A stretch of 64,000 bases of DNA from positions 160,001 through 224,000 of the forward strand of contig CAWBKB010000001.1 of assembly GCA_963789265.1 (NCBI GenBank). Direction: 5' to 3'. Positions 1 through 64,000 of this stretch are shown piece after piece; within the stretch, counting starts at the first letter, position 1, and the number at the start of each line of letters is the position of its first letter. Position numbers and translations under genes: made by a program. A model generated the notes under the pieces. The model was not told where the DNA came from and did no database searches. It saw nothing but the letters and a program-made list of their open reading frames with translations. The stretch is from an uncultured delta proteobacterium (GTDB taxonomy: Bacteria; Desulfobacterota; Desulfomonilia; Desulfomonilales; Desulfomonilaceae).

Positions 1-350
1 GACCCGCCGGAAAATGTGACTCGTGCGCATTTTTGATATCAATTCGCGTAGCTAGAAAGCTACAACAAAACATGAAAACGTCAGTAGGACCGGCATCTTG
101 CCGGTCGGTAACAAGGCGTTTTCATAGGAATTCGCGTTCGAAGTCGAAATGAAATCCCCTCTAATCCTCCTTTATAAAGGGGGGAAGGGGGGATAGGCGC
201 TGAAATAGGCTCCAAGTCCTCTTCGTCCCGGAGGGACATCCTGATATTAGCCCGGCGATTTATCGCCGGGAATGAACCGCCGGGAGACTTTTCTTCGTCC
301 CCGAGCGGCGCTTGAAGAAAAAGTTCGCGGCACAAGATGCAAAGATGCCG

Positions 351-458
351 GTAGGATGCTGGTGAGCCCGCGCTCTGCGCGGGAGAACCGCATCAATCGA
401 GAAAAAACGCAAACGATGCGGTTCGTCCCGCGTGCCGTGGGACTCACCAGCATCCTAC
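351..458. repeat. GTAG-type REP doublet (REPIN-like inverted repeat)
   Basis: gtaggatgctggtgag...ctcaccagcatcctac inverted arms with internal hairpins. Confidence 0.7.
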
Positions 459-482
459 GCCGATACTCCATTATGATTTCTT

Positions 483-663
483 GACCACAGAGACACCGTG
501 TTCCTGGTAGGGGCGGACCCGTGTGTCCGCCTGGGGCAGACACATGGGTCTGCCCCTACAATTGGTTCCCCTGTATGGGGGCATGACGGCATGTACGGCG
601 TGGGTTTCAAACCCGCGCCGTACCGTCACGATTTTCTCCGTGCTTCTCCGTGTCTCTGTGGTT
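483..663. repeat. Composite palindromic element downstream of CHAT gene 1 (accacagagacac...gtgtctctgtggt arms enclosing a GTAG REP)
   Basis: The same arms recur at about 4093-4245, 10570-10642, 19613-19753 and 24617-24690. The inner REP gtaggggcggaccc...ctgcccctac recurs at 57015-57067. Confidence 0.7.
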
Positions 664-677
664 AATTCTTCTTTCTG

Positions 678-3600
678 TCAGTTCACTTCCCCCACCAAAA
701 TAAAAGGAGCCCAGTAAAACGGATGGTCGTAACCTGCCTTCCGGATCTCGTCTCGGGCAAGTCTCAGCGCTTCGAGTTTATTCTTCCCTTCCTTGAGATG
801 CTTGAAGAAGCTTTCCACGAGATTGACGGAAGCTGTTTCGGAAACGCTCCACAGGCTCATCAAGACACTTTTTGCGCCTGTGTACTGAAATGCCCGGCCC
901 ATTCCCATCGTGCCTTCACCTGAGATGCGTCGCCCGAGACCTGTCTGACATGCGGTCAGCGCGGCTATGTCCGCGTTGATCTTCAAGCCCATGACTTCAC
1001 TCAATCTCAGGAAACCATCCTGGCCCTTGGGCTCACCGACAAGGCTGAGTACCAGGACAGGCTCTTGTATTCCGGGTAAGTCTTTCCCAAAATATCCGTG
1101 GGTGGCAAATACGAGAGAGCGATACGAAGTGAGGTCTTTCCCGAGAAGGACCGACTTTTTGGCGGTCATGCCTTCATACAGGTCGGTCTTAGAAGGGTCC
1201 GATTTTTTCAAGGCCTTACCGAGTTCATCGGTGAGCGGAAGCCTGGGAAAAGTTAGGCCGCTCTCTGTTTCTATAGACATGGTCAAATCTTTCGGAAGCG
1301 TAGCCAAAAGCCTGTCCTTCTCCTGTTTGGCAAGTTTCACCAGACGCGGATCGTCACTTGAAAAGACAGGATCAACCATTGCTAATAGTTTCTGTCCGGG
1401 CTTCTGCTGCTTCCCGAGGGTTTCTTGCCAGAGTCAGGGCCGTAATTGACTGATAGTAAGAAATCGGATTGCGATCACCGAAGAATTCAGCACCGGAAGT
1501 TTGAGGTCTTTTATTGTCTTTTATGAACTTTCCGCCATCGTTGAAGACAAGCATCTCGAACGGCACGACTCCAAGGGAACCATCAGGGACAATGATAACC
1601 GGAGTATTCTTGGGCAGGTCAGGGAGGATGTCGGAAAGAAGAATGTCTGAAAGTTTCTTGCCGGATTTGAAGTCAAATTGACTGAGTTTCTTTGCGAGAG
1701 AATCATCAGGTCCCAGTTCCATAGGCTGGCGGAATTTTCTGACCAGTTCGTCAATCTCTTTTCTCGGAGTGGGTTTGAAAAGTCCTTTTACGAGATTCTT
1801 GCCTTTCGTGAGGTAAATTATGATTCCCGGATCGGTAACATGATAAGCCAACACCCATTCATTATCTTTCAGGGCGGATTGATCCAAACTCATCGGTTGA
1901 GGATACTTGGTTGCAGCGAAGAGCGGATACTGCTTGCGGAGCATATCCACATGAGCAGTCAGTTTCTGTTTGGCTTCCTTCACCTGAGGTTCAAGGACGG
2001 CTATCACTTCCTTGTTTTGCTTCTGATAAGCCTTCTGGAGATTTTTTGTCAGCGCGGCCAACTCATTCGTGAGTTGAGAGTCCTTGTCACGAATATCCTT
2101 TGGAACATCCGCACCAGCATACTCGCTCCTTTTGGATATGGATTCAGCAAAGATTCTGGCTCTGGTGTACTCGGACTCTTTGATTGCCTCCACGGGGCGG
2201 TTCATCTTTGCAAGTACGTGGGCAAGCCCCTCGTACGGCGCTGTCCGGTAAAATCCACCTATTCTCACATCAAAGAAAGTTTCGTGCTCCGTGGGGTTGA
2301 GGCTTGATCTGAGTTCCTCAGTGTATTCTATAGCCTTTCGGTAATATTCCATTGCATGGGGATTATCACCCATGCCTTCATAAGACATGCCTAGACCATT
2401 GTATGCGGTGAAAAGGTCGTCGGCATTTCTGTTTTGCTCGGCACTTTTCAGAAGGCTCTCATAGGAGTTCTTGGCTGACGGATAATCGGCTTTAACGAGG
2501 TATAGTCTACCAATAGAACTGGGGTAGTTTGCCTCTTTGATGAACGATTCGGCTCTTCCAATCTCACCCTTGTCGAGGTAGAGGTTCCCAATCGAATCTT
2601 TGGGCCATCCTGGGGAGACCCCGATCTTCTGGTAGATTTCCAGCGCCTTTTGAAAACCCGCCAAAGCCTTGTCGTACTCGCCTTGGCTGCGATAGACTTC
2701 TCCCAGATTGGTGAGAGTCACCCCTTCTCCCCTCACGTTCCCGATCTTCCTGCAAATTGCCAGGTCTTTCTCGTAAAACTCCACTGCCTTGGTATACTGA
2801 CCCAACTCCTTATATACGAGCCCCAGACCGCCCAGGCTATTCCCTTCACCATCCACATTTCCCATCTTTATCTTGATCTCCAGAGACTTCTCGTAATACT
2901 CTATTGCCTTCGTGTACTGGCCCCACCTCAGATACACATTCCCCAGGTTGTTCAGGGAGCCTCCTTCGCCCTTAAGGTCCCGGAGCTTCTGGGAGATGGC
3001 AAGGGACTTCTCGTGATACTCCGCCGCCTTCGCATACCGGCCCCAGTCCTCATTCACATTCCCCAGATTCATCAGGGCATCGGCTTCGGTACTCTGATCA
3101 CCGATCTTGCGTGCAATTTCCCGGGACTTCTCGTGATACTCCACCGCCTTCGCATACTGGCCCCAGTCATCGGTACACGACGCCCAGGGCGTTCAGGGAG
3201 ATTCCTTCGTCCTTGCGGTCCCCGAGTTTCCGGAAGATGGCAAGGGACTTCTCTTGATACTCCGCTGCCTTCGCATACTGGCCCAAGTCCCTATACACTA
3301 GCCCCAGGTTGCCCAGTGCATGCCCTTCTCCCCTCACGTTCCCGATCTTCCTGCAGATTGCCCGGGACTTCTCGTAGAATTCCATTGCCTTGGAATTCTG
3401 GCCCCAATTCCAATATACGAGGCCCAGGTTGTTCAGAGCATTCCCTTCACCCTTTACGTCTCCGATCTTTCTCTTGATCGGGAGAGACTTCTCGTAGAAT
3501 TTCACCGCCTTGGAATACCGACCCCAATAGTAATAAACGGTCCCAAGGTTGTTCAAAGCATTCCCTTTGGCCAGGACGTCCCCTGTCTTTCTCGATATCT

Positions 3601-4027
3601 CCAGAGACTTCTCTAAGCATTCCACTGCCTTAGGATACTCACCCAAAGCCTTATATACGATCCCCAGGTTGCCTAGCGTTTGTCCTTCACCCTTTACGTC
3701 TCCGATCTTTCTCTTGATCCCAAGAGACTTCGTGTAGAATTCCACTGCCTTGGTATACTGACCCCTAGCCGCGTAGATCAACCCTACACTGGTGCAAGCT
3801 AATCCGAGATTCTTTCGTTCCTTGACCCTCTGGTAGATGGCTATGGCCTGGAGGAATTTCTGCTCCGCCTTTTTCAGGTCTGCGTTGGATCGGGCTTTTT
3901 GTTGCAGAGCATACGCTTCCTTGTGGAGGCGTATCGCATCCTGCCTGGACTGGGCCATCAGCGGCGATGAAACAAGAATACAAAGTGCGGCTATTATTGC
4001 CGGGACAAGAAAGATTCGCTTGAACAT
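678..4027 (-). CDS. Exported TPR-CHAT protease 1 (signal peptide, about 10 40-aa TPR repeats, CHAT domain); two apparent +1 frameshifts near 3170 and 1420
   Basis: ORFs 3167-4027, 1372-3144 and 678-1379 join colinearly with intact paralog 10659-13286. FATHG and LTACQTG catalytic motifs, HPFYWAPFILVG terminus, AGGAG RBS. Confidence 0.9.
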
Positions 4028-4056
4028 GGCAGACTCCTAACGAATCAAAAGAAATT

Positions 4057-4092
4057 TCAGTTCACTTCCCCGACCAGAATATACGGAGCCCA
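4057..4092 (-). pseudogene. Orphan last 11 codons of a CHAT gene (WAPYILVGEVN*)
   Basis: Translation of the reverse complement matches the CHAT C-terminal motif. Confidence 0.75.
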
Positions 4093-4245
4093 TTTTTTCA
4101 CCACAGAGACACTGAGGACACAGAGGCCCTACGCGGGCGGCGAATATTTTCTTCGAGTGACCTTCTCAATTTCTACGGGCCTCCATGCTAATTACAGTCA
4201 TGGCCGTGCGCCGAGCACCTCAGTGATCTCCGTGTCTCTGTGGTT
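4093..4245. repeat. About 150-bp palindromic-ended repeat, copy 1
   Basis: Similar over its length to 19613-19753; both copies follow ggagccc. Confidence 0.75.
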
Positions 4246-4260
4246 ATTTTCGTCTTTCTA

Positions 4261-4557
4261 TCACTTCACTTCCCTCACCAATATGAACTGGAGCCCAGTA
4301 AAACGGATGATCGTAGCCCGCCTTTCTTACTTCATCCCGGCCCAACTTTAATGCCTCCAGTTTGTTCTTCCCTTCCTTGAGATGCTTGAAGAAGCTTTCC
4401 ACAAGATTGACGGAAGCTGTTTCGGGAACGCTCCAAAGGCTCATCAATACACTTTTCGCGCCTGCGTACTGGAAGGCTCGGTCCATTCCCATAGTGCCTT
4501 AACCGGAGATGCGACGAAAACCAACAACAATGCTACCAAAACAGCTTGCTTGCTCAT
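4261..4557 (-). pseudogene. Deleted CHAT gene remnant (signal-peptide-like start joined to the last ~85 CHAT codons, with stop and frameshifts)
   Basis: RRISG*GTMGMDRAFQYAGAKSVLMSLWSV...YDHPFYWAP; catalytic His/Cys region absent. Confidence 0.8.
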
Positions 4558-4586
4558 CCTGGTCACCCCTTGAGAAAATTTGTAGT

Positions 4587-4790
4587 AATACCAATGCGCC
4601 ATCAAACAAGTGACAATCTTAGACAGGATATAGTGGGGCAGGCATCCTGCCTGCCATTCGTCACCCCGGACTTCGATCCGGGGTCCAGTCTGGATGCCCG
4701 TGTACGCGGGCATGACGACAGGCAATCACGCCCGGGCGTGACTGTCCCACTAAAAGCACAGTGTCACTTGTTTGAAAGCGAATCGGCATA
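4587..4790. mobile_element. MITE-like element with TIR core tcaaacaagtgaca, copy 1
   Basis: Imperfect ~29-bp terminal inverted repeats; expanded second copy at 56915-57354. Confidence 0.7.
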
Positions 4791-4891
4791 AATCGGCATG
4801 GCTCTTACGAGCAATTTGGACTTATTTTGCCCATCCTATTCGAGAATCATTCAAGCGCACTGTTATGCGCCATAGTTGGCCCTTTGAAGCC

Positions 4892-6538
4892 CTATCGGCC
4901 CTTGTGCCAAAACCAGACGGAGTGAGCCACGTCCAATTTGGCTGATTCAATGGCGTTGGACCACTCTTCGAAAGACCGTGTCTTGCGGTCACCACTGGTA
5001 AGCTTGGCCTTTCTCACTATGGCCTTTGAAATTCCCATAATTTCGTCCAGAGTACTACGAGTTTCCTGGGTTACTTCTGCACCTGCGTTCTGATCCCCTC
5101 CATGTTGTTTGATGTCTTTGGCCTCTTTTTCCAGATCTTCGAGCACAGCATTCTTGCTTCGAGACGCCACCACGTAGATTTTTTCTTTGCCTTCAGTATT
5201 ATCAAGCCTGGCCCATGCATCTTTCGCAGGTATCCAGTAAATCTTGCCCCCTTTCAACGGATTCTCCAACCTGTTTTCAGGTGTGAGAAACTCCGTCCCG
5301 GGAAACAACCTAGCGATATTCCCATGTGTGTCGATCTGGTACACGTAAACATAGCTGGTGGTATGGGGCCGGAAACCTATCTGGAAGTTCTGTTGGGAAT
5401 ACAACACAGAACCGTTGGTTATGGTGACGTCGCCGCAGAGAGGATCATTGCATTCTGCTACGCCTTCCGGGGGATTCAAACAAACGGCGTTGGTACACCT
5501 GGGGTCTTGGGCGACAAACCAAACATCCAGTTTGAGAGTGTCGTCCAGGTGCTCAAGGACCGATACGGGAAACTTGCCGCTCACGGCCCCTTCTATCTGA
5601 GGATGCTGCGCGCCCTCGGTTTCGTCCTTTGTCCGCTCATAAACATAATCGTAGATGTTTTGCAGAGTAATGACGCCGGTTCTCTGGATATCCGCTTCGC
5701 CTTTCAATCCCTTCAAGAGATAATAGGTGAAAACGCTATTCGAGAGATTAGGTTTTTCCTGGGAGTATTCGTCTGGTTTACTGGAGCTGAGAATCACCCT
5801 TCCGGTAGCGTCTTTGAACATTTTCATAAATGTTTCCATAGGGTCTTCCAGGGATTTCGTCAGTATTCTGGAGGCGCCGCCTGCGTGGCACGCATCCACA
5901 ATGAGCACGAGCCGCTTGGAATCCACACGGTCGAAGAACTTCAGGCCCGCCATGCTCACCGCGGTAGCGGCCAGATACTTGGGATCGGAATCATAGGTCA
6001 GGAAATAGAACGAGCCCGGTTCTCCCGGATCGGATCCTCCGTGACCGCTGAAAAAAAGAATCACCGAATCGTCCTTCCCAGCCTTCCGCAGATCGCCGTA
6101 AAGATATTTCTCGACTGCTTGTTTGGTGGCTTCGCGGTCGGTTAATATCCTCACGTGAATATTTTTGAAGACTTCTCGCTGGGTTTCAATGAATTGTGCG
6201 AAATCCTTGGCATCTTTCGAGGAGAGGTGGAGTTTTCGTATCGAAGGATCGGAATAGTCGGAAACGCCTACAGCGAGAGCATAAAGATCGCCTTGTCCAA
6301 GGGCCTGTCGAGCCTTGAGCCGCTGTACCACGTGGGATCGCCTGATGGCTTTTGTTCCTGCGTCATCTCCAATGGCAATTCCTTGAAAAGACGTTGCCAG
6401 AAGGGCAACCAAGGCTACGCGAAGGCATGACTGCAGGAGCGGCGTCACCATTGCCCAAAAGTGTAACTGCAATTCGATTGCCTTACTTTGATTCATAATC
6501 CGCGCACCGGCGATCTTTATTCTCTCACTGCTTCTCAT
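4892..6538 (-). CDS. Exported caspase-family (peptidase C14) protein with C-terminal DUF4384-like domain
   Basis: ALAVGVSDY, FFSGHG, IVDACHAG, QHP motifs; YVYVYQIDTHGNIARLFP DUF4384 signature; hydrophobic N-terminus. Confidence 0.88.
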   Translation of the reverse strand: MRSSERIKIAGARIMNQSKAIELQLHFWAMVTPLLQSCLRVALVALLATSFQGIAIGDDAGTKAIRRSHVVQRLKARQALGQGDLYALAVGVSDYSDPSIRKLHLSSKDAKDFAQFIETQREVFKNIHVRILTDREATKQAVEKYLYGDLRKAGKDDSVILFFSGHGGSDPGEPGSFYFLTYDSDPKYLAATAVSMAGLKFFDRVDSKRLVLIVDACHAGGASRILTKSLEDPMETFMKMFKDATGRVILSSSKPDEYSQEKPNLSNSVFTYYLLKGLKGEADIQRTGVITLQNIYDYVYERTKDETEGAQHPQIEGAVSGKFPVSVLEHLDDTLKLDVWFVAQDPRCTNAVCLNPPEGVAECNDPLCGDVTITNGSVLYSQQNFQIGFRPHTTSYVYVYQIDTHGNIARLFPGTEFLTPENRLENPLKGGKIYWIPAKDAWARLDNTEGKEKIYVVASRSKNAVLEDLEKEAKDIKQHGGDQNAGAEVTQETRSTLDEIMGISKAIVRKAKLTSGDRKTRSFEEWSNAIESAKLDVAHSVWFWHKGR

Positions 6539-6634
6539 TTTTCTTCCATTCGTTCACGCATTTCAGCTCTTAACGATTCCCGGAGACTGCTGCATCTTGT
6601 TTTGCAATTGCGCGAGCCGTCGGTCTCCTTCATT

Positions 6635-7672
6635 TCAAGAAGATTCCGCTTCAAGCAACAACTCAGCGCCGATTCCGGTTATCCGCGATGGGATTGCGGA
6701 CAACGGCAGCCCCGTCTGAGAAATACTTCCTCGCTGCTCTTTCCCGGCCCGTTTGTAAAGCCTCCCCACTAGAGTGTAACCGCTCTTCGAAGGCAAGATC
6801 TCGAAGATGAGAACATAATTCGCGCCGGTCTTCCCTGCCGCAACTTCTGCTACCGCTGCGCTGTTTTGCGGTAGAGTTTGATCTTTCAGGGAAACCTTCA
6901 ACTTTCCGGGAGAAATGAAATTATAGAATCCTCCCAGCTTGGATGCCAGCGCAATGTCGGCATATATTTTGTCAATCTCTTCCGAGGATAATTTTATGTC
7001 TCGGGGAAGTAGAATAATTAATGCAACCTTCTGTTTAGCGACAAGAGAAGACTTGGGCGCAGTACCTTTGGAAGCCAAAGAAGCTACCTGCCAGGAGACG
7101 CTGCTGAACGCAGGGCTCAAAACAAGGCCTTCCGGTTTGTATGGGAGGACAAGCAAGAGAAGCAGGGCAGCCACGGCCGCGCCGAGGGCCAAAGAAGGGA
7201 AGTGGAAGAACTCAGTGAGTGCGCTCAAGAGATCCCGGATTGTCCGGAGATTCGGTCGACGGGCTTGACCGTACTCCTGCCGCACTGCTGCATGTATCAA
7301 TTCTCCGGTCCGGCGAGGGACAGGGGTTTTAGAAGAGTCAAGATTCTCCTTTTTTAGCTCTCTGATCAGAGAAACTTGTTCCGCGCAATCCGCACACAGC
7401 TCTATGTGATTCCCCACATTCCGCAGAACCTTTTCACCCGTCGCGAAATTGAAAAGCATTTCGGGATCCGGACAAGGTCTGACCGCCTCGGCCAATTGCT
7501 CTTTCTGTTCTTTAATGACGCTCTCCAGTTGTCTCAAATCCGCAAGTTCATGCCTGCAAGAAGAGCATTGCTTCGCGTGTTCCTCGATTTCGGAGGCTTC
7601 CTCGGGGAACTCCGCGGGCGATAGGGCCATCATGAGCCGTTCGGATATGTCGGGTCTTTGGCAAGGTGTCAT
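6635..7672 (-). CDS. Putative anti-sigma factor (two zf-HC2-like HxxxCxxC motifs, one TM helix, periplasmic domain)
   Basis: HAKQCSSC and HIELCADC motifs, TM LALGAAVAALLLLLVLP, directly downstream of the ECF sigma gene. Confidence 0.8.
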   Translation of the reverse strand: MTPCQRPDISERLMMALSPAEFPEEASEIEEHAKQCSSCRHELADLRQLESVIKEQKEQLAEAVRPCPDPEMLFNFATGEKVLRNVGNHIELCADCAEQVSLIRELKKENLDSSKTPVPRRTGELIHAAVRQEYGQARRPNLRTIRDLLSALTEFFHFPSLALGAAVAALLLLLVLPYKPEGLVLSPAFSSVSWQVASLASKGTAPKSSLVAKQKVALIILLPRDIKLSSEEIDKIYADIALASKLGGFYNFISPGKLKVSLKDQTLPQNSAAVAEVAAGKTGANYVLIFEILPSKSGYTLVGRLYKRAGKEQRGSISQTGLPLSAIPSRITGIGAELLLEAESS

Positions 7673-7673
7673 C

Positions 7674-8294
7674 TCAGGTCTCCTCTCTCAGGATCCCGAG
7701 AAGGCGGACAAGACATCTTTTCAGTTGAACCACAAGCGTGTTTGTCTTCACGCCCGTCCTATCGGCAATTTCTTGGAAAGAGATGTCGGAAAAATACCGC
7801 GCCTCGATCAGTTCTTTGCAACGTTTTTCCAGCTTGAACAAAGCCCTTTTCAATGAACCGAGCTCTTCCTGCTCCAGCAGCAGGTCTTCCTGGCTTTTGC
7901 CCGGATTAACACAAATGTGCGCCCCGTGGCCATCCGTTTGTGACTCGATCGGGTCCAAGGCAACCTGAGCTGAGAGTGTCTTCCGTTTGACTGCGGTCTT
8001 CTTCCGGAGCTGGGCAATGCACGTGTTGACCGCCACCTTGTATACGAAGGTGCCAAGATTGCTCTTGAATTTGAAGGTTCTCAAAGACCTGACGATCTCC
8101 GTCATGATCTCTTGGCACACATCTTCGACTTCTTGAGGGTCAAACCTCCATTTTTTCCACCCGGCCACGGACAATACCGTGCCATAATGGCCTTCAAGGA
8201 AATCATCCCAGGCCGTCCGGTCACCGGTGAGACATCCGGCTACGAGGGACCTCTCACGTTCAGCCGGACTGCCGGCCTCAGCCGAGTGCGCCAT
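7674..8294 (-). CDS. ECF-type RNA polymerase sigma-70 factor
   Basis: EVEDVCQEI region 2, TFVYKVAVNTCI, region 4 SFQEIADRTGVKTNTL; start set at the ATG after the upstream stop. Confidence 0.9.
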   Translation of the reverse strand: MAHSAEAGSPAERERSLVAGCLTGDRTAWDDFLEGHYGTVLSVAGWKKWRFDPQEVEDVCQEIMTEIVRSLRTFKFKSNLGTFVYKVAVNTCIAQLRKKTAVKRKTLSAQVALDPIESQTDGHGAHICVNPGKSQEDLLLEQEELGSLKRALFKLEKRCKELIEARYFSDISFQEIADRTGVKTNTLVVQLKRCLVRLLGILREET

Positions 8295-8301
8295 ATCGCG
8301 T

Positions 8302-9348
8302 CTATTTCGAAAGCTTAAATTCAACTCTTCTGTTCTCCGCCCATCCATCTTCGTTATTCTTTGGGGAATACGGTTTATCAGGCCCAAAGCCCTTGGTCGA
8401 TAGTCGGACCGGGTCTATTTTAAAGTTGGTCACCAGGTAGTTCTTTATTGCTTCGGCTCTTTGGGTGGATAGCAACATGTTCTTTCCGTACTGCCCTCTG
8501 TTGTCAGTGTGCCCCTCTATTGATACCGACAGCGTGGGCCGCTCGGCAAGCTCATTTTGCAGAGCTTTTCCGAATTCCCGAAGTTCTGGCAGCGATTCTT
8601 CTTTTATGGCGTACGACCATTCATCAAATAGAATTCTGTTGGTCTGAATGCTGTTTGGGGGTTGGATCTTTCGTATCCATTTCTTTTGTAGTCCCATTTG
8701 CCTTTCTTTACTCAACCGAGCAAAGACATTCTTGGATAAAGGCTTTGCCTCTTGATACGAGGCCGAGTGACGTTGAGCTTCTTGCAACGCCTGCCTCACA
8801 CCAGGGTCGTCCTTTGCGGCCAGTGCCTTCTTGTAGGCGTCCGCGGCCATGCCGAACTGCGCTTGATTGAAAAATAGATCACCCAGGAGCGAATAATAGT
8901 GGGCCCCTTTTTCAGGGCACAATCGCAGAATGGTTTGAACAAAAAGTATCTTGTCTTCCGCCAACATCTGCTTCTCCATGCCTTTTCTCAGCGATCCCAT
9001 GACCTTCTCGGAACAGTTAGTCCCTGGAGTAGTGAGGAGAAGTCCGTCGGTCAGTTTCTCCATCAAAAGACCGTACGCCGCCTTCTTGTCGGGTGGCGCC
9101 ATTCGGTGCTTTTGCTGTAGGACGGCCAGGCACCGCTCAGCTATGTTCCGATTCTGTCCCACAAGTTTGGACAGTGTTGTTTCGGAGGCATATTCATCTT
9201 TCAGCGTCTCGACAAGCTTTGCGTAAAACGAATTGATCGATTTAGCGGCATCCTGTGCCTTGAGATTCGGACAAGGGCTCAACAGAAGGAATGCCGAGAA
9301 AACAATGGCAAAGTGCTTAGCTTTCATGATACCGCACATGAGGCACAA
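8302..9348 (-). CDS. Exported TPR + OmpA-like peptidoglycan-binding protein
   Basis: IEGHTD, NMLLSTQRAEAIKNYL, ENRRVEF motifs; signal peptide. Confidence 0.88.
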   Translation of the reverse strand: MCLMCGIMKAKHFAIVFSAFLLLSPCPNLKAQDAAKSINSFYAKLVETLKDEYASETTLSKLVGQNRNIAERCLAVLQQKHRMAPPDKKAAYGLLMEKLTDGLLLTTPGTNCSEKVMGSLRKGMEKQMLAEDKILFVQTILRLCPEKGAHYYSLLGDLFFNQAQFGMAADAYKKALAAKDDPGVRQALQEAQRHSASYQEAKPLSKNVFARLSKERQMGLQKKWIRKIQPPNSIQTNRILFDEWSYAIKEESLPELREFGKALQNELAERPTLSVSIEGHTDNRGQYGKNMLLSTQRAEAIKNYLVTNFKIDPVRLSTKGFGPDKPYSPKNNEDGWAENRRVEFKLSK

Positions 9349-9363
9349 ATCTCCTCTGTTAGA

Positions 9364-10473
9364 TTAGCGCTCGCCTGCGCGCACGCTGAGAATCTCAACG
9401 CGTCTGTTGGCCCGTCTCCCTGCCGTAGTTCTGTTTGTGGTCCATGCGCGGGAATCACCGGCTCCTACCGTCGAGAGAAGGGAAGACGGCACTCCGCCTG
9501 TGGTGACCAGGTATTCCTTCACTGCCCGCGCACGTCTCAAGGAAAGAGACTGGTTATAATCCTTGGACCCCGTTGCGTCGGAATGGCCTTCAATGATGTA
9601 CCGCCCTGATCTAAGAGGATCACTTTTCAGGCTGACGGCGAGTTCGTCAAGCTGTCTTTTTGTCCTGGAGGAAAGAGCAGCCGATGAAATCGGGAACGTC
9701 ACTTCGTGCAGTCTCAGTCTCGACTGGAGCTTTGAGAATTGTGGACACATGCACATGAGATTCTCTTGTTCTGTCCCCAGTCGGTCCACAATTTCAGGAG
9801 AGAGCAAGAACTTTGGATTGTCTTGGGCAATCCGGCCTCCGGCCAGTTCGAGAAGTTTCTTTGCGTGTGTGCTTTGCGGATCTATCGCGAGGATCCTCTC
9901 GAAGTAGGGCAGACTTCGCCTATACAAACCGGCATTAAGGAAAGTTTCACCCAGCCCAAGAAGGGCTTCGGAGCCATTCCTTTCAATGTTGAGGGCTTTC
10001 TCATAATTCATCACCGCATCGTCGAATCTCCCCATTTTTCTGTTTATGTCTCCGAGATTGACGTAAGCGGCTCCGTGCGAAGGGCACAATTTGACTACCC
10101 GCGCAAATTTCTTGAGTTTTTCTTCCAGGACAAGGGCTTTCAGCCCTCTTTGATAAATCTTTTCAGCAAGGGAACAATTTTTTTTACCTTTTGCAAGACC
10201 TATTAGCTCTTCAAGCTCCTGAGCGACGATCGCGTACGTGTCAGTTTTCTGTCGGTCTTGCCCCCCCTGCATTTTCTTATGAATGACATCAAGGCATTTT
10301 ACAGCCAGATTGGGTTTTGCTCGAACCAGCGCCTCCAACTTGGAGGTTCGGTCATTCTTTAGCGCACTCAAGAAATCTTTGTAGAACTCGTTCACTCCGC
10401 CGGCATGAGCGTAGGTAGAACAGATCAATATATTAAGTACGATTATGATTGCCTGTTCGCTCTGCATCCTCAT
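9364..10473 (-). CDS. Exported TPR + OmpA-like peptidoglycan-binding protein (paralog)
   Basis: IEGHSD, NQSLSLRRARAVKEYL, ANRRVEI motifs; TPRs; signal peptide. Confidence 0.88.
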   Translation of the reverse strand: MRMQSEQAIIIVLNILICSTYAHAGGVNEFYKDFLSALKNDRTSKLEALVRAKPNLAVKCLDVIHKKMQGGQDRQKTDTYAIVAQELEELIGLAKGKKNCSLAEKIYQRGLKALVLEEKLKKFARVVKLCPSHGAAYVNLGDINRKMGRFDDAVMNYEKALNIERNGSEALLGLGETFLNAGLYRRSLPYFERILAIDPQSTHAKKLLELAGGRIAQDNPKFLLSPEIVDRLGTEQENLMCMCPQFSKLQSRLRLHEVTFPISSAALSSRTKRQLDELAVSLKSDPLRSGRYIIEGHSDATGSKDYNQSLSLRRARAVKEYLVTTGGVPSSLLSTVGAGDSRAWTTNRTTAGRRANRRVEILSVRAGER

Positions 10474-10658
10474 TTGGAACTTCCCTTCTCTTGAAGCCAA
10501 CGTACAGTATAGTCCCACTTACTATAGACATTAGTAGGAAATTGATCGCCATGTTGACAACAATCTGTACACCACAGAGGCACAGAGTTCACAGAGAAAA
10601 CCATTATTTTTCTTTCTCAGTGTCCTCTGTGTCTCTGTGGTTAATTCTTGTCTTCCTG

Positions 10659-13286
10659 TCAGTTCATTTCGCCCACCAGAATGAACGGTGCCCAATAAAA
10701 CGGATGGTCGTACCCGGCCTTCCGTATCTCGTCTCGGGCAAGTCTCAAAGCCTCCAGTTTGTTCTTCCCTTCCTTGAGATGCTTGAAGAAGCTTTCCACA
10801 AGATTGACCGAAGCTGTTTCGGAAACGCTCCAAAGGCTCATCAATACACTTTTCGCGCCTGCGTACTGAAACGCTCGGCCCATTCCCATCGTGCCTTCGC
10901 CGGAGATGCGTCTTCCCAGACCGGTTTGGCACGCGGTAAGCGCGGCTATATCGCAGTTGATCTTCAAACCCATGACTTCACTCAATCTCAGGAAACCATC
11001 CTGACCTTTCGGTTCACCGACAAGGCTAAGAACCAGCACCGGCTCTTGTATTCCGGGCAGATCTTTCCCGGTATACCCATGTGTGCCGAACACTAGAGAG
11101 CGGTACGGAGTGAGGTCTTTCCCGAGGAGGACGGACTTCTTGGAGGTCATGCCTTCATACAGGTCGGTCTTAGAAGAGTCGGTTTTCTTCAGGGACTCGC
11201 CAAGTTCAGCCGTAAGCGGAAGCCTGGGAAAAGTTAGGCCGCTCTCAGTTTCGATAGACATGGTGAGGTCTTTCGGGAGCGTAGCCAAAAGCCTGTCCTC
11301 CTCCTGTTTGGCAAGTTTCACCAGGCGTGGATCGTCGGAAGAGAAAACAGGGTCCACCATTGCAAGCAGTTTTTCGCCGAGTTTATGTTGTTTTCCAAGG
11401 GTACGTGCGAGAGTCAGGGCCGTGATCGACTGGTAATAAGAAATGGGATTGCGATCTCCGAAGAATTCGTCACCGGAGGTTTGAGGTCTATTGCCGTTCG
11501 TTACCATCTTTCCCCCCTCATTGAGGACGAGCATCTCGAACGGTACCACGCCGAGGGAACCGTCGGGGACGATGATTACAGGAGTATTCTTGGGCAGGTC
11601 AGAGAGTATGTCGCTGAGGAGAAGGTCAGAGAGTTCCTTTCCGGATTTAAAATCAAAGGACTCGAGCTTCTTTGGGAGAGAATCGTCAGGCCCAAGTTCC
11701 ATGGGCTGACGGAATTGCATGACCAGTTCATCCACTTCTTTTCTTGGAGTCGGCTTAAACAGCCCCTTTACGAGATTCTTGCCTTTCGTGAGGTAAATTA
11801 TGATGCCTGGATCGGTAACATGATAAGCCAGCACCCATTCGTTATCTTTCAGGGCGGATTGATCCAAACCCATCGGTTGAGGATATTGGGTCGCGGCAAA
11901 GAGCGGATACTGTTTGCGGAGCATGTCAATGTGCGCGGCAAGGTTTTCTTTTGCCGTTTTCACCTGGGGCTCAAGCGCGGCTATGACCTCTTTGTTCTGC
12001 TTCTCGTATGCTTTCTGGAGATTCTTGCTTAGTCCTGCGAGCTGCTCATTGAGATGAGAATCTTTTTCCAGCACGTCCTGTGGAATGTGCGGAGCTGACC
12101 CTTCTGCCCGCTTTGAGATGCGTTCGGCAAACATACGGGCTCTCGTGTATTCGGATTCCTTTAAGGCTTCCAGAGGCTTGTTGAGTTTCACCAGTACTCG
12201 GGCAAGTCCCTCGTACGGAGCAGTCCTGTAAAAGCCGCCGACCCTGACATTGTAGAACTCCGCTTTCTCGGCAGGGTTCAGGCCGGCTCTTAAATCTTCG
12301 GTACGATCAATGGCTTTGCGAAAACAGTCCGCGGCCGCGGGGTTATCTCCCATCTTCTCGTATGTCATTCCCAGGCCGGTATAGGAAATGAAGAGATCAA
12401 TTGAATTCTGGTTCTTCTCAGCACTTTGACGAAGTTTTTCGTAACACGCTCTTGCCTTCCCATACTCTGATTTGAGCAGGCTGAGCCTTCCCAGGGAAGC
12501 ACTGTAATTGCCTTCCCTTACGAAGGGCTCAGCTTTCTGAACGTCTCCCATGTCTAGGTAGAGATTACCGATACAATCCTTGGGCCAATTCGCCGGAACT
12601 CCGATCTTGAGGTAGATTGCCAGCGCCTTTTGAAAATTTGTCAGTGCTTTGTCGGACAGGCCCGAGTGCTGACATACCAGCGCCAGGTTGCCCAGGATTT
12701 GCCCTTCGGTCTTCACATCCCCGATCTTCCTCGTGATCTCTAGCGACTTATTGTAGAATTCCACTGCCTTGGCATACTGACCCCAGTTCAAATATATGAT
12801 CCCCAGGTTGCTCAGGGTGGCCCCTTCACCTTTGACGTCTCCGATCTTTCTCTTAATAGCAAGAGACTTTTCGAAGAATTCCACTGCCTTGGCATACTGA
12901 CCCCAATCGTAATATACGGTCCCCAGGTTGCCCAGGGTTTGCCCTTCGCCTTGTACGTCCCCGATCTTTCTCGTGATAGCCAGAGCCTTCTCGTCGAATT
13001 CCACTGCCTTGGAATACTGACCCCATTGCTGGTAGATGATCCCCACATTGCCGTAGGCCAATCCGAGATTCTTTCGCTCCCCGACCCTTTGATAAATTGC
13101 AATGGCCTGGAGGAATTTCTGTTCTGCCTGTTTCAGGTCTGCGTTGGATCGGCCTTTCTGTTGCAAGGCATACGCTTCCTTGTGGAGGCGTATCGCGTCC
13201 TGCCTGGATTGAGCCAACAATGGCGATGAAACAAGAATACAAAGTGCGGCTATTATTGCCGGGACAATCACGATTCGTTTGAACAT
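10659..13286 (-). CDS. Exported TPR-CHAT protease 2 (intact, about 4 long TPR repeats)
   Basis: Signal peptide MFKRIVIVPAII, FGTHG and LTACQTG dyad, HPFYWAPFILVG. Confidence 0.93.
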   Translation of the reverse strand: MFKRIVIVPAIIAALCILVSSPLLAQSRQDAIRLHKEAYALQQKGRSNADLKQAEQKFLQAIAIYQRVGERKNLGLAYGNVGIIYQQWGQYSKAVEFDEKALAITRKIGDVQGEGQTLGNLGTVYYDWGQYAKAVEFFEKSLAIKRKIGDVKGEGATLSNLGIIYLNWGQYAKAVEFYNKSLEITRKIGDVKTEGQILGNLALVCQHSGLSDKALTNFQKALAIYLKIGVPANWPKDCIGNLYLDMGDVQKAEPFVREGNYSASLGRLSLLKSEYGKARACYEKLRQSAEKNQNSIDLFISYTGLGMTYEKMGDNPAAADCFRKAIDRTEDLRAGLNPAEKAEFYNVRVGGFYRTAPYEGLARVLVKLNKPLEALKESEYTRARMFAERISKRAEGSAPHIPQDVLEKDSHLNEQLAGLSKNLQKAYEKQNKEVIAALEPQVKTAKENLAAHIDMLRKQYPLFAATQYPQPMGLDQSALKDNEWVLAYHVTDPGIIIYLTKGKNLVKGLFKPTPRKEVDELVMQFRQPMELGPDDSLPKKLESFDFKSGKELSDLLLSDILSDLPKNTPVIIVPDGSLGVVPFEMLVLNEGGKMVTNGNRPQTSGDEFFGDRNPISYYQSITALTLARTLGKQHKLGEKLLAMVDPVFSSDDPRLVKLAKQEEDRLLATLPKDLTMSIETESGLTFPRLPLTAELGESLKKTDSSKTDLYEGMTSKKSVLLGKDLTPYRSLVFGTHGYTGKDLPGIQEPVLVLSLVGEPKGQDGFLRLSEVMGLKINCDIAALTACQTGLGRRISGEGTMGMGRAFQYAGAKSVLMSLWSVSETASVNLVESFFKHLKEGKNKLEALRLARDEIRKAGYDHPFYWAPFILVGEMN

Positions 13287-14076
13287 GGCAGCCTCATGAA
13301 ACATCCTTGAGTGGTTTCCCTCATGAACCAGCGTGAACCTTACCTTCGGATCATATGAGTCGGTGTCCAAAATTACTTAGTCGCATTTGCGAACGAAACG
13401 TGACACCGGATAATGGCGGATAGAATCCCCTATAGACAAACAGCGACTATTCGAGCCACCCTCATCAACTGAGCCAGCGCCATGTCCGATCATGAAGACC
13501 CCCTCCAACATCGGAATCGGATTGATTGCAGTCCTTAAAATGCGGAATGTTCCAAGTATGCGCTTAGTCAGACTTAATTGTAAAGAATTATTGCTGGATA
13601 CTGGCGGACCGTCGCGTAAGATGGCGAAGTACATGTATTTGTCTCCCTCGGCATATCTGTGTCACCTGCCTTGTCCGTTTGCGACTAACGAAAACAATGG
13701 CGAGACTTCGACGAACGGGGAGTCGGCAAATGAACAAGCTGGTTGCCGTGATGAGATTTGCGGCAAGGATTTTAGCCGCGATCCTGATCTCGCCCGCTGA
13801 CAGGGCGTTCGTGGATCGGGCCGGCTTTGGGCGCGCCTACAGGATACGTACAACACACGGTAGCCTGTACTTCTCTTGGAGAGAGGTTCTTTGACAAGTA
13901 TCCGTTTGGCTGGCCTCAGGGTTTGTCAAGCGCATAATTCCGTTCGAGGATTACGTCCCTGGAGCCGTTCACTAGTTCGGTAGCATTTCGGTTGAGCAAT
14001 GGGCAATGATCGACTTTGCCAGACGCTTCGACCCGAAGCCTTTTCGCACGGACCCTTTTTGCCGGACCGTTTACAA

Positions 14077-14781
14077 TCATTCAACCGGGAAATCAAAATA
14101 CGTATTGGGGTATGGTTCTTTTTTCAAGGTAAAATGCCACCATTCCTTTTCGTATCCTTGAAATCCATACCTATTCATCGAAACCTGTAGCAGGAGTCTG
14201 TGGGCTCGTTGACCTGGACCTATAGAAGTATAATTCGACCAAGATTTCGGGCTGAAGAAGTCAAATTTGGATCCCATATCAATCTCACCATTCCCGCCCG
14301 ATCCTCGGAGGGATACAATCGTCAGATCAACCGTACTGCCTCTGGAATGACTCGATCTTTTAGAGATGTAGCCCTTGTTGAACAGATCTTTTTTCTCCAC
14401 TTTCGGGTAGTAAACATCCTTCATTCTCGTGTCATTGAGATTGCTTCCCCAACGTACAAAATCATCAACAGCCCTCTGCGGACGGTAAGCGTCATAGATC
14501 TTTAGACCCAACCCTGAGCGGTTCAGTTCCTCTTGGACTTTCCACAATGCGAGCGCAGCCTCTTTCGTCAGAATACATCTTGGTTTCACGTAGCCGTCGA
14601 TAGGCCGACCAACGAAGTTATTATCGGTAGAGTAACGTATTTCAATTCTTATATTGGGGATAACGTCCTCAACGTACACGAAGCCATGAGGAAGACCGAA
14701 GCATGATGTAGTAGCACAAACGAAAACGATCCATATAGAAGTTCCAAATACGGCTGGAAAAACTCTCTTTGTGTATCGCAA
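14077..14781 (-). CDS. ddpX: D-alanyl-D-alanine dipeptidase (peptidase M15D, VanX/DdpX family), with signal peptide
   Basis: YDAYRP, SSHSRGSTVD and EWWHF motifs. Confidence 0.9.
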   Translation of the reverse strand: MRYTKRVFPAVFGTSIWIVFVCATTSCFGLPHGFVYVEDVIPNIRIEIRYSTDNNFVGRPIDGYVKPRCILTKEAALALWKVQEELNRSGLGLKIYDAYRPQRAVDDFVRWGSNLNDTRMKDVYYPKVEKKDLFNKGYISKRSSHSRGSTVDLTIVSLRGSGGNGEIDMGSKFDFFSPKSWSNYTSIGPGQRAHRLLLQVSMNRYGFQGYEKEWWHFTLKKEPYPNTYFDFPVE

Positions 14782-14885
14782 TAGCGCCTCTCTTACTCAC
14801 TCAAAATGGGTCCAACTTTAGAGATTGTCTTCAGGACTCATAGATGCATGGAAACAGTACGATAGCCTTTTCGGGTACTGGCAGA

Positions 14886-16448
14886 TCATTTGTTGTGTTC
14901 TTTGACAAGCATACGCTTGGCGTCAGCATCTCCGTGGTCAGCAGCTCTGTGGAACCACTCGAAAGCCTTTGCCCGGTCCCTTGCAACACCTTGACCATAA
15001 TAATACAAGTAGCCGAGGTTGCATTCTGCTCCAGCACAACCCTGTTCAGCCGCCTTAAGATACAAACGATTTGCCGCGCTATAGTCTTTCGAGACCCCTT
15101 TTCCTAAATGATATCTCCTGGCTAAGGCAAATTGAGCATCAGGATCTCCCCGGTCGGCAGCAGTCTTGATCCAAATCATGGCCTTGCTATCATCATATAG
15201 CCTATCCATTTCCTTTCTTGCCCCTTCATTACTTTGTTCGATTAATCTGACCAGCCTCGTCACGGTTGACGAATAGTTCAGCGGTTGTTGCAGTTTACTT
15301 TCCGCTTTCGGCGGTTTTATCAGTATGGTTGTGGAGGGAGGAGTCTCTCGTTCCCTCTCGCGTTGCCTCTGCCTCTCCAACTCTTGCTGAAATTCCCGCT
15401 TTTCTCTCTCAAATCTTTGTTTCTCAAGTGCCGCCACCTTCTCGGCTTCCCGCAGTCTGGCGATCTCCTGCTCATGCGCTCGGTTAGCCTTCTCAAGTCG
15501 GTCCTTTTCCAGTGTTGCCAACCTCTCAGCTTCTCGAAGTTTTGCAAACTCTCGGTCGTCTTCCTTCTTCCTCGCGGCAGATTGCTTCCCGGTTGACGAT
15601 GGCAATGTTGATGGGTGGAAACAAAAGTCATCAGGCAAGCAACTGGAGACCCAGGGGTTTTGTTTTCCCTCTGTTTCTTGCCTGACCGCCCGCAGCACCT
15701 GCCTAAAGACATCGTCAATCTTTATGCCCTCCATTCTGAGGGCTTCTATGAGATGCTTCGTCTAGGGGCTATTCCGTCCTGTTCCGTCTGCGGCCACCGC
15801 ACCGGGTGCCGTCGCATAAGCAATAAACGTTCCTACAGGGGCATCTATGGGGCTTAGACCTTTGCTGGCTGATCGAAAACCCCTGAATGGGTTATTCCTA
15901 CAGGCATCCAAAATAACAATGTTGATCTTATTTCTGGATTCCTCTAATTTTTGAAGAATACGCCCCACAGGGACAGCGTCATAGTGAACATCGCTCTCGG
16001 ATTCAATTGAAACTCCAACAGGAAGCAAATAATTTTCTCCCTTAACTTGCGCCCCATGCCCCGAAAAGTAAAACAACGCAACGTCACCATTCTGAATCTT
16101 TTGAATAAACTCCCCCACAGCCTCGTCCATTTGACGGCGGTTGACATCTATTTTGGTCTGTACGGCGAATCCCAATCCCTTCAAAACATTTGAAATATCC
16201 TGGGCATCATTGACGGGATTTCGTAGAGGAGCATCCTTGTAGGCTTTGTTTCCGATGACGAGCGCGACCTTCTTGGCAGCAGAACCAGCAGCAATCGTCG
16301 GAGAAGCTCGACGCACAGCCTTGGAAGTTTCCTCATCGGCTGCAAATGAGAGTGAGCCGAGCAAACAGATGAGAATCAATGCTATAAATGCGAATTTCCA
16401 GTGGGTCCATTGAGAGGCTGAATCGTTCTGAATGGATTGAGGTTTCAT
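14886..16448 (-). pseudogene. Exported caspase-family protein with coiled coil and SEL1 repeats, interrupted by in-frame TAG at 15762-15764
   Basis: YFSGHG and LDACRNNP dyad; reads GRNSP*TKHLIEAL where the paralog at 28421 has GRNSPYAEHL. Confidence 0.85.
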
Positions 16449-16620
16449 CGTTTCCCCCTCTTCAACCACGGCGTCGTTATGTAAGAAGCGTGAGAGCCAA
16501 CGTCCGCTCAATGTTTCAGTATATTGAACGCCAATATCCTGGTCAATAACTATTTTGGATTCGCTTTCAGGCACCCACCCATTTGCTTGAAAGTTCGGTT
16601 GATTTTCCAGATGCGAGGTA

Positions 16621-19458
16621 TCAGTTCACCTCACCCACCAGAATGAACGGAGCCCAATAAAACGGGTGCTTGTATCCAGCATTGCGGACATCTTCCCTCG
16701 CGGATTTCAGTGCATCCAGTTTATTTTTTCCTTCCTTCAAATGCGCAAAGAATTTTTCAACCAATAAAACAGATCCGCTCTCGGAGACTGACCATAGACT
16801 CATCAGGATTGATTTTGCACCCGCGTATTGGAACGCCCTACCCATGCTCATGACGCCCTCTCCGGAGAGATTATTTCCCAGACCGGTTTCACACGCTGTC
16901 AAAGCTACAATATTGGCGTTGAGCTTCATGCCCATAACCTCGGTCATTCTCACAAACCCATCCTGGTCTTTGGGCTGACCCACCAATGTCATGGCCAACA
17001 CAGGCTCTTGAATTCCAGGAATATCAGTGCCGAAGTACCCGTGAGTGGCGAAAACAATTGAACCATAATCCGTCAGCGGCTTGTCGAACAGTATGGACTT
17101 CTTTGCCTGCATGCCGGTGAAAAGATCTGTTTTGTTCGGATTCAGTCTTTCGAGTGATTCCGCCAACTCAGTGGTCTTTGCGAGTCTGGGGAAGGTGATA
17201 CCTGTTTGATCTTTGATGGACATGAGCTTTTCAGGCAATGCAGCCAATAATTTCTGTTGTTTCTTCGCAGAAGCGATCTTCAAACGAGCATCATCAGGCT
17301 CAAATACCGGATCGGCAATAACCAGGGTTTTGGAGCCGGGCTTCTCATTTGACCGGAGCGTCCTCGCCAAAGTCATGGCGGTGATGGACTGGTAATAGCT
17401 GATGGGATATACATCACCAAGATACGTGAGACCTTCAGGATAGGGTCTTCCACCTTCTTCTTTCCAGGTCGGCTTACCGGAGAGTACAAGGGCTTCAAAT
17501 GGGAGAATGGCTAATATACCGTCTGGAATGATAACAAGAGGAGTGCCTTCGGGAACCTGCATCAGCACGGCCCCGAGAAGCTTTTTGTACAGATTCCGGC
17601 CCAACTCGGGATCGAATTCCTTGAGCTTCATTTCCTCGAACGAGTGCCGAAACTTTTTTACATCTTTCTCCAAGCCCCCGGATTTCCACTCAGTGTAGAA
17701 GGTCTGGGCAATCTTCTTCCCCTTGATGACTTTGACTCCTACTCCCTCGCTGGAAACATCAAAGATGACAACGTATTCTTCGGGTTTGAGGGCTGATTCC
17801 TTCAGGGTTACCGGTCTTGGGTATTTTACTGAGGCGTACGGCTTGTACTTTTCCCAGAGCATTTGTATAAAAGTGTTCAGTTCGGCTTCAGCATCCCGAA
17901 CCTGTTTGCCGATATTTCCGTACGTGGCGGGAGATTTTTCCTTGTCGGTCTTGGCCAACTGTTTCTTGAGCGCTGCAACCTTACTGACAAGCTCGTTTTC
18001 TTTTTGGAGCACCTGATTGGGTACGCCAGACGCGCCTGCTTTCGTTGTCAAAGCAATGTTGTCCGAGAATGCCCTTGCCCTGGTTGCCTCGCTGGAATCT
18101 ATGCTTCCCGCGGCCTGATTGAGTTTCATTCTTACGCGGGTCAATCCCTTGGCCGGCTCCGATCGTTGGAACCCGTTGATTTTCACCTCAAAGAAATTCT
18201 TTCTCTCTGCCGGTAAGAGGCTGGACCTGATCTCTTCGGTGAGTTTCATTCCTTTCTCGTAATATCCTTCCGCCTTCTTGTAATCCTCCAACCCTTCATA
18301 GACTCTGCCCAGTCCGGTATATGCTGTGAAGAGTTCATCAGCATCCTTGTTCTTTTCAGCCCAGGCCAAACAGCTTTCGTAGTCTTTCTTGGCTGCTGCA
18401 TAGTCAGATTTCAGAAGGTAGAGTCTGCCGAGGGATCGGGAGTAATTTGCGGCCCTTACGTAGGGTGCCGCCTTGTCCAGCTTCCCCATGTCCAGATATA
18501 GATTGCCTATATACTCCTTGGACAATCTGGTTGGAATTCCGATTTTAGCATGAATTGCGATTGCCTTTTGGAAACTTGCAAGCGCTTCATCGTATTTACT
18601 CATGTGGACGTAGTTTGTTCCGATATTGTTTAGGTAGCGCCCTTCCTCCCTCACGGCACCAACTCTTCTCGCGATATCCACCCCCTTCTCAAAGTATTCC
18701 AGTGCTTTTTGATACTGTCCAGTCTTCTCATAAACAAGGCCGATGCCGGCCAGCGACCACTCCTCTCCTTGCACGTTTCCTACCCTTTTTGCGATAGCTA
18801 CGGCTTTTTCATAGTGCTCCAAGGCCTTTTGATATTGCGCCAGATAGCCATAAACATTGCCCATGTTGCCCAGCGCAACTGCCGCTTCTTTGGGGTCACC
18901 GATTTTCTGCTCGATTCCCAAAGCCTTCTCATAGTATTCCAGTGCTTTTTGATACTGACCCGTGTTCTCATAAGCAAAGCCTATGCCGCCCAGGGACGCC
19001 CCCTCTCCTTGCACGTATCCCACCTTCTTTGCGATTGCTAACGCTTTTTCATCGTACTCCAAAGCCTTCTTATATTGCCCCAGATAGCTGTAAACATTCC
19101 CCATGCGGGACAGAGTGACACTCTGGCCTGCAGCGTTGCCGGTCTTCCCATGGACTTCGAGAGCCTTTTCGTAGGCTTCCAGCGCCTTTTGGTACCGACT
19201 TGTGTACTCATAAATAACGCCAATGTCGTTCAGGGTGGCTCCCTCCCATCCAGATCTAACTCTTTTGAAGATTTCCAACGCCTGCTGGTATTTCGCAAGG
19301 GCCTTTTCCAGGTCCTCTTTGGAACGCGCATTGGCTCTTAATTGCTCAGCTTCCTTGTAGAAGGCGATTCCTTGATTCTCCGATTGAGCCGACCCGAGCG
19401 AGGGAAGGAGAGCAAACATCACCCACAAGACAGCTATGAAAGCGCAAATTCTAATCAT
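16621..19458 (-). CDS. Exported TPR-CHAT protease 3 (intact, about 6 long TPR repeats)
   Basis: Signal peptide, FATHG and LTACETG, HPFYWAPFILVG, GGAGG RBS. Confidence 0.93.
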   Translation of the reverse strand: MIRICAFIAVLWVMFALLPSLGSAQSENQGIAFYKEAEQLRANARSKEDLEKALAKYQQALEIFKRVRSGWEGATLNDIGVIYEYTSRYQKALEAYEKALEVHGKTGNAAGQSVTLSRMGNVYSYLGQYKKALEYDEKALAIAKKVGYVQGEGASLGGIGFAYENTGQYQKALEYYEKALGIEQKIGDPKEAAVALGNMGNVYGYLAQYQKALEHYEKAVAIAKRVGNVQGEEWSLAGIGLVYEKTGQYQKALEYFEKGVDIARRVGAVREEGRYLNNIGTNYVHMSKYDEALASFQKAIAIHAKIGIPTRLSKEYIGNLYLDMGKLDKAAPYVRAANYSRSLGRLYLLKSDYAAAKKDYESCLAWAEKNKDADELFTAYTGLGRVYEGLEDYKKAEGYYEKGMKLTEEIRSSLLPAERKNFFEVKINGFQRSEPAKGLTRVRMKLNQAAGSIDSSEATRARAFSDNIALTTKAGASGVPNQVLQKENELVSKVAALKKQLAKTDKEKSPATYGNIGKQVRDAEAELNTFIQMLWEKYKPYASVKYPRPVTLKESALKPEEYVVIFDVSSEGVGVKVIKGKKIAQTFYTEWKSGGLEKDVKKFRHSFEEMKLKEFDPELGRNLYKKLLGAVLMQVPEGTPLVIIPDGILAILPFEALVLSGKPTWKEEGGRPYPEGLTYLGDVYPISYYQSITAMTLARTLRSNEKPGSKTLVIADPVFEPDDARLKIASAKKQQKLLAALPEKLMSIKDQTGITFPRLAKTTELAESLERLNPNKTDLFTGMQAKKSILFDKPLTDYGSIVFATHGYFGTDIPGIQEPVLAMTLVGQPKDQDGFVRMTEVMGMKLNANIVALTACETGLGNNLSGEGVMSMGRAFQYAGAKSILMSLWSVSESGSVLLVEKFFAHLKEGKNKLDALKSAREDVRNAGYKHPFYWAPFILVGEVN

Positions 19459-19570
19459 AGAAGCCCCTCCCGTGCAGAACCAAGTGGTGGAAATAGCCAA
19501 GGTCCTGCGATTACAATTCAAAGCCTGAACGGCTAGGCCAACGATGCAACAGTGGGAAATCTAATCCAAA

Positions 19571-19599
19571 AAATGACACGAGCTCGTGGTCATTGTCAA
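19571..19599 (-). promoter_or_regulatory. Conserved sigma70-like promoter upstream of CHAT3 (TTGACA-N17-TCATTT)
   Basis: Same spacing and motif upstream of CHAT4 and CHAT5. Confidence 0.55.
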
Positions 19600-19612
19600 C
19601 AAATGGAGCCCG

Positions 19613-19753
19613 TTTTTTCACCACAGAAACACTCAGGCCCTACGCTGGCGGCGAATACTTCCTTCGAGTGACCTCCGCGATCTCTAGCGGGCCGCGACGC
19701 CCATCAAGGAATCGTGGCCGTGCGCCGAGCACCTTTGTGTCTCTGTGGTGAAA
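19613..19753. repeat. About 140-bp palindromic-ended repeat, copy 2
   Basis: Similar to 4093-4245. Confidence 0.75.
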
Positions 19754-19825
19754 TTCATCTTTTCCTGCTTTTGCATTTCACACCTGTTCTTCCTTAACCC
19801 GTGAAGTCCGCGTATAATGCACTGC

Positions 19826-20123
19826 ATGGAAGTGCGTGGCAGAAAGAAGATCCTCGAATTCATCGCCTCGGGTGACGCTAAGGCGAGGAAGCTCTTTGCC
19901 GCGTGGGCTTCACGACGCGGAGGCGGCAGAGTGGAAAAGCCCTATGGACATAAAACGCAGGCACGCTACAGCGGATTTCCTGTCCGGAAACCGCGTAGTG
20001 TTCAACATCGGGGGCAATGATTACCGCCTTGTGGCAGCAGTTGATTACCAGCGCCAGGTTGTATTGATCCGATGGGTCGGCAGCCATGGAGAATATGACA
20101 GGATAGACGCGAGCACCATCTGA
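19826..20123 (+). CDS. higB: HigB-family mRNA interferase toxin (one frameshift near 19905)
   Basis: AEWKSPMDIK...RVVFNIGGNDYRLV...WVGSHGEYDRID; TATAAT 7 nt upstream of the ATG. Confidence 0.82.
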
Positions 20124-20162
20124 AATCGCCCGGTCTGAGAGATCTTTCCAGGAGTCAAAATC

Positions 20163-20504
20163 ATGGAATGCAAACCGATCAGAACAGAAGGAGACTATGA
20201 GGCTGCAATGGCCCGCATTGAGGAACTGTGGGGCATTCCAGCAGAATCGCCGGAAGCGGACGAACTGGAGGTCCTCTTGGCACTCACAGGAGTGTATGAG
20301 AAGAAGCACCATCATATTCCGTCTCCTGACCCTAAGTCATTGTTGGAATATCGTATGGACCAAATGGGACTCACCGCGGAACAGAGTCGGCAATATCTCG
20401 AGTGTCGCAGAAGATTGCCTGAAATCATGAGCCGTGAAACGCACCTGAGCCTGGAAATCATCCAGGGAATCGAGGAGTTGCCCAACGAACACAAGCTTTT
20501 CTGA
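20163..20504 (+). CDS. higA: HigA-family HTH antitoxin (HTH region looks divergent)
   Basis: KPIRTEGDYEAAMARIEELW...ELEVL...YEKKHH...PDP...YRMDQMGL. Confidence 0.8.
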   Translation: MECKPIRTEGDYEAAMARIEELWGIPAESPEADELEVLLALTGVYEKKHHHIPSPDPKSLLEYRMDQMGLTAEQSRQYLECRRRLPEIMSRETHLSLEIIQGIEELPNEHKLF

Positions 20505-20546
20505 ACGATACGCACTCACATCACGTTACCAAGAAGCTGATTTGTC

Positions 20547-20750
20547 ATGAAGATACAAGTAGTCATCCATGAAGCCGAGGAAGGTGGATATTAGGCCGAG
20601 GTCCCCGCGATCCCGGGTTGCGCCACCCAGGGAGGGACCTTCCAGGAACTGCTTCAAAATCTGTACGAAGCGGTGGAAGGGTGCCTCTCCGTGTCTGTTC
20701 AACCAGCCCAAACAACCGAAGCGGACCGGGTGATGGAAATCGCGGTATGA
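20547..20750 (+). pseudogene. hicB: HicB-family antitoxin with in-frame TAG replacing the conserved Trp; only the first codons of a putative hicA follow
   Basis: MKIQVVIHEAEEGGY*AEVPAIPGCATQGGTFQELLQNLYEAVEGCL; ATGA overlap into MKS. Confidence 0.8.
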
Positions 20751-20884
20751 AATCTGGATGGAGCTACCCCCTGGATGATTTTGCCCTTGCATGCCTCACT
20801 CCTTCGCGCCGCACAGCAATTTCTCGTCTCTTGCCAGAGACAGCTTGGTTCAGACAGGATTACCGAACTCGCTGCCGGAAATCG

Positions 20885-23723
20885 TCACTGCACCTCCCCC
20901 ACCAGAATAAACGGTGCCCAATAAAACGGGTGCTTGTATCCAGCATTGCGGACATCTTCCCTCGCGGACTTGAGTGCATCCAGTTTATTTTTTCCTTCCT
21001 TCAAATGCGCAAAGAATTTTTCAACCAATAAGACGGAACCGCTCTCGGAGACTGACCATAGACTCATCAGGATTGATTTTGCACCCGCGTATTGGAACGC
21101 CCTACCCATGCTCATGACACCTTCACCGGAGAGATTATTTCCCAGACCGGTCTCACAGGCTGTCAAGGCTACGATATTGGCATTGAGCTTCATGCCCATA
21201 ACTTCGGTCATCCTGACAAACCCATCTTGATCTTTGGGCTGACCCACCAGGGTCATGGCCAACACAGGCTCTTGGATTCCAGGAATATCAGTGCCGAAGT
21301 ACCCGTGAGTCGCGAAAACAATGGAACCGTAATCGGTGAGAGGCTTATCGAATAGTATGGATTTCTTTGCTTGCATGCCGGTGAAGAGATCTGTTTTGCT
21401 CGGATTCAGTCTTTTGAGAGATTCCGCCAACTCAGTGGTCTTTGCGAGCCGAGGAAAGGTGATACCGGTTTGATCCTTGATGGACATGAGCTTCTCGGGG
21501 AGCGCCGCCAGCAGCTTCTGCTGTTTCTTTGCGGATGCGATCTTCAAACGGGCATCATCGGGCTCAAATACCGGATCGGCAATAACCAGGGTCTTGGAGC
21601 CGGGCTTCTCATTTGACCTCAGTGTCCTCGCCAAAGTCATGGCGGTGATGGACTGGTAATAGCTGATGGGATATGCGTCACCAAGATAAGTAAGTCCTTC
21701 AGGGTAGGGTCTTCCACCTTCCTCTTTCCAGGTCGGCTTACCGGAGACTACAAGGGCTTCAAACGGGAGGATGGCTAATATACCGTCTGGAATGATAACA
21801 AGAGGAGTGCCTTCGGGAACCTGCATCAGCACGGCCCCGAGAAGCTTTTTGTACAGATTCCGGCCCAACTCGGGATCGAATTCCTTGAGCTTCATTTCCT
21901 CGAACGAGTGCCGAAACTTTTTTACATCTTTCTCCAAGCCCCCGGATTTCCACTCGGTGTAAAAGGTTCTGGGCAATCTTCTTCCCTTTTATCAGTTTTA
22001 CGCCGACGCCTTCGCTGGAGACATCAAAGATGACAACGTATTCTTCGGGTTTGAGGGCTGATTCCTTCAGGGTTACCGGTCTTGGGTATTTTACTGAGGC
22101 GTACGGCTTGTACTTTTCCCAGAGCATTTGTACAAAGGTGTTCAGTTCGGCTTCAGCACCTTGAACCTGCTGATTGATATTTCCGTACGTGGCGGGAGAT
22201 TTTTCCTTGTCGGTCTTGGCCAACTGTTTCTTGAGCGCTGCAACCTTACTGACAATCTCATTTTCTTTTTGGAGCACCTGATGAGGAACACCGGAAGTGC
22301 CCTCTTTCGTTGTTAAAGCAATGTTGTCCGAGAATGCCCTTGCTCTGGTTGCCTCGCTGGAATCTATACTTCCTGCCGCCTGATTGAGTTTCATCCTCAC
22401 GTGGGTCAGTCCTTTGGCAGGTTCGGACCGTTGGAACCCGTTGATTTTGACCTCAAAGAAATTCTTTCTCTCTGCCGGTAAGAGGCTGGATCTGATCTCT
22501 TCGGTGAGTTTCATTCCTTTCTCATAATATCCTTCTGCTTTCTTGTAATCTTCTAATCCTTCATAGACTCTTCCCAGCCCGGTATATGCTGTGAAGAGTT
22601 CATCAGCATCCTTGTTCTTTTCAGCCCAGGCCAAACAGCTTTCGTAGTTTTTCTTGGCTGCTGCATAGTCGGATTTCAGAAGGTAGAGTCTGCCAAGGGA
22701 TCGGGAGTAATTTGCGGCTCTTACGTAAGGTTCCGCCTTGTCCAGCTTCCCCATGTCCAGATACAGATTGCCTATAAGCTCCTCGGACCCTCTGGTTGGA
22801 ACTCCGATTTTGGCCTGGATTGCGATTGCTTTTTGGAAACTTGCAAGCGTGTCTTCATATTTTTCCATCCGGACGTACGTTTTCCCGATGTCGTTTAAGG
22901 CAAATCCCTGACTTCTGACGTTGCCCTCCTTTCTATCGATATCCAGAGCTTTTTGATGGTATACCAGCGCCTTTTGATATTGACCCAAGTCGTCGTAAAT
23001 CGAGCCCATGCCGCTAAAGGTCCACCCTTCGGCCCGTACGTTCCCACTCTTCTCTTCAAGGACCAACGCCCTCTCATAGTATTCCAGCGCCTTTTGATAT
23101 TGACCCAAATCCGCGAAAATCTGCCCCACGTAAAACACGTCCTCCGCTTCCTCCTTAACATTGCGGAGCTTCCTCTCAACTTCTATTGCCTTTTCGTAGT
23201 ATTCCAAGGCCTTTTGATATTGCCCCGACTGCCTCTGAACTACGCCGATGCCACCCAGCGTCCATCCCTCTGCCTGCAGGTTCCGGCTCCTCTTTGACAT
23301 GACCAGCGCCTTCTCGTAGTATTCCATCGCCTCGCTATATTGACCCAACTCGACATAAGACACGCCAATGTTGTTCAGGGTAGTCGCCTCGCCCCTAGGG
23401 TTCCCAAACCTTCTATGGATATCCAGCGCCTTCTTGAAGTATTCCAGCGCAGTCTTATATTGACTCAGCTTAGAATAAATCAAGCCAATGTCGTTCAGAG
23501 CGGCTCCCTGCCACGATGACCCCACTTTCTCGAAGATTTCCAAAGCCCGCCGATATTTGGCCAGCGCCGTTTCAAGGTCCTCCCGGGAACGTGGTACGTC
23601 CCGCAATGCCCGGGCCTGGTTGTAGATGGCAATTCCTTGCTTCTCCGATTGAGCCGACCCGAGCGAGGGAAGGAGCGCAAACATCACCCATAAGACAGCG
23701 ATCAAGCCGCATATTCTTTTCAT
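20885..23723 (-). CDS. Exported TPR-CHAT protease 4 (about 6 TPR repeats; +1 frameshift near 21968)
   Basis: C-terminal two-thirds nearly identical to CHAT3; one extra T relative to the paralog. Confidence 0.9.
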
Positions 23724-23823
23724 GGACAATCCCCATATTGGAAATATTCAGAATCCTGTATTCAGCATCCAAGGTCCCCCAAAGAGGGAGCATCTATTGC
23801 TTTAGTAGCAACCTCGCCCGAAA

Positions 23824-23852
23824 AAATGACACACGCAAATCACTGTTGTATA
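23824..23852 (-). promoter_or_regulatory. Conserved promoter-like motif upstream of CHAT4 (TATACA-N17-TCATTT)
   Basis: Matches motifs at 19571 and 28138. Confidence 0.45.
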
Positions 23853-23969
23853 AAGAGAGTCTCGGCACCTATGGTATATGCTTTTTGTCATCATCTTTCA
23901 GGGCTCCCAGGCTCCAGACCGACATTGAGGGAGTGGGGGCGGCTTGACGGCAGACAAAATCCACGCGTC

Positions 23970-24485
23970 CTAGGTGGGTACAGCGTTGCTGCGCTTCCGC
24001 AGCCACGAGCGAGCAAACATTATCCCGGAAAATACAGGTGCAACTGCCCCGAATAAGCTTGCCAGGAACGAGATAACTTTCAGTCCGGTCCCCATTAATG
24101 CGTCTTCGGATGGTTTGGGCTTAACTTTCTCCAACAGATTACGGTAGGTATCCAACCGTTGTCGGAGAATCGTCTCATTGTGCTTCAGTTTTTCAAGTTC
24201 CCCATTCAGCCTTTCAATTTCCTTTTTTCTCTGCCCGGCTAATCTCGAAAATCCCTTTTCTTTTGCGGTATTGGTCTTGGCGGTATCAAGGGTCGTCTGA
24301 ACGCTGTCAATATCCTGCCGGGTATGAGCCACGACTTTGGCTAGTCTCTCCGCACGGAGAGTCATGCTTATGCGATTAACTGACGGAATGGTGAAAAAAA
24401 CCAGGCATAGAAGACCTATGCTCAGAATAATAACGAATGTAAGCGACAAAATTGGGCGTCTGGATTTTCCTGAATTCGAACTCAT
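23970..24485 (-). CDS. Hypothetical TM-coiled-coil-TM protein downstream of CHAT5
   Basis: GGAGG RBS; paralog of 49260-49793 (MSSN...RR start, KVI.FL...FG.VA..FSG.MF..SWL end). Confidence 0.75.
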   Translation of the reverse strand: MSSNSGKSRRPILSLTFVIILSIGLLCLVFFTIPSVNRISMTLRAERLAKVVAHTRQDIDSVQTTLDTAKTNTAKEKGFSRLAGQRKKEIERLNGELEKLKHNETILRQRLDTYRNLLEKVKPKPSEDALMGTGLKVISFLASLFGAVAPVFSGIMFARSWLRKRSNAVPT

Positions 24486-24704
24486 GTCTCCTCCCCATTT
24501 CCACGGATCCAATACTCTGTTGACCCGACTGTATCCAATTTCAATCCGGCGGACCTGAACAGCCGCAAACAAGCTACTGCGTATCCTCCAACTAATATGA
24601 ACAAAGCCCATTCTTGACCACGGAGACACAGAGTTCACAAACAAATCCAATATTTTTCTTTCTCAGTGTCCTCTGTGTCTCCGTGGTGAATTCTTGTCTT
24701 CCAG

Positions 24705-27700
24705 TCAGTTCACTTCGCCCACCAGGATAAAAGACGCCCAGTAAAACGGGTGCTTGTATCCAGCATTCCTTACATCCGCCCTTGCCGACTTCAGGGCATC
24801 CAGCTTGTTCTTCCCTTCCTTGAGGTGTTCAAAGAATTTTTCCGTCAACATCACGGACGCGTTTTCCGCCACGGACCAGAGACTCATCAGCACGGACTTG
24901 GCCCCCGCGAACTGGAACGCCTTGCCCATGCTCATTACGCCTTCACCGGCCAAATTATGCCCCAGGCCAGTTTCGCAGGCGGTGAGGGCCACCATGCCGG
25001 CGTTGAGTTTCATACCCATCACTTCGGACATCGTGAGAAAACAGTCCTTTTCCTTGGGTTGACCTACTAACGACATAACTATGACCGGTTCACGGATTTC
25101 AGGTATGTCGTTCCCGAAATAACCGTGGGTGGCAAAGACGATGGAACCATAATCCGTAAGCGGTTTATCGAACAGGATGGATTTCTTCGCCTGTAGGCCG
25201 GTGAAAAGAGTAGTTTTATCGGGATTCAATTTCTTGAGGTATTCCGCGAGCTCGGTGGTCTTTTCAAGTCTGGGAAAGATTAAGCCCGTCTGGTCTTTGA
25301 TTGACATGAGCTTTTCAGGCAATGCAGCCAATAATTTCTGTTGTTTCTTAGCCGCAACCGTCTTAACGCGAGGATCATCCGGGCCGAATACTGGATCGGC
25401 GAGAACCAACATCCTGCCTCCCGGCTTGCTTTGCGACCTCTCTTTGCGGACCATAGTCAAGGATGTGATGGATTCGTAATAGCTTATGGGATATACGTCG
25501 CCAAGATAAGTAAGACCATCGGGGTACGGCATGGTGTTACCTTCTTTCCATGTCGCTTTTCCCGACACGACAAGGGCTTCAAATGGAAGCGTCGCCAGAA
25601 TGCCGTCCGGGATGATTATCAGGGGAGTCCCCTCCGGAACATCAGCCAGGACCGCGGTCAACAGCCTCCTGTACAGCTTCTTGCCCAAATCGACATCAAA
25701 TTTGACTTTCGGATTGTCAGGCTCCTCGAACGGTTCACGAAACTTCTTTATGTCTCGTTCCAGGTCCTTCATTTTCCATCTTTCGGAGAGGGTCCGGTCC
25801 GGAACTTTGTCTCTGATCAGTTGTATTGCGATCTCTTGCTCGGACACTTGAAAGGTGATCACGCACTCTTCGGGCTTGAGCAGAGATTGCTGGGGCGATA
25901 CCGTTCGGGATACTTCACCCACGCGTATTTCTCGTACTTGCTACGGAGCATTTCAACGAATTTTTCCTTTTCCGCCTCCGCATCCCGGACCAATTTGCTG
26001 AGGTTGTCAAATCGCGCCGGATTCTTTTCTTTGTCGGTCTTTTGCAATTGTTTTTTCAGAGCGGCGACCCCGGTCACGACTTCATCTTCTTTTTTGAGGA
26101 CCTCATCAGGCACGCCCGCGAATCGCGATCTCTGGGATATGGCGTCCGCGAATGCTCTTGCCCGGGTGGCTTCTATCGAATCTATGGCTTGCAAGCCTTT
26201 GCCCAGCTTGCACTTCACTCGCGTCAAACCTTTGGCGGGCTCGGAACGCTGAAAGCCGCAGACCTTGACATCGAAGAAATCCTTTCTTTCAGATGGCAGG
26301 AGGCTCGATCTCATCTCTTCGGTGAGGTTCATCCCCTTTTCATAGTACTTTTCGGCTTTCTCATAGTTTCCCAATCCCTCGTAAACTTCTCCCAGGCCGG
26401 TGTAGGCTGTGAAAAGACTGTCGACATTTCCACTCTTCTGTGCCGAAGCAAGAAGCTTCTCGTAGTTCGTTTTGGCTTTACCATATTCGAGTTTCAGCAA
26501 ATGCAGTTTCCCAGAAGCCCAAATTAAATGCTTGCCTTTCAGGACCTTTGCTGCTTCGGCCAATTCCCCTTTTTCCATGTAAGTCCAGGCAATCAAAGCC
26601 TTAACGTGAAGCGGGGATGCACCAATTTTGGTCTTGATTTCAAGCGCCTTTTGGTAGCTCGTGAGCGCATCGTCATATTTCCCGTAGTCGAAGCACACTC
26701 GACCGATATTTGCAAAATTACTTGATTCACTGTTCTGATCGCCCATGGCCTTGGCCAACCTGCAAGCTTTCTCATAATTTTCCAGGGCTTTTTGGCGCTG
26801 ACCCCAGGTGTGGTAAATACTTCCCATCAAACCACAACTCCAGGCCTCCCCTTGGCTGTCGCCGATCTCCCTTTGCGTTGCCAGCGCTTTGTTACAGTAT
26901 TTTAATGCCTTTTGATACTGCCCCCCAAAAAAATAGATTGTCCCAGCGTTGTTTAAAGTTGTCGCCTCCGCTTTTCGTTCGCCAATTTTCCCGTCGATCT
27001 CAAGAGCCTTTTCGTAATTCTCCAAGGCCTTCTGATACTGCCCCCAAGCTGCGTAAACGATGGCCATGTCATTTAGCTGAATCCCTTCTTCTCTAACGCC
27101 ACCAACTCTTCGCTGAATGTCCAAGGCCCTTTTGTGGCACTCCAGGGCTTTCTTATATTGTCCCAACTGACAGTAGGCCGCACCAAGACCGCCCATAGCG
27201 CTGCCCTCACCCGCGACATTGCCTATCTTCTTATCAATCGCCAGGCCTTTTTCATAATTTTCCAAGGCCTTTTGATAATCACCCATAAACTTATAGGTCC
27301 AGCCTATGCCAACTAATACATTTCCCTGGTCTCCTATGCTCTTGAGCCGCTTGCTAATTGCAAGGGATTTTTCATAACAATCCAGAGCCTTATGGTATTG
27401 TCCCATACCTCTGTAGGTAAATGCCATTTGGCTGAGAGCCCATCCTTCCCCTCGCAGATTGGAGACCTTCCGTTGCAAGTTCAGGGCTTTCTCCTGGTAT
27501 TCCAATGCCTTTTGAAGCCGGCCCAAATACCTATAAGCGGAGCCTATGTTAGCCAGCGTCGTGGCTTGCCCTTTGAGGTTTCCGACTTTCTTGTGTAGAG
27601 CAAGGGCCTGTACATAATACTCTAGTGCCTGCCCATACCGGCTCATGCCAGAATAAACGGAGCCTACGTTAGCCAGCGTCGTGGCTTGCCCTTTGAGATT

Positions 27701-28021
27701 TCCGACTTTCTTATGTAGAACCAGGGCTTTCTCATAGTATTCCAAAGCCTGCCGATTCTGACCCAGGCTAGCATAAATTATGGCGATGTTGTTCAGCGTA
27801 CCTCCCTGCCACTTCGATCCGGTTTTGCGGAAAATCACTAAAGCCTGTTGATATTTTTGCAGCGCCTTTTGCCGGTCGTCGTTGGAACGGGCTTTAACCC
27901 TCAATTCGTTCGCCTGCTTGAAAAGGGCAATCCCTTCCTTCTGTGATTGGGCTGACCCAACGAAAGGAAAAAGAACGAACAGCATCCATAAAACAGCGAT
28001 CAAGGCGCATATTCTTTTCAT
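24705..28021 (-). CDS. Exported TPR-CHAT protease 5 (about 10 TPR repeats; frameshift near 25905)
   Basis: ORFs 25859-28153 and 24705-25922 join at KYP; FATHG and LTACETG. Confidence 0.9.
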
Positions 28022-28137
28022 GGAAAACCCCCTCCTTCTTGCAGCACTTAAGTTGGAAATGTCCTGAATTTCATGCCCGTCGGTCGGGGCCTCAAAGACC
28101 GTGGCATCAGTATGTTTTAGTAGGGAACGCGACTTGA

Positions 28138-28166
28138 AAGTGACATAACTCATTCCATATTGTCAA
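28138..28166 (-). promoter_or_regulatory. Conserved sigma70-like promoter upstream of CHAT5 (TTGACA-N17-TCACTT)
   Basis: Matches motifs at 19571 and 23824. Confidence 0.55.
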
Positions 28167-28420
28167 GAAATAAGGGCGACCAATGAGCTGTTGGGCCACC
28201 TTGTCACTATCTGAAGCTTTTTACCACTAAGGTGATCGGGGCAATTCAAGTGTCACGCGGATGTTATTCTTTCCGGGGCTCCGATGACTGCATCTCACTC
28301 ATAAGTGAGAAGCCGCGTGGACCCGAAAAATGGTCTTGACCGATTGATTGAGCCTGAAGTATCCTGGGATAATAACACAACAGTGACTTTGCCATGCTGC
28401 CGGCTGAAACAGGGGGAAAA

Positions 28421-30456
28421 ATGAAACCCGCAGCCTCTCCGAAAGAATCAACGGTTTGCACAGCCTACCCACGGCTTTTTTTCGTCCTGCTGATTCTCAT
28501 TTTCCTTTTCTACTCTCCGTGTGCAGCCGATAACCAAACTCCTAAGGCTATCCGGCGCAGTTCCCCGGCGGCCGGCGCATCTACAAAGGCTCAAAAAAGA
28601 GTCGCGCTGGTTATTGGAAATAATGAATACAAGGATGCTCCCTTACGGAATCCCGCCCATGATGCCGAGGATATTGCAAACGTCCTGCGAGGCCTGGGAT
28701 TCACAGTCTTGACAAAGATAAACGCGAATCAGAGAGAAATTGAAGACTCGGTCAGGGAATTTGTTCGGGAGATTCAAAATGGTGATGTAGCGTTATTTTA
28801 CTTCTCCGGGCATGGGGTTCAAGTTCACGGAGACAATTATTTAATTCCCGTTGGGGTTTCGATAGCCTCTGAGGCTGATGTTCGGTACAAGACTGTACCA
28901 GCGGGCTATATTCTTGCCGAAATGGACGAATCCAGGAACCGGACCAATATTTTTATCCTGGATGCGTGTCGGAATAATCCTTTCAAGAGCTTCCGATCGT
29001 TGAGCAAAGGTTTGACCATGATGGATGCCCCTGTCGGGACATTTATCGCCTATGCCACAGCCCCCGGGTCGGTGGCCGCGGACGGCACAGGCCGAAACAG
29101 CCCATACGCTGAGCATCTCATGCAGGCCATGAAGCTGAAGGGCATGAAGATCGAAGAGGTATTTAAGCAGGTGTTACGGGATGTCCGCAAAGATACAGGA
29201 GGAAAACAGGTCCCCTGGACTGCTTCATCACTGCAAGATGATTTTTGGTTCAATCCGTCAGCAAAGGCAGGCGTGCAAGAGGCTTCTCTCCCATCTTCAA
29301 CATCACCTGAAGTGACTTCGGTCCTCTCCACGAAATACAGAGAAAAAGCAGAGCGACTTGTGACTCTGCTGGTCACTCGCGGGGAAGCTGCAAGCCGGGA
29401 AGAGTTGAATCGCATGTATAAAGACCCGAAAGCAGTGAAATGGTTCCGCGAGGCAGGTGAGCAAGGCGATCCTGTGGCCCAATTAATGTTGGGTCGGATG
29501 TTCGCTCTAGGACTCGAGGTTCCTAAAGATTATGATGAGGCCGTCAAGTGGTACAGGAAAGCCGCCGAACAAGGAAATACTATGGGCCAAAGCAATCTGG
29601 GGTGGATGTGCGCGAATGGCTTCGGAGTTGCCAAAGATTATTCAGAGGCGGTGAAGTGGTATAGAAAGTCCGCCGATCAAGGAAATGCATGGGGGCAAAA
29701 CAATCTGGGGTGGATGTACGCACAAGGCAAGGGAATTGCTAAGGATTATGAAGAGGCAGTTAAGTGGTATAAGAAATCTGCCGATCAAGGAAATTCCCTG
29801 GCTCAAGGCAACTTGGGGTTTATGTACAAAAATGGTTATGGAGTAGCAAAGGACCGCACAGAAGCAATCAAGTGGTATAGAAAGGCTGCCGACCAAGGCA
29901 ATAAAAGCGCTAAGAAGGAGTTGCAGAAACTGGGCAACAGAGGGCTCTCCTTGGGGTACAGAGAGAAGGCTGAACGTGCTGGGACTTTGGTTGCCGCTAA
30001 CGGCCGAGCTGAGGAAGAGTTGATGATGTATAAGGACCCGGAAATGGTGAAATGGTTTCGCCGGGCGGGTCAGCTAGGGGATGCTGTGGCTCAGGTGTGC
30101 TTAGGCCGGATGTTTGAGCTGGGACTGGGGGTCCCCAGGGATTATCATGAGGCGGTGCAGTGGTTCAAGAAAGCCGCGTATCAAGGAAATTCCAGGGCTC
30201 AGAACAACATGGGGTTGATGTGCAGGAGCGGTACAGGGAGTTCCCAAGGATTATCATGAGGCAGTGAGGTGGTTCAAGAAAGCCGCCGAACAAGGACAAG
30301 CGAGTGCTCAAGTCAATTTGGGGTGGATGTACCAAAATGGTTATGGAGTCCACAAGGACCGTACAGAAGCCATCAAATGGTACAAAAAAGGCGGCCCATC
30401 AAGGCAATGAAGATGCCGAGAAGTTCTTGCGGAAAATGGGAGTGGCTGTCAAGTGA
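28421..30456 (+). CDS. Exported caspase-family protein with multiple SEL1 repeats (frameshifts near 30238 and 30388)
   Basis: VALVIGN, YFSGHG, LDACRNNP, QVPW; repeated AVKWYRKAAEQG...AQ.NLG.MY..G.GV. Confidence 0.88.
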
Positions 30457-30528
30457 TTGTCTGCTTGTAGCTTCGATCAACCTATACAAAAAGGTGACCG
30501 GCGTCCGTAGTTATCCGGGAGAGATAAA

Positions 30529-31263
30529 ATGAAGAGCTTGATGAACCAGAGTTGGCGATACTTAGCGGCTACTCTTGCCTTGAACCTGGCTACAGCCTTG
30601 CTCCTCTCAAATGCATCAGCGGCATCAACAGATCTGGCGCACGGACTGGCCTCCATCGGGCAACCCGGCCCCGCGGCAGTCAAGTTCACGACAAAAACGA
30701 ACAAACAGCAAGGGGGAGTTTTCCAGCCGGGCGATAATGTGATTATCTACTTGACTACCAATCAACGTGCATATTTGACCATATTGGCCATAGCATCGGA
30801 TGGGAGCGTCACAGTAGTGTTGCCGAATAAATTGATGCAGAGCTGTCTGATTCAACCGAATAAGCTTTACGCTCTGTTCGGAGAGGATTCTCCGGTGCAT
30901 CTGATAATCGGGAAAAGGCAGCGCAAAGGCAAACTGTTGCTCTACTTGAGCCCGACTCCACTTGTGCTGAATCCTCTGGAAATACCGAAGGACGACAAGT
31001 GGCTTAAAATTGCCCCGAGCGACCGCCGGAAGCTTCAGATTCTCAAAGAAAAGCTTGAATCTATAGCACAAAATGAAGGATTTAACCGAGCAACTGTTCT
31101 TTTCCACGGTAAGGCAGGCAGAAACCTGGAAATTAGGCTTACGGAAGCGGCTACCAATTTGAGCAGTGAAGCAATTCCTGTCGGCACGGAAAGTTCGATT
31201 CCCGAAACGCTTACTGGGGGCCCGGGCAGAAACTCGCCACCAAAAACCAACTCGAACGAGTAG
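30529..31263 (+). CDS. Exported DUF4384-domain protein
   Basis: FQPGDNVIIYLTTNQRAYLTILAIASDGSVTVVLPN; signal peptide. Confidence 0.75.
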   Translation: MKSLMNQSWRYLAATLALNLATALLLSNASAASTDLAHGLASIGQPGPAAVKFTTKTNKQQGGVFQPGDNVIIYLTTNQRAYLTILAIASDGSVTVVLPNKLMQSCLIQPNKLYALFGEDSPVHLIIGKRQRKGKLLLYLSPTPLVLNPLEIPKDDKWLKIAPSDRRKLQILKEKLESIAQNEGFNRATVLFHGKAGRNLEIRLTEAATNLSSEAIPVGTESSIPETLTGGPGRNSPPKTNSNE

Positions 31264-31275
31264 GGCCGGATTCCT

Positions 31276-33271
31276 GTGGCAGATCACTTTGGAGCGTTCC
31301 TCAAAAAGAATAAAACATACGCGGCTTGCGTTTGTTTTTCCGTTGTCTGGGGCTTGTTAGCTACTCTCCTTATCTTTCTGTTTCCATCTCCCTTCGAGAA
31401 TTTGAATTTTAAGATATATGACTGGCAGCTCGCGATCGATCCCGTTCGGAGTTATTCGTCGGCCATTGTTCACGTAGACATTGATGATCGGGCTGTCAAA
31501 GAATACGGCCAGTGGCCCTGGGACAGGTCACTCAGCGCTAAGATAGTTGAAAAACTTTCTGAATTCGGGGCTGGGGCAATAGCATTCGACATCTTTTACT
31601 CCGCCGCGGGAAAGAGCAAAGAAGGCAATGATGCCTTCTTTGGAGCGATCAAACGAGCGGGGAATGTTGTCTCAGCCACTGGCCTTGGTCGGCTGACCGA
31701 CATCTCCGATAAGTCCATAGAGTTGCCCCGGGATCGTTCCAAGGCGGATGCACTTTACGATAAGGGGTGGTCTTTGGCGGTTCCCGGGACCTTTCACTTG
31801 TTACGGGTTTACAAGCTGCAAGATTCTGCACTACCGCTATTGCCAATAATTCAAACGTCGAGCGGAGTCGGCCACATTGCGGCTAATCCGGACAGGGATG
31901 GCGTTTATCGAAGGGTAGCGCTTCTCGTGAGAGTGGAAGACCGCTGCATCCCCAGCTTGAGTCTTTCGACATTGATGACCTATTGGAAGCTTACCGCCGA
32001 TCACATCGTTCTCGATGATAAGAGTGCAATCGAAATCAAACGAGGCTCTCGCGTAGCGAGGATTCCTGTCGATGCCTCGAGGAATGTTGTTAGTTCATTG
32101 GGGAAAACCGTGGACTAGTTTCAAGCATTACTCGGCATATGATGTCCTGAGCGACGCGCCCGATCCACAGCGAGCGGGCCGTTATAAGGACAAAATTGTG
32201 ATCGTCGGGATCACTGCTACGGGGAATGCCGATTTTGGCACCACTCCCTTAGCTCTCAATGTTCCTCTGAGCAGAATTCATTCCCACGCATTGAACACCA
32301 TTTTGACAGGCAACTTCATTTCACACGTTTCTCCCTTTCCCTGGATCATTGTCTTTTCGATTCTTTTGGCAATCTTGTTTCCCGTGATGACTTCTCGGCT
32401 GAGCTTGACGATTGAGGCCCTGTCCGCAGGGCTGATTTGTCTGGGTGCTTTTGTGGGCGCGACCGCATGTTTTCTGCTTTGGTCCTGTGACATACCCCTG
32501 ATTGAAGCTTTTTTTGTTTTCCTCCCCGCTGCGTGCGCGTCCGTGTTGATTAGGGGAACCTCGATCGAGTGGGAAGCGGCACAAACCAAAAGGGCCCTGG
32601 AACGTTATCTGCTGCCTGAGCTTCTCGAAAGATCCTTCAGCGAGGGGATGGACCCGGACCTTTCTACAAGAAGGCGAGAAACTGACGGTGGTTTTCGTGG
32701 ACATACAGCGCTTTTCCACGCTGTCCGAGTCTGTCGAAGTAGAGTACGTCAGCCGTTTCTTGAAAGATTTCTTTCAAGGAATGACACAAGCAGTCCTAAA
32801 ACATCAGGGAAGGATCCACCAATTTATCGGAGACGGCTTCTTCGCGGTCTTCGGGGACCTCATACCACTCGAAAACCACACGGAGGCAGCATTCACGGCT
32901 GCTCTGGACATGCAAAGGGAGATGGCCGGACTGAATGCTCAATGGGCAACTTCCGGGATAGCAGAATTTGCCGCGGGACTTAGGATAAGAATCGGAATTA
33001 ATACGGGAATGGTCTTTTTGGGCGACTTGGGGTCTGACCGAAGACTCGAATACACGCTTGTGGGTTCCGCCGTGAACATAGCCAGCCGACTCCAAGCTTT
33101 GGCCCCTCCCGGCGGAATCATGTTGACTTCAGAACCAGAGCCTTGTTGAAAAAACCCAATTTGTGCCAAGGGCCTCAGTATGTAAAACTAAAAGGCTTCG
33201 AACGAGACACCGAGGTGTATCGATTTTCCCTGATGCGATACAATGTTCGGAATGATCGGTTGTATCGTTGA
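31276..33271 (+). CDS. CHASE2-domain class III (adenylate/guanylate-type) cyclase, frameshifts near 32085, 32680 and 33135; end approximate
   Basis: VDIDD...GQWPWDR, FDIF, DRDGVYRR, 3 TM helices; FVDIQRFS, FIGDG, RIGINTG, VNIASRL. Confidence 0.85.
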
Positions 33272-33348
33272 AATCCATTTCTCCGATCCTTTTATGTCTT
33301 GCCACAGACGCACAGAATTCACACAGAGACCCATCAGCCTTATGAGTT

Positions 33349-33857
33349 TTGTTTCTCCACGCTCCCACGGACCCGATTGTAGAGGGTCAAAAGGTTTTTA
33401 GAAGCCCTGAATACGGGTTCAGCATGGAATACCCAAAAGATTGGGTGAAGATAGACAAACCCAAAGGCAATTACTATGCAGTCTTTCAAGCTTCTGATCT
33501 GGCCGATGGCTTCAGAAATCGTATTCTTGTTGCTGCACATAAACCTGTCAAAGATCCTTTGGATGTGTACCTGCAAGAATTCCGCACCGGTATTAAGGAC
33601 TTACAAAAAAAGCCGGGACAAATGAAAAGAAGGGAGCCCGGATAACTGCGGAAGGAGAGTTCAAGTGCGGGGTTCCGGGAGCACACTACTTTTTTACTCA
33701 AGCCTGGGAAACGAAGCAAAAAAGATGGATGGACATAATCATAGTTTTTTATAAGGATAAGGACACTCTCTTGAGAATTTCTTGTATCTGTACATCGAAG
33801 GAAATGAAAAAAATGCACTCCACATTTAACGGAGTTCTAGCATCGGTGAAGTTCTAA
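33349..33857 (+). CDS. Hypothetical PsbP-like protein, frameshifted; start uncertain
   Basis: FRSPEYGFSMEYPKDW signature; coding-like continuation to the TAA near 33857. Confidence 0.5.
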
Positions 33858-34143
33858 AGCTTTTTCCTGGTCCAATACGTGCACCTGGATTTTGGGAACG
33901 GATGTCATTTTTCTTCTCCTTTTGCCACTAAAGTGTTCAAGGACAGGGAATGCAATTAGGGGCTCTTCTCGAATCCGATTCGTAGAAGAAGATTTAATTG
34001 AGACTCCTCGAAAGTTCTGACAGATTTTCGCACATAGACGAAACTCATGGGAGTCGGTTTTAAGCTGGTGGAGCAGGCGTTTCGCCTACCCCAAAAGGAC
34101 GGACAGGATGCCCATCTCCACCAAGTCATTAAGGAGAGGAACA

Positions 34144-34440
34144 ATGGAAAGCGAAGTGGCCTTCGGGAAGAGGGCGGTCCAGTCACTGGGAACAACCATG
34201 ATGGTTACGTGGGTGCTGATTCTTGGGCCGATTGGCGCTGTGTTGCTCGGCGGAGTGGCTTATGCCATGCTGGCAAGAAATCCCGTTCAAGGCGTGTTTT
34301 GTGGATTAATGCTCTTTTTGCCTCTTTGCCTGACCATAACCTGGGGGATTGGGACGTGTTTTCAAGTTCTCCGCCAAGAGAGGCTTCGAACGGCAGCCTT
34401 GGTTTTGGCAATTGAGCCGGTTGACTCTGCCACTTGTTGA
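34144..34440 (+). CDS. Small hypothetical membrane protein (2 TM)
   Basis: AGGAGAGG RBS, two hydrophobic segments. Confidence 0.6.
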   Translation: MESEVAFGKRAVQSLGTTMMVTWVLILGPIGAVLLGGVAYAMLARNPVQGVFCGLMLFLPLCLTITWGIGTCFQVLRQERLRTAALVLAIEPVDSATC

Positions 34441-34786
34441 TAGAGGCGGGAAGTAGGGTTATAGGGGAGCAATCCGAAACAGTTGCAAGTGGGCTTCCGG
34501 CTGGTTATTGTCGACCTCGTTTTGGCCGGGATCAGCAACAAAGATTCTAATTGACGGGCAAGTTTGCGGGGTGCTATGGTCAACGTTTAGGAAACACTCT
34601 TTAGCGTACCGGGCTCCTTGTGGGCGGGGGGAACCATCCGCTGCCGCGACCTCCAAGTCCTCCCAGTGTCAGGGCCGCCTCATGACGCCGACTTGCCCTC
34701 TTTTTTCTTGTTCGTAAAGGGTGTTCATTCGGTATTTGTTAATTCTCGCAAATTACGACTGCTGCCCTCGGGGGGCGGGAGGACTA

Positions 34787-35140
34787 ATGAACAGGCTAGC
34801 TATTGTTGTTTTGATGTTATGTTTATCTATCACCTTAGCTGTCGCGCAAAGCCGAATCGAGGTTCAAGCCGACAAAATATTCACCTTAACTCTGGAGTCA
34901 AACCCTTCAACCGGTTACCAATGGGAGTTCGCTCAACCTTTGGATGTGACTAAAGTGAAGCTCGTTGATTCATTCTACAGGAAACCAAAAACAGATCGCG
35001 TTGGGGCGGCGGGTGCTCAACTTTGGCTTTTCAGAGCAATCGGCCGTGGTGAAACTAAAATCTTAATGAAGTATGTCCAACCGTGGGAGAAAAATGCGGT
35101 TCCACAGGAAACAGCATCTTTCTCTATCATTATCAAGTAG
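34787..35140 (+). CDS. Chagasin-family (I42) cysteine protease inhibitor, exported
   Basis: NPSTGYQW, VGAAG and QPWE loop motifs; GGAGG RBS; signal peptide. Confidence 0.9.
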   Translation: MNRLAIVVLMLCLSITLAVAQSRIEVQADKIFTLTLESNPSTGYQWEFAQPLDVTKVKLVDSFYRKPKTDRVGAAGAQLWLFRAIGRGETKILMKYVQPWEKNAVPQETASFSIIIK

Positions 35141-35229
35141 TGTCATCAAACCGCGGTCCCTGCTCGCCTTTCAATAGATGCACGTGAATGCGAGCCGGAA
35201 AGACATGCCTTACATCAGGAGGCCATAAT

Positions 35230-36800
35230 ATGTTGTCCAGGAAAATCCTCGGAATTTTGTTGGTATTTCTCGGGATGTGCATCATTTGGCCCGCGAGTCA
35301 CGATCTCGAAGCACAATATCTACAGGTCGCACGCGTTGCCACAAACGAGGGGAAGAATTCTAACCTCGAGAGTAAACAAGGCCTCGATGTAGGAAACATT
35401 GTGAGAAATCGCAGCCCGCGTACTAATATAAAGGTCTTTCTGAGAGCTGACAAATCTCCTCTCAAACCAGGCGATGAGCTGCATATAACTGTCGAGACCA
35501 ACCGTGACTGTTATCTGACATTGTTGTACCCTTCTTCAGAATCCAACAAAGTAACAGTACCTTTGGCCAAATCAGGAATCCGGGTGGAAGAGCAGGATAA
35601 GAGCTAAGACCCCGACAGAAGTCCCCTCGCCCGGTGCGTCAATTCATCTCAAGGTGGACGGTCGATCACCGTACGAGCGTATCTTCGCCCTGGCTTCGAG
35701 TGAACCCGACAGCTTCTTGAGAGATAAGGATTATGTTGAAGAGCCGGGTCGCCCGCTAAAGACTCTGGCAATCGAATCGAGCGAATTACTTGAGGAGCTT
35801 CACAATCGGGCGGAAAGGCTTGTCGATACCACACGCTGGGGCACGGCCCAACTTGTAGTACGCGTGATCACCGCAAAAAACGGTCGCAAGTCCTTCGTCT
35901 CCAGCCTTTCCCCTAAAAGCGAAACTGTATTGACCGCGAAGAGTCTCAACAGACTCATAGTGAAGAAGGGATACAATTGGTCGGCTGGGGTCACGTCTCT
36001 GTCCGAGTTATCCGACCCGGAATTGAGAACCCTTTGCGGAGCAAAGGACGTTGTCGACAAAGGCGCATTGCGGCGTCACTTGATAACCAAAGACGTTCGG
36101 GGTTCGCTTGAGAGTGACAAGGCTACTCGGCCGATGCAGTGGGATTGGAGAAATGTCAACGGCAAGGATTGGACTACGCCGATAAGGCGCCAGATGAGCT
36201 GTGGTTCGTGTGTCGCTTTTGCTGTCGCCGCCGCAGTCGAAATGAACTATCAAATTGCCCGGAAGAAGGCGCATTCTGGAATCCAGTTGTCGGTGGGACA
36301 ACTATTTTCTTGCGGCTGTGGAAGGTGTTGTCGCACCGGCTGGGGTTGTGTAGAGGCCCTTGAGTTTGTTAAGTATGAAGGCCTCGTGGCTGAATCCGAT
36401 TACCCTTACCGTCCCATCAACCAAGATTGTGGGGTTGGGCTTTGCCCGTCTTCAGGCGATCAACATTCAAAAATCAAAATCTCGAAATGGTTTGCAATGC
36501 GAGATGCAGAGAATGCCAAGACATGGCTGAGCCTGCATGGTCCCTTGGCGACAACGATGTATGTATTCAAGGATTTTGCGAGTTATAAGGGTGGAGTGTA
36601 CACACGCGAGTGGTGGCAAAATGGGTGGCCACGCCATCGCGGTAGTGGGATACGATGAAAATGGAAAGTTTTGGATTTGCAAGAATAGCTGGGGTACCAG
36701 TTGGGGAGATAACGGCTGGTTCAAAATAGATTACAACCAATGCGGAATAGGGTCCAAAGACGCATTTTATGGCGTCGAATGTCTGCCTCCCGGAAAATGA
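35230..36800 (+). CDS. Exported DUF4384 + papain-like (C1A) cysteine protease; frameshifts near 35560 and 36605
   Basis: [15 protein letters not shown] (Cys), [10 protein letters not shown] (His), KNSWG (Asn); N-terminal [20 protein letters not shown]. Confidence 0.87.
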
Positions 36801-37018
36801 CGGCCTAAAATGGTGAGCCTGACTCGCCCTGAAGCGAGTTGGTGTCTCCTGGAAGCCGGCGAGATCCTTCCATTCCCGGCAGTCTGTGGGATGAGGAGAC
36901 TTCGAGGCCGAGCCGGTACGGTTGACTCGAAAGCGGTTGCGGACGGAAAACTCCAAAACAAATGTCCATCTAGGCCTAAGGCTCGTGCCACGACGTAAGT
37001 AGACAGCGGATTCCGGGG

Positions 37019-37164
37019 GTAACCATTCACTCATGCGGGGGAAGAGATTGTCATTGCGAGCGAAGCGAAGCAATCTTTTCCCTTGAACGCCGCTTAGATA
37101 GCTTCGTCGTTTCACTCCTCGCAATGACAAGGTTCAGAAGATCCCCGGATAACTGAATGCTTAC
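37019..37164. mobile_element. MITE with GTAACCATTCA...TGAATGCTTAC ends, copy 1
   Basis: Flanks ttccgggg/ttccggtg (7/8 TSD); internal gtcattgcgag...ctcgcaatgac palindrome. Confidence 0.75.
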
Positions 37165-37417
37165 TTCCGGTGCAAGATTGTGCTTGACCTGGGGGCGCGC
37201 TCCGAAGTATGTTCAACAATGTGCTAACATAAGGTTTTTTAGTAACATGTGACAACGGTTTTGCCTTCCTCTGGCCTTGGAGGGACCGTGCGGGGGCTTT
37301 TTGGGGGTCGCAAAAGCCGCGGCGGGGCACCGGCCCATACACTTTCAAGATGGTAAGAACCCAGCACAAAGTAGACGTATTGCTCGGTTGAGGATTATGG
37401 AAAATTAGGGGGCAGTC

Positions 37418-37600
37418 ATGAAATATTTGCTCAATCCTCCCACACTGATCTCGTGGTGGATATCATTTGTGTGTCTTGTGATAGGAGTCTTGATGGCTCT
37501 TCACATTGTCGTGATACCCGCTCTTGCGCCTTTCGTATTCTGGATCGTAGTGGCAGGACTGATATTAATGTTGGCGGCCACCAGGCTGCGCGGGATTTAG
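37418..37600 (+). CDS. Small 2-TM membrane protein
   Basis: AGGGGG RBS; LNPPT..SWWIS...WIVVAGLILMLAATRLRGI. Confidence 0.65.
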   Translation: MKYLLNPPTLISWWISFVCLVIGVLMALHIVVIPALAPFVFWIVVAGLILMLAATRLRGI

Positions 37601-38035
37601 ACTGATCCATCGTGGGGGGAAAGAAAGGCGGCTCCCGAGATGCTCCACGGTGTCTATCTTCCTGTTCCCTGTTTAACGAGACCCGAAGGGGTAGGGGAGA
37701 CAGTAAGGTGCAAGCCGTCCACGCTCCGGTCCAGAGGTGTAACGGCTTGACCCCTGATAAGCCCGATCATTTTGTCCCCAAATCTCGGTCTTTCCGTAAT
37801 CGAAGGTCAGCCGGTCAATTTCTCCCACCAACTGCTCATCGTTGATTGTGAGACACAGACTTTCACGTCTTCTTTTCGGTTGCACTGCTATTTTCAACAG
37901 ATGCCTGGATCGGCGGCTTCAATGCCGCGACCCTCGTACCGGGAGAGAATTGCGATTGAATCTCCCGCCTCCGCCGCGTAAGCGAATGATTGCCTTTCTT
38001 GCCGCTTTTTCTCTCTTGACACTAAAGAAGGCGGA

Positions 38036-38659
38036 ATGCTAAGAGTAGTTCATAGTGTGAATATTCAATCCGGTAACATGCAGGAAAAGAAAAAGACACG
38101 GAATCCGGCTGATTTTCCCGTATTGGGCGCCCTTTATCTTGGGTCCGCTCACGGCTACGATCTCTGCCGCGGACTCAAAGAGCGACTGGGAGAGATCTGG
38201 AGGCTTCATACGAGCCATATCTATGCTCTGCTGGCAGGGCTTGAAAAGGATGGCCTCGTGAGCCATGAGCGAATAGACCAAAAAGCACGGCCGGCGAAAA
38301 AGGTGTTTAGTATAACCGACGAAGGACGGATTGTTTTCTTAATGTGGGTGCGTTCACCCGTCATGAATGTGCGTGACATTCGCCTGGAATTCCTGACCAA
38401 GCTGCATTTTGCACGGCTTGATTCGCCTACCGCGGTAGAGGATCTCATTGCCAACCAGTTGTCGGTCTGCCGCAGCAACGAAAAACGCCTGGCAAGCAGC
38501 CGGAGACTGTGCAGGACCGACACTGAACGGGCCGCGCTGGATTACCGACTGGCCATGCTCAACGCAGTGCAAGAATGGTTGGCTGGGCTGCGCAAGCCTC
38601 GGCAGCGTGAGTCCCGGGAATTCGAGGGGCAGGGAGAATTCCTGAGACGGCATTCTTAA
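38036..38659 (+). CDS. PadR-family transcriptional regulator
   Basis: HGYDL, IYALLAGLEKDGLV, RPAKKVFSITDEGR. Confidence 0.88.
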   Translation: MLRVVHSVNIQSGNMQEKKKTRNPADFPVLGALYLGSAHGYDLCRGLKERLGEIWRLHTSHIYALLAGLEKDGLVSHERIDQKARPAKKVFSITDEGRIVFLMWVRSPVMNVRDIRLEFLTKLHFARLDSPTAVEDLIANQLSVCRSNEKRLASSRRLCRTDTERAALDYRLAMLNAVQEWLAGLRKPRQRESREFEGQGEFLRRHS

Positions 38660-38781
38660 TTCATGACCGGTATTCTTACCGCATTTTCTTCACATTTAGC
38701 AATTCCTTATGATATCATGCTTTGCTGATCTAGCCGCAACGAAGGGGCGACTTTTGATCTTAGGGGGAGGCTGTACCAGCC

Positions 38782-39330
38782 ATGCTAACAATCAAGGCCA
38801 GGAAAATAGCGGCTGATGTGCGGGCACACGTGTCGGATTTCGAGCTGATGTCCAAATATGACCTGTCTTTGGAGCAACTCGAAAAAGTCTTGAGAAAACT
38901 CGTAGACGCCGGGACGATAAGGGAGGACGAGATCAACGAAAGAGGCCCGTTCTTTGACGACCCGACCAATCGATTAAAGACACGGCGGTTTGCTAGAACT
39001 TACCTAAGGGTCCCCCTTGAGATTGAAGATTTGAACGACTCTGCCAACAAGGGCGTCCTTATCGATCTGTCGAAAGACGGATTTCGCACCCGAGGTATTA
39101 ACGCGGTCGTGGGCGAAGAAAAGACCTTCTTCGTCTCTCTACGGGAGGTTCGGAAAAGAGTAGTGAGACTTCAAGCCGCATGCGTATGGGTCAAGCAAGG
39201 GCTTGATCGTAAAGTCCTCCGCGAAGCAGGATTCACAATACTATATATCTCAGATAGGGATTTGCTTGAAATACAAAGGGTTGCCCGTCTTCTGGGCCTT
39301 GGAGACCGCAATCACTCACATAAGAAATGA
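38782..39330 (+). CDS. PilZ-domain protein
   Basis: RRFAR (RxxxR) and DLSKDG (DxSxxG) c-di-GMP-binding motifs. Confidence 0.8.
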   Translation: MLTIKARKIAADVRAHVSDFELMSKYDLSLEQLEKVLRKLVDAGTIREDEINERGPFFDDPTNRLKTRRFARTYLRVPLEIEDLNDSANKGVLIDLSKDGFRTRGINAVVGEEKTFFVSLREVRKRVVRLQAACVWVKQGLDRKVLREAGFTILYISDRDLLEIQRVARLLGLGDRNHSHKK

Positions 39331-39648
39331 ATCGGCACTAGAATTGTGCGATGGAGTGCTGAGATTAAACTTTTGTTCGGAACAAATTAAAAGAGAGTCA
39401 GAATGTTAAATGGATGAATGGTTGCTTGACGCCGGACAGTTTATCGACCGGCATTCCGGACCACGAGCAGTCATGGAAATCTGGGGTATGTTACTCAATT
39501 CCCGGACATGGTCGAGATAACCATAATCTTGTCAGAATGTTGTTAGCGTCCCCTGCCGCCGGATGCGTTGACAATTTGCAAACGCACTCCATATTAATTT
39601 GTAAAAGTGCTCATAAAGCAGAGGAGGCGGCGCGGCACGCCAACTACC

Positions 39649-40554
39649 ATGAACAGAGTTTTCGTTCAGCATGCTGTTCGTAATCTTTTCCACTCGGTCG
39701 TGTTAATGGCCTGCATGTTCCTCGTCTGCGGCATGGTCGGGTGGGTGTTCTGGGGAGTGGACGGACTCGTATATTTTAGTACCCTGACCGCAGTTGGGCT
39801 TCTCGTCAGTTTGAGGGTTTCTCCGCGGCTCATTTTCAAAATGTACGGGGCTGTACCGATCCGGGAACAAGAGGCGCCACACCTTTTGCTAATGATGAAG
39901 AAACTCGCTCGAAGGGCCGGACTTCCTGAGAGGCCGCAGCTATATTACATTCCGAGTCAAACTCCCAATGCCTTTGCCGTGGGCAGCCGGCGAACGGGGG
40001 CCATTGCAATCACCAAGGGCTTGCTGACCGGATTCACGCCACGAGAACTCCAAGGGGTGTTGGCTCACGAGATGGGACACCTGCGCAGGAACGACGGATT
40101 GGTTATGAGTCTGGCGGTTTCCGCAGGTCAGTTGGTCGGCATTATGTCCTGGATCGGAAAGGTAATGGTGCTCATCCATCTCCCCCTATATGTGTTCGGA
40201 GGATACCAACTCCCCTGGCTTCCGATCGTCATTCTTATCTTTGCCCCGCCTATCACAGTTTTACTCCAGTTCGCTTTGTCACGAACGCGGGAATTTGAAG
40301 CTGATTTAGAAGCAGTAAGGTCCACGGGCGATCCCATAGGGTTGGCCTCCGCTCTGCAAAAGCTCGAAGGTCTCTCGGGGAATTGGTTCGAACGGCTGTT
40401 TCTACAGAGAACAAAGGCGCGCGAATCATTCTTGTTTTGGACGCATCCCCCAACGGAGGAAAGGATACGGCGTCTTTTGGAGCTTGAAAGATCTCTGGTC
40501 GAATCGGTTGCTGTCCACGAAAACGGAGCACCATTCCACGGCGGTCGTACATAG
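39649..40554 (+). CDS. htpX: HtpX-like M48 zinc metalloprotease
   Basis: PNAFA, HEMGH, SRTREFEAD, THPPTEERIRRL. Confidence 0.88.
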   Translation: MNRVFVQHAVRNLFHSVVLMACMFLVCGMVGWVFWGVDGLVYFSTLTAVGLLVSLRVSPRLIFKMYGAVPIREQEAPHLLLMMKKLARRAGLPERPQLYYIPSQTPNAFAVGSRRTGAIAITKGLLTGFTPRELQGVLAHEMGHLRRNDGLVMSLAVSAGQLVGIMSWIGKVMVLIHLPLYVFGGYQLPWLPIVILIFAPPITVLLQFALSRTREFEADLEAVRSTGDPIGLASALQKLEGLSGNWFERLFLQRTKARESFLFWTHPPTEERIRRLLELERSLVESVAVHENGAPFHGGRT

Positions 40555-40735
40555 AGTAATCCGCACTTCTCGTTAACTCTTTATCAGGCAGGCATTCACG
40601 TATGGGGGGATTGTCCTGGCATTCTTCATCTCTTCCAATCCGTGTTGGTCCAAAGCCCCGGCGACGTGCTTTTCTTCAGCACTTGGAGTATACAATCGAA
40701 GCGCAGTGACGCATCGAAGAACAAGGGGGATTAAT

Positions 40736-42994
40736 ATGAGAAGGACCTCTGTGGCACTGGCGATCTTCTCTCTTTGGACAACCTTGGCCGTCGGGGAAGT
40801 CGTGCCCGCAACGACGGAGCCACCGCCCGTGACAAAGGTGGTTCTGTACAAGCATGGCATGGGTTACCTGGAGCGAGAAGGGAAGGTCAAGGGTAATGCG
40901 ATCCTCTCCCTCGCATTCCGCGTCGATCAGATGAAAGACCTCCTGACCAGCTTCTTCGCTGTGGATCTCGGTGGCGGCAAGATATCGGCCGTTCGGTACG
41001 AAACTCGCGATCCACTGTCCAAACAGCTTCAAGACATCCTCATCAAGGTACCCGAGAAGGCGGCGCTAAGTCAGTTTCTGATGCAGCTCAAGGGCGCCAG
41101 GTTGACCGCCAAGGCGGCCGGCGAAACCATCGAAGGACGCATCCTCGGCGTCGAGCCTGTCACTGAAATCGTTAACAATCGGGCTGTAAAGAAGAATTAC
41201 CGTCTGGTCCTGATGACTGACGCCGGTCCGATCCGCTCCCTGGACCTATTCGCGATCTCCGAGTTCGCTTTGGCCGACAAGGCGCTCCAGCGCGATCTGC
41301 GCCGACTCCTGGATCTTTCCCTGGACAGCAAGTACACCAACCGCAAGAAGCTCACATTGAGCGCCATAGGAAAGGGCGAGCGAGAAGTGCGTATTGGTTA
41401 TCTCATTGAAATGCCCATCTGGAAGTGCTCCTACCGAGTTATATTCGATGAAAGGAAGAAGAATGCGCCCCCTCTTCTCCAGGGCTGGGCGCTGGCTGAA
41501 AACAACACGGAAGACGACTGGAAAGACGTGACGATCTCATTTGTCGCGGGCAATCCAATGTCCTACGTGATGGATTTGTACTCTCCCTATTACGTCAGGC
41601 GGGCACAGGTGCCGATCCCGGGCTTACAGAACCTGGCCGTGGATTGGGGGGCAGTATCACCACCCGATCTTGCCGAGGGCGCTCCCGGAGCCCGAGCCCA
41701 GGAAAAGACGAAGAGGATGCGCATGAGCGCGAAATACATGGGTGCCCCTGCTGCACCTATGCCTCAAATGATGGACCGGCAGCAGTTAGGCTCTTTGGGC
41801 GGAACCCCTCTGCAGTATGCCGGCCGAGATGCCGAGAAAAAGGCCGCAAAGCCCCTGGGTGAGCTCCTTGCCAGCAGCTACAGCAGTACGGCTCAGGGTG
41901 CGAAAGTGGGTGAACTCTTTAGCTACGAGCCCAAAGACAAGGTTTCAATCCCCCGAGGGCAAGCGGCCATGGTTCCTATCCTCTCAAAAAAGATCAACGG
42001 GCAGCGGCTCCTCTACTACAAGGCATCCTTCTCGCCCAGGGCTGCCAATGCTTTTGTTTTGCGAAATGCCACCGACCTCACGCTGGAGCCGGGCGCAGTC
42101 ACTTTTTTCGAGGGGAGCACATCACTGGGCGAGGGAATTCTCAGCCACACACTTCCTCCCGGCAGCCAAGAAGTCATTCCATACGCGATAGACGCCTCAG
42201 TGGATATAACTCCACAGCAAAAGAAACATCGGGAGCCTCACTTCAAGGCTCGCCTGGTTGACGGCATACTCACACTCACTTCGATGGAGACCCTCACCAA
42301 CACATGGAAGATAGTGAACCGGGGCAAAGAGCCGGCCACCTTGTGGCTCCACCAGCCCAAAAGTATCGGTTGGCAACTCATCAAGCCGGACAAGCCGCTC
42401 AAGGAAGTGAACAACTATTACCGCTTCGCAGTGCCGTTGAAGGCAGGCGAGACAGTTGATTACGTGGTTGAAGAAAAGCACGACGTGCAGGAAACGGTTC
42501 GTTTGGCCAACAGTAGTGAGGAACAAATCCGTTTCTATCTCACCCAGTCCTATTTGTCCCCCGGTGCCAAGGCATTTATGAAGGAGTTGAGCGGCTTGAT
42601 GGCGCAGAAAGCCGGCTTGCAGCGGCAGATGACCGAGTGGACACAACAGACGAAACGCCTGACCGAAGAACAGGGGCGACTGCGATCCAATCTCCGGGCG
42701 CTGGTGTCAAACTTGCCCAAGGAACAGGAGTTGCGGGCAAAGTGGGTTGCGGCATTGGCCTCGAACGAAGATCAATTGATGCAGACTCGCACGAAGCTTG
42801 ACGATGCCGGGGCCAAACTCCGGCAAATGGAGGAATCTCTGGCCAAGAAGGTTCGGAGTGCAAAGACAAGTAGCGTGCGAGATCTGAAGGCTCCGGGGAC
42901 ACCTTGCTCAATTCGCGGATCGTGCCCCCAATTAGGAACAATTCCCTCGATTTTCCCCTATATCTTTCAAGAATCCGAGCATGGAATCATTTGA
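40736..42994 (+). CDS. Exported DUF4139/DUF4140-like protein; true stop may be near 42873 if the C-terminus is frameshifted
   Basis: VVLYKHGMGYLER, PIWKCSYR, LQGWALAEN.T.DDW, GELFSY; C-terminal coiled coil. Confidence 0.78.
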   Translation: MRRTSVALAIFSLWTTLAVGEVVPATTEPPPVTKVVLYKHGMGYLEREGKVKGNAILSLAFRVDQMKDLLTSFFAVDLGGGKISAVRYETRDPLSKQLQDILIKVPEKAALSQFLMQLKGARLTAKAAGETIEGRILGVEPVTEIVNNRAVKKNYRLVLMTDAGPIRSLDLFAISEFALADKALQRDLRRLLDLSLDSKYTNRKKLTLSAIGKGEREVRIGYLIEMPIWKCSYRVIFDERKKNAPPLLQGWALAENNTEDDWKDVTISFVAGNPMSYVMDLYSPYYVRRAQVPIPGLQNLAVDWGAVSPPDLAEGAPGARAQEKTKRMRMSAKYMGAPAAPMPQMMDRQQLGSLGGTPLQYAGRDAEKKAAKPLGELLASSYSSTAQGAKVGELFSYEPKDKVSIPRGQAAMVPILSKKINGQRLLYYKASFSPRAANAFVLRNATDLTLEPGAVTFFEGSTSLGEGILSHTLPPGSQEVIPYAIDASVDITPQQKKHREPHFKARLVDGILTLTSMETLTNTWKIVNRGKEPATLWLHQPKSIGWQLIKPDKPLKEVNNYYRFAVPLKAGETVDYVVEEKHDVQETVRLANSSEEQIRFYLTQSYLSPGAKAFMKELSGLMAQKAGLQRQMTEWTQQTKRLTEEQGRLRSNLRALVSNLPKEQELRAKWVAALASNEDQLMQTRTKLDDAGAKLRQMEESLAKKVRSAKTSSVRDLKAPGTPCSIRGSCPQLGTIPSIFPYIFQESEHGII

Positions 42995-43217
42995 GATCGT
43001 CGGCGAGTTTTCGGAGATCGAAATCATTGCTGTGGGCAATGCCGTCCGAGAGATTGGGCGATTACGAAAGCAATATGGTGACGGTCGCTGGCGGAAGCTC
43101 AAAGGAATTGCTATGATTCGTCTTGAAAATGGCCGAGTACGTCCAGCGGAAATCCACTGGTATGAAGCCCATGGGATAGGTAAAAAGGAATTCAAACGCA
43201 AACGTTACTTGGAATAG
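42981..43217 (+). CDS. Small hypothetical protein, putative toxin
   Basis: GRWRKLKG...AEIHWYEAHGIG; 4 nt upstream of the next ORF. Confidence 0.75.
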   Translation: MESFEIVGEFSEIEIIAVGNAVREIGRLRKQYGDGRWRKLKGIAMIRLENGRVRPAEIHWYEAHGIGKKEFKRKRYLE

Positions 43218-43221
43218 AATC

Positions 43222-43449
43222 ATGAAAACACGTTTTGCTGTGTGCGTTGACAACTCGGAGTATCCCGCTTCCCTGGAAGTTCACAAGCTCTATCGTGTGG
43301 TCCCGGATGAAGACGCGGAGCGCGATGGAGACCTGCGTGTCATTGATGAAAGTGGCGAAGACTACCTGTTTCCGAGCAAAGACTTTGTGATAATAGACCT
43401 GCCGCGGGAAACGGAACGCATCCTTGCCGACTCATTTGAAAGGATTTAA
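43222..43449 (+). CDS. Small acidic hypothetical protein, putative antitoxin/immunity protein
   Basis: SLEVHKLY...RVIDESGEDYLFP motif. Confidence 0.75.
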   Translation: MKTRFAVCVDNSEYPASLEVHKLYRVVPDEDAERDGDLRVIDESGEDYLFPSKDFVIIDLPRETERILADSFERI

Positions 43450-43532
43450 GAAGTCCCGGCATCCTACTTAATCCTTGGGTCGCAACCAAAATTAGGTATG
43501 TTGTTCCCGGATTTTGCAAATTTTAAGTGGCA

Positions 43533-43850
43533 TTAACCCCTGGATACGCAATACAGCCCACTTCGCCGACCGGAATCGCTCTTGTTTTTATGTAAACGCG
43601 GCCTGCAATCTTTGGGACAAGCGGTAACTCTTCCGAGCAAATCTGCCATCTCTCCACCAAACCGGCAAACGATGTAAGCATCCAGTTCGTCGGACGTCGC
43701 TCCGCTGCTCAATACCTTTTTCTCGAAAAACTCGCACCGTTCACATTCCCATCGGGTCAATCTTTGCTCATAGCCGTCGAAGTACTCTTGTTCCGAAGAC
43801 ACACGGAGCCTTCCTCTGTGCACATTTCCAATCAATTCTGAAGCCCTCAT
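43533..43850 (-). CDS. Cys-rich hypothetical protein
   Basis: GGAGG RBS; CERC, VCRF and ACPKDC motifs. Confidence 0.5.
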   Translation of the reverse strand: MRASELIGNVHRGRLRVSSEQEYFDGYEQRLTRWECERCEFFEKKVLSSGATSDELDAYIVCRFGGEMADLLGRVTACPKDCRPRLHKNKSDSGRRSGLYCVSRG

Positions 43851-44139
43851 AATTTACCCCTCCCGTATGCAATTAGCCTGGGTTCAGCGGGCAAGACCCG
43901 CCTACACCTCTTCACTCCTCACCTAATTTCCCACCCAGAGTGGCAATTCCCCTTTTTCGGAACTTTGAGGCAATATGATTGCTGAGTCGGCAGGATGTTC
44001 CCGAAAATTTTTGGCATCGCTTGCAATTTGTGTGGTAGAGCGTGTCATGCTTGAGTCGCCACCATTGAAGCACCAGGACCGGACTCGTTGCGCGGGGCTC
44101 TTGAATTGGATTCGAGCGGAATTAAAATAATACAATGAC

Positions 44140-44263
44140 CGATATAAGCCGTGAGCAGCACGTTCTCTTTGAAGTGGCAAAGAGACTGAATGGCGCAGGC
44201 TTTCTCATTACCGCTGATCCGACAGAGGCAATAAAAGAAGGAGTGCAAGTATGGCCCACGTGA
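44140..44263 (+). pseudogene. 3' remnant of the small toxin-type gene that normally precedes DUF2283
   Basis: AKRLNGAGFLITADPTEAIKEGVQVWPT* overlaps the downstream start; 5' part missing. Confidence 0.5.
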
Positions 44264-44463
44264 AACTGTTCTACGATCATGAGGCAAACACTCTGACTGT
44301 TTGGTTTGGCAATCCCCAGGACGAATATGTCTGCGAAGAGACCGGTGATGAGGTAATACTTATGAACGATAAGTTGGGTCGCGTCATCGGCTTTGAAAAG
44401 CTGAATTTTTCCGTTGCTGAATCTGAACCACTAAGGGTTGCTTTCGAGACGATAGCAGTTTGA
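44251..44463 (+). CDS. DUF2283-family protein (putative antitoxin)
   Basis: YDHEANTLTVWF...EETGDEVIL..D..GRVIGFEKL. Confidence 0.78.
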   Translation: MAHVKLFYDHEANTLTVWFGNPQDEYVCEETGDEVILMNDKLGRVIGFEKLNFSVAESEPLRVAFETIAV

Positions 44464-44538
44464 AATGGGGATAGCATCTGCCGTTTCCCGGCATTAAACG
44501 GTCGGTTCGCTTAAATGAGCCGCAGTTAGGTCGGACAT

Positions 44539-45132
44539 ATGGCCCAGGAAAAACAAACAATCCATCGCTGTCCTTGGGTGGATCTCACAAAGCCGGATTA
44601 CGTCGACTATCACGATAAGGAGTGGGGCGTCCCTGTCCATGACGATCGCCTCATATTCGAATACCTCATCCTTGAAGGCGCTCAAGCCGGTCTGAGCTGG
44701 TATACCGTGCTGAGAAAACGGGAGAATTATCGGATCGCCTTTGATCGATTCGACCCTCAAAAGATCGCAAAATATGACGAGAAAAAGGTGCAGGAGCTTC
44801 TTGCAAATTCGGGCATTATCAGAAACAAAGCCAAGATACTCGCGGCGATCAACAATGCCCGAGGATTCCTGGAGATCCGGAAAGAATTTGGAACCTTTGG
44901 TGCGTACATTTGGCGATTTGTTGATGGAAAACCAATTGTAAACAATATCATACAGTTAAAGGATTATCCTGCTACCAGTCGAGAGTCGGATGCGCTGAGC
45001 AAAGACCTGGTGCGAAGAGGCTTCAAGTTTGTCGGATCAAAGGTATGTTATGCCCACATGCAGGCAACCGGAATGGTGAACGACCATACGATTGCTTGCT
45101 TTCGAAGGCAGGAGATCCTTGAGGGATACTAA
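44539..45132 (+). CDS. tag: DNA-3-methyladenine glycosylase I
   Basis: RCPW, YHDKEWG, LEGAQAGLSW, GFKFVG, MQATGMVNDH. Confidence 0.95.
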   Translation: MAQEKQTIHRCPWVDLTKPDYVDYHDKEWGVPVHDDRLIFEYLILEGAQAGLSWYTVLRKRENYRIAFDRFDPQKIAKYDEKKVQELLANSGIIRNKAKILAAINNARGFLEIRKEFGTFGAYIWRFVDGKPIVNNIIQLKDYPATSRESDALSKDLVRRGFKFVGSKVCYAHMQATGMVNDHTIACFRRQEILEGY

Positions 45133-45202
45133 GCAAGTTGGCTGGGCCAAAGCAATTTTCCATGATATGGCCTACAAAAGTTCAGAGATCCAGAGGACTG
45201 CC

Positions 45203-48200
45203 ATGTTCAAACCAAGCAGCCTCATGCCGCTAATGGTAGCTGCGCTTTGTGTTCTTATGTCGTCCTCCTCGCCGGCCCAATCGAAGGATGACGGAGATCG
45301 ATACCTCCAGAAAGGGATACAATTGTACGAGAAGGCCCACTCCCATGAAGACCGGCAGAAGGCTGCTGACAAGTTCAAAGAGGCGCTCGGCATATACAGA
45401 AAGATAGGGGAGGTAAAGGCAGAAGGGCATGCTCTGAGCCACCTGGGTCGGGTCCAAGAGGCCCAGGGCGAGTACGCCAAAGCGGTGGACTCTTACGAAA
45501 AGGCACTGGAAATTGCCCAAAAGATCGGAGACGTAAAGGCTAAAGGGCGTAATCTGAACAACCTGGGTCGTGTCTATGCTGATGAGGACCAGTATGGCAA
45601 AGCGGAGGATTATTGCAAAAAGTCCTTGGTGATGGCGAGAAAGATCGGAGATGGACAGACTGAAGGGTATGCTTTGCACAATTTGGGTCGCGTTCATGCG
45701 GCCCGGGATCAGTATGCCCAGGCGGTGGCATATTACAAAAAGTCCCTGGAGATTAAAAGTAAGATTGGGGACATAAAGGCTGAAGGAGGCACCCTGAACA
45801 ACTTGGGGAGCGTTTATGTGACCCAGGGCGAGTATGCCAAAGCGGAGGACGCTTACGAAAAAGCATTGGATGTCGCCCGAAAGATCGGAGATGGACAGAC
45901 TGAAGGGTATGCTCTCTTCAACCTGGGCCGCGTTCAAGAGGTCCAGGGCGAGTATGCCAAGGCGGTGGGGTATTTTGAGAAATCCGTGGAAATTGCTACA
46001 AAGTTCGGAGACACAAAGCTTGAAGGGACTCGCCTAGACGCTTTGGGTATCGTCTACGCAGATTTGGGTCAGTATGCCAAGGCAGTGGAATACCATGAGA
46101 AGTCCTTGGATATTGCGCAAAAGGTCGGGGACGCAAAGGCTGAAGGACGTACCCTGAGCAACCTGGGTCTCGTGTATAAGGATTGGGGTCAGTATCCTAA
46201 GGCGGCGGAATATTTCCAGAAGTCCGTGGAAATTGCCGGAAAAATCGGTGACGTACAGACTGAAGGGCATGCTTTGGGCAACTTGGGGATCGTCCATGAG
46301 GATTTGGGTCAGTATACCAAGGCGGTGGAATACCACAAGAGGTCCCTGGAGATTGCGCGAAAAATCGGAGACATACGGTCTCAAGGGCATACTTTGGGCA
46401 ACTTGGGTGTCGTGTATGAGGATTTGGGTCAATATGCTAAGGCGGTGGAATACCAGAAGAAGTCCCTGGACATTGCGCGAAAGATCGGAGACGTGAAGGC
46501 TGAAGGGGAAGCCTTGGGCAACCTCGGTCTGGTCTATCAGCATTGGAGTCAATATGCCAAGGCGTCGGAATACTATAAGAAGTCTTTGGAGATTGCCGGA
46601 AAAATCCAGGACGTTCGGTCTGAAGGAGATGCACTGGGCAACCTGGGGCTCCTCTATGGAGATTGGGGCCAATATGCCAAGGCGGCGGAATACCATGAGA
46701 AGTCCTTGGGGAAAGCGCGAAAGATTGGGGACGTACAGTCTGAAGGACTTACACTGGATAATCTTGGTGTCGTCTATGCGCACTGGGGTCAATATGCGAA
46801 GGCAGAGAAATATTTCGAGAAATCCTTGAAGATTGCGCGAAAGATCGGAGACGTACGTTTCTGAAAACCATGATCTGGTCAGCCTGGGCCAGGTCTATGA
46901 GAATTGGGGTCAATATGCCAAGGCGGTAGAATACCATGAGAAGTCCTTGGAAATTGCACGAAAGATCGGGGACGTACGGTCTGAAGGACTTACACTGGGC
47001 AACCTGGGTCTTGTCTTCGAGGCTTGGGGTCAGTATGCCAAGGCGGAAGAGTATTTCGAGAAGTCCTTGGAGATTACGCGAAAGATCGAGGATTTACAGA
47101 ATGAAGGACATGCTCTGGATCACTTGGCGGACGTCTATCATGCTCTCGGGAAAGATGATAGGGCTCTATCCACCTTTCAGCAGGAGCTTGAGATTTATTC
47201 GAAGATCGGTGTCCCCGTGGCAGGCGTCAAGGACTCGATGGGCAATCTCTATCTCGATATGGGGGATGTTAAGAATGCTGAGCCTCTTCTGAAAGAAGGC
47301 AGTTTCTTGTCGTCACTAGGCAGGCTCCAGCTTGTCAAATCAGACTATCAGGGTGCGCAAAAATATTATGAAAGAGTTCGGCATGTCACTGAAAAGAACC
47401 GGGACGTGGACGGCCTCTTTATCGCATATACCGGTCTTGGCACAGCGTACGAGGGAATGGGCGACGACAAAAAGGCGGAAGATTGTTTTGAAAAAGCCGT
47501 GAACCTGACGGAAGACTTGAGATCGAGCCTTCCGATGTCTCAGAGAGAGACTTTCTTTGATGTAAGAATCGGTGGTTTCCTCAGGACAGCACCCTACGAT
47601 GGACTTGCCCGAGTGAGGATAAAGCTGAACAAACCGCTGGAAGCATTCAAGGACTCTGAATACACCAAGTCTCGCGTGTTTGCCGAGGCAATGGCGAGAT
47701 GGTCGGACAAGACCGACTTTAACATTCCCGCGGACGTGCTGAAAACGGACAAAGAACTGAACGATCAACTTGCAGCCTTGAAGAAAAAGAGACAAGAGGC
47801 TTACGAAAAGGCCAATCAGGAGGTCATCTCGGTCATTGAGCCCCAAGTTCAAGAAATGGAAGACCAACTCCAGGCCCATATCATGATGCTGCGCGAAAAA
47901 TATCCCCTTTTTGCCGCGACCAAGTACCCTGAACCCATGGATCTTAGCGAAACGGGTCTCAGGGAGAACGAGTGGGTATTGACGTACCATGTAACCGATC
48001 CAGGAATAATCATCTACCTTACCAAAGGTAAGGAGATCGTTAAGGCTCTGTACAAACCCATCCCCAGGGGGGATTTGGACGGCCTGATTCTCAAGATGAG
48101 AAAACCTCTCGAAATAGTTCCTGGGCGGGACAACTTTGAAAAGAAGTTGCAGTCGTTCGACCTTGTGACCGGAAAGAAGCTCTCAGACTTGCTTCTTTCA

Positions 48201-49173
48201 GATATGCTTAGATATTTGCCTCCTCACATCCCGCTTCTTGTAGTGCCGGACGGTTCCCTTGGTATCTTTCCTCTTGAGATGCTTGTACCTGAACAACAAC
48301 GGTATAATAAAGACGGACAAAAACCTTCCTTACATTTCTGGTGCAGAATTTTTCGGAGACCGAAATCCACTTTCTTATTGCCAGTCCGTGACGGCACTCA
48401 CGTTGTCCAGGATTTATGCGAAGAGCAAAGGTTCTCCGGCCGGTTTGCTAGCCATGGCCGACCCGGTCTTCCAGGTAAAGGACGTCCGAGCGGCACAGGC
48501 TCACGAAACGAAAGAGCCCCAGGGAGTCCTTGCATCGCTGTTCAGGCGTTTGAACCTCATGGCGGCCGAGGGGAACAAACACATGGGCGGTTTGAGCTTC
48601 CCGAGGCTGCCTCTTACAAGAAAGCTCGCCAAAGCGTTGGCTGCGATGTACAGAGGGGATTCAGCCGTGTACACGGGATTTGCCGCAAGTAAAAGCAACT
48701 TCCTGGACAACATCGCTCCACACCTGAATCGATACAATGAGGTAGTCTTTGCTACTCATGGTTACCTCGGCAAGGATTTACCCGGGATCATGGAACCTGT
48801 ACTGGTCCTGACTCTCATTCCTCCCGGCACGGATGGTTACCTCAAGATGACTGAAGTGATGGGCTTGAAAATGAATGCTGACATTGTCGCGTTGACGGCC
48901 TGTCAAACAGGTCTGGGTAAACGACTGGCCAGTGAAGGAACGATGGGAATGGGCCGGGCTTTCCAATACGCCGGGGCACGGAGAGTACTGATGAGCTTGT
49001 GGTCCGTGTCGGAGTATACGTCGGTGAAATTGGTGAAGCGATTCTTCGAGCACACGAAGTCGGGCAAGACGAAGTTGGAGTCCCTTGACCTTGCTCGCAA
49101 AGAGATCCGAGCAGAGGGTTTTGATCATCCATTCTTTTGGGCTGCTTTCATTCTCGTGGGGGAAGAGAACTGA
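45203..49173 (+). CDS. Exported TPR-CHAT protease 6 (about 15 TPR repeats; +1 frameshifts near 46860 and 48288)
   Basis: Three ORFs join colinearly; FATHG and LTACQTG; HPFFWAAFILVG. Confidence 0.9.
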
Positions 49174-49259
49174 CGCCAACTTAAAGCTGTCCTATGATAG
49201 AAGTCAGATTGCAGACGCCGGCAAATTATGTAAAGGCGTTTTTGGAAAGGAGGGGTGCC

Positions 49260-49793
49260 ATGAGTTCAAACCAACAAAAAAAGGGCTCACGAAGGTTTTT
49301 TGCCAGGCAGGTTCTACTTTTGGTGATAACCATTATCCTCGTGGTCTTTTTCACCGTTCCTTTGCTGAAAACTGTCAAATCGGCTCTGAATCCGGGAGAG
49401 CTGACCGCGAAAGTGGAGAGCACCGCTGAGGCGGCGTCGGGGCTTCACGCAAAGTTAAACGTGGTTCGTTCCAAGATGCTGATGGGAGCCGGTGACGAGA
49501 AGGCCCAGGAAAAGCTCAAAAAGCAAGTGGAAGAGTTAAAGCGGCAGATAGCTATGAAGGAAAAGGAGAACAAGCACCTACAGGACGAAGTTGCTATGGT
49601 GCAAACATTGCTCCACGTGGTGAAGCCGCCGGCTGCGACCGTATCTACCGTGCCGTCGATAGACTTTGGGCAGAAGGTGATCCAATTTCTGACCCAGGTT
49701 TTCGGGTGTGTCGCATCCCTATTCAGCGGGGGAATGTTTGTGTTTTCCTGGTTGAAAAATCGCCGTGCAGCACCACAGAATGCGGAAGAATGA
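49260..49793 (+). CDS. Hypothetical TM-coiled-coil-TM protein downstream of CHAT6
   Basis: AGGAGG RBS; paralog of 23970-24485. Confidence 0.75.
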   Translation: MSSNQQKKGSRRFFARQVLLLVITIILVVFFTVPLLKTVKSALNPGELTAKVESTAEAASGLHAKLNVVRSKMLMGAGDEKAQEKLKKQVEELKRQIAMKEKENKHLQDEVAMVQTLLHVVKPPAATVSTVPSIDFGQKVIQFLTQVFGCVASLFSGGMFVFSWLKNRRAAPQNAEE

Positions 49794-50010
49794 CGTCTGC
49801 AAAGGCTCTAGTTTTCGGATCGTACGTTGTCGCCTTCTCAAGCTCACCACGGCCGCTCCTGACCGTCACGGAGATCGTTACTTTTTTGATTTCCACAATG
49901 CACCGCGATTTGGAGGGCATTTTCGCCGCGGAGATCCCTGGATCAGAGCCTGCCACGGACTCTGATCCGGGGGTCGGGGCAGGCTCTGAGACCTCTGCGG
50001 TGAACCATTG

Positions 50011-51201
50011 TTAAAAACCGCCTACGCCGATCCCCAAAGGCCCGATCCGAAGCGCTCTTCCCGACGGTAAACCAGGCGACTGTTGGTCGCTCCCGTTATC
50101 TTCATTTTCACTTTTCATCTCATTAATTTCTTTATCAAATTCCCTGTCAGCCTTGGTGAAGTCGGAGTCGCTGTCAGATTGTTGCCGTTTGTAACCGGTG
50201 CCCTGTGACGCCTCTCGCCGCTCCTTTTTCGCGCCGGAAGTAGCCTCTTTCGAAGGGAACAGACCCGGGGCCTGAATCTGTCGGGCACTCACCCATCCTG
50301 CCATTGGTTCGACTACTTGGGCCCAACCGTTTTGCACTGTACTGCTCAGTTTCAGCTTTGTACCGTTAGGCAAGCAGCCGATCTTTTCATGATCGGTTCC
50401 CGGACCGTTCCTTACTCGAAGGCATTGCTCGGGATAGTCGACCGCGATGACCGATGCCTCGGAATTGCCTGACCCGAGAGAACTCGCGGCAATCCACCCG
50501 TCCCGAATGGGCACAGACAACTTGAGCCAACCGTTGCTCGCCTCCCCAACGTACGTGACTTTGGCCCCGGCGGGAAGATATGCAATGACCTGTCCTTTTG
50601 AAGATGGTTCCGCTCGAACCGTTAGCCCAGCCGAGCTGTCGGCTTCGCGAACGATACCTTCATGGAGCTGTGCCGTCGCCGCGGCAGCCGGGCGCTCCGT
50701 CCGAATTTGAGCCTGCGGCGCGGCAACCGGCGCCGACGCCATACCTGAAACTCTTTCATGTGATTTGAGCAAGGCCTGAACCTGCGTATTACCTGTGGCT
50801 TGAGCTATGTCCAGGGCTGTGCGGCTCTGCTGGTCCTTGGCGGAAACATTCGCGGCCTTCGCAAGCAGGAGCTTTACTATATCCACATATCCTCCGGATG
50901 CCGCGGCCATCAGAGGAGTGATCCCGGTGGTTGTTTTAGCGTTAACGTTGGCGCCTCGCTCCAGGAGCAATTTCACTACGTCTGAATGACCCTTCACCGA
51001 GGCAAAGATCAGGGGAGTCGCTCCAGCCTCGTTCTTGACTTCAACATTTGCGCCGTTGTCCAGAAATGATTTAACCAAATTTGTTTGCCCTGCTGCCGCC
51101 GCATCCAGTAGGACAGACTCCAGGTTTGGGCTTTGAGCCGCCAATAAGCAAGTCGGGATAGCCAAAAGCGCTACAGCGACGAATGTGATGAACTTGTTCA
51201 T
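50011..51201 (-). CDS. Exported ankyrin-repeat protein with two SH3b domains
   Basis: TPLIFAS and TPLMAAA ankyrin repeats; LTVRAEPS...GW and LRVRNGPG...GWV. Confidence 0.85.
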   Translation of the reverse strand: MNKFITFVAVALLAIPTCLLAAQSPNLESVLLDAAAAGQTNLVKSFLDNGANVEVKNEAGATPLIFASVKGHSDVVKLLLERGANVNAKTTTGITPLMAAASGGYVDIVKLLLAKAANVSAKDQQSRTALDIAQATGNTQVQALLKSHERVSGMASAPVAAPQAQIRTERPAAAATAQLHEGIVREADSSAGLTVRAEPSSKGQVIAYLPAGAKVTYVGEASNGWLKLSVPIRDGWIAASSLGSGNSEASVIAVDYPEQCLRVRNGPGTDHEKIGCLPNGTKLKLSSTVQNGWAQVVEPMAGWVSARQIQAPGLFPSKEATSGAKKERREASQGTGYKRQQSDSDSDFTKADREFDKEINEMKSENEDNGSDQQSPGLPSGRALRIGPLGIGVGGF

Positions 51202-51443
51202 TTTCTTTCTCCCATCGATTCTATCGGGTTTTTATAAGGCCGATGTTTTTGCTTACTTGAACTCGAACTTACCCCTCGCGAAAATGTGCAGTTAGGCACC
51301 CACTATCAAACAAAGAAGATGCGGTTCTTGAGCAATTGATTCAAAATTGATATTTCTCTGGGAATAAGCGAGAAGGGGCTGCAAATCGAGGAGGGACTCT
51401 GTGAGGGAAGTTGGATTAAGTTTCTGGTTCCCAAGCAGAGCCT

Positions 51444-51838
51444 CATATGCGCTAACTTAATAGAATACAATTGTTATTTCAGTTGCTTATCACCAGCCCC
51501 TTGCCCCCTCCCTTGAAGGGCAATGCTGTTGACTTAAGCCGCATGCCTCTTGTCCAGGAGCTTTTCCTTCGACGGGCCTTCACCTCGTCATTCCGGCGGA
51601 GGCCGGAATCCAGGTTTTCCTAATCTCCCCTGGACCCCGGCCTTCGCCGGGGTGACGGTGGGGTAGACGGAGGTCCCTTAAGTCAACAGCATTGGGTTTG
51701 AAACCCGCCTCTACTATGTCTTGGGAGAGGGCAGGGTGAGGGAATTCGTGCTACGATTCAGGCTTGTAGGATGTGCTGACCCCACGTCTCGCGGGGTCAG
51801 CACATCCTACAAGATGGCTGCTTAACTTAACGCATATG
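51444..51838. mobile_element. Composite MITE (catatgcgctaacttaa...ttaacttaacgcatatg ends) with nested elements
   Basis: Terminal inverted repeats; contains the 174-bp element and a long hairpin at 51763-51813. Confidence 0.6.
51521..51694. mobile_element. 174-bp MITE with CAATGCTGTTGACTTAAG TIRs (IS4-family-like ends), copy 1
   Basis: Perfect 18-bp TIR; near-identical inverted copy at 57121-57294. Confidence 0.85.
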
Positions 51839-51878
51839 TGCTTGCGCCGGAATGACGACCACGACCCTTACCTTTATC

Positions 51879-51921
51879 AGGGTAATTTTCGGTCCTGAAC
51901 CGAAGAGCCGAAAATTACCCT
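51879..51921 (-). terminator. Hairpin downstream of 51946-53007, possible terminator
   Basis: agggtaattttcgg...ccgaaaattaccct stem. Confidence 0.5.
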
Positions 51922-51945
51922 GTTTGTCTCACCTCACTCCGAAAC

Positions 51946-53007
51946 TCAATGCACACACAGGTCAACCGCAGGATTGCACACAACCTGTGGTGGCTGATTT
52001 GACTGAGCCGGCGGCGGGGTTGGCGCGGTTGATACCTGTACCTGCGCAGCCGGTGTTGTTGACTGAGCCGGCGGCGGGTTTGGCGCGGTTGCTACCGGTG
52101 CCTGGGTAGGCGGTAGTGGCAAAACCGCATTTCCTCCGTGTCCCCCGCCATGCCCGCCATGGTTCCACTTTGGATGAGTCCCAAAAGGACTACCGATTTT
52201 GTTGATCATTGCTTGTTTCGCCCTTGCTTTAGCGGCTTGTTCCGCTTGCCAAGCCTTCGAATGATTCTGTTGTGTCGGAATAAAGGGCACATAAGGACTA
52301 CCGATTTTGTTGATCATTGCCTTTCCGGCCCCGGCATTGGTATGCAATGAGTCTAACACCATACACCCCCCCCCCGACAGAATGTCCGGTATACACAAAG
52401 GAGGACCGCTGTTAGCCGGCGGCGGGGTTGATCCCGGTACCCGCGCAGGTCCTGGTGGCAAGACTCCATTTCCTCCGTTTCCCCCGTATCCCCCGCTCTT
52501 ATTCCACGCGTCTTGTTGCGCCTTTGCTTTAGCAGCTTGCATCGCTTGCCAAGCCTTCGAGTGATTCTGTAGTAGATTCGGATTAAAGGTCCCAAAAGGC
52601 TTACCGATATCGATCGATTTTCCGGCGTTGTCACGGTGGAATATACTCGGATTGTCTACGGCATTTGTTATGTTCTGTTGTGTCGGATTAAAGGTCCCAT
52701 AAGGCTTACCGATATTGATATTGAACGGTCCTTTCCCGGCATCGGTATGGTTGAAAAATTTACTGATATTGCCGCCTACACTAGGTGCGTTCTTCGTGTA
52801 ACCGGGGTTCGGGGATTTGTATAACTTCGGCGCTACATATTTGTCGTTTTTTTTAAAGAATTGGCGTTTGAACCTCGGCTTCGGCACCTGCTTGATTTGG
52901 TATGTCTGGGAGACCGAGGCTGCCATGGAAGGCGAAACTCCCCATAATAAGCCCAGGCAGAGACCTACGGCTAACAATCCCATCATCAGATTCTTGTTGT
53001 ATTCCAT
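51946..53007 (-). CDS. Secreted low-complexity protein with internal repeats
   Basis: AGGAG RBS, signal peptide, repeated AGK..INIG.P.GTFNPTQQN and HSKAWQA units. Confidence 0.7.
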   Translation of the reverse strand: MEYNKNLMMGLLAVGLCLGLLWGVSPSMAASVSQTYQIKQVPKPRFKRQFFKKNDKYVAPKLYKSPNPGYTKNAPSVGGNISKFFNHTDAGKGPFNINIGKPYGTFNPTQQNITNAVDNPSIFHRDNAGKSIDIGKPFGTFNPNLLQNHSKAWQAMQAAKAKAQQDAWNKSGGYGGNGGNGVLPPGPARVPGSTPPPANSGPPLCIPDILSGGGCMVLDSLHTNAGAGKAMINKIGSPYVPFIPTQQNHSKAWQAEQAAKARAKQAMINKIGSPFGTHPKWNHGGHGGGHGGNAVLPLPPTQAPVATAPNPPPAQSTTPAAQVQVSTAPTPPPAQSNQPPQVVCNPAVDLCVH

Positions 53008-53133
53008 TGTCTTGGCTCCTTGTTATCTGTGCGCCTTTCCGGCCGCTCAGCAAAACCGGCCACCGGCGGAGGCAAAGTCGGGATAGTGAGAAGCGCTACA
53101 GCGATGAATGTGACGATCTTGTTCATTTCTTTT

Positions 53134-53289
53134 GTAACCATTCACTCTCGCGGGGGAAGAACCACGGGGCTTGTTTGTCATTGCGAGCGCAGCGAAGCAA
53201 TCTCGTTGGATTTACTGGATTAAAAGAGAGATTGCTTCGTCACTTCGCTCCTCGCAATGACAGCTTGCCGCACTTAAGTGAATGGAAAC
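53134..53289. mobile_element. MITE with GTAACCATTCA ends, copy 2, with perfect 8-bp TSD tttctttt
   Basis: TSD at 53126-53133 and 53290-53297; an empty paralogous site exists near 55465. Confidence 0.85.
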
Positions 53290-53312
53290 TTTCTTTTCTC
53301 CTGTCAATTCTA

Positions 53313-55464
53313 TCAGTGCTTCTTATAGAGATTGCGTCTTCCTGTTCCTTGCGATCCTGCTGCTGAGGAATTCCAATTTTGAGCCTTTGAATTTGTGTTA
53401 TAATTTTTCGTCGAGTTGTTTTGGGGCTGATAGCTATTACCCTTCGAAAATTCGTAGCTTCTTACTGTTCCTTTCGATCCTGCTGAGGAATTCCAATTTG
53501 GAGACTTTGATTTTGCCTTATAATTTTTCGTCGAGTTGTTTTTGGGCTGATAGTTATTACCCTTCGAAAATTCGTAGCTTCTTACTGTTCCTTTCGATCC
53601 TGCTGAGGAAGTCTTAATTGGAGACTTTGATTTTGCCTTGGCGCCCTTGATGCCTCCTTTTGACTTGCCCTGAATCTGGTTCAGCACATCGGCGTTAACG
53701 CTCCGCCCGGTGGCTGTGAGGCCCTGTGGCGTCGTGTTTGCATTAAGCGTCTTTGCGGCCGCGCCTTTAACAGTACCGGAAACGCTTTTTACAGTGCCGT
53801 TCGAGTTAAACGTTGTGGTTGTTGAATTGCCTTTGGCATTAAAAGTAGATGTTGCCGTCTTCTTGCCGTTCGAGTTAAACGTTGTGGTTGTTCCATTGCC
53901 TTTGCCATCATCAGTTGTAGTGCTTGTTTTCTTGCCGTTCTTGTCAAACTTTGTGGTTATTTCATTTCCTTTGCCATCACCAGTGCTAGTGCTTGTTTTC
54001 TTGCCGTTCTTGTCAAACTTTGTGAAGGTTCCTGCCCCGTTCTTGTCCTTGGTCAGTACTTGCGACCCAGTTTGGGTTTTTGTCACAGTAGTCGTCGACC
54101 CGTCAGATTTCTTTGTCCGAGTAGTCGTCGACCCGTCAGATTTCTTTGTCACAGTAGTAGTCGTCCCGTTAGGGTGTTTAATCACAGTAGTCGTCGACCC
54201 GTCGGAGTTTTTTGTCACAGTTGCGTTCTTCCCCACCGAGTTTTGCGGGCTCGCGGCCGTGAGGCCCTGTGGCGTCGTGTTTGCATTAAGCGTATTTGCG
54301 GCGGTGCCTTTAACAGTACCGGAAACGCTTTTTACAGTGCCGTCCGAGTTAAACGTTGTGGTTGTTGAATTGCCTTTGTTATCACCAGTGCTAGTGCTTG
54401 TTTTCTGGCCGTTCGAGTCAAATTCTGTTACGGTCTCTGTCCCTTTATTCTTATCAAACGTACCTGTCATTCTCTTGTTGCCGTTCGAGTCAAAGGCTGT
54501 GAAGGTTCCATTCCCTGTCTTGTCCGTGTTCATTACGGCCGACCCGCCAGGGAAGTTTGTCACAGTAGTCGTCGACCCGTCAGGTTTTTTTGTCTCAGTA
54601 GACGTCGACCCGCCAGGGAAGTTTGTCACAGTAGACGTCGACCCGTCAGGGTTTTTTGTCGCGGTAGACGTTGACCCGTCAGGGTTTGCTGTCACAGTAG
54701 TGGCTGGACTTGGGGCCGGGCCCGCGTTCGCGGGCAACTGCTGGGGATTCTGGACCGCGGCTACTTGGCCCGAATCCGATTGCTGACCGCCCAGGACTTG
54801 ACCTAGTATCGGCCCGATTATGGGATTATTAAGGAGCCCACCAACAGGGCCGCCCTGTTGACCGGCAGGGAATTCGTCACTGCCTTGGCTAAGGTCAGGC
54901 ATTGGCTCGCTTGGTTCACTGTCCGGGGAACCGGAATCGGAAATCTCCGCGGGCATTGGCCGGCTATTGCTTGTGCCCGGTGACGCGACACGAGGCCTTT
55001 CCGGAGCCGAACCTTTCTGGGCCGCCTTCAGTAAATCAGCGACTTCCGACTTGCCTGCGGCTTCAGCCATACTCAGCGCGGTGAGGCCCTGCTGGTCCTT
55101 GGTGGAAACATCCGCGCCCTTCGCAAGCAGGAGCTTTACTATATCCACATATCCTCCGGCCGCCGCGGCCATCAGAGGAGTGATGCCGGTGTTTGTCCTG
55201 GCGTTGACCTTCGCTCCTCCGTCGAGGAGTAATGCGACTACCTCCTTTTGCCCTTTGGCAGAGGCAAATATTAGGGGGGTTGCTCCAGCGTCGTTCTTGA
55301 CTTCGATGTTCGCGCCCTTGTCGAGAAACGACTTTACTATCTCTGTCTGTCCTGCCGACGCGGCTTCCAACAGTACCCGACTGCAGGTCATGGCTTTGAG
55401 CCGCCAACAAGTATGTCGGTATAGTGAGAAGCGCTACAGCGATGAATGTGACGATCTTGTTCAT
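53313..55464 (-). CDS. Secreted ankyrin-repeat protein with Thr/Gly-rich beta-hairpin repeats and a basic repeat tail (frameshift near 55380)
   Basis: N-terminus paralogous to 50011-51201; NPDGSTST and FDKNGKKT repeats. Confidence 0.8.
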
Positions 55465-55487
55465 TTCTATTCTCCTAATCAATTCTA

Positions 55488-56762
55488 TCAGTGCTTCTTA
55501 TAGAGATTGCGTCTTCCTGTTCCTTGCGATCCTGCTGCTGAGGAATTCCAATTTTGAGCCTTTGAATTTGTGTTATAATTTTTCGTCGAATTGTTTTGGG
55601 GCTGATAGCTATTACCCTTCGAAAATTCGTAGCTTCTTCCTGTTCCTTTCGATCCTGCTGAGGATTTCCAATTTGGAGACTTTGATTTGGCCTTATAATT
55701 TTTCGTCGAGTTGTTTTGGGGCTGATAGTTATTACCCTTCGAAAATTCGTAGCTTCTTCCTGTTCCTTTCGATCCTGCTGAGGAACTCTTAATTCGAGAC
55801 TTTGATTTTGCCTTGGCGCCCTTGAGGCCTCCTTTTGACTTGCCCTGAATCTGGTTCAGCACATCGGCGTTTACGCTCCGCCCGGTGGCTGTGAGGCCCT
55901 GTGGCTTCGCCGTGAGGTTCTGCTGGTTCTGATTGCTCGTGGGGTACACGCAGTTGCTTGGCACGTTACAAAATTGCTTGGAAATGACCGTTCCCTTTGA
56001 ATCTGTCGTAACTGACGCAAAAGATCCATCGGCAACCTTTTGTGTCACCTGTGTAGTGCCATCAGTTCTTTTTATTGTTCTGCCATTGACGTTTCCATTT
56101 GCATCGAAGCTCCATGCGGTAGTAGTCCCGTTTTGGTCGCGGTCGTAGTCGAATATATTCTTCCCAGTCGGGCCGATAATCCTCTCGCTGTTTGGCGTAG
56201 TGATTGTTTTATTTCCAGTTTGGACATTGGTTGTTGTAGTTGTATTGAATCGGGAGTCGAACTGTGAAGTTGCGACTACTTTACCGCCATCATACACCTT
56301 TGTCATCTGGTTCCCGGACGGATCTGTTGTGGAAGTGGAAACTTTCGTGGTGCGAGCAGGATCAATATTTACGCCATCCTTTCTAATATCGTCGTCATTC
56401 CCTTTGCTCTGCTCGGATGTCTTACTTCCATCTTTGAACGTATGTTCTACGGAAGACGAATAGACGTTTGAGGTGTAATGGTACGTTGCCTGAGTGGTTT
56501 CTCCGGTCTTAGGATCGGATTTCGTTGCCGTAAAGGTTACTTGGCCATCAGCAGTTTCATCGGACTTCACCTGCCATCCGTATGATTTTAATTGGTTAAT
56601 CTTCGCGTGAGCATACTGATCCCCAACCAACTTGGGCTGCTCATCGTTATAATCATCTGCGCGGGCTTGATTCGGAAGCCACGTTGAACACAAGGATATT
56701 GCTCCGAGAACAAGTATTGCCCTCGAAATTGCTGACCGGAAAGACGTTTTTTGTTTGTTCAT
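55488..56762 (-). CDS. Secreted repeat protein sharing its ~140-aa C-terminal tail with 53313-55464
   Basis: AGGAGG RBS, signal peptide, near-identical tail from PQGLTATGRS to RRNLYKKH. Confidence 0.78.
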   Translation of the reverse strand: MNKQKTSFRSAISRAILVLGAISLCSTWLPNQARADDYNDEQPKLVGDQYAHAKINQLKSYGWQVKSDETADGQVTFTATKSDPKTGETTQATYHYTSNVYSSSVEHTFKDGSKTSEQSKGNDDDIRKDGVNIDPARTTKVSTSTTDPSGNQMTKVYDGGKVVATSQFDSRFNTTTTTNVQTGNKTITTPNSERIIGPTGKNIFDYDRDQNGTTTAWSFDANGNVNGRTIKRTDGTTQVTQKVADGSFASVTTDSKGTVISKQFCNVPSNCVYPTSNQNQQNLTAKPQGLTATGRSVNADVLNQIQGKSKGGLKGAKAKSKSRIKSSSAGSKGTGRSYEFSKGNNYQPQNNSTKNYKAKSKSPNWKSSAGSKGTGRSYEFSKGNSYQPQNNSTKNYNTNSKAQNWNSSAAGSQGTGRRNLYKKH

Positions 56763-56914
56763 GGCGCCCCTCCTGGTGTCTTCATTCAGACATGAGCGAA
56801 CCTTTCAAGTATGAAATTTGGCTTAACCGGGTGTTCCTGTCCCGAGCAGTCCGTTTATTGAATTAGATGTATCTTTCCGCTTTCGGATTCAGAATAAATT
56901 ATTTTCTCGGGTGT

Positions 56915-57354
56915 AATACCAGTGCGCCATCAAACAAGTGACAATCCCCGAGAGGATGTAGTGGGGCAGGCATCCTGCCTGCCATTCGTCACCCCGGACT
57001 TCGATCCGGGCTATGTAGGGGCGGACCCGCGTGTCCGCCCGGGGCAGACACATAGGTCTGCCCCTACAATTGATGCCCGCGTACGCGGGCATGACGACAT
57101 GTAAGGGCGGGTTTGAAACCCAATGCTGTTGACTTAGGGGACCTCCGTCTACCCCACCGTCACCCCGGCGAAGGCCGGGGTCCAGGGGAGATTAGGAAAA
57201 CCTGGATTCCGGCCTCCGCCGGAATGACGGGGTGAAGGCCCGTCGAAGGAAAAGCTCCTGGACAAGAGGCATGCGGCTTAAGTCAACAGCATTGGGTTTG
57301 AAACCCGCCCCTACCGGAAGCACGGTGTCACTTGTTTGAAAGCGAATCGGTTTA
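56915..57354. mobile_element. MITE with tcaaacaagtgaca TIR core, copy 2, carrying nested REP and 174-bp MITE
   Basis: Colinear with 4587-4790 apart from inserts. Confidence 0.75.
57121..57294. mobile_element. 174-bp IS4-like MITE, copy 2, inserted in a REP with 11-13 bp TSD (g)ggtttgaaacc(c)
   Basis: Duplication at 57109-57121 and 57294-57306. Confidence 0.85.
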
Positions 57355-57439
57355 TGGACATCAATCAGCCCGATCTCGGTAGGCAGTCAAGGATTGCAGT
57401 TTTCGCGGACCTAATCGAGCATCTTCATAACTTCGCAGA

Positions 57440-57638
57440 GTAATCATTCAGTTTTGTGGGGGATCTTTTGCACCTTGTCATTGCGAGGAGTGCATGGTGG
57501 GACAGGCTTCCAGCCTGTCTATTGGGGATGACGGGCAAGATGCCCGTCCCACCGGCAATCTAAGCGGCGTTTAAAAGAAAAGATTGCTTCGCTCCGCTCG
57601 CAATGACAATCCTTTGCCGCACATAAGTGAATAGTTAC
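57440..57638. mobile_element. MITE with GTAATCATTCA...TGAATAGTTAC ends, copy 3, with perfect 8-bp TSD ttcgcaga
   Basis: TSD at 57432-57439 and 57639-57646. Confidence 0.85.
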
Positions 57639-57726
57639 TTCGCAGAAACGGTCTTCGTGAATGCTGCACATCATTGTGGTATACTCACGGATGAAGGACC
57701 CGCGGTCAATTACTTGGAGAAAAGAT

Positions 57727-57800
57727 TGCAGGCAACCGGAATGGTGAACGATCACACGATTGGTTGCTTTCGAAGGCAGGACATTCTTGTGGGCTACTCA
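57727..57800 (+). pseudogene. Duplicated 3' fragment of tag
   Basis: QATGMVNDHTIGCFRRQDILVGY vs QATGMVNDHTIACFRRQEILEGY at 45061-45129. Confidence 0.8.
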
Positions 57801-57852
57801 GGCAAGATCTCCGAATAGCCCTGTGCTATACGGGTGGCATTTTGCAATTCGT

Positions 57853-58239
57853 CTACCTTTTTGTGCAATATGCGCCAACAAGTCTGCAAGGCCCCCCTTT
57901 TCGCTCACAGCGGCGCATCGCTTTAATTTCCGCCTGCCGGTGGTTCCGCTGCGACCAACTCCAGGCAAGTAACGATCTGTTTCTTCTTGATTGCGCCAGC
58001 CCCGCGCAGCTATGATGCGTAATGGTATAAACAATACAATCGTCTTCACCACAAAGCCTGCGAGCCGTATCCGCGGCCTCGGTCTTCGAATACCCGGTGC
58101 CCCAGACCACCCTGTCTGTAGACTTGGAATACGCAATGGCTCCGTATGGACCCTGGTCGCCTATCTGGCTCGCTAAAGCAGCCGAGACTGCCACCACAGC
58201 GACAAATAACTCCAGCAATGCAAGCAGCTTTGCGTTCAT
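57853..58239 (-). CDS. Exported DUF4189-like protein
   Basis: YGAIAYS...A...C...DC...CAGLA...A...C...C...YC pattern; GGAGG RBS. Confidence 0.8.
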   Translation of the reverse strand: MNAKLLALLELFVAVVAVSAALASQIGDQGPYGAIAYSKSTDRVVWGTGYSKTEAADTARRLCGEDDCIVYTITHHSCAGLAQSRRNRSLLAWSWSQRNHRQAEIKAMRRCERKGGPCRLVGAYCTKR

Positions 58240-58859
58240 ATCTACAGACCTCCATCCCTATTGGCAATCATGAGCCCACCTGCCGACACTCTGTTTTTTT
58301 GATGCGGATTTTCTAAAAAAGATTCATTTTGAACTTTTGGCCGATTGAACCGGTCTCTCGTTGCCTGTCACAGTCAGCCCTCACGAGCGCAAATCCGATA
58401 TCTGCACGTAGCTCCGAACAACCGGTTCCGACCCGGTAGCTGAGGAATTGGTTCACGGGGTGAGATCGGAAATCACCGGTCATCGTCATCGTAGGATGGA
58501 ACGTGCACAACCCTTCGGTTGTCAAACAATAGCTACAGGACTGAAAGAACGGAGAGTGTACGGTGGAAAAGAGGACCGAAGTGCGTGAATGTCGGACACC
58601 CTTGTGGTATACTCATAAGTGAAGAACCCGCACTCAGGGGCTTGGAGAATAGATTTCCGCCAACTCCACCCCTGCGCCTGCCGTAGCAAGCCCCGCCTCT
58701 GAGTTCTACCTTGGCTGGTCGATGGAATTGGGGTATGAGTCCAGTCGCATTCGCGGGGATGCAGTGAGAAAAAACCGAGTGCCTGGGGACGCGGCCGGGC
58801 GAGTTGCGGAATCGCCGACGCTAGGTAGGAGAGATTCTAATACAGGAGACTGACAGGAG

Positions 58860-60371
58860 TTGATCGCTAGGTTATTTCGTATGCAACCGGCAGATCGGAT
58901 TGACGAGAGCGAAGTCTCACGTGGACTACGAGCACTGCTCTACGAAGGCGTTCTCTCGCAGTCCATGGACAGCTTCACTGGGGGAGCACTTTTGGTTGCA
59001 TTTGCTCTCCTGCTCGGCGCCTCAAACACCGCGATCGGACTGCTGGCAGCCGTTTCGCCGTTAACGCAATTACTTCAAATCCCTGCGATCTATCTTGTCG
59101 ATCGGACTTTGTCGCGCAAGACGATTGTGGTGATAAGTTCGTTCTTCAGCCGGATTTTCTGGTTGGTTGTAGCAGTAATCCCCTGGCTTGTGGCGCCCGC
59201 GCAAAGGCTGCCGATCCTGCTTGTGTGCCTCTCCTTTTATTTCGGGCTGGCGTCCGTTGCCGCGTGTGCATTCAATCCGTGGCTGCGTGACTTCGTGCCT
59301 GAAAAGATTATGGGACGCTATTTCGGCAAGCGCATGGCACTCGCTACGGCCGCAGGCGTGGTGGTGGCGGTGCTGGCCGGAGCGGGCCTCGAGATTGCAA
59401 AGTGGTATACGGCCAGCGAATTTCTTCCCTATAGTATACTGTTCGTCTTCGGTGGGATGTCAGGTCTCGCCGGAGTGCTTGTCCAGCGGCGCATTCCCGA
59501 GCCGAGAAAGACCGAGCACGCTCCTCAAAGCATGTTTCAGACATTGGGCCAACCCTTCCGTCATCCAAATTACCGTCGGCTCCTTGTGTTCCTCTGCACC
59601 TGGTTCTTTGCCATCAACTTGGCCGGTCCATTTTACGCTGTGTACATGATTAAACAACTTCAATTGTCCATGGCGTTAGTCGTCGGACTTGGAGCACTGA
59701 GCCAGATCACGAGCGTAATGTCGTTCCACATCTGGGGGGGGGCTGCGGACCGTTTCAGCAACAAGTCTGTTCTGTATGTGTCCGGGTATATGTACATCGG
59801 CAGCGTCCTGCTTTGGCCGTTTCTTGCCCTGTCCGACCGCTGCTTTTTCACGATCCCGTTGCTCGTGGCAGCGCAGGTGTTTATGGGTATCTCTATAGCC
59901 GGCATAAATCTCTGTACAGCGAACATCGCACTCAAGGCAGCACCGCACGGCAGAGCCACCTCGTTCTTGGCGGTGAACACGCTCGTGCATGGTCTCGCAG
60001 CGGCCGCGGCACCGATTCTCGGGGGAGTTATAGCCGACAGGCTGACTGGGCACGAGTTGCCTCTCACGTCTCACGCGTCGTCAGCTCACGCAGCCTCCAT
60101 TCCTGTTTTCTCCGGCTTTGGCCTGCATGGGCTCCACTTCATCTTTTTACTCACCGCGATCCTAGGTTTGTACGCAATGCACCTCTTACGTGTGGTCCGC
60201 GAAGACGGTGAGGCCAAAGAATGGGTTGTCGTTAGACATCTCGCTACCGAGGCCGGAAATGCTTTCCGGCATGTATTCAGATTAGCCGCACTCCAGTATC
60301 TGTATATTTTTCATCTTCATCGTTGTCGAGAAACTGGTGTCGAACCCCAGGAAGGGTTTGAAGGGGAATAA
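58860..60371 (+). CDS. MFS transporter
   Basis: About 12 hydrophobic helices; GRYFGKR and WGGAADRFSNK motifs. Confidence 0.88.
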   Translation: MIARLFRMQPADRIDESEVSRGLRALLYEGVLSQSMDSFTGGALLVAFALLLGASNTAIGLLAAVSPLTQLLQIPAIYLVDRTLSRKTIVVISSFFSRIFWLVVAVIPWLVAPAQRLPILLVCLSFYFGLASVAACAFNPWLRDFVPEKIMGRYFGKRMALATAAGVVVAVLAGAGLEIAKWYTASEFLPYSILFVFGGMSGLAGVLVQRRIPEPRKTEHAPQSMFQTLGQPFRHPNYRRLLVFLCTWFFAINLAGPFYAVYMIKQLQLSMALVVGLGALSQITSVMSFHIWGGAADRFSNKSVLYVSGYMYIGSVLLWPFLALSDRCFFTIPLLVAAQVFMGISIAGINLCTANIALKAAPHGRATSFLAVNTLVHGLAAAAAPILGGVIADRLTGHELPLTSHASSAHAASIPVFSGFGLHGLHFIFLLTAILGLYAMHLLRVVREDGEAKEWVVVRHLATEAGNAFRHVFRLAALQYLYIFHLHRCRETGVEPQEGFEGE

Positions 60372-60507
60372 TTCCCGCGAGTACGTAGGAATTGGGCACA
60401 GACCCGGCCCGGTGCCACGATCATGCCTCCTAAGCGCTTCCGGGATAGATGAATCGCCTCCCTTCCCCCGGACAACGGGAGGCCGCGGGTGGAGGTCTAC
60501 CGCTCTT

Positions 60508-60675
60508 CTAACTATGGGGATGAAGCCCCATTTTCATCATCTGCAGGAAGCTCGTGTGCCGCGGAGTTCTCATTTCCAGGTGACGCATGACAGCTAGTTT
60601 GGCCAGGTCTCCCATGAAGAGCCAAACAATACAGTAAGCCCAGATGACCCCTACGGCTCTCCAGTGGATAGGGGT
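60508..60675 (-). pseudogene. C-terminal remnant resembling a P-type H+-ATPase last TM and tail
   Basis: TPIHWRAVGVIWAYCIVWLFMGDLAKLAVMRHL; no upstream ATPase body. Confidence 0.5.
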
Positions 60676-60857
60676 ATAAGGCCGAAGGGATAAACTACGA
60701 AGAGGGTGTTGTAGAGTTCTTCGATGCTTTGTTGCTGCGCCACGTCGCTGGAGATTTGTTCGATAGTCATTGGCACAAGCCTCTTTGCTAATGAAGAAAG
60801 ACTGACGTGTCTGACCGGCGGCGGTTTCACCGTGCATTAAGAAACAGATGCTTGAGT

Positions 60858-61011
60858 TATACCCCTTGCCAAAAGTTTTGTCCGATTAGAGGTAGTCTGA
60901 CACCGTCATTCCGGCGGAGGCCGGAATCCAGTTTTTTCAACATGTTCTGGACCCCGGCCTTCGCCGGGGTGACGGGTGGTGAACAGGTCATTACTTTTGG
61001 CAACGGCTATA
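60858..61011. mobile_element. MITE with tata(c/g)cc(c/g)ttgccaaaagt TIRs enclosing a gtcattccggcggaggccggaatcca palindrome pair
   Basis: 17/19 TIR match; the inner cassette is the same as in the 174-bp MITE. Confidence 0.7.
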
Positions 61012-61059
61012 ATCTCTGCGCCGTTCCGGGTTCAAGATACCAAAATTATTCTGCAGTTC

Positions 61060-63430
61060 TTAATTTTCCCGGTGATTCTTTACCTTAACCGGTGTTCCCC
61101 GGGTCAAACGGATTTCTTGACCTTGGCACTTGATCTTTAGCAGAGAGCCTTCCCTGAGATTAAAGGTAAAACAATCACGCTCTATGGTGACTTCCACCAC
61201 TTGCCCTTGAACGGTCAAGGGGAAGTGAAGGTGTTTGAGTTTCCGGGGCAGCCTCGGGTTGAACGATAAGCGCCCGCCCCGATCGCGCATGCCGGCCAGA
61301 CCGTAAACGCAAAGCATCCAACTGCCGCCCATGGACGCGATGTGACAACCGTCTTTGACGTTTTCCTCAACATCATCCAGGTCCATGAGAACGGCATAGT
61401 GAGCATAATCCAGCGCCTTATCCAAATACCCGAGTTCAGCCGCAACTATACTCTCGATACAAACCGAAAGGGAAGAATCCCCTGTGGTTAAAGGATCGTA
61501 GTAATCAAATGTGCTTTTCATATATTCCCGGGAAAACTTGTGTCCCAGCAGGAACATTGCCAGGACCACGTCCGCTTGTTTAATTACCTGATGACGATAA
61601 ATTTTCAGTGGGTGAAAGTGGAGGAACAGAGGATATTTTTCGGCAGAGGTATGTTCGAAATCCCAAACCTTCTTGTCCAGGAAGCTGTCATCTTGCGGAT
61701 ATATCTTTAGTTCTTCATCTACCGGGATATACATCTTTTCGGCGGCTCGCCGCCAATCATTAACCTCGGAGGGGAATTCCAAACCGGTTTTCTGCACCAA
61801 GGCGGAAAATCGTTCCGGGTTTTTCCGATGAAGGGTCTCCACCGCAATTGCCGCGTAGGATAGGTTATTTTGCGCCATGAGGTTGGTGTAAAGATTGTCG
61901 TTCACAACAGTTGTGTATTCATCCGGCCCTGTTACCCCGTGGATGCAAAATTTCCCTCCTTTGCGCTCTGAAAAGAACCCCAGGCCGTGCCACATGCGGG
62001 CCGTTTCCACCAGCATCTCCACTCCAGCTTCCACCAGGAATTCTTCGTCCCCTGCCACCTCAACATATTTTTGCAAGGTGTACATTAAGTCCGCATCGAT
62101 GTGATATTGGGCCGTGCCCGCAGCATAATAAGACGAGGCTTCTTCCCCGTCGATCGTCCTCCAGGGAAACAGGGCTCCCCGTTCACCGACTTCTTCGGCT
62201 CGCTTTCGAGCCTTATCCAGCATTCTATACCTGAAATTCAGCAGATTCCGGGCAATTTGGGGGGCTGTGTATATCAGGAAAGGGAGCAAATACATCTCGG
62301 TGTCCCAAAAATAATTACCGTCGTAAGCCTGCCCTGTGAGCCCCTTTGCCGGAATTCCATTCTCCTCCACTCGGACCGAGGCCTGGTGGATTTGGAAGAG
62401 ATTGAACCGCAAGGCTTGCTGCAATTCTCCGGCCCGATGTTTTCGATCAGGGTCACCTTCGATTTGTACGTCGCTCCGGGTCCAGAAATCATCCAGACAC
62501 CGGCGCTGCCCGGCCAGGAGTTTCAAACCCGGAAGCCATGCCCAGGTCCAGGGTCCGCTCGGCCGCACCGCTCAGTTCTTCGAACGACAGGTTGGAGGAG
62601 GTGTGATAGGCCATGAATTTGATGATCTTTGCGGGTATCTCCGGATAAGCATTGAACGACAAAACGACTTTGCCTGCGTCTTCCGAACAATCACTTCTTA
62701 TCGCGCACGAAGAATCCGTTTCAATTTTATGGTCAACTGCGCAGACCACGGCCAAGCAGCTTGTTCCGGTTTCGTGGCCCAACACCATTCGACTCTCCTC
62801 ACAGCGGTGCAGACGGGGGAGCAGCGCTCTACCTTGGCGGTCGCGATGGAGTCGGGGATCGGCTTCCCGCGCCGAATGGCGCGGGTCCAGGCGCATTTCC
62901 GAATAGATGATCACTGGAGCCTCGGCGTTCAACAATGTGACCTCATAGGATATGGCCGCCAGGTGACGCCGTTCATAAGATACAAGCCTTTTCGACCTGA
63001 TAGCGACATGCTTGCCCGAGGCCGTCTCCCAGATGATATCCCGATCTAGAGTCCCGGTCCGAAAATCGAGAATACGCTCAAATTTGATCAGGCGAGCATC
63101 TTTAAGAGAAAAGAGCTCGTCATCCACAAACAGTCTGATGATTTTGCTGTCAGCCACATTGACAATGGCTTGCCCCTCTTTGGCAAACCCGGACAGTTCC
63201 TCTCCATAACAGATAGACCAGGTCTCATAGAACCCATTGATATAGGTACCGTTTTCGAACGCTGAATCACCTTCTTCAAAACTCCCTCGCATTCCCAGAT
63301 AACCGTTGCTTGTGGAGAAGATAGTTTCAGTCTGTGCTAGAAAACGGGGATAAAATTGCCTTTCGACAATCCGCCAAGGGTCAACGGGATAGATGTCCTG
63401 GGGTGGGTTGACGGGTTGGCGTTTTAGCAT
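61060..63430 (-). CDS. Glycoside hydrolase family 65 disaccharide phosphorylase (trehalose/maltose/kojibiose type); frameshift near 62515
   Basis: SNGYLGMRG, KGLTG..Y.G.YFWDTE, VTGPDEY, KQADVVL, DSSLS. Confidence 0.92.
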
Positions 63431-63470
63431 AGCTTACTCCCTCAGATAATAACTGATGGCGAAATCAGCA

Positions 63471-64000
63471 TCAGGATAACAGATCCGCCAGGTCCGTCAC
63501 CACCAAATCAGCCCCGTTTTCACGGAGAGCGTCGGCATCTCCCAGGCGATCAACGCCGATCACCAGCCCGAATTTGCCATTGCGGCCGGCCTGCACCCCG
63601 GAAAGGGCATCCTCCACCACCACGGCCCTTTGAGGTTCAACGCCGAGGATCTCCGCGGCTTTGAGGTAGGCATCCGGAGCCGGCTTCCCCTTCATGTTCA
63701 ACTTGTCGGTCATATTGCCATCAATTCGCGCCTCAAAGAGGTCCGCGAGGCCGGCAGCCTCAAGGACGACCTGGCAATGTTTGCTCGAGGAGACCACTGC
63801 CGTTTTGAGCCCTAACTCGCGGAGATGTCGGAGCCAGGCCACCGTCCCTGTGAAGACTTCGACACCCTCCGACTTCAAGTCTTTCTCGAACAGCTCGTCT
63901 TTGCGGTTTCCCAGACCACAAATCGTTTCTTTATCCGACGAGTCTTGAGGGTTTCCGTAGGGCAATCTGATGCCTCGTGAATCGAGAAAGCTTTGAACTC
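63471..64000 (-). CDS. Beta-phosphoglucomutase-family HAD hydrolase (5' end outside window)
   Basis: VVSSSK, GKPAPD, VVEDALSGVQAG; adjacent to GH65. Confidence 0.88.
   Translation of the reverse strand, partial: VQSFLDSRGIRLPYGNPQDSSDKETICGLGNRKDELFEKDLKSEGVEVFTGTVAWLRHLRELGLKTAVVSSSKHCQVVLEAAGLADLFEARIDGNMTDKLNMKGKPAPDAYLKAAEILGVEPQRAVVVEDALSGVQAGRNGKFGLVIGVDRLGDADALRENGADLVVTDLADLLS

Follow-up and report, generated by a model that had tools for sequence, protein, structure and literature searches.

Six exported TPR-CHAT proteases with leucine in place of the conserved helix α1 glutamate: a probable change of S1 preference in a large clade

The CHAT domain is one of the most frequent caspase-like domains of bacteria, and the rules by which they select substrates are known for a few enzymes, namely HetF, separase, three Craspases and one gasdermin protease. 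HetF of Anabaena cuts PatU3 at R117|S118, where the arginine is essential, and separase (MEROPS C50) likewise cuts after arginine, the residue named as critical for P1 Arg being Asp2151, which lies downstream of the catalytic cysteine and not on helix α1. The Craspases cut L|D, M|K and A|S bonds and Di-Csx29 recognises P1 Met. The gasdermin-associated CHAT protease of Runella cuts after Leu247 and, according to the accessible part of its description, P1 Leu is essential, which surprised its authors for a caspase-like enzyme. The assumption of the initial annotation that CHAT proteases are arginine specific thus agrees with HetF and disagrees with the Craspases and the Runella protease. Since the latter already cut after Leu, Met or Ala, a hydrophobic P1 is not new for CHAT, and neither is a clan CD protease that cuts after Met. 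In related families, the accessible text of a clan CD review places the acid that binds P1 Arg/Lys on helix α1 (TbMCA2 Asp95, MALT1 Asp365 and RgpB Asp163) and confines S1 to α1/L1, L4 and L5.

The window analysed here, a 64,000 nucleotide stretch of DNA, carries six TPR-CHAT genes that we refer to as C1 to C6. C1 (678..4027, minus strand; Pfam CHAT 1.3e-39 plus TPR matches) lies in three pieces, all on the minus strand, of which 678-1379 holds the C-terminal part of CHAT, 1372-3144 the TPR, the linker and the N-terminal part of CHAT, and 3167-4027 the signal peptide and TPR. C2 (10659..13370, minus; CHAT 3.4e-46, profile positions 3-289 of 289) and C3 (16621..19521, minus; 3.2e-50) are uninterrupted. 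C4 (20885..23729, minus; 7.5e-52) is split at about 21967, C5 (24705..28153, minus; 2.3e-53) has one frame shift near 25900, and C6 (45092..49173, plus; Pfam TPR and CHAT, 7.8e-43) is spread over pieces 45092-46864, 46833-48692 and 48259-49173. The CHAT domain (PF12770; clan CD, separase-like) scores 137-182 bits against a Pfam gathering cut-off of 24, and profile positions 2/3-289 are covered in C2-C5, while C1 and C6 are covered piecewise because these genes are split. A seventh CHAT C-terminus remains at 4247..4618 (minus) with an internal TAA, the PF12770 match G000:C1:164277-164513 containing one TAA. The paralogues are 94% identical between C1 and C2 (over the last 233 residues), 99% between C3 and C4 and 82% between C5 and C3, and C6 is 52-60% identical to the rest.

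In translation C2, which likely starts at the MFKR Met at 13286, opens with a signal-peptide-like segment, continues with TPR repeats and reaches the CHAT domain through a helical linker, and signal-peptide-like N-termini (MFKRIVIVPAIIAALCILVSSPLLAQS and similar) are found in the window copies. AlphaFold models of the last 363 residues reached a pLDDT of 84.4 for C2 and 91.3 for C3, the latter with a deeper alignment. Foldseek assigned the C2 model to the caspase-haemoglobinase fold with probability 1.00 to Craspase, Csx29, DdvA, separase and gingipain; Craspase TPR-CHAT/Csx29 were the best matches (E 8e-11 to 1e-8), followed by DdvA, separase, gingipain and SAVED-CHAT. Along its length each protein has TPR repeats at the N-terminus, then a helical linker and two caspase-like halves, the first a pseudo-caspase and the second active and bearing the His-Gly/Cys dyad. 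The dyad, described as intact in the initial annotation, is indeed present in all six copies, as are the THGY and LTAC(Q/E)TG motifs, and in 81 aligned sequences H224 and C274 are invariant. In C2 these residues are encoded at 11079..11081 (His224, minus) and 10929..10931 (Cys274 in LTACQTG, minus), and in the models strands 216-222 and 268-272 precede the catalytic His and Cys.

The family-conserved, non-catalytic motif L-P-x-x-x-x-E at helix α1 is absent from the window proteins, with Leu for Glu in 6/6 copies. The motifs that precede helix 1 were all recovered from the translations with Leu at position 8, as had been reported for them: RLPLTDEL in C1 (1221-1244, minus), RLPLTAEL in C2 (11202-11225, minus), RLAKTTEL in C3 and C4 (17164-17187 and 21428-21451, minus), RLEKTTEL in C5 (25248-25271, minus) and RLPLTRKL in C6 (48604-48627, plus). 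The Leu codons themselves occupy 1221-1223, 11202-11204, 17164-17166, 21428-21430 and 25248-25250 on the minus strand and 48625-48627 on the plus strand. Leu183 of C2 (domain numbering) falls within AlphaFold helix 178-190. Its assignment to the acid column of the LPxxxxE motif was borne out by a profile of 80 ordinary CHATs, which places the Leu on the conserved Glu column in a gapless alignment with high posterior; this column is Glu in 78 of the 80. Among 150 relatives, 148 of which could be aligned, the column holds Leu in 134, Ile in 6, Met in 4, Phe in 2, Val in 1 and Asn in 1, which amounts to a hydrophobic residue in 147/148 and an acid in none, and it is hydrophobic in 96/99 further relatives. 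The adjacent Glu at position 7 is unlikely to substitute for the α1 Glu, as it is not conserved (Glu in 41 and Asp in 17 of 148). The Leu-motif pattern in the aligned copies is far beyond chance. The six copies are not independent, being paralogues of three lineages, and the same Leu runs throughout a large clade.

The match of the CHAT acid with the S1 Asp of Arg/Lys-specific metacaspases, which the initial annotation gave as family background, found support in hhalign, which pairs that acid with the helix-1 Asp of C14, at a probability of only 52.9% (E 1.4e-4). This profile-profile comparison used the C14 caspases of the window itself, and in addition to the α1 Glu and the helix-1 Asp both dyad residues pair; where helix α1 begins, CHAT and C14 share an alignable L-x-x-x-x-x-[D/E]. 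The three C14 proteins do keep the Asp, as the same annotation held. They comprise a caspase-like protein with DUF4384 (4892..6538, minus; Pfam 7.1e-17) that reads SSKD, a caspase with Sel1 repeats (14886..16574, minus; Pfam) that lies in two frames, 15762-16574 with NPVND and 14886-15734, and a second caspase with Sel1 repeats (28394..30259, plus; Pfam 1.3e-44) that reads NPAHD and has a signal-peptide-like N-terminus. The first part of the Sel1 frame 14886-15734 corresponds to the continuation of the caspase domain in its paralogue at 28394-30259.

The α1 Glu is coupled with a His that precedes the catalytic His by four residues (His-4), and both positions are hydrophobic in the window clade. 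The pair of Glu and His-4 occurs in 74/79 acid-type sequences, while His-4 occurs in 1/238 of the hydrophobic type. The clade has Val (or Ile/Leu) at this position; in C2 the stretch SLVFGTHG places Val220 where ordinary CHATs have His. All ordinary CHATs (100%) have Ser at Cys-2, and 82% of the window clade have Thr there, as in LTACQTG of C2; the accessible text of the clan CD review gives this position as an S1 Asp in TbMCA2 and MALT1. As judged from these alignments, what is new here is the coupling of the α1 Glu with His-4 and the loss of both to hydrophobic residues in the clade.

The replacement of Glu by Leu is a sound observation at the level of sequence, from which we infer its functional meaning. 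Homology with metacaspases, paracaspase and gingipain would put the α1 acid at the floor of the S1 pocket, and Leu183 is therefore a candidate for a residue that lines S1. On this homology the pocket has most likely lost its preference for Arg/Lys and takes a neutral or hydrophobic P1, and the enzymes probably do not cut after arginine. Published CHAT precedents for such a P1 are Craspase (Leu, Met, Ala) and the gasdermin protease of Runella (Leu). The reading that we prefer, with a probability of roughly one half, is that the window encodes six paralogous exported TPR-CHAT proteases in which a near-invariant polar pair (α1 Glu and His-4) has given way to Leu and Val (or Ile/Leu), together with a change of Cys-2 from Ser to Thr and a predicted helical insertion of 35-45 residues between β1 and α1, so that S1 likely accepts a neutral or hydrophobic P1 and the insertion would act as a lid.

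Alternatively, the substitutions could be structural compensation only, whereby a buried Glu/His-4 polar pair became hydrophobic, perhaps packing against the insertion, and P1 is set elsewhere, by Glu311 and Glu285, and may stay basic. We regard this as rather unlikely, but several observations speak for it. The tight coupling of Glu/His to Leu/Val is typical of the swap of a buried pair, and the L5 and post-Cys acids are kept: the L5 acid, Glu311 of C2 (LWSVSE, generally WSVxE; 10818..10820, minus), is invariant in the subfamily alignment, and so is Glu285 in the G-E-G that follows the Cys. The L5 column is Asp in 81% of ordinary CHATs versus Glu in 80% of the window clade. In MALT1 an L5 Glu binds P1 Arg, as stated in the available portion of the clan CD review, while Sb Craspase, which cuts after Leu, lacks an L5 acid and has Ser in that column when aligned to the ordinary-CHAT profile; for these reasons a basic P1 could still be accommodated in the clade. 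The reading of P1 Arg by an Asp downstream of Cys in separase points the same way. A further point against the preferred reading is that Asp543 of Sb Craspase, which contacts the dyad, lies 42 residues before the catalytic His, within 1-2 positions of the α1 column, and if it is equivalent to that column an acid there is compatible with P1 Leu. What argues against structural compensation alone is the homology to the α1 S1 acid of metacaspase, paracaspase and gingipain, and the fact that Cys-2, itself an S1 position, also differs between the clades.

The initial annotation went further and proposed that pocket and loop had changed together to give enzymes that cut after Met; on this reading the loop Met would be a built-in (auto)cleavage or pseudo-substrate site suited to the new hydrophobic pocket. 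The loop in question is the insertion between strand β1 (ADPVF) and helix α1, which carries a semi-conserved LMxA(V/I)E. The strings reported for it were all found in the translations, two copies reading DLTMSIE, three KLMSIK and one NLMAAE; they precede the RL-motif by 8-11 residues and lie at 1269-1289, 11250-11270 (C2, minus strand), 17212-17229, 21476-21493, 25296-25313 and 48553-48570. In favour of a Met site, a hydrophobic α1 column goes together with an [LFIVM]M insertion throughout the clade; 94/139 parsed clade loops contain the dipeptide, with a constant spacing of 11 or 14 residues, and just 3/60 ordinary CHAT loops do. The motif NLMRAVED recurs in distant phyla, the precedent of Di-Csx29 shows that P1 Met can be recognised, and self-segments of gingipain and MALT1 enter S1 according to what is accessible of the clan CD review. 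The C2 model, based on a shallower alignment, also has the loop motif as its least confident part (pLDDT < 50). With the deeper alignment of C3, however, the insertion comes out as three short predicted helices, the LM motif falling in helix 161-170 at a pLDDT of about 70-75, and the hydrophobic residues at i, i+1, i+3 and i+4 fit an amphipathic helix. The Met is not invariant, being replaced by L, V or C in some loops, 54/139 clade loops are without the dipeptide in their last 22 residues, and C1 and C2 read L-T-M rather than L-M. The claim that the loop usually contains R-G or R-S was not upheld, R[GS] occurring in 15/60 ordinary and 42/139 clade loops. Nor did the proposed covariation materialise: the α1 state changes about 3 times on a tree of 319 tips and both traits split the same two clades, which corresponds to one event, so that there is no independent covariation of pocket and loop. 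Cleavage at or after this Met is thus doubtful. Most likely LMxA(V/I)E forms an amphipathic helix lying next to the active site, where it would serve as a structural or regulatory lid, and the insertion is probably not a cleavage loop. A broader version, in which a widespread exported clade combines a hydrophobic S1 floor with the LM insertion as a built-in pseudo-substrate or activation site, the enzymes being periplasmic, zymogen-like and Met/Leu-specific and the α1/His-4 pair a code for Arg versus hydrophobic P1 across CHATs, seems to us comparably improbable.

Junctions read in three frames revealed that C1, C4, C5 and C6 are each interrupted by one or two single-base frame shifts, two in the case of C1, and a TTT run is found at one junction of C6. 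An independent contig from another run is without one base at 21967 in C4, which gives an open frame of 947 residues. In the TPR array of C5 one contig skips 120 bases (27547-27668), and at the C5 junction near 25900 the compared contigs show no difference, although their cover of that spot is uncertain. The single-base shifts in four of the six genes are probably assembly errors. It is very improbable that the family has expanded and the majority of its copies here are pseudogenes in decay, with motifs that are functionless relics, for although four genes are interrupted and the seventh copy is a stop-bearing remnant, unrelated window genes (C14-Sel1, CHASE2-cyclase and GH65) are similarly split, the contig from the other run restores C4, C2 and C3 need no repair, and no copy has lost a catalytic residue or any of the family motifs.

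Leu at α1 is not specific to the window but marks a large, mostly signal-peptide-bearing TPR-CHAT clade of several phyla that is heavily expanded in Desulfomonilaceae. An N-terminal hydrophobic segment, counted by a hydrophobicity heuristic for signal peptides, was found in 159/183 full-length relatives. The window TPR-CHATs are accordingly predicted to be exported via a Sec signal peptide, and they would act in the periplasm and be activated through their TPRs. A CHAT search of cluster representatives returned 92,675 at E <= 0.001. Across 74 related loci there was no conserved partner gene in the form of a tight operon, and neighbour content was not conserved; the flanks of these loci contain an OmpA-TPR protein in 19, Sel1 in 11 and an ECF sigma factor in 4, and homologues of the window's C14 caspases in 9, 2 and 4 (one figure per caspase query). 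The window itself has an ECF sigma factor at 7674-8387 and a weak anti-sigma-like frame at 6635-7672, a point of likeness to the DdvA system. PADLOC matched no CHAT model to the six proteins scanned and gave TPR and caspase matches only.

The CHAT subfamily to which these genes belong is large and uncharacterised, and literature searches returned no description of an S1 determinant in CHAT nor of this exported subfamily. If the pair of α1 Glu and His-4 separates enzymes that cut after Arg from those that cut after hydrophobic residues, it would provide a sequence rule for annotating thousands of proteins, and the same rule would help to pick proteases that are orthogonal to one another when Craspase-style tools are built. 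In addition, the clade hints that anaerobes carry out regulated proteolysis of the caspase-like kind beyond the cytoplasm, a setting studied so far for DdvA alone.

The closest structural match is the Craspase protease Csx29 of type III-E CRISPR (8d9f_A, E 8.4e-11, and 7y9x_B), in which, as in the window proteins, a TPR array is followed by a pseudo-caspase half and then by the active CHAT half. Sequence similarity between the two is too low for phmmer, which gave 0 matches at E <= 10 for the C2 CHAT domain against the PDB, or for a 15-sequence subfamily profile, whose 4 weak PDB matches included no CHAT protein. The ordinary-CHAT profile does reach DdvA (best), Craspase, Csx29 and separase in the PDB, in an alignment that skips residues 534-562 of Sb TPR-CHAT. 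Since only about 29 residues separate the aligned blocks, Sb TPR-CHAT has no room for a long L1 insertion, and its L5 residue is Ser as opposed to Glu in the window. Craspase is furthermore cytoplasmic and bound to Cas7-11, its gene lying with those for Cas7-11/gRAMP, Csx30, Csx31 and RpoE, whereas the window proteins have signal-peptide-like segments and the 42 window frames scanned with Pfam gave no match to a Cas family. Similarly, the Runella protease adjoins a gasdermin gene, while no gasdermin family match was obtained among the scanned window frames. The likeness to the specificity of Craspase and the Runella protease refers to their published P1 residues and not to the residues in their α1 columns.

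DdvA (Foldseek 8rot_A, E 8.5e-10) is the only characterised extracytoplasmic TPR-CHAT protein. According to the accessible part of its description, its TPR-CHAT part is preceded by an N-terminal zinc anti-sigma domain, which is cytoplasmic, and a transmembrane helix, and the protein is without a three-helix motif of the active site. Unlike DdvA, the window proteins pass from a cleavable-looking signal peptide directly to the TPRs, which in C2 and C3 begin about 40 residues past the hydrophobic segment with no match to an anti-sigma family, and His-4 is Asp in DdvA and Val in C2 in the profile alignment. HetF and separase belong to the same CHAT/separase fold family as the window proteins. The window clade lacks the α1 Glu of ordinary CHATs, including the cyanobacterial ones, which were the sequences compared rather than HetF itself. 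The metacaspases, orthocaspases and paracaspase of C14B have the same fold, and in the accessible text of the clan CD review they keep the α1 acid and cut after Arg/Lys, whereas the CHAT clade described here has Leu.

Six paralogous TPR-CHAT protease genes were located through Pfam matches at 678-4027 (C1), 10659-13370 (C2), 16621-19521 (C3), 20885-23729 (C4) and 24705-28153 (C5) on the minus strand and at 45092-49173 (C6) on the plus strand, each with a long N-terminal TPR array. THGY and LTAC(Q/E)TG are kept in the translations of all six copies, which read (S/E)(L/I/V)VF(A/G)THG, LTAC and WSV(S/A)E around the catalytic dyad and loop L5, and three C14 proteins in the window carry the motifs NPVND, NPAHD and SSKD. 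Every motif string quoted in the initial annotation was found in the translations and its coordinates located. Over the last 233 residues C1 and C2 are 94% identical, C3 and C4 99%, and C5 and C3 82%, with C6 at 52-60% to the others; given this mutual identity of 52-99% the six copies are not independent. Genome-wide, 17 PF12770 matches were counted (6.06 Mb, 9 contigs), the majority of the same type as the window copies. What remains of a seventh CHAT C-terminus, interrupted by an internal TAA, lies at 4247-4618 (minus strand), between the C1 gene and that of a C14 caspase.

The Leu of the motif before the first CHAT helix had been proposed to sit on a Glu conserved in CHAT proteases, and profile alignment agrees. 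L001, a CHAT protein of more ordinary type encoded in this genome and reading LKPLPGARREISEIV, was used as a seed and gave 120 relatives among the matches listed, 80 of which have a complete domain and were built into a profile. The column in question, on helix α1, is Glu in 78 of these 80, and the six window copies align to the profile here without gaps and with high posterior, so that their Leu (Leu183 in C2) falls on the Glu. Among the best 150 cluster representatives related to the C2 domain, the motif could be aligned in 148, which hold Leu (134), Ile (6), Met (4), Phe (2), Val (1) or Asn (1) in the α1 column and an acid in none. The column before it, position 7 of the motif, where the initial annotation had considered the Glu as a possible substitute, is variable (E41, Q22, D17, R14, K11, others). 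A second search seeded with the most distant of these relatives yielded 99 further proteins (L78, I12, M4, V2, S1 and Glu 2), both Glu stemming from alignments that landed in the TPR region. Profile-profile alignment of the ordinary CHATs with the three window C14 caspases matched the N-P-x-x-D Asp to the CHAT Glu and the dyads to each other (probability 52.9%, E 1.4e-4). McLuskey and Mottram (PMC4357240) place the P1-binding acid on helix α1 in TbMCA2 (Asp95), MALT1 (Asp365) and RgpB (Asp163) and attribute S1 specificity in clan CD to α1/L1, L4 and L5. The suggested match between the CHAT acid and the metacaspase S1 acid holds, on the C14 pairing and this account, as an argument from homology.

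Alignment columns were compared between 79 acid-type and 238 hydrophobic-type domains, which remained from 329 sequences after 10 were dropped for incomplete domains and 2 fell in neither residue class. Fifteen columns separate the two types. The α1 residue is Glu in 100% of the acid type and Leu in 88% of the hydrophobic type; at the position four upstream of the catalytic His, His (94%) is replaced by Val (69%); two residues before the catalytic Cys, Ser (100%) by Thr (82%); and the L5 acid changes from Asp (81%) to Glu (80%). In the C2 domain the Val and Thr are Val220 and Thr272. The α1 Glu and the upstream His co-occur in 74 of the 79 acid-type sequences, and that His is found in only 1 of 238 hydrophobic-type sequences. 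This change from a Glu/His to a Leu/Val pair, absent from the initial annotation, is the most specific new point, and it defines a large clade of proteases predicted to be exported. It is compatible with a polar pocket floor made hydrophobic, and it fits equally well with a buried polar pair having been exchanged for a hydrophobic one.

In a FastTree phylogeny of 319 domains, three parsimony changes account for the acid and hydrophobic states, and pocket and loop thus differ between two clades. Both had been proposed to have changed together, from Arg to Met cleavage; the difference between the clades amounts to one historical event, on which a covariation test is powerless. A search of representatives returned 92,675 at E ≤ 0.001 and 2,253 at E ≤ 1e-30. 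With one genome per species, relatives were encoded on 357 stretches, the best 80 of which represent 74 loci, all in MAGs with many paralogues per genome and labelled Desulfomonilaceae, Desulfomonile, Syntrophaceae-type, Thermodesulfobacteriota or 'delta proteobacterium'. Searching outward added proteins labelled Elusimicrobia, Desulfobacterales, Eremiobacterota, Firestonebacteria, Ratteibacteria and Brocadiae.

The gap between β1 and the L-P motif has a median of 14 residues in ordinary CHATs and is mostly 35-45 residues in the Leu clade. A hydrophobic-Met dipeptide followed by x-A-(I/V)-E-(D/E) is present in 94 of 139 parsed Leu-clade loops, 11 or 14 residues from the loop end; of 60 ordinary loops, 3 have the dipeptide. 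Distant members of the clade carry the motif as NLMRAVED, the C1 and C2 loops read L-T-M, and in some members the Met is swapped for Leu, Val or Cys. The R-G or R-S site that had been expected as usual in CHAT loops was seen in just 15 of 60 ordinary loops, against 42 of 139 in the Leu clade. AlphaFold gave pLDDT below 50 for residues 154-170 from a 15-sequence alignment; from 81 sequences the mean pLDDT was 91.3, the insertion formed three short helices and E-K-L-M-S-I-K-D-Q-T, with the Leu163-Met164 pair, was a helix (161-170, pLDDT ~70-75). An amphipathic helix adjoining the active site is a more economical reading of the insertion than a cleavage loop, and autocleavage at the Met loop appears doubtful.

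C1, C4, C5 and C6 are broken by single-base shifts. Unrelated genes are likewise split into overlapping frames (C14-Sel1 14886-16574, CHASE2-adenylate/guanylate cyclase 31276-33149, GH65 glycoside hydrolase 61060-63430), a pattern that points to systematic errors of assembly by single-base indels and not to gene decay. Contigs from two further runs within a single soil study were compared over 8300-28299. The base at 21967 is missing in one contig of another run (depth 2), and C4 without it is an open frame of 947 residues; short homopolymers lie at at least two other junctions. From this slender comparison, assembly error seems the likelier cause of the shifts in the CHAT genes. A base is also missing in a contig of another run at 14873, in the intergenic stretch that separates the M15 dipeptidase from the Sel1 frame, and is a second candidate assembly indel. 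Within the C5 TPR array, 120 bases at 27547-27668 are skipped by one contig from a different run, with an ambiguity of 30 bases; this is either a TPR-unit copy-number variant or a repeat collapse.

The window copies start with stretches like MFKRIVIVPAIIAALCILVSSPLLAQS. Of 183 full-length relatives, 159 have a hydrophobic 12-mer at the N-terminus, and the C14 proteins and several neighbours begin in a similar way. Signal-peptide-like N-termini were seen in C14 caspase-like proteins and a DUF4384 protein (4892-6538, 28394-30259, 30529-31263). Taken as a whole, the region has the appearance of a group of exported proteases and repeat proteins. Across the 74 related loci no partner gene proved to be conserved, and PADLOC gave no CHAT model match. 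Other peptidase genes, papain-like C1 and M48, lie at 35654-36658 and 39607-40554 with a PadR regulator. Two proteins with ankyrin repeats, which free-living bacteria do not commonly have, are encoded at 50011-51201 and 53313-55391 (minus strand), one with bacterial SH3 domains and the other with a MORN-like repeat. Between C1 and C2, on the minus strand, an ECF sigma factor (7674-8387) is accompanied by a weak anti-sigma-like frame whose N-terminus is rich in Cys (6635-7672) and, within 6635-10518, by two OmpA-domain proteins, one with TPRs. The sigma and anti-sigma-like genes recall the DdvS/DdvA link between a sigma factor and a TPR-CHAT protein, although this sigma factor is found in only 4 of 74 related loci. 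DdvA is the sole extracytoplasmic TPR-CHAT known to have been studied, and its N-terminus is unlike that of the window copies.

Foldseek ranked the Craspase TPR-CHAT and Csx29 at the top, followed by DdvA, separases, gingipains and SAVED-CHAT. In separase, P1 Arg is read by Asp2151, downstream of the Cys, which corresponds to Lys670 in the TPR-CHAT of Sb Craspase; in our alignment this position is Val315 in the window proteins and Ala in ordinary CHATs. The L5 acid column is Ser in the Sb protein versus an invariant Glu in the Leu clade, and Sb Asp543, which contacts the dyad, precedes the catalytic His by 42 residues and is no more than one or two positions away from the α1 column. All three are points against a simple α1 rule. 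It is plausible, at about even odds, that the Leu-clade proteases accept a non-basic P1. According to published work, Craspases cut at L|D, M|K and A|S (PMC11106740), P1 recognition by Di-Csx29 is mainly of Met427, P1 Leu407 is essential for Sb Craspase, P1 Leu247 is required by the Runella gasdermin-associated CHAT protease, and HetF cleaves PatU3 at R117|S118. The CHAT family thus already holds both Arg and hydrophobic cutters, and cleavage after Met is nothing new for a clan CD protease.

Follow-up and report, generated by a model that had tools for sequence, protein, structure and literature searches.

A protease-rich genomic island in an uncultured Desulfomonilaceae bacterium looks like a predicted cross-envelope signalling system with core gene sets that recur in related bacteria

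The genome of an uncultured member of the Desulfomonilaceae carries, close together, several caspase-like and TPR-CHAT proteases, DUF4384 proteins, an ECF sigma/anti-sigma pair and a CHASE2 cyclase. The question raised by this locus is whether these genes act together, and if so, whether they form one pathway or several. An earlier interpretation, which we call the sequence-only reading, held that they form a single cascade. We analyzed a 64-kb window of contig C1 together with related genomes. The locus looks like a predicted apparatus for protease-driven signalling across the envelope, and its organisation is modular rather than that of a single cassette. We assign a probability of roughly 45% to the reading that it is an envelope-located proteolytic signalling apparatus made of two or more modules, inherited separately and having caspase-fold proteases and the DUF4384 domain in common.

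Extent and content of the island

Every component named in the sequence-only reading was found with Pfam, including the chagasin-family inhibitor. These components do cluster within positions 678-36800 as described, but the island exceeds this region at both ends: its left edge lies at about C1:140 kb, ~20 kb beyond the window start, and its right edge is TPR-CHAT-F, at window position 49173. The island is lineage-specific and ~69 kb long, with the studied stretch at its centre. The clustering is not due to chance, since 7 of 7 DUF4384 matches in the 6.06-Mb genome fall within C1:146.9-190.9 kb, and 5 of 6 C14 matches and 10 of 17 CHAT matches genome-wide are inside the island (Table 1). The 64-kb window contains no CRISPR array, consistent with the proposed independence from CRISPR.

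Near-universal export had also been proposed, and heuristic calls made with our own hydropathy script and by inspection of N-termini agree with it. A signal-like or TM N-terminal segment is present in all 17 in-range protease-system proteins except the sigma factor, with many of the signal-like N-termini finishing in ..AQS, and only the sigma factor and the HigB toxin-antitoxin pair are without such a segment. The other island proteins are predicted from their N-termini to be exported and periplasmic.

Table 1. Features of the island, with positions in the window and the evidence for each assignment
Feature	Position	Strand	Evidence
TPR-CHAT-A: putative signal peptide, TPR array, CHAT	678-4027	-	Pfam; three ORFs 3167-4027, 1372-3144, 678-1379
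CHAT C-terminal fragment, remnant copy	4244-4492	-	Pfam CHAT profile positions 211-288, E 2.1e-16; repeat family D2
C14 caspase with C-terminal DUF4384, predicted exported	4892-6538	-	Pfam Peptidase_C14 7.1e-17, DUF4384 3.8e-11; directly downstream of anti-sigma
Single-pass anti-sigma	6635-7672	-	N-terminal zinc-finger domain, TM ~154-185, periplasmic alpha/beta domain ~185-345
ECF (group 4) sigma factor	7674-8387	-	Pfam Sigma70_r2, r4_2; TIGR02937
C-terminal OmpA-type peptidoglycan-binding protein, predicted exported	8302-9348	-	Pfam OmpA 2.3e-17; signal-like N-terminus; upstream of sigma
TPR-OmpA protein, predicted exported	9364-10518	-	Pfam OmpA 1.2e-20 and TPR
TPR-CHAT-B, intact	10659-13370	-	903-aa ORF; Pfam CHAT 3.4e-46; FGTHG, LTACQT
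M15 D-Ala-D-Ala dipeptidase, VanX-like, predicted exported	14077-14781	-	Pfam Peptidase_M15 7.2e-47; signal-like N-terminus
Caspase-Sel1, C14	14886-16574	-	Pfam; 579-aa open frame with 1 in-frame TAG
TPR-CHAT-C, intact, 966 aa	16621-19521	-	Pfam CHAT 3.2e-50
HigB toxin gene and overlapping downstream ORF	19818-20501	+	HigB_toxin Pfam 1.4e-25; toxin 19818-20120
TPR-CHAT-D, two ORFs	20885-23729	-	Pfam; 1-nt insertion relative to C (alignment)
Membrane protein, 226 aa, family unassigned	23970-24650	-	Two hydrophobic regions
TPR-CHAT-E, two ORFs	24705-28153	-	Pfam
Caspase-Sel1, predicted exported	28394-30259	+	Pfam C14 1.3e-44, Sel1 5.4e-60
Stand-alone DUF4384 protein, predicted exported	30529-31263	+	Pfam DUF4384 4.6e-12; conserved upstream partner of CHASE2 cyclase
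CHASE2 sensor, TM segments, class III nucleotidyl cyclase	31276-33149	+	Pfam CHASE2 (two pieces) and Guanylate_cyc; three frames
Chagasin-family I42 inhibitor of papain-type peptidases, predicted exported	34718-35137	+	Pfam Inhibitor_I42 6.2e-24; signal-like N-terminus
Putative signal peptide-DUF4384-papain C1	35188-36797	+	Pfam; two frameshifts
TPR-CHAT-F, sixth copy, outside 678-36800	45092-49173	+	Pfam; three ORFs; FATHG, LTACQT; signal-like N-terminus

The DUF4384 domain is fused to several protease classes, namely C14, S8 (loci L018 and L022), trypsin (L015) and, in the window, papain C1; in one relative (G030:C17) it shares an open frame with one CHAT. The papain gene, which lies directly downstream of the chagasin gene, is read by Pfam in three pieces: DUF4384 profile positions 2-32 in 35188-35604, DUF4384 34-81 with C1 2-159 in 35555-36655, and C1 163-215 in 36531-36797. 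The catalytic His/Asn region lies in the +1 frame. The translated caspases retain their SGHG and DAC motifs. Translation across the TAG of the first caspase-Sel1 gene shows that the stop stands where the paralogue has Tyr, and Sel1-type repeats run beyond the second to about 30388, its actual 3' end probably lying further downstream.

The ORF overlapping the HigB gene may encode the antitoxin; ORFs downstream of HigB had no family match in Pfam or NCBIfam, and this pair, while embedded in the island, is probably outside the protease system. The M15 dipeptidase scored 226.7 bits against the NCBIfam VanX model, under the cut-off of 320, and for the 226-aa membrane protein neither Pfam nor PADLOC nor NCBIfam gave a significant family.

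A sigma, anti-sigma and caspase module

The first module consists of an ECF sigma factor, a zinc-finger anti-sigma factor and a C14 caspase, encoded in this order. It is conserved within the bacterial family, where genes for DUF4384 proteins and OmpA-like anchors are frequently added to it. The sigma factor scored 87.9 bits against TIGR02937 (cut-off 42.9) and has SigH, SigW and RpoE as relatives in the PDB. Its stop codon lies 1 nt ahead of the anti-sigma start, with the caspase-DUF4384 gene 96 nt further on. The anti-sigma factor has two HxxxCxxC motifs, whose residues H32, C36, C39, H89, C93 and C96 are invariant in an alignment of 18 sequences, and PF13490 is precomputed on a relative (P0007). 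Its AlphaFold model has a pLDDT of 76.9, and Foldseek gave matches to the C-terminal domain of LpoB, the N-terminal domain of TolB, and PelC (E 1.7e-4 to 5e-3). Model confidence drops below pLDDT 50 at juxtamembrane residues 198-210, with a compact domain after them, a predicted layout that suits site-1 cleavage. The caspase-DUF4384 protein has SGHG and DACHAG in translation and a hydrophobic segment at residues 29-57, and orthologues occupy the same position in L013, L015, L016, L019 and L021.

Co-occurrence of the components in other genomes, as the sequence-only reading had supposed, was borne out. Caspase and DUF4384 genes lie beside sigma/anti-sigma in 8 of the 10 closest orthologous loci, from 7 genomes, and OmpA genes are also kept in 7 of the 10, with the OmpA-then-sigma order in L016, L019, L020 and L021 and the TPR-OmpA architecture adjoining a TPR-CHAT in L019. 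Proteases are absent altogether from the other two (L014 and L017), which weighs against a signalling role. Across 31 genomes of the family, a C14 gene lies within 5 kb of 29 of 56 anti-sigma relatives (26 downstream on the same strand), where a rough estimate of the chance expectation is <1/56, and 35 of 91 C14 matches are near such an anti-sigma. No C14 was found within 5 kb of the remaining 27 at the threshold used, another point against signalling. A caspase-ankyrin gene comes next after the genome's diverged second sigma/anti-sigma copy, on C5.

This gene order suits the protease as an output of the sigma factor equally well. Self-regulation is common in ECF operons, whose response genes lie downstream. 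An envelope-stress or defence ECF pair of the ordinary kind could sense something else, the exported proteases, anchors and inhibitors being its outputs, for envelope remodelling, foreign-protein degradation or cell killing, and the cyclase pair being unrelated. The downstream position of the caspase in 26 of 29 linked cases fits this arrangement, and the variable protease set of relatives (S8, trypsin, C14), along with their serpins, resembles cargo. In Myxococcus, DdvS drives a defence regulon, one member of which is a peptidase gene of its own operon (PMC11506125). We nevertheless consider this explanation rather unlikely. The caspase follows both the window anti-sigma and the diverged second copy, which would be unusually tight for a mere output, and a search for a shared promoter motif found none that would link the sigma factor with the remaining protease genes. 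In the regions ahead of the sigma genes themselves, no promoter-like dyad is shared by more than 3 of 10 loci, which weighs against the signalling reading.

A DUF4384 and CHASE2 cyclase module

The second module pairs a DUF4384 protein of ~245 aa with a CHASE2 cyclase encoded after it, and is also conserved within the family. Counted by eye, this gene pair occurs in about 20 of 36 CHASE2 loci. In L045 there is a 4-nt overlap between the paired genes, and intact cyclase orthologues of 650-700 aa are found in L042-L053. The model of the DUF4384 partner (pLDDT 75) combines a beta-sandwich with an alpha/beta element and a disordered tail, in which a TGxQG motif is conserved (alignments A6 and A8); its structural matches are weak (Z <=6.3). 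In 12 fetched loci, the neighbours of the CHASE2 gene include a TPR-CHAT in 4 and a caspase in 2, so that one or the other caspase-fold protease flanks the pair in 6 of 12. We argue from this that proteolysis feeds signalling and does not only follow it, a further point against the proteases as outputs alone.

TPR-CHAT genes and frame breaks

Pfam identifies five TPR-CHAT genes and one CHAT C-terminal fragment in 678-36800. They may have multiplied through tandem duplication while their TPR arrays diverged; the CHAT parts of TPR-CHAT-C and TPR-CHAT-D share 94-98% nucleotide identity. All CHAT copies preserve xATHG and LTACxT (FGTHG being the reading in CHAT-B), including TPR-CHAT-A (FATHG, LTACQT), which starts with the signal-peptide-like N-terminus MFKRIFLVPAIIAALCILVSSPLMAQS and carries a 1-nt indel in alignment with its intact paralogue B. 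The signal peptide of TPR-CHAT-B appears to begin at an internal Met of the 903-aa ORF. A hairpin repeat lies between TPR-CHAT-B and the next gene. The TPR-CHAT-E array differs in length among reads, one short-read contig omitting a 120-nt unit at 27547-27668.

TPR-CHAT is a facultative neighbour of both modules. It occurs near 3 of 10 sigma loci, these three belonging to a single genome, and among the mid-size CHAT genes listed, 27 of 102 lie within 10 kb of a DUF4384 match and 75 do not, which weighs against the signalling reading. This distribution also bears on the cascade that had been proposed, an integrated, CRISPR-independent periplasmic counterpart of Craspase in which TPR sensors activate CHAT, then caspases, then cleavage of the anti-sigma factor or the cyclase. 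The parts are all predicted to be exported and all lie within one island. In several relatives, G025:C177 and G452:C7 among them, a TPR-CHAT and a caspase-DUF4384 gene of one strand are <1 kb apart, and the TPR arrays vary between paralogues as well as by the 120-nt unit. Csx30 binds RpoE and some Csx30 proteins have DUF4384 as their C-terminal domain (bioRxiv 10.1101/2022.08.17.504292). Set against this, the parts fall into at least two modules that are conserved and inherited separately and that, in relatives, are usually found on different contigs. In addition, 7 of the 10 sigma loci and 8 of the 12 cyclase loci have no TPR-CHAT, and the order of action is purely conjectural. These results do not support the single linear cascade, and we regard the integrated counterpart as quite improbable.

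About 13 island genes are broken in frame or carry stops in this assembly, which casts doubt on the function of several members in this organism and also weighs against signalling. Single-nucleotide indels or a stop account for breaks in CHAT-A (two), CHAT-D, CHAT-E, the cyclase (two), the papain gene (two) and caspase-Sel1 (the TAG). Six genomes of the same genus (G001-G006) lack close anti-sigma orthologues, the matches being at paralogue level only in five (E 3e-15 to 2.9e-5) and absent in G001, so the island is dispensable, again to the detriment of a signalling role. These observations, with the CHAT fragment and the same-genus genomes without the island, could indicate a decaying set of pseudogenes left by repeated duplication and functionless in this organism. 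We judge this very improbable. A short-read contig matching the window at every other base covers only two breaks, 30235 (caspase-Sel1) and 32075 (the first in the cyclase), and at both the extra base is absent. A GH65 gene of housekeeping type that lies beyond the island is also split, which points to assembly indels. Every CHAT copy has intact catalytic motifs, and the core genes are whole (sigma, anti-sigma, caspase-DUF4384, both OmpA, CHAT-B, CHAT-C, the DUF4384 partner and chagasin).

A proposed path from proteolysis to signal

Under the modular signalling reading, the single-pass zinc-finger anti-sigma factor would hold the ECF sigma factor until the exported caspase-DUF4384 protein encoded directly downstream removes its small periplasmic domain, a cut that exported TPR-CHAT proteases may assist or prime. 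Intramembrane cleavage would follow, releasing the sigma factor and raising expression of the same cluster, while OmpA-type proteins would tether components to peptidoglycan. In the second module, the secreted DUF4384 protein may work with the periplasmic CHASE2 domain of the adenylate or guanylate cyclase, and processing by a neighbouring TPR-CHAT or caspase could turn proteolysis into a cyclic-nucleotide signal. Chagasin here, and serpins in relatives, would restrain the proteases. The scheme starts from the observed gene content, catalytic motifs, co-location and conserved order of the genes; its cleavage partners, trigger and regulon are suggested by what is known of regulated intramembrane proteolysis and of DdvA/DdvS, taken as analogues.

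Relationship to known systems

Sigma-metacaspase operons were reportedly noted in 2012 and, with DdvA/DdvS, are the closest known systems. The kind of island described here is already known, though uncharacterised, and is present in a split and expanded form. A counterpart of Craspase, as the sequence-only reading had it, receives no support from homology: PDB searches with the anti-sigma factor and with the CHAT domain, alone and as a profile, detected no sequence similarity to any solved chain, and so none to solved parts of Craspase, and the island anti-sigma factor is of the ordinary zinc-finger type, unlike Csx30. DdvA/DdvS is a nearer published analogue than Craspase. In Myxococcus, DdvA is a zinc-finger anti-sigma factor with a periplasmic TPR-CHAT, for which self-cleavage before the action of RseP has been proposed (PMC11506125). 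There the TPR-CHAT is fused to the anti-sigma factor, whereas in the island the two are encoded by separate genes.

Gene content and extent of the island

The island holds up as a real, modular gene cluster, most of whose products are predicted to be exported. Its module 1 comprises an ECF sigma factor, a zinc-finger anti-sigma factor, and a C14 caspase, and its module 2 a DUF4384 protein paired with a CHASE2 cyclase. Pfam searches of the long open reading frames (ORFs) of the window and of the gaps between them recovered every component that the sequence-only reading had listed. The assembly of the genome studied (G000) is 6.06 Mb in 9 contigs, with 95.6% completeness and 6.1% contamination.

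The components do lie between positions 678 and 36800, the range first proposed for the system, but the island is bigger than this, continuing beyond the left edge of the window and rightward to 49173, where TPR-CHAT-F is found on the right side. To the left (contig C1:140.4-160 kb, loci L039 and L040) we found an intact TPR-CHAT (972 aa) and a BNR/sortilin-DUF4384 protein (1083 aa), along with three exported ankyrin proteins and two OmpA genes. The other genes there encode a protein with two DUF4384 domains, a DUF4384-caspase, a DUF4384 protein in which a caspase Cys motif is present, and a DUF3160-like protein. All 7 DUF4384 matches of the genome fall within C1:142-209 kb, as do 5 of its 6 C14 matches and 10 of its 17 CHAT matches. 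Toward the right of the core, a gene for an inhibitor with an I42 domain adjoins a C1 peptidase gene (Pfam). Database searches of the window with PADLOC 2.0 returned only generic caspase, MotB/OmpA (ZorB), TPR, and cyclase (PycC) matches with no partner genes, NCBIfam returned only generic matches, and Rfam returned none.

Features of the island and sites in related loci. Positions are those of the window unless a related locus is named.
Feature	Position	Strand	Remarks
TPR-CHAT-A	678-4027	minus	
CHAT fragment	4244-4492	minus	
Caspase-DUF4384	4892-6538	minus	
Anti-sigma factor	6635-7672	minus	
ECF sigma factor	7674-8387	minus	
OmpA	8302-9348	minus	
TPR-OmpA	9364-10518	minus	
TPR-CHAT-B	10659-13370	minus	
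M15 D-Ala-D-Ala dipeptidase	14077-14781	minus	
Caspase-Sel1	14886-16574	minus	in-frame TAG
TPR-CHAT-C	16621-19521	minus	
TPR-CHAT-D	20885-23729	minus	
Membrane protein	23970-24650	minus	family not assigned
TPR-CHAT-E	24705-28153	minus	
Caspase-Sel1	28394-30259	plus	
DUF4384 protein	30529-31263	plus	
CHASE2 cyclase	31276-33149	plus	
Chagasin I42 inhibitor	34718-35137	plus	Inhibitor_I42 6.2e-24 (Pfam)
Signal peptide-DUF4384-papain gene	35188-36797	plus	Peptidase_C1 part 35555-36797 (Pfam)
TPR-CHAT-F	45092-49173		Pfam
REP-like element copy	645-663		
REP-like element copy	4099-4245		
REP-like element copy	10570-10642		
REP-like element copy	19619-19750		
REP-like element copy	24616-24688		
Reverse transcriptase/kinase/activator site	L052 (G029:C32) 16621-17916		related locus
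Reverse transcriptase/kinase/activator site	L017 7610-9109		related locus
Reverse transcriptase/kinase/activator site	L018 448-3084		related locus
Reverse transcriptase/kinase/activator site	L053 4305-5735		related locus

TPR-CHAT-C and TPR-CHAT-D share 94-98% nucleotide identity over the CHAT part, and the figure for TPR-CHAT-A and TPR-CHAT-B is 88%. The TPR-CHAT array has therefore grown by local duplication. Inverted pairs of a palindromic REP-like repeat adjoin most CHAT genes, and its 19-nt motif was matched 9 times where 0.01 matches would be expected. The copy at 24660-24695 has a word depth of about 20-fold in two metagenome runs, which suggests that this element, or something similar, is common in that metagenome sample.

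Several other neighbors were observed in the window. A HigB-family toxin gene (19818-20120, plus strand; Pfam 1.4e-25) sits between TPR-CHAT-C and TPR-CHAT-D, overlapped downstream by an ORF that runs to 20501 on the plus strand, has no family match, and may be the antitoxin. The segment 37049-37130, which overlaps an ORF without a family match (36567-37130), has a contig depth of about 400 in run X3, with many differing flanks and joints, and looks like a widespread repeat. After the island on the same strand (38036-42994, plus) come genes for a PadR regulator, an uncharacterized protein of 182 aa, an M48 peptidase, and a protein of 762 aa whose sole resemblance, a weak one, is to DUF4139/MuiA. 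Ankyrin-SH3 and ankyrin-MORN proteins with neighbors of unassigned family occupy 50011-56762 on the minus strand, where two arrays of 120-nt repeats, alike in consensus, lie in adjacent genes (53337-53639 with 91% and 55512-55814 with 89% matches within each array).

Catalytic motifs and predicted export

CHAT domains of the island score 137-182 bits against a curated cutoff of 24 (Pfam PF12770), and xATHG and LTACxT are present in 7 of the 7 CHAT copies of G000 examined. The Peptidase_C14 domains of the caspases match at E-values of 7.1e-17 to 1.3e-44 (Pfam), with SGHG and DAC present in the translations. We take each of these motif pairs, in CHAT and C14 respectively, to mark the catalytic His-Cys dyad. 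SGHG and DAC as C14 dyad motifs are in line with an earlier account (PMC6426788).

Export was judged heuristically, with a hydropathy script and by direct reading of the N-termini. A basic start, then a hydrophobic core, then a motif of small residues (often AQS) was seen in all TPR-CHAT copies, both OmpA proteins, the caspases, the DUF4384 protein, the chagasin, the papain gene product, and the dipeptidase. The N-termini of the ankyrin proteins adjoining the island follow this pattern too. The anti-sigma factor and the CHASE2 protein have transmembrane (TM) segments, which leaves only the sigma factor and the toxin-antitoxin genes with neither a signal-like nor a TM segment. Inspection of these N-termini supports the original suggestion that essentially all members apart from the sigma factor have signal peptides or TM anchors, with the toxin-antitoxin genes as a further exception. 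From their sequences the players are predicted to be periplasmic, and some of them anchored to peptidoglycan.

The sigma factor, anti-sigma factor, and caspase form a conserved module

The sigma factor contains Sigma70_r2 and r4_2 domains (Pfam) and scores 87.9 bits against TIGR02937, for which the cutoff is 42.9. The anti-sigma gene follows directly downstream in the same orientation after a gap of 1 nt, an order kept in orthologous loci. Two HxxxCxxC sets in the anti-sigma factor (H32/C36/C39 and H89/C93/C96) are invariant across 18 sequences, PF13490 is precomputed on its relative P0007, and a hydropathy peak at 154-185 marks, by this heuristic, one TM segment. The predicted structure (pLDDT 76.9) has a helical N-terminal part with both HxxxCxxC motifs, then a TM helix, a low-confidence stretch at 198-210, and an alpha/beta domain. 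In Foldseek searches this outer domain matched the LpoB C-terminal, TolB N-terminal, PelC, and CsgG-type folds at E-values of 1.7e-4 to 6e-3, and a PDB sequence search found no chain for the anti-sigma factor. Proteins of 800-860 aa also carry this outer domain; the 3 examined had no Pfam family.

Among 60 relatives the anti-sigma factor was matched in 34 of the 36 genomes of the same family and in 0 of the 24 of the next family. In a phylum sample, a profile search at an E-value of 1e-20 found it in 6 of 7 family genomes versus 1 of 393 others, and that single match covers the N-terminal half only. Full-length orthologs (31-42% identity) occur in other genera, and the six genomes of the same genus have paralog-level matches at best (E-values of 3e-15 to 2.9e-5 in five, none in G001). 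A search of 1.84 billion representatives returned 318 matches at an E-value of 1e-10, and a single-protein scan of genome contigs for related loci gave one match, in Clostridia, which is irrelevant.

We annotated 20 kb around each of the 10 best anti-sigma loci. Caspase and DUF4384 genes adjoin the sigma/anti-sigma pair in 8 of them (L013, L015, L016, and L018-L022), so that the gene-neighborhood conservation proposed as a check on the system is borne out. OmpA genes are also found in 7 of the 10, a DUF3160-like gene in 5, a serpin in 3, and a TPR-CHAT in 3, all three of the latter in one 10-Mb genome. L014 and L017 have none of these six gene types. In L013, L015, and L016 the genes follow a common order of DUF3160-like, (OmpA), sigma, anti-sigma, DUF4384-caspase, double DUF4384, OmpA, caspase-DUF4384, OmpA. 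In G000 part of this gene set is in the window and part in the adjoining 20 kb on the left.

The association extends to a wider set of anti-sigma relatives, counted at an E-value of at most 1e-5 with at least 200 residues matched in 31 genomes. A C14 domain lies within 5 kb of 29 of these 56 relatives, in 26 cases downstream on the same strand (19 genomes), and 35 of 91 C14 matches are near such an anti-sigma; the rough chance expectation for this proximity is below 1 in 56. A second sigma/anti-sigma copy in G000, on contig C5, is likewise followed by a caspase-ankyrin gene. The main rival to a role of the proteases in controlling the sigma factor is that they are simply its output. When the regions preceding 10 sigma genes were searched for a common -35/-10-like dyad, no dyad turned up in more than 3 loci. 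Literature searches, judged by title or abstract opening, found no study about an operon of sigma factor, anti-sigma factor, and C14 protease.

A DUF4384 protein is paired with the CHASE2 cyclase

The 39 CHASE2 matches represent 36 distinct loci, which we compared with the DUF4384 matches and with a profile of the partner protein. In about 20 of the 36, counted by eye, a gene for a DUF4384 protein of ~240-270 aa lies no more than 5 kb away, in most cases immediately upstream. In the 12 loci taken for a closer view, which were chosen for a nearby DUF4384 match, the cyclases are intact at 650-700 aa except for a split one in L050, and the neighbors include a TPR-CHAT in 4 (L042, L043, L044, and L053) and a C14 caspase in 2 (L045 and L052). 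Since these 12 loci are mostly on other contigs than the sigma clusters, inheritance of modules 1 and 2 is separate.

Conserved in the partner protein are an FNR motif and, beyond a low-confidence linker, a TGxQG tail, and full-length relatives were found only in the same family in a sample of 401 genomes of the phylum. Its model (pLDDT 75) consists of a beta-sandwich and an alpha/beta element. Foldseek returned nothing at an E-value of 0.001 or better, and VIA-align gave macroglobulin-type and other Ig-like sandwiches at Z of 6.3 or less, below the level that the tool deems meaningful. For a complex between the partner and the periplasmic domain of CHASE2, predicted with the L045 pair and alignments A6 and A7, the score was 0.01 (mark, 0.32), which gives no verdict either way.

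We found no paper linking DUF4384 with CHASE2, or CHASE2 with CHAT, and the DUF4384 literature, by title or abstract opening, contained nothing on CHASE2 or on a membrane anti-sigma factor. The DUF4384-CHASE2 cyclase branch appears to be undescribed. We know of no ligand for CHASE2, and this pairing offers a first candidate partner for it.

Other genes were seen beside these modules in relatives. A reverse transcriptase gene lies ~1.2 kb downstream of the anti-sigma gene in one sigma/anti-sigma pair. Cyclic-nucleotide-binding kinases or a sigma-54 activator adjoin sigma or CHASE2 modules and could read a cyclase signal.

TPR-CHAT proteases and DUF4384 fusions

CHAT genes are present in 41 of 41 family genomes, with up to 20 per genome. 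We drew size classes from 150 CHAT matches listed; 65 more exist. Among those listed, 102 are mid-size (800-1649 aa), of which 18 have a DUF4384 within 5 kb and 27 within 10 kb. The 28 long ones (~1700 aa) have none within either distance, for which reason the CHAT proteins of ~1700-1800 aa are apparently a separate conserved lineage. The link between TPR-CHAT and DUF4384 is real but partial. A CHAT protein of ~1700-1800 aa occurs in nearly every family genome (41 searched); the sole G000 sequence placed in this class by its score is an open frame of 376 aa at C5:328941.

DUF4384 is also found in fusion with other proteases, including S8 (L018 and L022), trypsin (L015), and the papain of the window, and in G030:C17, a contig of a related genome, one CHAT match and one DUF4384 match share the same open frame. 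A speculative reading, and one that we think improbable, is that DUF4384 is a general docking domain or pro-domain through which exported proteases would be joined into extracytoplasmic cascades under inhibitor control. At least four catalytic types would take part, namely C14 caspases, CHAT, subtilisin or trypsin, and papain. DUF4384 would also connect these proteases to stand-alone scaffolds, to CHASE2 cyclases, and, in type III-E CRISPR loci, to Csx30. Such cascades would be a periplasmic counterpart of the serpin-regulated cascades of animal innate immunity, with sigma release and a cyclic nucleotide as two readouts, and could be the pool behind the Csx30-RpoE output module of Craspase.

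Interrupted reading frames

Many genes of the island are split in the assembly. Breaks occur in TPR-CHAT-A (two), TPR-CHAT-D, TPR-CHAT-E, TPR-CHAT-F, the CHASE2 cyclase (two), and the papain gene (two), and together with the TAG in caspase-Sel1 and breaks in some genes left of the window they total roughly 13. Alignment to intact paralogs showed single-base insertions. In the cyclase, the CHASE2 domain, TM segments, and cyclase domain are all present, spread over three frames, and orthologs are intact.

We compared contigs from three DNA runs of one study with window positions 20000-37200. No other sequencing runs, and no RNA runs, were found to contain parts of the window. At 30235 the covering contig is identical to the window except that it is one base shorter, and at 32075, the first CHASE2 break, one base is absent from the short-read contig. 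At the breaks in TPR-CHAT-E, the second CHASE2 break, and both papain breaks the contigs show no difference, but coverage there is thin. An indel at 21967 rests on a contig with 22 mismatches that may derive from the paralog TPR-CHAT-C. One contig skips a 120-nt TPR unit in TPR-CHAT-E (27547-27668), so the length of the TPR array varies among reads.

A GH65 glycoside phosphorylase on the minus strand is also divided into two overlapping ORFs, with the N-terminal domain at 62489-63430 and the catalytic domain at 61060-62568. This split gene suggests indel errors outside the island too and, together with the bases absent at 30235 and 32075, indicates that at least some of the breaks are assembly or strain artifacts. 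The state of several island genes in the source organism is uncertain.

Proposed signaling logic and candidate substrates

Beyond the observed gene content, motifs, conserved order, and co-location, we infer an order of cleavage and release by analogy with canonical regulated intramembrane proteolysis (RseA/DegS/RseP and RsiW/PrsW) and with DdvA/DdvS of Myxococcus xanthus. A caspase-fold protease would remove the outer domain of the anti-sigma factor, intramembrane cleavage would come next, and the sigma factor would then be freed. In module 2, proteolysis of, or by, the DUF4384 partner may modulate the CHASE2 cyclase.

Bacterial caspase relatives are abundant, and to our knowledge a substrate is known for almost none. 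The island offers genetically linked candidate substrates, one being the anti-sigma factor, whose periplasmic domain is small, and the other the secreted DUF4384 partner of the CHASE2 cyclase. Candidate regulators are the chagasin in the window and the serpins in relatives. The island may serve defense, envelope stress, or cell-cell behavior.

Comparison with known systems

As in RseA- and RsiW-type systems, the anti-sigma factor of the island is a single-pass protein with a predicted cytoplasmic sigma-binding domain and an extracytoplasmic domain that would have to be removed. The candidate site-1 protease is instead a caspase-fold enzyme encoded in the cluster, rather than one of the DegS or PrsW type. 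An anti-sigma factor annotated with a TolB conserved domain outside the membrane, Tt-TolB, binds its sigma factor, but its architecture differs, with a 39-residue N-terminus and a TolB region of ~580 residues, according to its description (PMC3397946).

The type III-E system Craspase consists of Cas7-11, the TPR-CHAT Csx29, Csx30, Csx31, and RpoE, and in one group of Csx30 the C-terminal domain is a DUF4384, as given in the preprint (bioRxiv 10.1101/2022.08.17.504292). Craspase and the island alike place a TPR-CHAT protease, an ECF-type sigma factor, and a sigma-binding protein (putative in the island) in one locus. Craspase is cytoplasmic and RNA-guided (bioRxiv 10.1101/2022.08.17.504292), whereas the island is predicted to be exported, with signal-peptide-like starts on all TPR-CHAT copies, and unlike Craspase its anti-sigma factor is of the classical zinc-finger type. 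The window contains no CRISPR array or Cas domain by array search, Rfam, and Pfam. A PDB sequence search with CHAT found no chain at E-values up to 1 with a single domain and none with an 11-sequence profile; as nothing was matched in any PDB sequence search, the solved Csx30 and Csx29 chains were not matched either.

A 2012 survey by Asplund-Samuelsson et al. noted operons of C14 and sigma-70-family genes in Myxococcus, Anaeromyxobacter, Haliangium, Sorangium, Ralstonia, and Fibrobacter. It also recorded 14 metacaspase operons with OmpA, Deltaproteobacteria with several metacaspases in one operon, and, at the N-terminus of many metacaspases, a helix that is possibly a signal peptide (PMC3501461). 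Sigma-metacaspase operons and OmpA in metacaspase operons were thus already known, and the available part of the survey gives co-occurrence only, with no mechanism and no link to an anti-sigma factor, DUF4384, CHASE2, or TPR-CHAT (PMC3501461). The likeness of the island to these operons is one of gene content.

The closest parallel in proposed logic is DdvA/DdvS, which we compare here as described (PMC11506125). DdvA is a zinc-finger anti-sigma factor whose periplasmic domain is a TPR-CHAT with its His-Cys dyad facing the juxtamembrane linker, and DdvA without this domain is degraded by RseP. CHAT-dependent cleavage of DdvA is itself a proposal, likewise undemonstrated in Myxococcus, and DdvS controls CBASS and CRISPR genes (PMC11506125). 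Both systems have an ECF sigma factor held (presumably so in the island) by a single-pass zinc-finger anti-sigma factor, a periplasmic caspase-fold protease of the TPR-CHAT type that bears a His-Cys dyad (its location predicted in the island), another peptidase gene in the operon, and a proposed caspase-like site-1 cut followed by RseP (PMC11506125).

They differ in that the TPR-CHAT of DdvA is fused to the anti-sigma factor (PMC11506125), whereas the island encodes its TPR-CHAT and C14 proteases as secreted proteins in their own right. The anti-sigma factor of the island has 345 aa, no TPR or CHAT match (Pfam), and a small LpoB/TolB-N-like outer domain. The CHAT domain had no HMMER match to any solved chain, and hence none to a solved DdvA chain. 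CBASS/CRISPR genes of the kind controlled by DdvS were not seen in the window (PADLOC, array search), and DUF4384, the OmpA anchors, and the cyclase branch belong to the island only, being absent from DdvA/DdvS as described (PMC11506125). If the proteases gate the sigma factor, the island would represent the DdvA switch proposed in Myxococcus in a split form, probably of ancestral style, and a simpler experimental system, with the protease separate from its substrate. We class the island as a variant of caspase-fold-protease-linked ECF signaling that is split and expanded and has an added DUF4384-CHASE2 cyclase branch.

What the first reader, a model, noticed from the sequence alone, without database searches (positions are those of the whole stretch)
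4892..10473. Partner proteins carry the same Met-small motif at linker positions
Seen: both TPR-OmpA proteins have the motif just before the OmpA domain (ERQMGLQKK, ENLMCMCPQ). The caspase-DUF4384 tail has DEIMGISKAIV. The coiled-coil proteins have KMLMGAG and ALMGTG. Recalled: OmpA and DUF4384 partners in CHAT/caspase loci typically have TRG(I/L) at these spots. Inference: these are the cognate substrates of a re-coded protease network.
Basis: partly seen in the sequence, partly recalled or inferred. Interest (0 to 1): 0.78.

Follow-up and report, generated by a model that had tools for sequence, protein, structure and literature searches.

The report
Shared Met linker motif, TPR-CHAT module
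Three envelope proteins encoded beside a secreted TPR-CHAT protease carry the same conserved methionine-centred motif in their flexible linkers, at the spot where relatives have arginine or lysine, which makes them likely cleavage substrates that can be tested directly.

Summary
All five strings exist. Only three lie in the stated range: OmpA1 M218, OmpA2 M254/M256 and the caspase-DUF4384 tail M501. A Met-small dipeptide alone is chance level: 3043 of 3721 long ORFs of this genome have one. These three are nevertheless conserved. Met is present in 32 of 33 OmpA1 orthologs and 34 of 35 caspase-DUF4384 orthologs, and LMCMCP is present in 9 of 9 OmpA2 orthologs. The sites sit in low-confidence AlphaFold linkers. 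The motif co-varies between partner proteins of one locus, for example the same 7- or 8-residue string in both, encoded with synonymous differences. In 113 representative DUF4384 tails the same column reads R 62, K 13 and M 31, mostly followed by Gly, so MG does occupy the RG column. Met-type loci have a TPR-CHAT gene nearby in 10 of 13 cases; basic-type loci do in 0 of 3. Published TPR-CHAT proteases (Craspase) cut after M, L or A. Best reading: these are TPR-CHAT processing sites with Met at P1. Cleavage is inferred, not shown. The C14 caspase keeps its acidic S1 residues, so it is not "re-coded". The two coiled-coil examples are not supported.

The parts
4892..6538 (-). Caspase (Peptidase_C14) - Cys-rich insert - DUF4384 - C-terminal tail protein, 548 aa. 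It has an N-terminal hydrophobic helix (signal anchor).
   Evidence: Pfam C14 86-319 and DUF4384 384-461. AlphaFold mean pLDDT 80.7. Foldseek best matches are MALT1, GSU0716 and metacaspases.
5015..5047 (-). Tail motif DEIMGISKAIV. The M501 codon is at 5036-5038. K510 (+9) is also conserved.
   Evidence: Column M in 32 of 35 aligned; +1 A18/G10; +2 P27; +9 K28/R4. The pLDDT block 501-510 averages 57, between helix 483-501 and a confident C-terminus.
6635..7672 (-). Anti-sigma-like membrane protein, 345 aa: N-terminal H-x3-C-x2-C motif, one TM segment, periplasmic domain. It has no Met motif.
   Evidence: No Pfam hit. Three-ortholog alignment with invariant H32, C36 and C39.
7674..8387 (-). ECF-type sigma-70 factor.
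   Evidence: Sigma70_r2, r4_2 and ECF hits. Orthologs sit in L009 and L012 next to OmpA1.
8302..9348 (-). OmpA1: signal peptide, all-helical domain, flexible linker, OmpA-like peptidoglycan-binding domain. 348 aa.
   Evidence: Pfam OmpA 240-340. AlphaFold pLDDT 89.1, helices up to 214, OmpA domain from 233.
8680..8706 (-). Linker motif ERQMGLQKK. The M218 codon is at 8695-8697. K227 (+9) is conserved.
   Evidence: Column M in 30 of 32; +1 G13/A12/S3; +9 K in 27 of 33. Residues 217-220 are the only interior segment with pLDDT below 50.
9364..10518 (-). OmpA2: signal peptide, TPR domain, linker, OmpA-like domain. 384 aa.
   Evidence: Pfam TPR families and OmpA 274-372.
9739..9765 (-). Linker motif ENLMCMCPQ (M254, C255, M256, C257).
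   Evidence: LMCMCP is in 7 of 7 sequences of A3, in L012 (GLMCMCPM) and in L094 (QLMCMCPG).
10659..13370 (-). TPR-CHAT cysteine protease. The probable start is the Met at 13286, which gives a signal-peptide-like N-terminus. This is the candidate enzyme.
   Evidence: Pfam TPR_12 and CHAT 576-901. His and Cys of the THG and ACQTG motifs are invariant in 9 orthologs and paralogs. A CHAT gene lies beside Met-type partners in 10 of 13 loci.

Best explanation
The region is a conserved envelope module of Desulfomonilaceae-like bacteria. It encodes:
- a secreted TPR-CHAT cysteine protease;
- two peptidoglycan-binding OmpA-like proteins with helical or TPR heads;
- a C14 caspase fused to DUF4384 and a C-terminal tail;
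- in some loci, an ECF sigma/anti-sigma pair.

Each of the three non-CHAT proteins carries a Met-centred short linear motif in a flexible linker. OmpA1 and the caspase tail have M-[GAS]-[PVILF]-x(5-6)-[RK]-K. OmpA2 has L-M-C-M-C-P. This is the Met variant of a family-wide [R/K/M]-G-hydrophobic linker motif.

Most likely the motif is a processing site read by one locus-encoded enzyme, the TPR-CHAT protease, cutting after Met (P1) before a small residue (P1'). Cutting would separate the helical head of the OmpA proteins from their wall anchor. It would also nick the caspase-DUF4384 tail. The effect would be to switch the state of the C14 protease and perhaps the neighbouring sigma/anti-sigma pair.

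Shown: conservation, the flexible-linker position, column equivalence with R/K-G, co-variation between partners, and linkage to CHAT. Inferred: that the motif is cut, that CHAT does it, and what follows.
For: 1. Conservation inside variable linkers: OmpA1 M in 30 of 32 aligned, caspase tail M in 32 of 35 aligned, with low column entropy only at 0, +1, +2, +8 and +9. LMCMCP is in 9 of 9 OmpA2 orthologs. LMGF is in 7 of 8 representatives of a second TPR-OmpA family; the eighth has LLGL.
2. AlphaFold puts the sites in the least confident inter-domain segments: OmpA1 217-220 below 50, caspase block 501-510 at 57.
3. Partners in one locus share the motif.
   - L114 has NLMGFAD in both proteins.
   - L163 has MGIEDYTV in both.
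   - L094 has MGAEDYTV and MGPEGYTV.
   - L166 has KTMGV at both linkers of one OmpA-DUF4384 protein.
   - The within-locus identity sum is 28. It is reached by 6 of 5040 permutations, and by 6 of 144 when permuting within subfamily.
   - The shared L163 octapeptide differs at 6 synonymous sites in 8 codons, so this is not gene conversion.
4. The same column is R 62, K 13 and M 28 (+3 shifted) of 113 representative tails, with Gly next in most. Small P1' residues are typical of clan CD proteases (my knowledge).
5. A CHAT gene was found by HMM in 10 of 13 Met-type loci of at least 7 kb, and in 0 of 3 basic-type loci.
6. Precedent: the Desulfonema Csx29 TPR-CHAT cuts Csx30 after M427, M427A reduces cutting, Csx30 binds an ECF sigma, and some Csx30 C-terminal domains are DUF4384 (passages). 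Other Craspases cut L|D and A|S (passages).
7. The C14 domain keeps Asp109 and Asp215, which align with DSCHSG of metacaspase-4 and GSU0716. It therefore looks Arg/Lys-specific and is a poor candidate for a Met site.
Against: - No cleavage data exist and no enzyme-substrate model could be made.
- Three Met-type loci (L009, L088, L160) show no CHAT within 12-16 kb.
- The basic-type comparison rests on only three loci. The loci are related, so the counts overstate independence.
- A conserved basic residue at +8/+9 could be the true scissile site, for the C14 caspase.
- R, K and M all have long unbranched side chains, so a purely structural role for the column is possible.
- The C-x-C in the OmpA2 motif suggests redox or metal chemistry rather than, or besides, cleavage.
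- Craspase work suggests that TPR-CHAT recognition depends more on structural positioning than on sequence.
- The profile-profile match between the two motif regions is weak (probability 1.9%, E 0.026).
Confidence: 0.5

Rival explanations
1. The motif is a docking or structural element that is not cut. Examples would be a peptide bound by the TPR domain of the CHAT protein or of the OmpA proteins, or the cap of the short strand that follows it. In that case R, K and M serve as interchangeable long side chains.
For: - A short strand (505-507) follows M501 in the model.
- The general pattern [RKM]-G-hydrophobic-x-x-[IV] looks strand-like.
- TPR domains bind linear peptides (my knowledge).
- Co-variation between partners fits any shared binder, not only a protease.
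Against: - The column is almost only R, K or M. No Q or E was seen, and at most 2 L.
- The states are split by clade: 4 changes on the tree, matched by 0 of 500 shuffles.
- This fits a specificity determinant better than a packing role.
- The sites lie in the least confident, exposed segments.
- Gly, Ala or Ser at +1 fits a P1' position.
Confidence: 0.25
2. The site is cut by the C14 caspase, in cis or in trans, or by both proteases. The scissile bond would follow the conserved basic residue about 9 residues after the Met. The Met would then be an upstream recognition residue.
For: - Position +9 is K in 27 of 33 OmpA1 sequences and K or R in 32 of 35 caspase tails.
- K is also present at +9 or +10 in the L114, L094 and L163 motifs.
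- The C14 domain has a metacaspase-like acidic pocket.
- In basic-type relatives without CHAT, the caspase is the only protease in the locus.
Against: - The +9 basic residue is not general across the 113 tails, whereas the [RKM]-G column is.
- The residue that switches between lineages is the Met/Arg column, not +9.
Confidence: 0.15
3. The conserved Met is an internal translation start that yields a separate C-terminal product. The small residue after it would serve methionine aminopeptidase.
For: Met followed by G, A, S or P is the pattern for N-terminal Met removal (my knowledge). The one replacement seen in a related OmpA family is Leu.
Against: - There is no Shine-Dalgarno enrichment: 3 of 15 motif ATGs have an SD-like word, against 16 of 101 other internal ATGs in the same genes.
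- Homologs have Arg or Lys at the column.
- Products without the signal peptide would stay in the cytoplasm, away from peptidoglycan.
Confidence: 0.03
4. The resemblance is chance. Met-small dipeptides are common and mean nothing here.
For: 82% of long ORFs have such a dipeptide. The two coiled-coil cases behave like chance.
Against: Conservation in three protein families, column equivalence with R/K-G, and co-variation with synonymous differences.
Confidence: 0.02

Closest known systems
Type III-E CRISPR Craspase arm: Csx29 (TPR-CHAT) - Csx30 - Csx31 - RpoE
   Same: - A TPR-CHAT protease with a His/Cys dyad.
- A cognate neighbour-encoded substrate cut once, in a linker or loop, after an uncharged residue: M|K in Desulfonema, L|D in Scalindua, A|S in Jettenia.
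- An ECF sigma factor in the locus.
- Some Csx30 C-terminal domains are DUF4384.
(passages read.)
   Different: - No CRISPR-like array in the window and no Cas7-11 among the ORFs annotated.
- All partners have signal-peptide-like N-termini, so the system is extracytoplasmic (read from the sequences, no predictor run).
- There are several substrates rather than one.
- The substrates are OmpA-like and caspase proteins, not Csx30.
- The CHAT domain has no sequence-level match to any solved chain.
Bacterial orthocaspases, metacaspases and paracaspase (Peptidase_C14, clan CD)
   Same: The 548-aa protein has SGHG and DACHAGG motifs. Its fold matches MALT1 caspase-Ig3, GSU0716 and metacaspases. The profile hits GSU0716 and metacaspase-4. 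Relatives carry R/K-G sites that fit Arg/Lys specificity.
   Different: In this lineage the linker sites are Met, which an acidic S1 pocket should not favour. The protein also has a Cys-rich insert, DUF4384 and a conserved tail. The DUF4384 searches of the library returned papers that mention DUF4384 only as a domain of caspase-like proteins.
Regulated proteolysis of ECF anti-sigma factors (RseA/DegS/RseP type)
   Same: An ECF sigma and a single-pass anti-sigma with an H-x3-C-x2-C motif sit among periplasmic proteases and wall-binding proteins.
   Different: The anti-sigma periplasmic domain carries no Met motif in 3 of 3 orthologs. The sigma/anti-sigma pair is present in only 3 of the loci seen (window, L009, L012). 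No DegS- or RseP-type gene was looked for.
Separase (CHAT-related clan CD protease)
   Same: CHAT-type fold. The Csx29 paper compares it to separase.
   Different: Separase cuts after Arg (my knowledge). This shows that CHAT-type enzymes can have either preference. No Arg-type CHAT locus was found here to compare.

Membership tests
TPR-CHAT protease (Pfam CHAT PF12770 with TPR repeats) | TPR repeats followed by a CHAT domain | tested here: met
   TPR_12 E 8e-53 and CHAT E 3e-46, residues 576-901
TPR-CHAT protease (Pfam CHAT PF12770 with TPR repeats) | Catalytic His and Cys present | tested here: met
   H736 (THG) and C786 (ACQTG) are invariant in 9 aligned CHAT proteins. Their identity as the catalytic dyad is by analogy with Csx29 H615/C658.
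Type III-E Craspase system | Association with Cas7-11/gRAMP and a CRISPR array | tested here: not met
   No CRISPR-like repeat array in the 64 kb; all repeat families are coding TPR, Sel1 or other repeats. None of the 34 ORFs scanned is Cas-like. The whole genome was not searched for Cas7-11.
Type III-E Craspase system | Cognate substrate cut after an uncharged P1 residue | not testable with these tools
   Only the conserved Met motif is seen.
Peptidase_C14 (metacaspase/orthocaspase-like) | p20-type domain with a His-Cys dyad | tested here: met
   Pfam C14 E 7e-17. H166 and C217 are invariant in 35 sequences.
Peptidase_C14 (metacaspase/orthocaspase-like) | Acidic S1 residues for Arg/Lys | tested here: met
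   D109 and D215 are invariant. D215 aligns with the Asp of DSCHSG in metacaspase-4 and GSU0716. Their role in the S1 pocket is recalled, not computed.
OmpA-like peptidoglycan-binding domain (PF00691) | OmpA C-terminal-like domain | tested here: met
   E 2e-17 for OmpA1 and 1e-20 for OmpA2. GHTD and NRRVE motifs are conserved.
DUF4384 (PF14326) with conserved tail | DUF4384 beta domain followed by the [R/K/M]-G motif and a C-terminal helix-strand element | tested here: met
   DUF4384 E 4e-11. 876 library proteins match the domain plus tail at E <= 1e-3. 113 of the 151 scanned align over the whole tail.
ECF sigma / zinc anti-sigma pair | Sigma regions 2 and 4; anti-sigma with H-x3-C-x2-C and one TM segment | tested here: met
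   Sigma70_r2 and r4_2. H32, C36 and C39 are invariant in 3 orthologs. There is no Pfam hit for the anti-sigma itself.

The most novel reading that the evidence does not exclude
A whole multi-substrate proteolytic network switched its P1 residue in concert. In most DUF4384/OmpA/caspase modules the inter-domain linkers carry R/K-G sites for the Arg/Lys-specific C14 caspase. In one lineage every linker in every partner protein changed to M-G, and a secreted TPR-CHAT protease was recruited as the new processing enzyme. This envelope module (TPR-CHAT + DUF4384 protein + ECF sigma) would then be the free-living relative from which type III-E CRISPR systems took their Csx29-Csx30-RpoE signalling arm.
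Probability: 0.3. Interest if true: 0.82.

Novelty: new variant of a known kind. Interest (0 to 1): 0.64.

Why it matters
TPR-CHAT and caspase-like proteases are abundant in bacteria with complex lifestyles. Outside type III-E CRISPR systems, almost none has a known substrate.

Here the sequences point to three candidate substrates, the exact residue, and the controls (Met to Ala, Met to Arg). A standard in vitro assay could settle the question.

The finding also gives DUF4384, a domain of unknown function, a concrete feature: a conserved tail with an [R/K/M]-G site whose identity tracks lineage.

It offers a natural pair of specificities, basic against Met, in homologous scaffolds. That would be useful for understanding, and perhaps engineering, clan CD protease specificity.

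The parallel with Csx29-Csx30-RpoE suggests where the CRISPR-linked protease arm came from.

Tried and rejected
- Coiled-coil proteins as further substrates: rejected. The Met motifs of the two paralogs are not at homologous positions. Only these two copies exist in the genome.
- Anti-sigma juxtamembrane segment as a fourth site: rejected. No Met in 3 of 3 orthologs.
- Internal translation start: no SD enrichment.
- Gene conversion as the cause of shared motifs: rejected for L163 and L114, which have synonymous differences. Not excluded for the 5-residue repeat in L166.
- Sequence search of the CHAT domain and of the caspase domain against solved structures: no hits. The full-length TPR-CHAT query hit TPR proteins only.
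- The search for related loci with the 33-sequence alignment failed because the alignment was too diverse. It was repeated with 13 sequences.
- The metagenome scan gave only 4 full-length loci of 39.
- More basic-type contexts:
  - The R-type tail P0368 against plasmids gave no match.
  - A sample of 201 genomes of another phylum gave 17 DUF4384 loci. Nearly all lack the tail module, so they are uninformative.
  - Cluster look-up of 10 R-type proteins gave no organism names or context.
- Earlier findings of this scan: nothing on record.
- Literature (library searches, not exhaustive): 'DUF4384' is in 7 papers, none of them on a linker motif. 'DUF4384' plus 'caspase' is in 4 papers. 'CHAT domain' plus 'OmpA' plus 'caspase' is in 0 papers.


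Full report
**What is there**

The stated range lies in a run of minus-strand genes:
- a caspase (Peptidase_C14, residues 86-319) fused to DUF4384 (384-461) and an 87-residue tail: 4892..6538;
- an anti-sigma-like membrane protein: 6635..7672;
- an ECF sigma factor: 7674..8387;
- OmpA1, an OmpA-like protein with a helical head: 8302..9348;
- OmpA2, a TPR-OmpA protein: 9364..10518;
- a TPR-CHAT protease: 10659..13370.

All of them begin with signal-peptide-like or signal-anchor-like hydrophobic N-termini. I read this from the sequences; no predictor was run. The module is therefore probably extracytoplasmic.

The window is part of a larger island.
- All 8 DUF4384 matches of the 6.06-Mb genome lie in contig 1 between 146.9 and 195.7 kb.
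- At least 10 CHAT-like ORFs were found genome-wide, 6 of them in the 142-186 kb stretch of contig 1; a further CHAT domain at window 48259..49173 was found by Pfam only.
- Several TPR-CHAT genes in the window are split into two or three ORFs.

**The observation**

All five strings exist. The two coiled-coil examples lie at 24 kb and 49 kb, outside the stated range.

A Met followed by G, A, S or C is not remarkable in itself. 3043 of 3721 ORFs of at least 200 aa in this genome have one, at 0.58 per 100 residues. What matters is position and conservation.

**Conservation**

OmpA1:
- From the 120 listed homologs (257 hits) I aligned the window protein with the 32 full-length family members. I left out two fragments and the unrelated OmpA families.
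- The Met column holds M in 30 of 32 aligned residues.
- The two apparent Val rows have the Met two residues upstream.
- By direct reading, 32 of 33 sequences have the linker Met: 30 M-[GAS], 2 M-L, 1 without.

Caspase-DUF4384:
- I aligned 34 of the 39 listed proteins that carry both domains, plus the window protein.
- M stands at the column in 32 of 35. Two more are shifted by one residue. The most distant member (P0174) has Arg-Gly there.

In both families the flanking columns are variable. Positions 0, +1 (G/A), +2 (P/V), +8 (R) and +9 (K) are conserved.

OmpA2 and a second TPR-OmpA family:
- OmpA2 has LMCMCP in 7 of 7 sequences of alignment A3, and in the orthologs of loci L012 and L094.
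- A second TPR-OmpA family has LMGF in 7 of 8 representatives. The eighth has LLGL.

**Structure**

- The AlphaFold model of OmpA1 (pLDDT 89.1, pTM 0.84) is confident everywhere inside the mature protein except residues 217-220, the QMGL. This segment lies between the last helix (to 214) and the OmpA domain (from 233).
- The model of caspase-DUF4384 (pLDDT 80.7) has its lowest C-terminal block at 501-510 (mean 57). That block lies between a helix (483-501) and a confident C-terminal helix-strand element.
- Both Met sites therefore sit in exposed, flexible segments.

**Shared and co-varying motif**

The motif is shared by proteins that are otherwise unrelated in that region, and it changes together with its partner.

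| Locus | Caspase tail | OmpA linker |
|---|---|---|
| L114 | NLMGFAD | NLMGFAD |
| L163 | MGIEDYTV | MGIEDYTV |
| L094 | MGAEDYTV | MGPEGYTV |
| window | MGISKAIVRK | MGLQKKWIRK |

In L166 a single OmpA-DUF4384 protein has KTMGV at both of its linkers.

Over seven loci the within-locus identity of positions +1 to +9 sums to 28. That value is reached by 6 of 5040 permutations of partners, and by 6 of 144 when partners are permuted only within the two subfamilies. The sample is small and the loci are related.

The identical octapeptide of L163 is encoded with six synonymous differences in eight codons. The pentapeptide of L114 has three in five. The identity is therefore kept at the protein level and is not copied DNA.

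A profile-profile comparison of the two families gives a single hit that puts Met on Met: OmpA1 216-259 against caspase 499-538. It is weak (E 0.026, probability 1.9%).

**The R-G column**

- A search with the DUF4384-plus-tail part against 1.84 billion representatives found 876 proteins at E <= 1e-3.
- Of the 151 sequences scanned (150 listed plus the window), 113 align over the whole tail.
- Their motif column reads R 62, M 28 (plus 3 shifted by one or two residues), K 13, H 3, other 7. Gly follows in most.
- That alignment was fitted to my own profile, but the pattern is plain in the raw sequences.
- Relatives with the recalled TRG motif exist. P0249 and P0250 (TPR-OmpA-DUF4384) and P0293 (OmpA-caspase-DUF4384) carry TRG, TRS or KDL at each inter-domain linker.
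- The Met-type counterpart L166 has KTMGV at the matching positions.

On a FastTree of the 113 tails with the motif columns masked, Met against basic needs at least 4 changes. None of 500 shuffles reaches as few. All 31 Met rows lie in one half of the tree (45 rows). The other half has 64 basic rows and none with Met. The root is midpoint only, and a single origin is not excluded.

Both flavours occur fused to C14 caspases. They also occur fused to CsgG/FlgO-like domains (both flavours) and to TIR and PEGA domains (basic type only).

**Which enzyme**

With a CHAT-domain profile built from nine sequences, a CHAT gene is found in 10 of 13 Met-type loci of at least 7 kb.
- CHAT present: window, L011, L012, L090, L094, L114, L159, L163, L166, L170.
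- CHAT not found: L009, L088, L160.

It is found in 0 of 3 basic-type loci: L169, the Azospirillum plasmid locus L171 and the Rhizobium pRL11 locus L172. These hold caspases, OmpA and DUF4384 genes. The numbers are small and not independent.

The C14 domain of the window protein keeps Asp109 and Asp215 in all 35 sequences. Asp215 aligns with the Asp of DSCHSG in Arabidopsis metacaspase-4 and in GSU0716. The fold matches MALT1, GSU0716 and metacaspases. These enzymes cut after Arg or Lys; that statement, and the role of the two Asp residues in the S1 pocket, is from my knowledge. The caspase does not look re-coded.

By contrast, the only TPR-CHAT proteases with mapped sites cut after uncharged residues.
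- Desulfonema Csx29 cuts Csx30 at AVGM|KKDK, and M427A strongly reduces cutting.
- Csx30 binds the ECF sigma RpoE, and some Csx30 C-terminal domains are DUF4384 (bioRxiv 10.1101/2022.08.17.504292, passages read).
- Scalindua cuts L|D and Jettenia cuts A|S. The authors stress structural positioning over sequence (PMC11106740, passages read).

**Mechanism proposed**

Shown:
- a conserved Met-centred motif in flexible linkers of three partner proteins;
- its equivalence to R/K-G sites in relatives;
- co-variation within loci;
- linkage to TPR-CHAT.

Inferred:
- The secreted TPR-CHAT cuts after the Met.
- This frees the helical or TPR heads from their peptidoglycan anchors and nicks the tail of caspase-DUF4384.
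- This may activate or release the C14 protease and feed into the ECF sigma/anti-sigma pair. That pair is present in the window, L009 and L012 only.

I put about 0.5 on this. The main rivals are a non-cleaved docking motif (0.25) and cleavage at the conserved basic residue nine positions downstream by the C14 enzyme (0.15). The C-x-C in the OmpA2 motif remains unexplained.

**Rejected ideas**

- The two TM-coiled-coil-TM proteins are paralogs placed just downstream of TPR-CHAT genes, but their Met motifs do not align.
- The anti-sigma factor has no such site.
- An internal start codon is not supported.
- There is no CRISPR-like array in the window.

**Novelty**

Library searches found no paper on a linker motif of DUF4384 or OmpA partners of CHAT or caspase proteases. 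The library is incomplete, and supplements were not consulted.

The system works like the Craspase protease arm, but it is not a member of it. It has no Cas7-11 or CRISPR array, it is extracytoplasmic, and it has several substrates of other families. I rate it a new variant of a known kind.

Noticed in passing
window 678-4492 (-): A paralog of the TPR-CHAT gene is broken into three ORFs (678..1379 CHAT, 1372..3144 TPR+CHAT start, 3167..4027 TPR with signal peptide). An 82-aa CHAT fragment lies at 4244..4492. This is either a pseudogene or frameshift errors of the assembly.
   Followed up: partly
window 20885-23729, 24705-28153, 45092-49173: Three more TPR-CHAT genes appear as two or three overlapping ORFs each (TPR part and CHAT part in different frames). 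So many split copies in a 9-contig assembly suggest sequencing frameshifts, or real decay of paralogs.
   Followed up: no
window 23970-24650 (-) and 49194-49793 (+): Two paralogous small proteins (30% identity) have an N-terminal TM segment, a coiled coil and a C-terminal TM segment. Each lies directly downstream of a TPR-CHAT gene. There is no Pfam family, and these are the only two copies in the genome.
   Followed up: partly
L135 10027-16368 (contig 1, 150.0-156.4 kb, just upstream of the window): A second module: two TPR-OmpA proteins, a caspase-DUF4384, a double-DUF4384 protein and a DUF4384-caspase. Its linkers carry K-D-[ILV] (for example KDIVIQ, KDIGVE, KDLVVE, SKDVIVE) instead of M-G. 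A third flavour of the linker motif therefore exists in the same genome. L088 has the same module next to a Met-type caspase-DUF4384.
   Followed up: partly
window 14886-16574 (-): A 270-aa caspase ORF (15762..16574) is followed by a Sel1-repeat ORF (14886..15734). Together they look like one caspase-Sel1 gene split in two. Single proteins with that architecture are among the homologs.
   Followed up: no
window 28394-32983 (+): A caspase-Sel1 protein, a 244-aa DUF4384 protein without the tail motif, and a CHASE2 domain split over two ORFs (31276..32118, 32072..32983).
   Followed up: no
L135 6674-9925 (-): A 1083-aa BNR/sortilin-like beta-propeller protein ends in a DUF4384 domain.
   Followed up: no
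L171 (Azospirillum sp. TSA2s plasmid p2, 172461-193906): A cluster of three caspase genes, three OmpA genes, two DUF4384 genes and a PEGA gene sits between type IV secretion genes and a tubulin-like gene. It has T-R-[GS] and K-D-L linker motifs and no CHAT gene.
   Followed up: partly
library proteins P0424, P0369, P0425, P0367; locus L161: The DUF4384-plus-tail module is also fused to TIR, CsgG/FlgO/LpoB-like, PEGA and trypsin-like domains. It is therefore a general adaptor for envelope or conflict-type proteins.
   Followed up: no
window 53313-55391 (-) and around: Several families of 33-, 69- and 120-nt tandem direct repeats lie inside a 692-aa ORF and its neighbours. The region has strong AT skew and was not annotated.
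   Followed up: no
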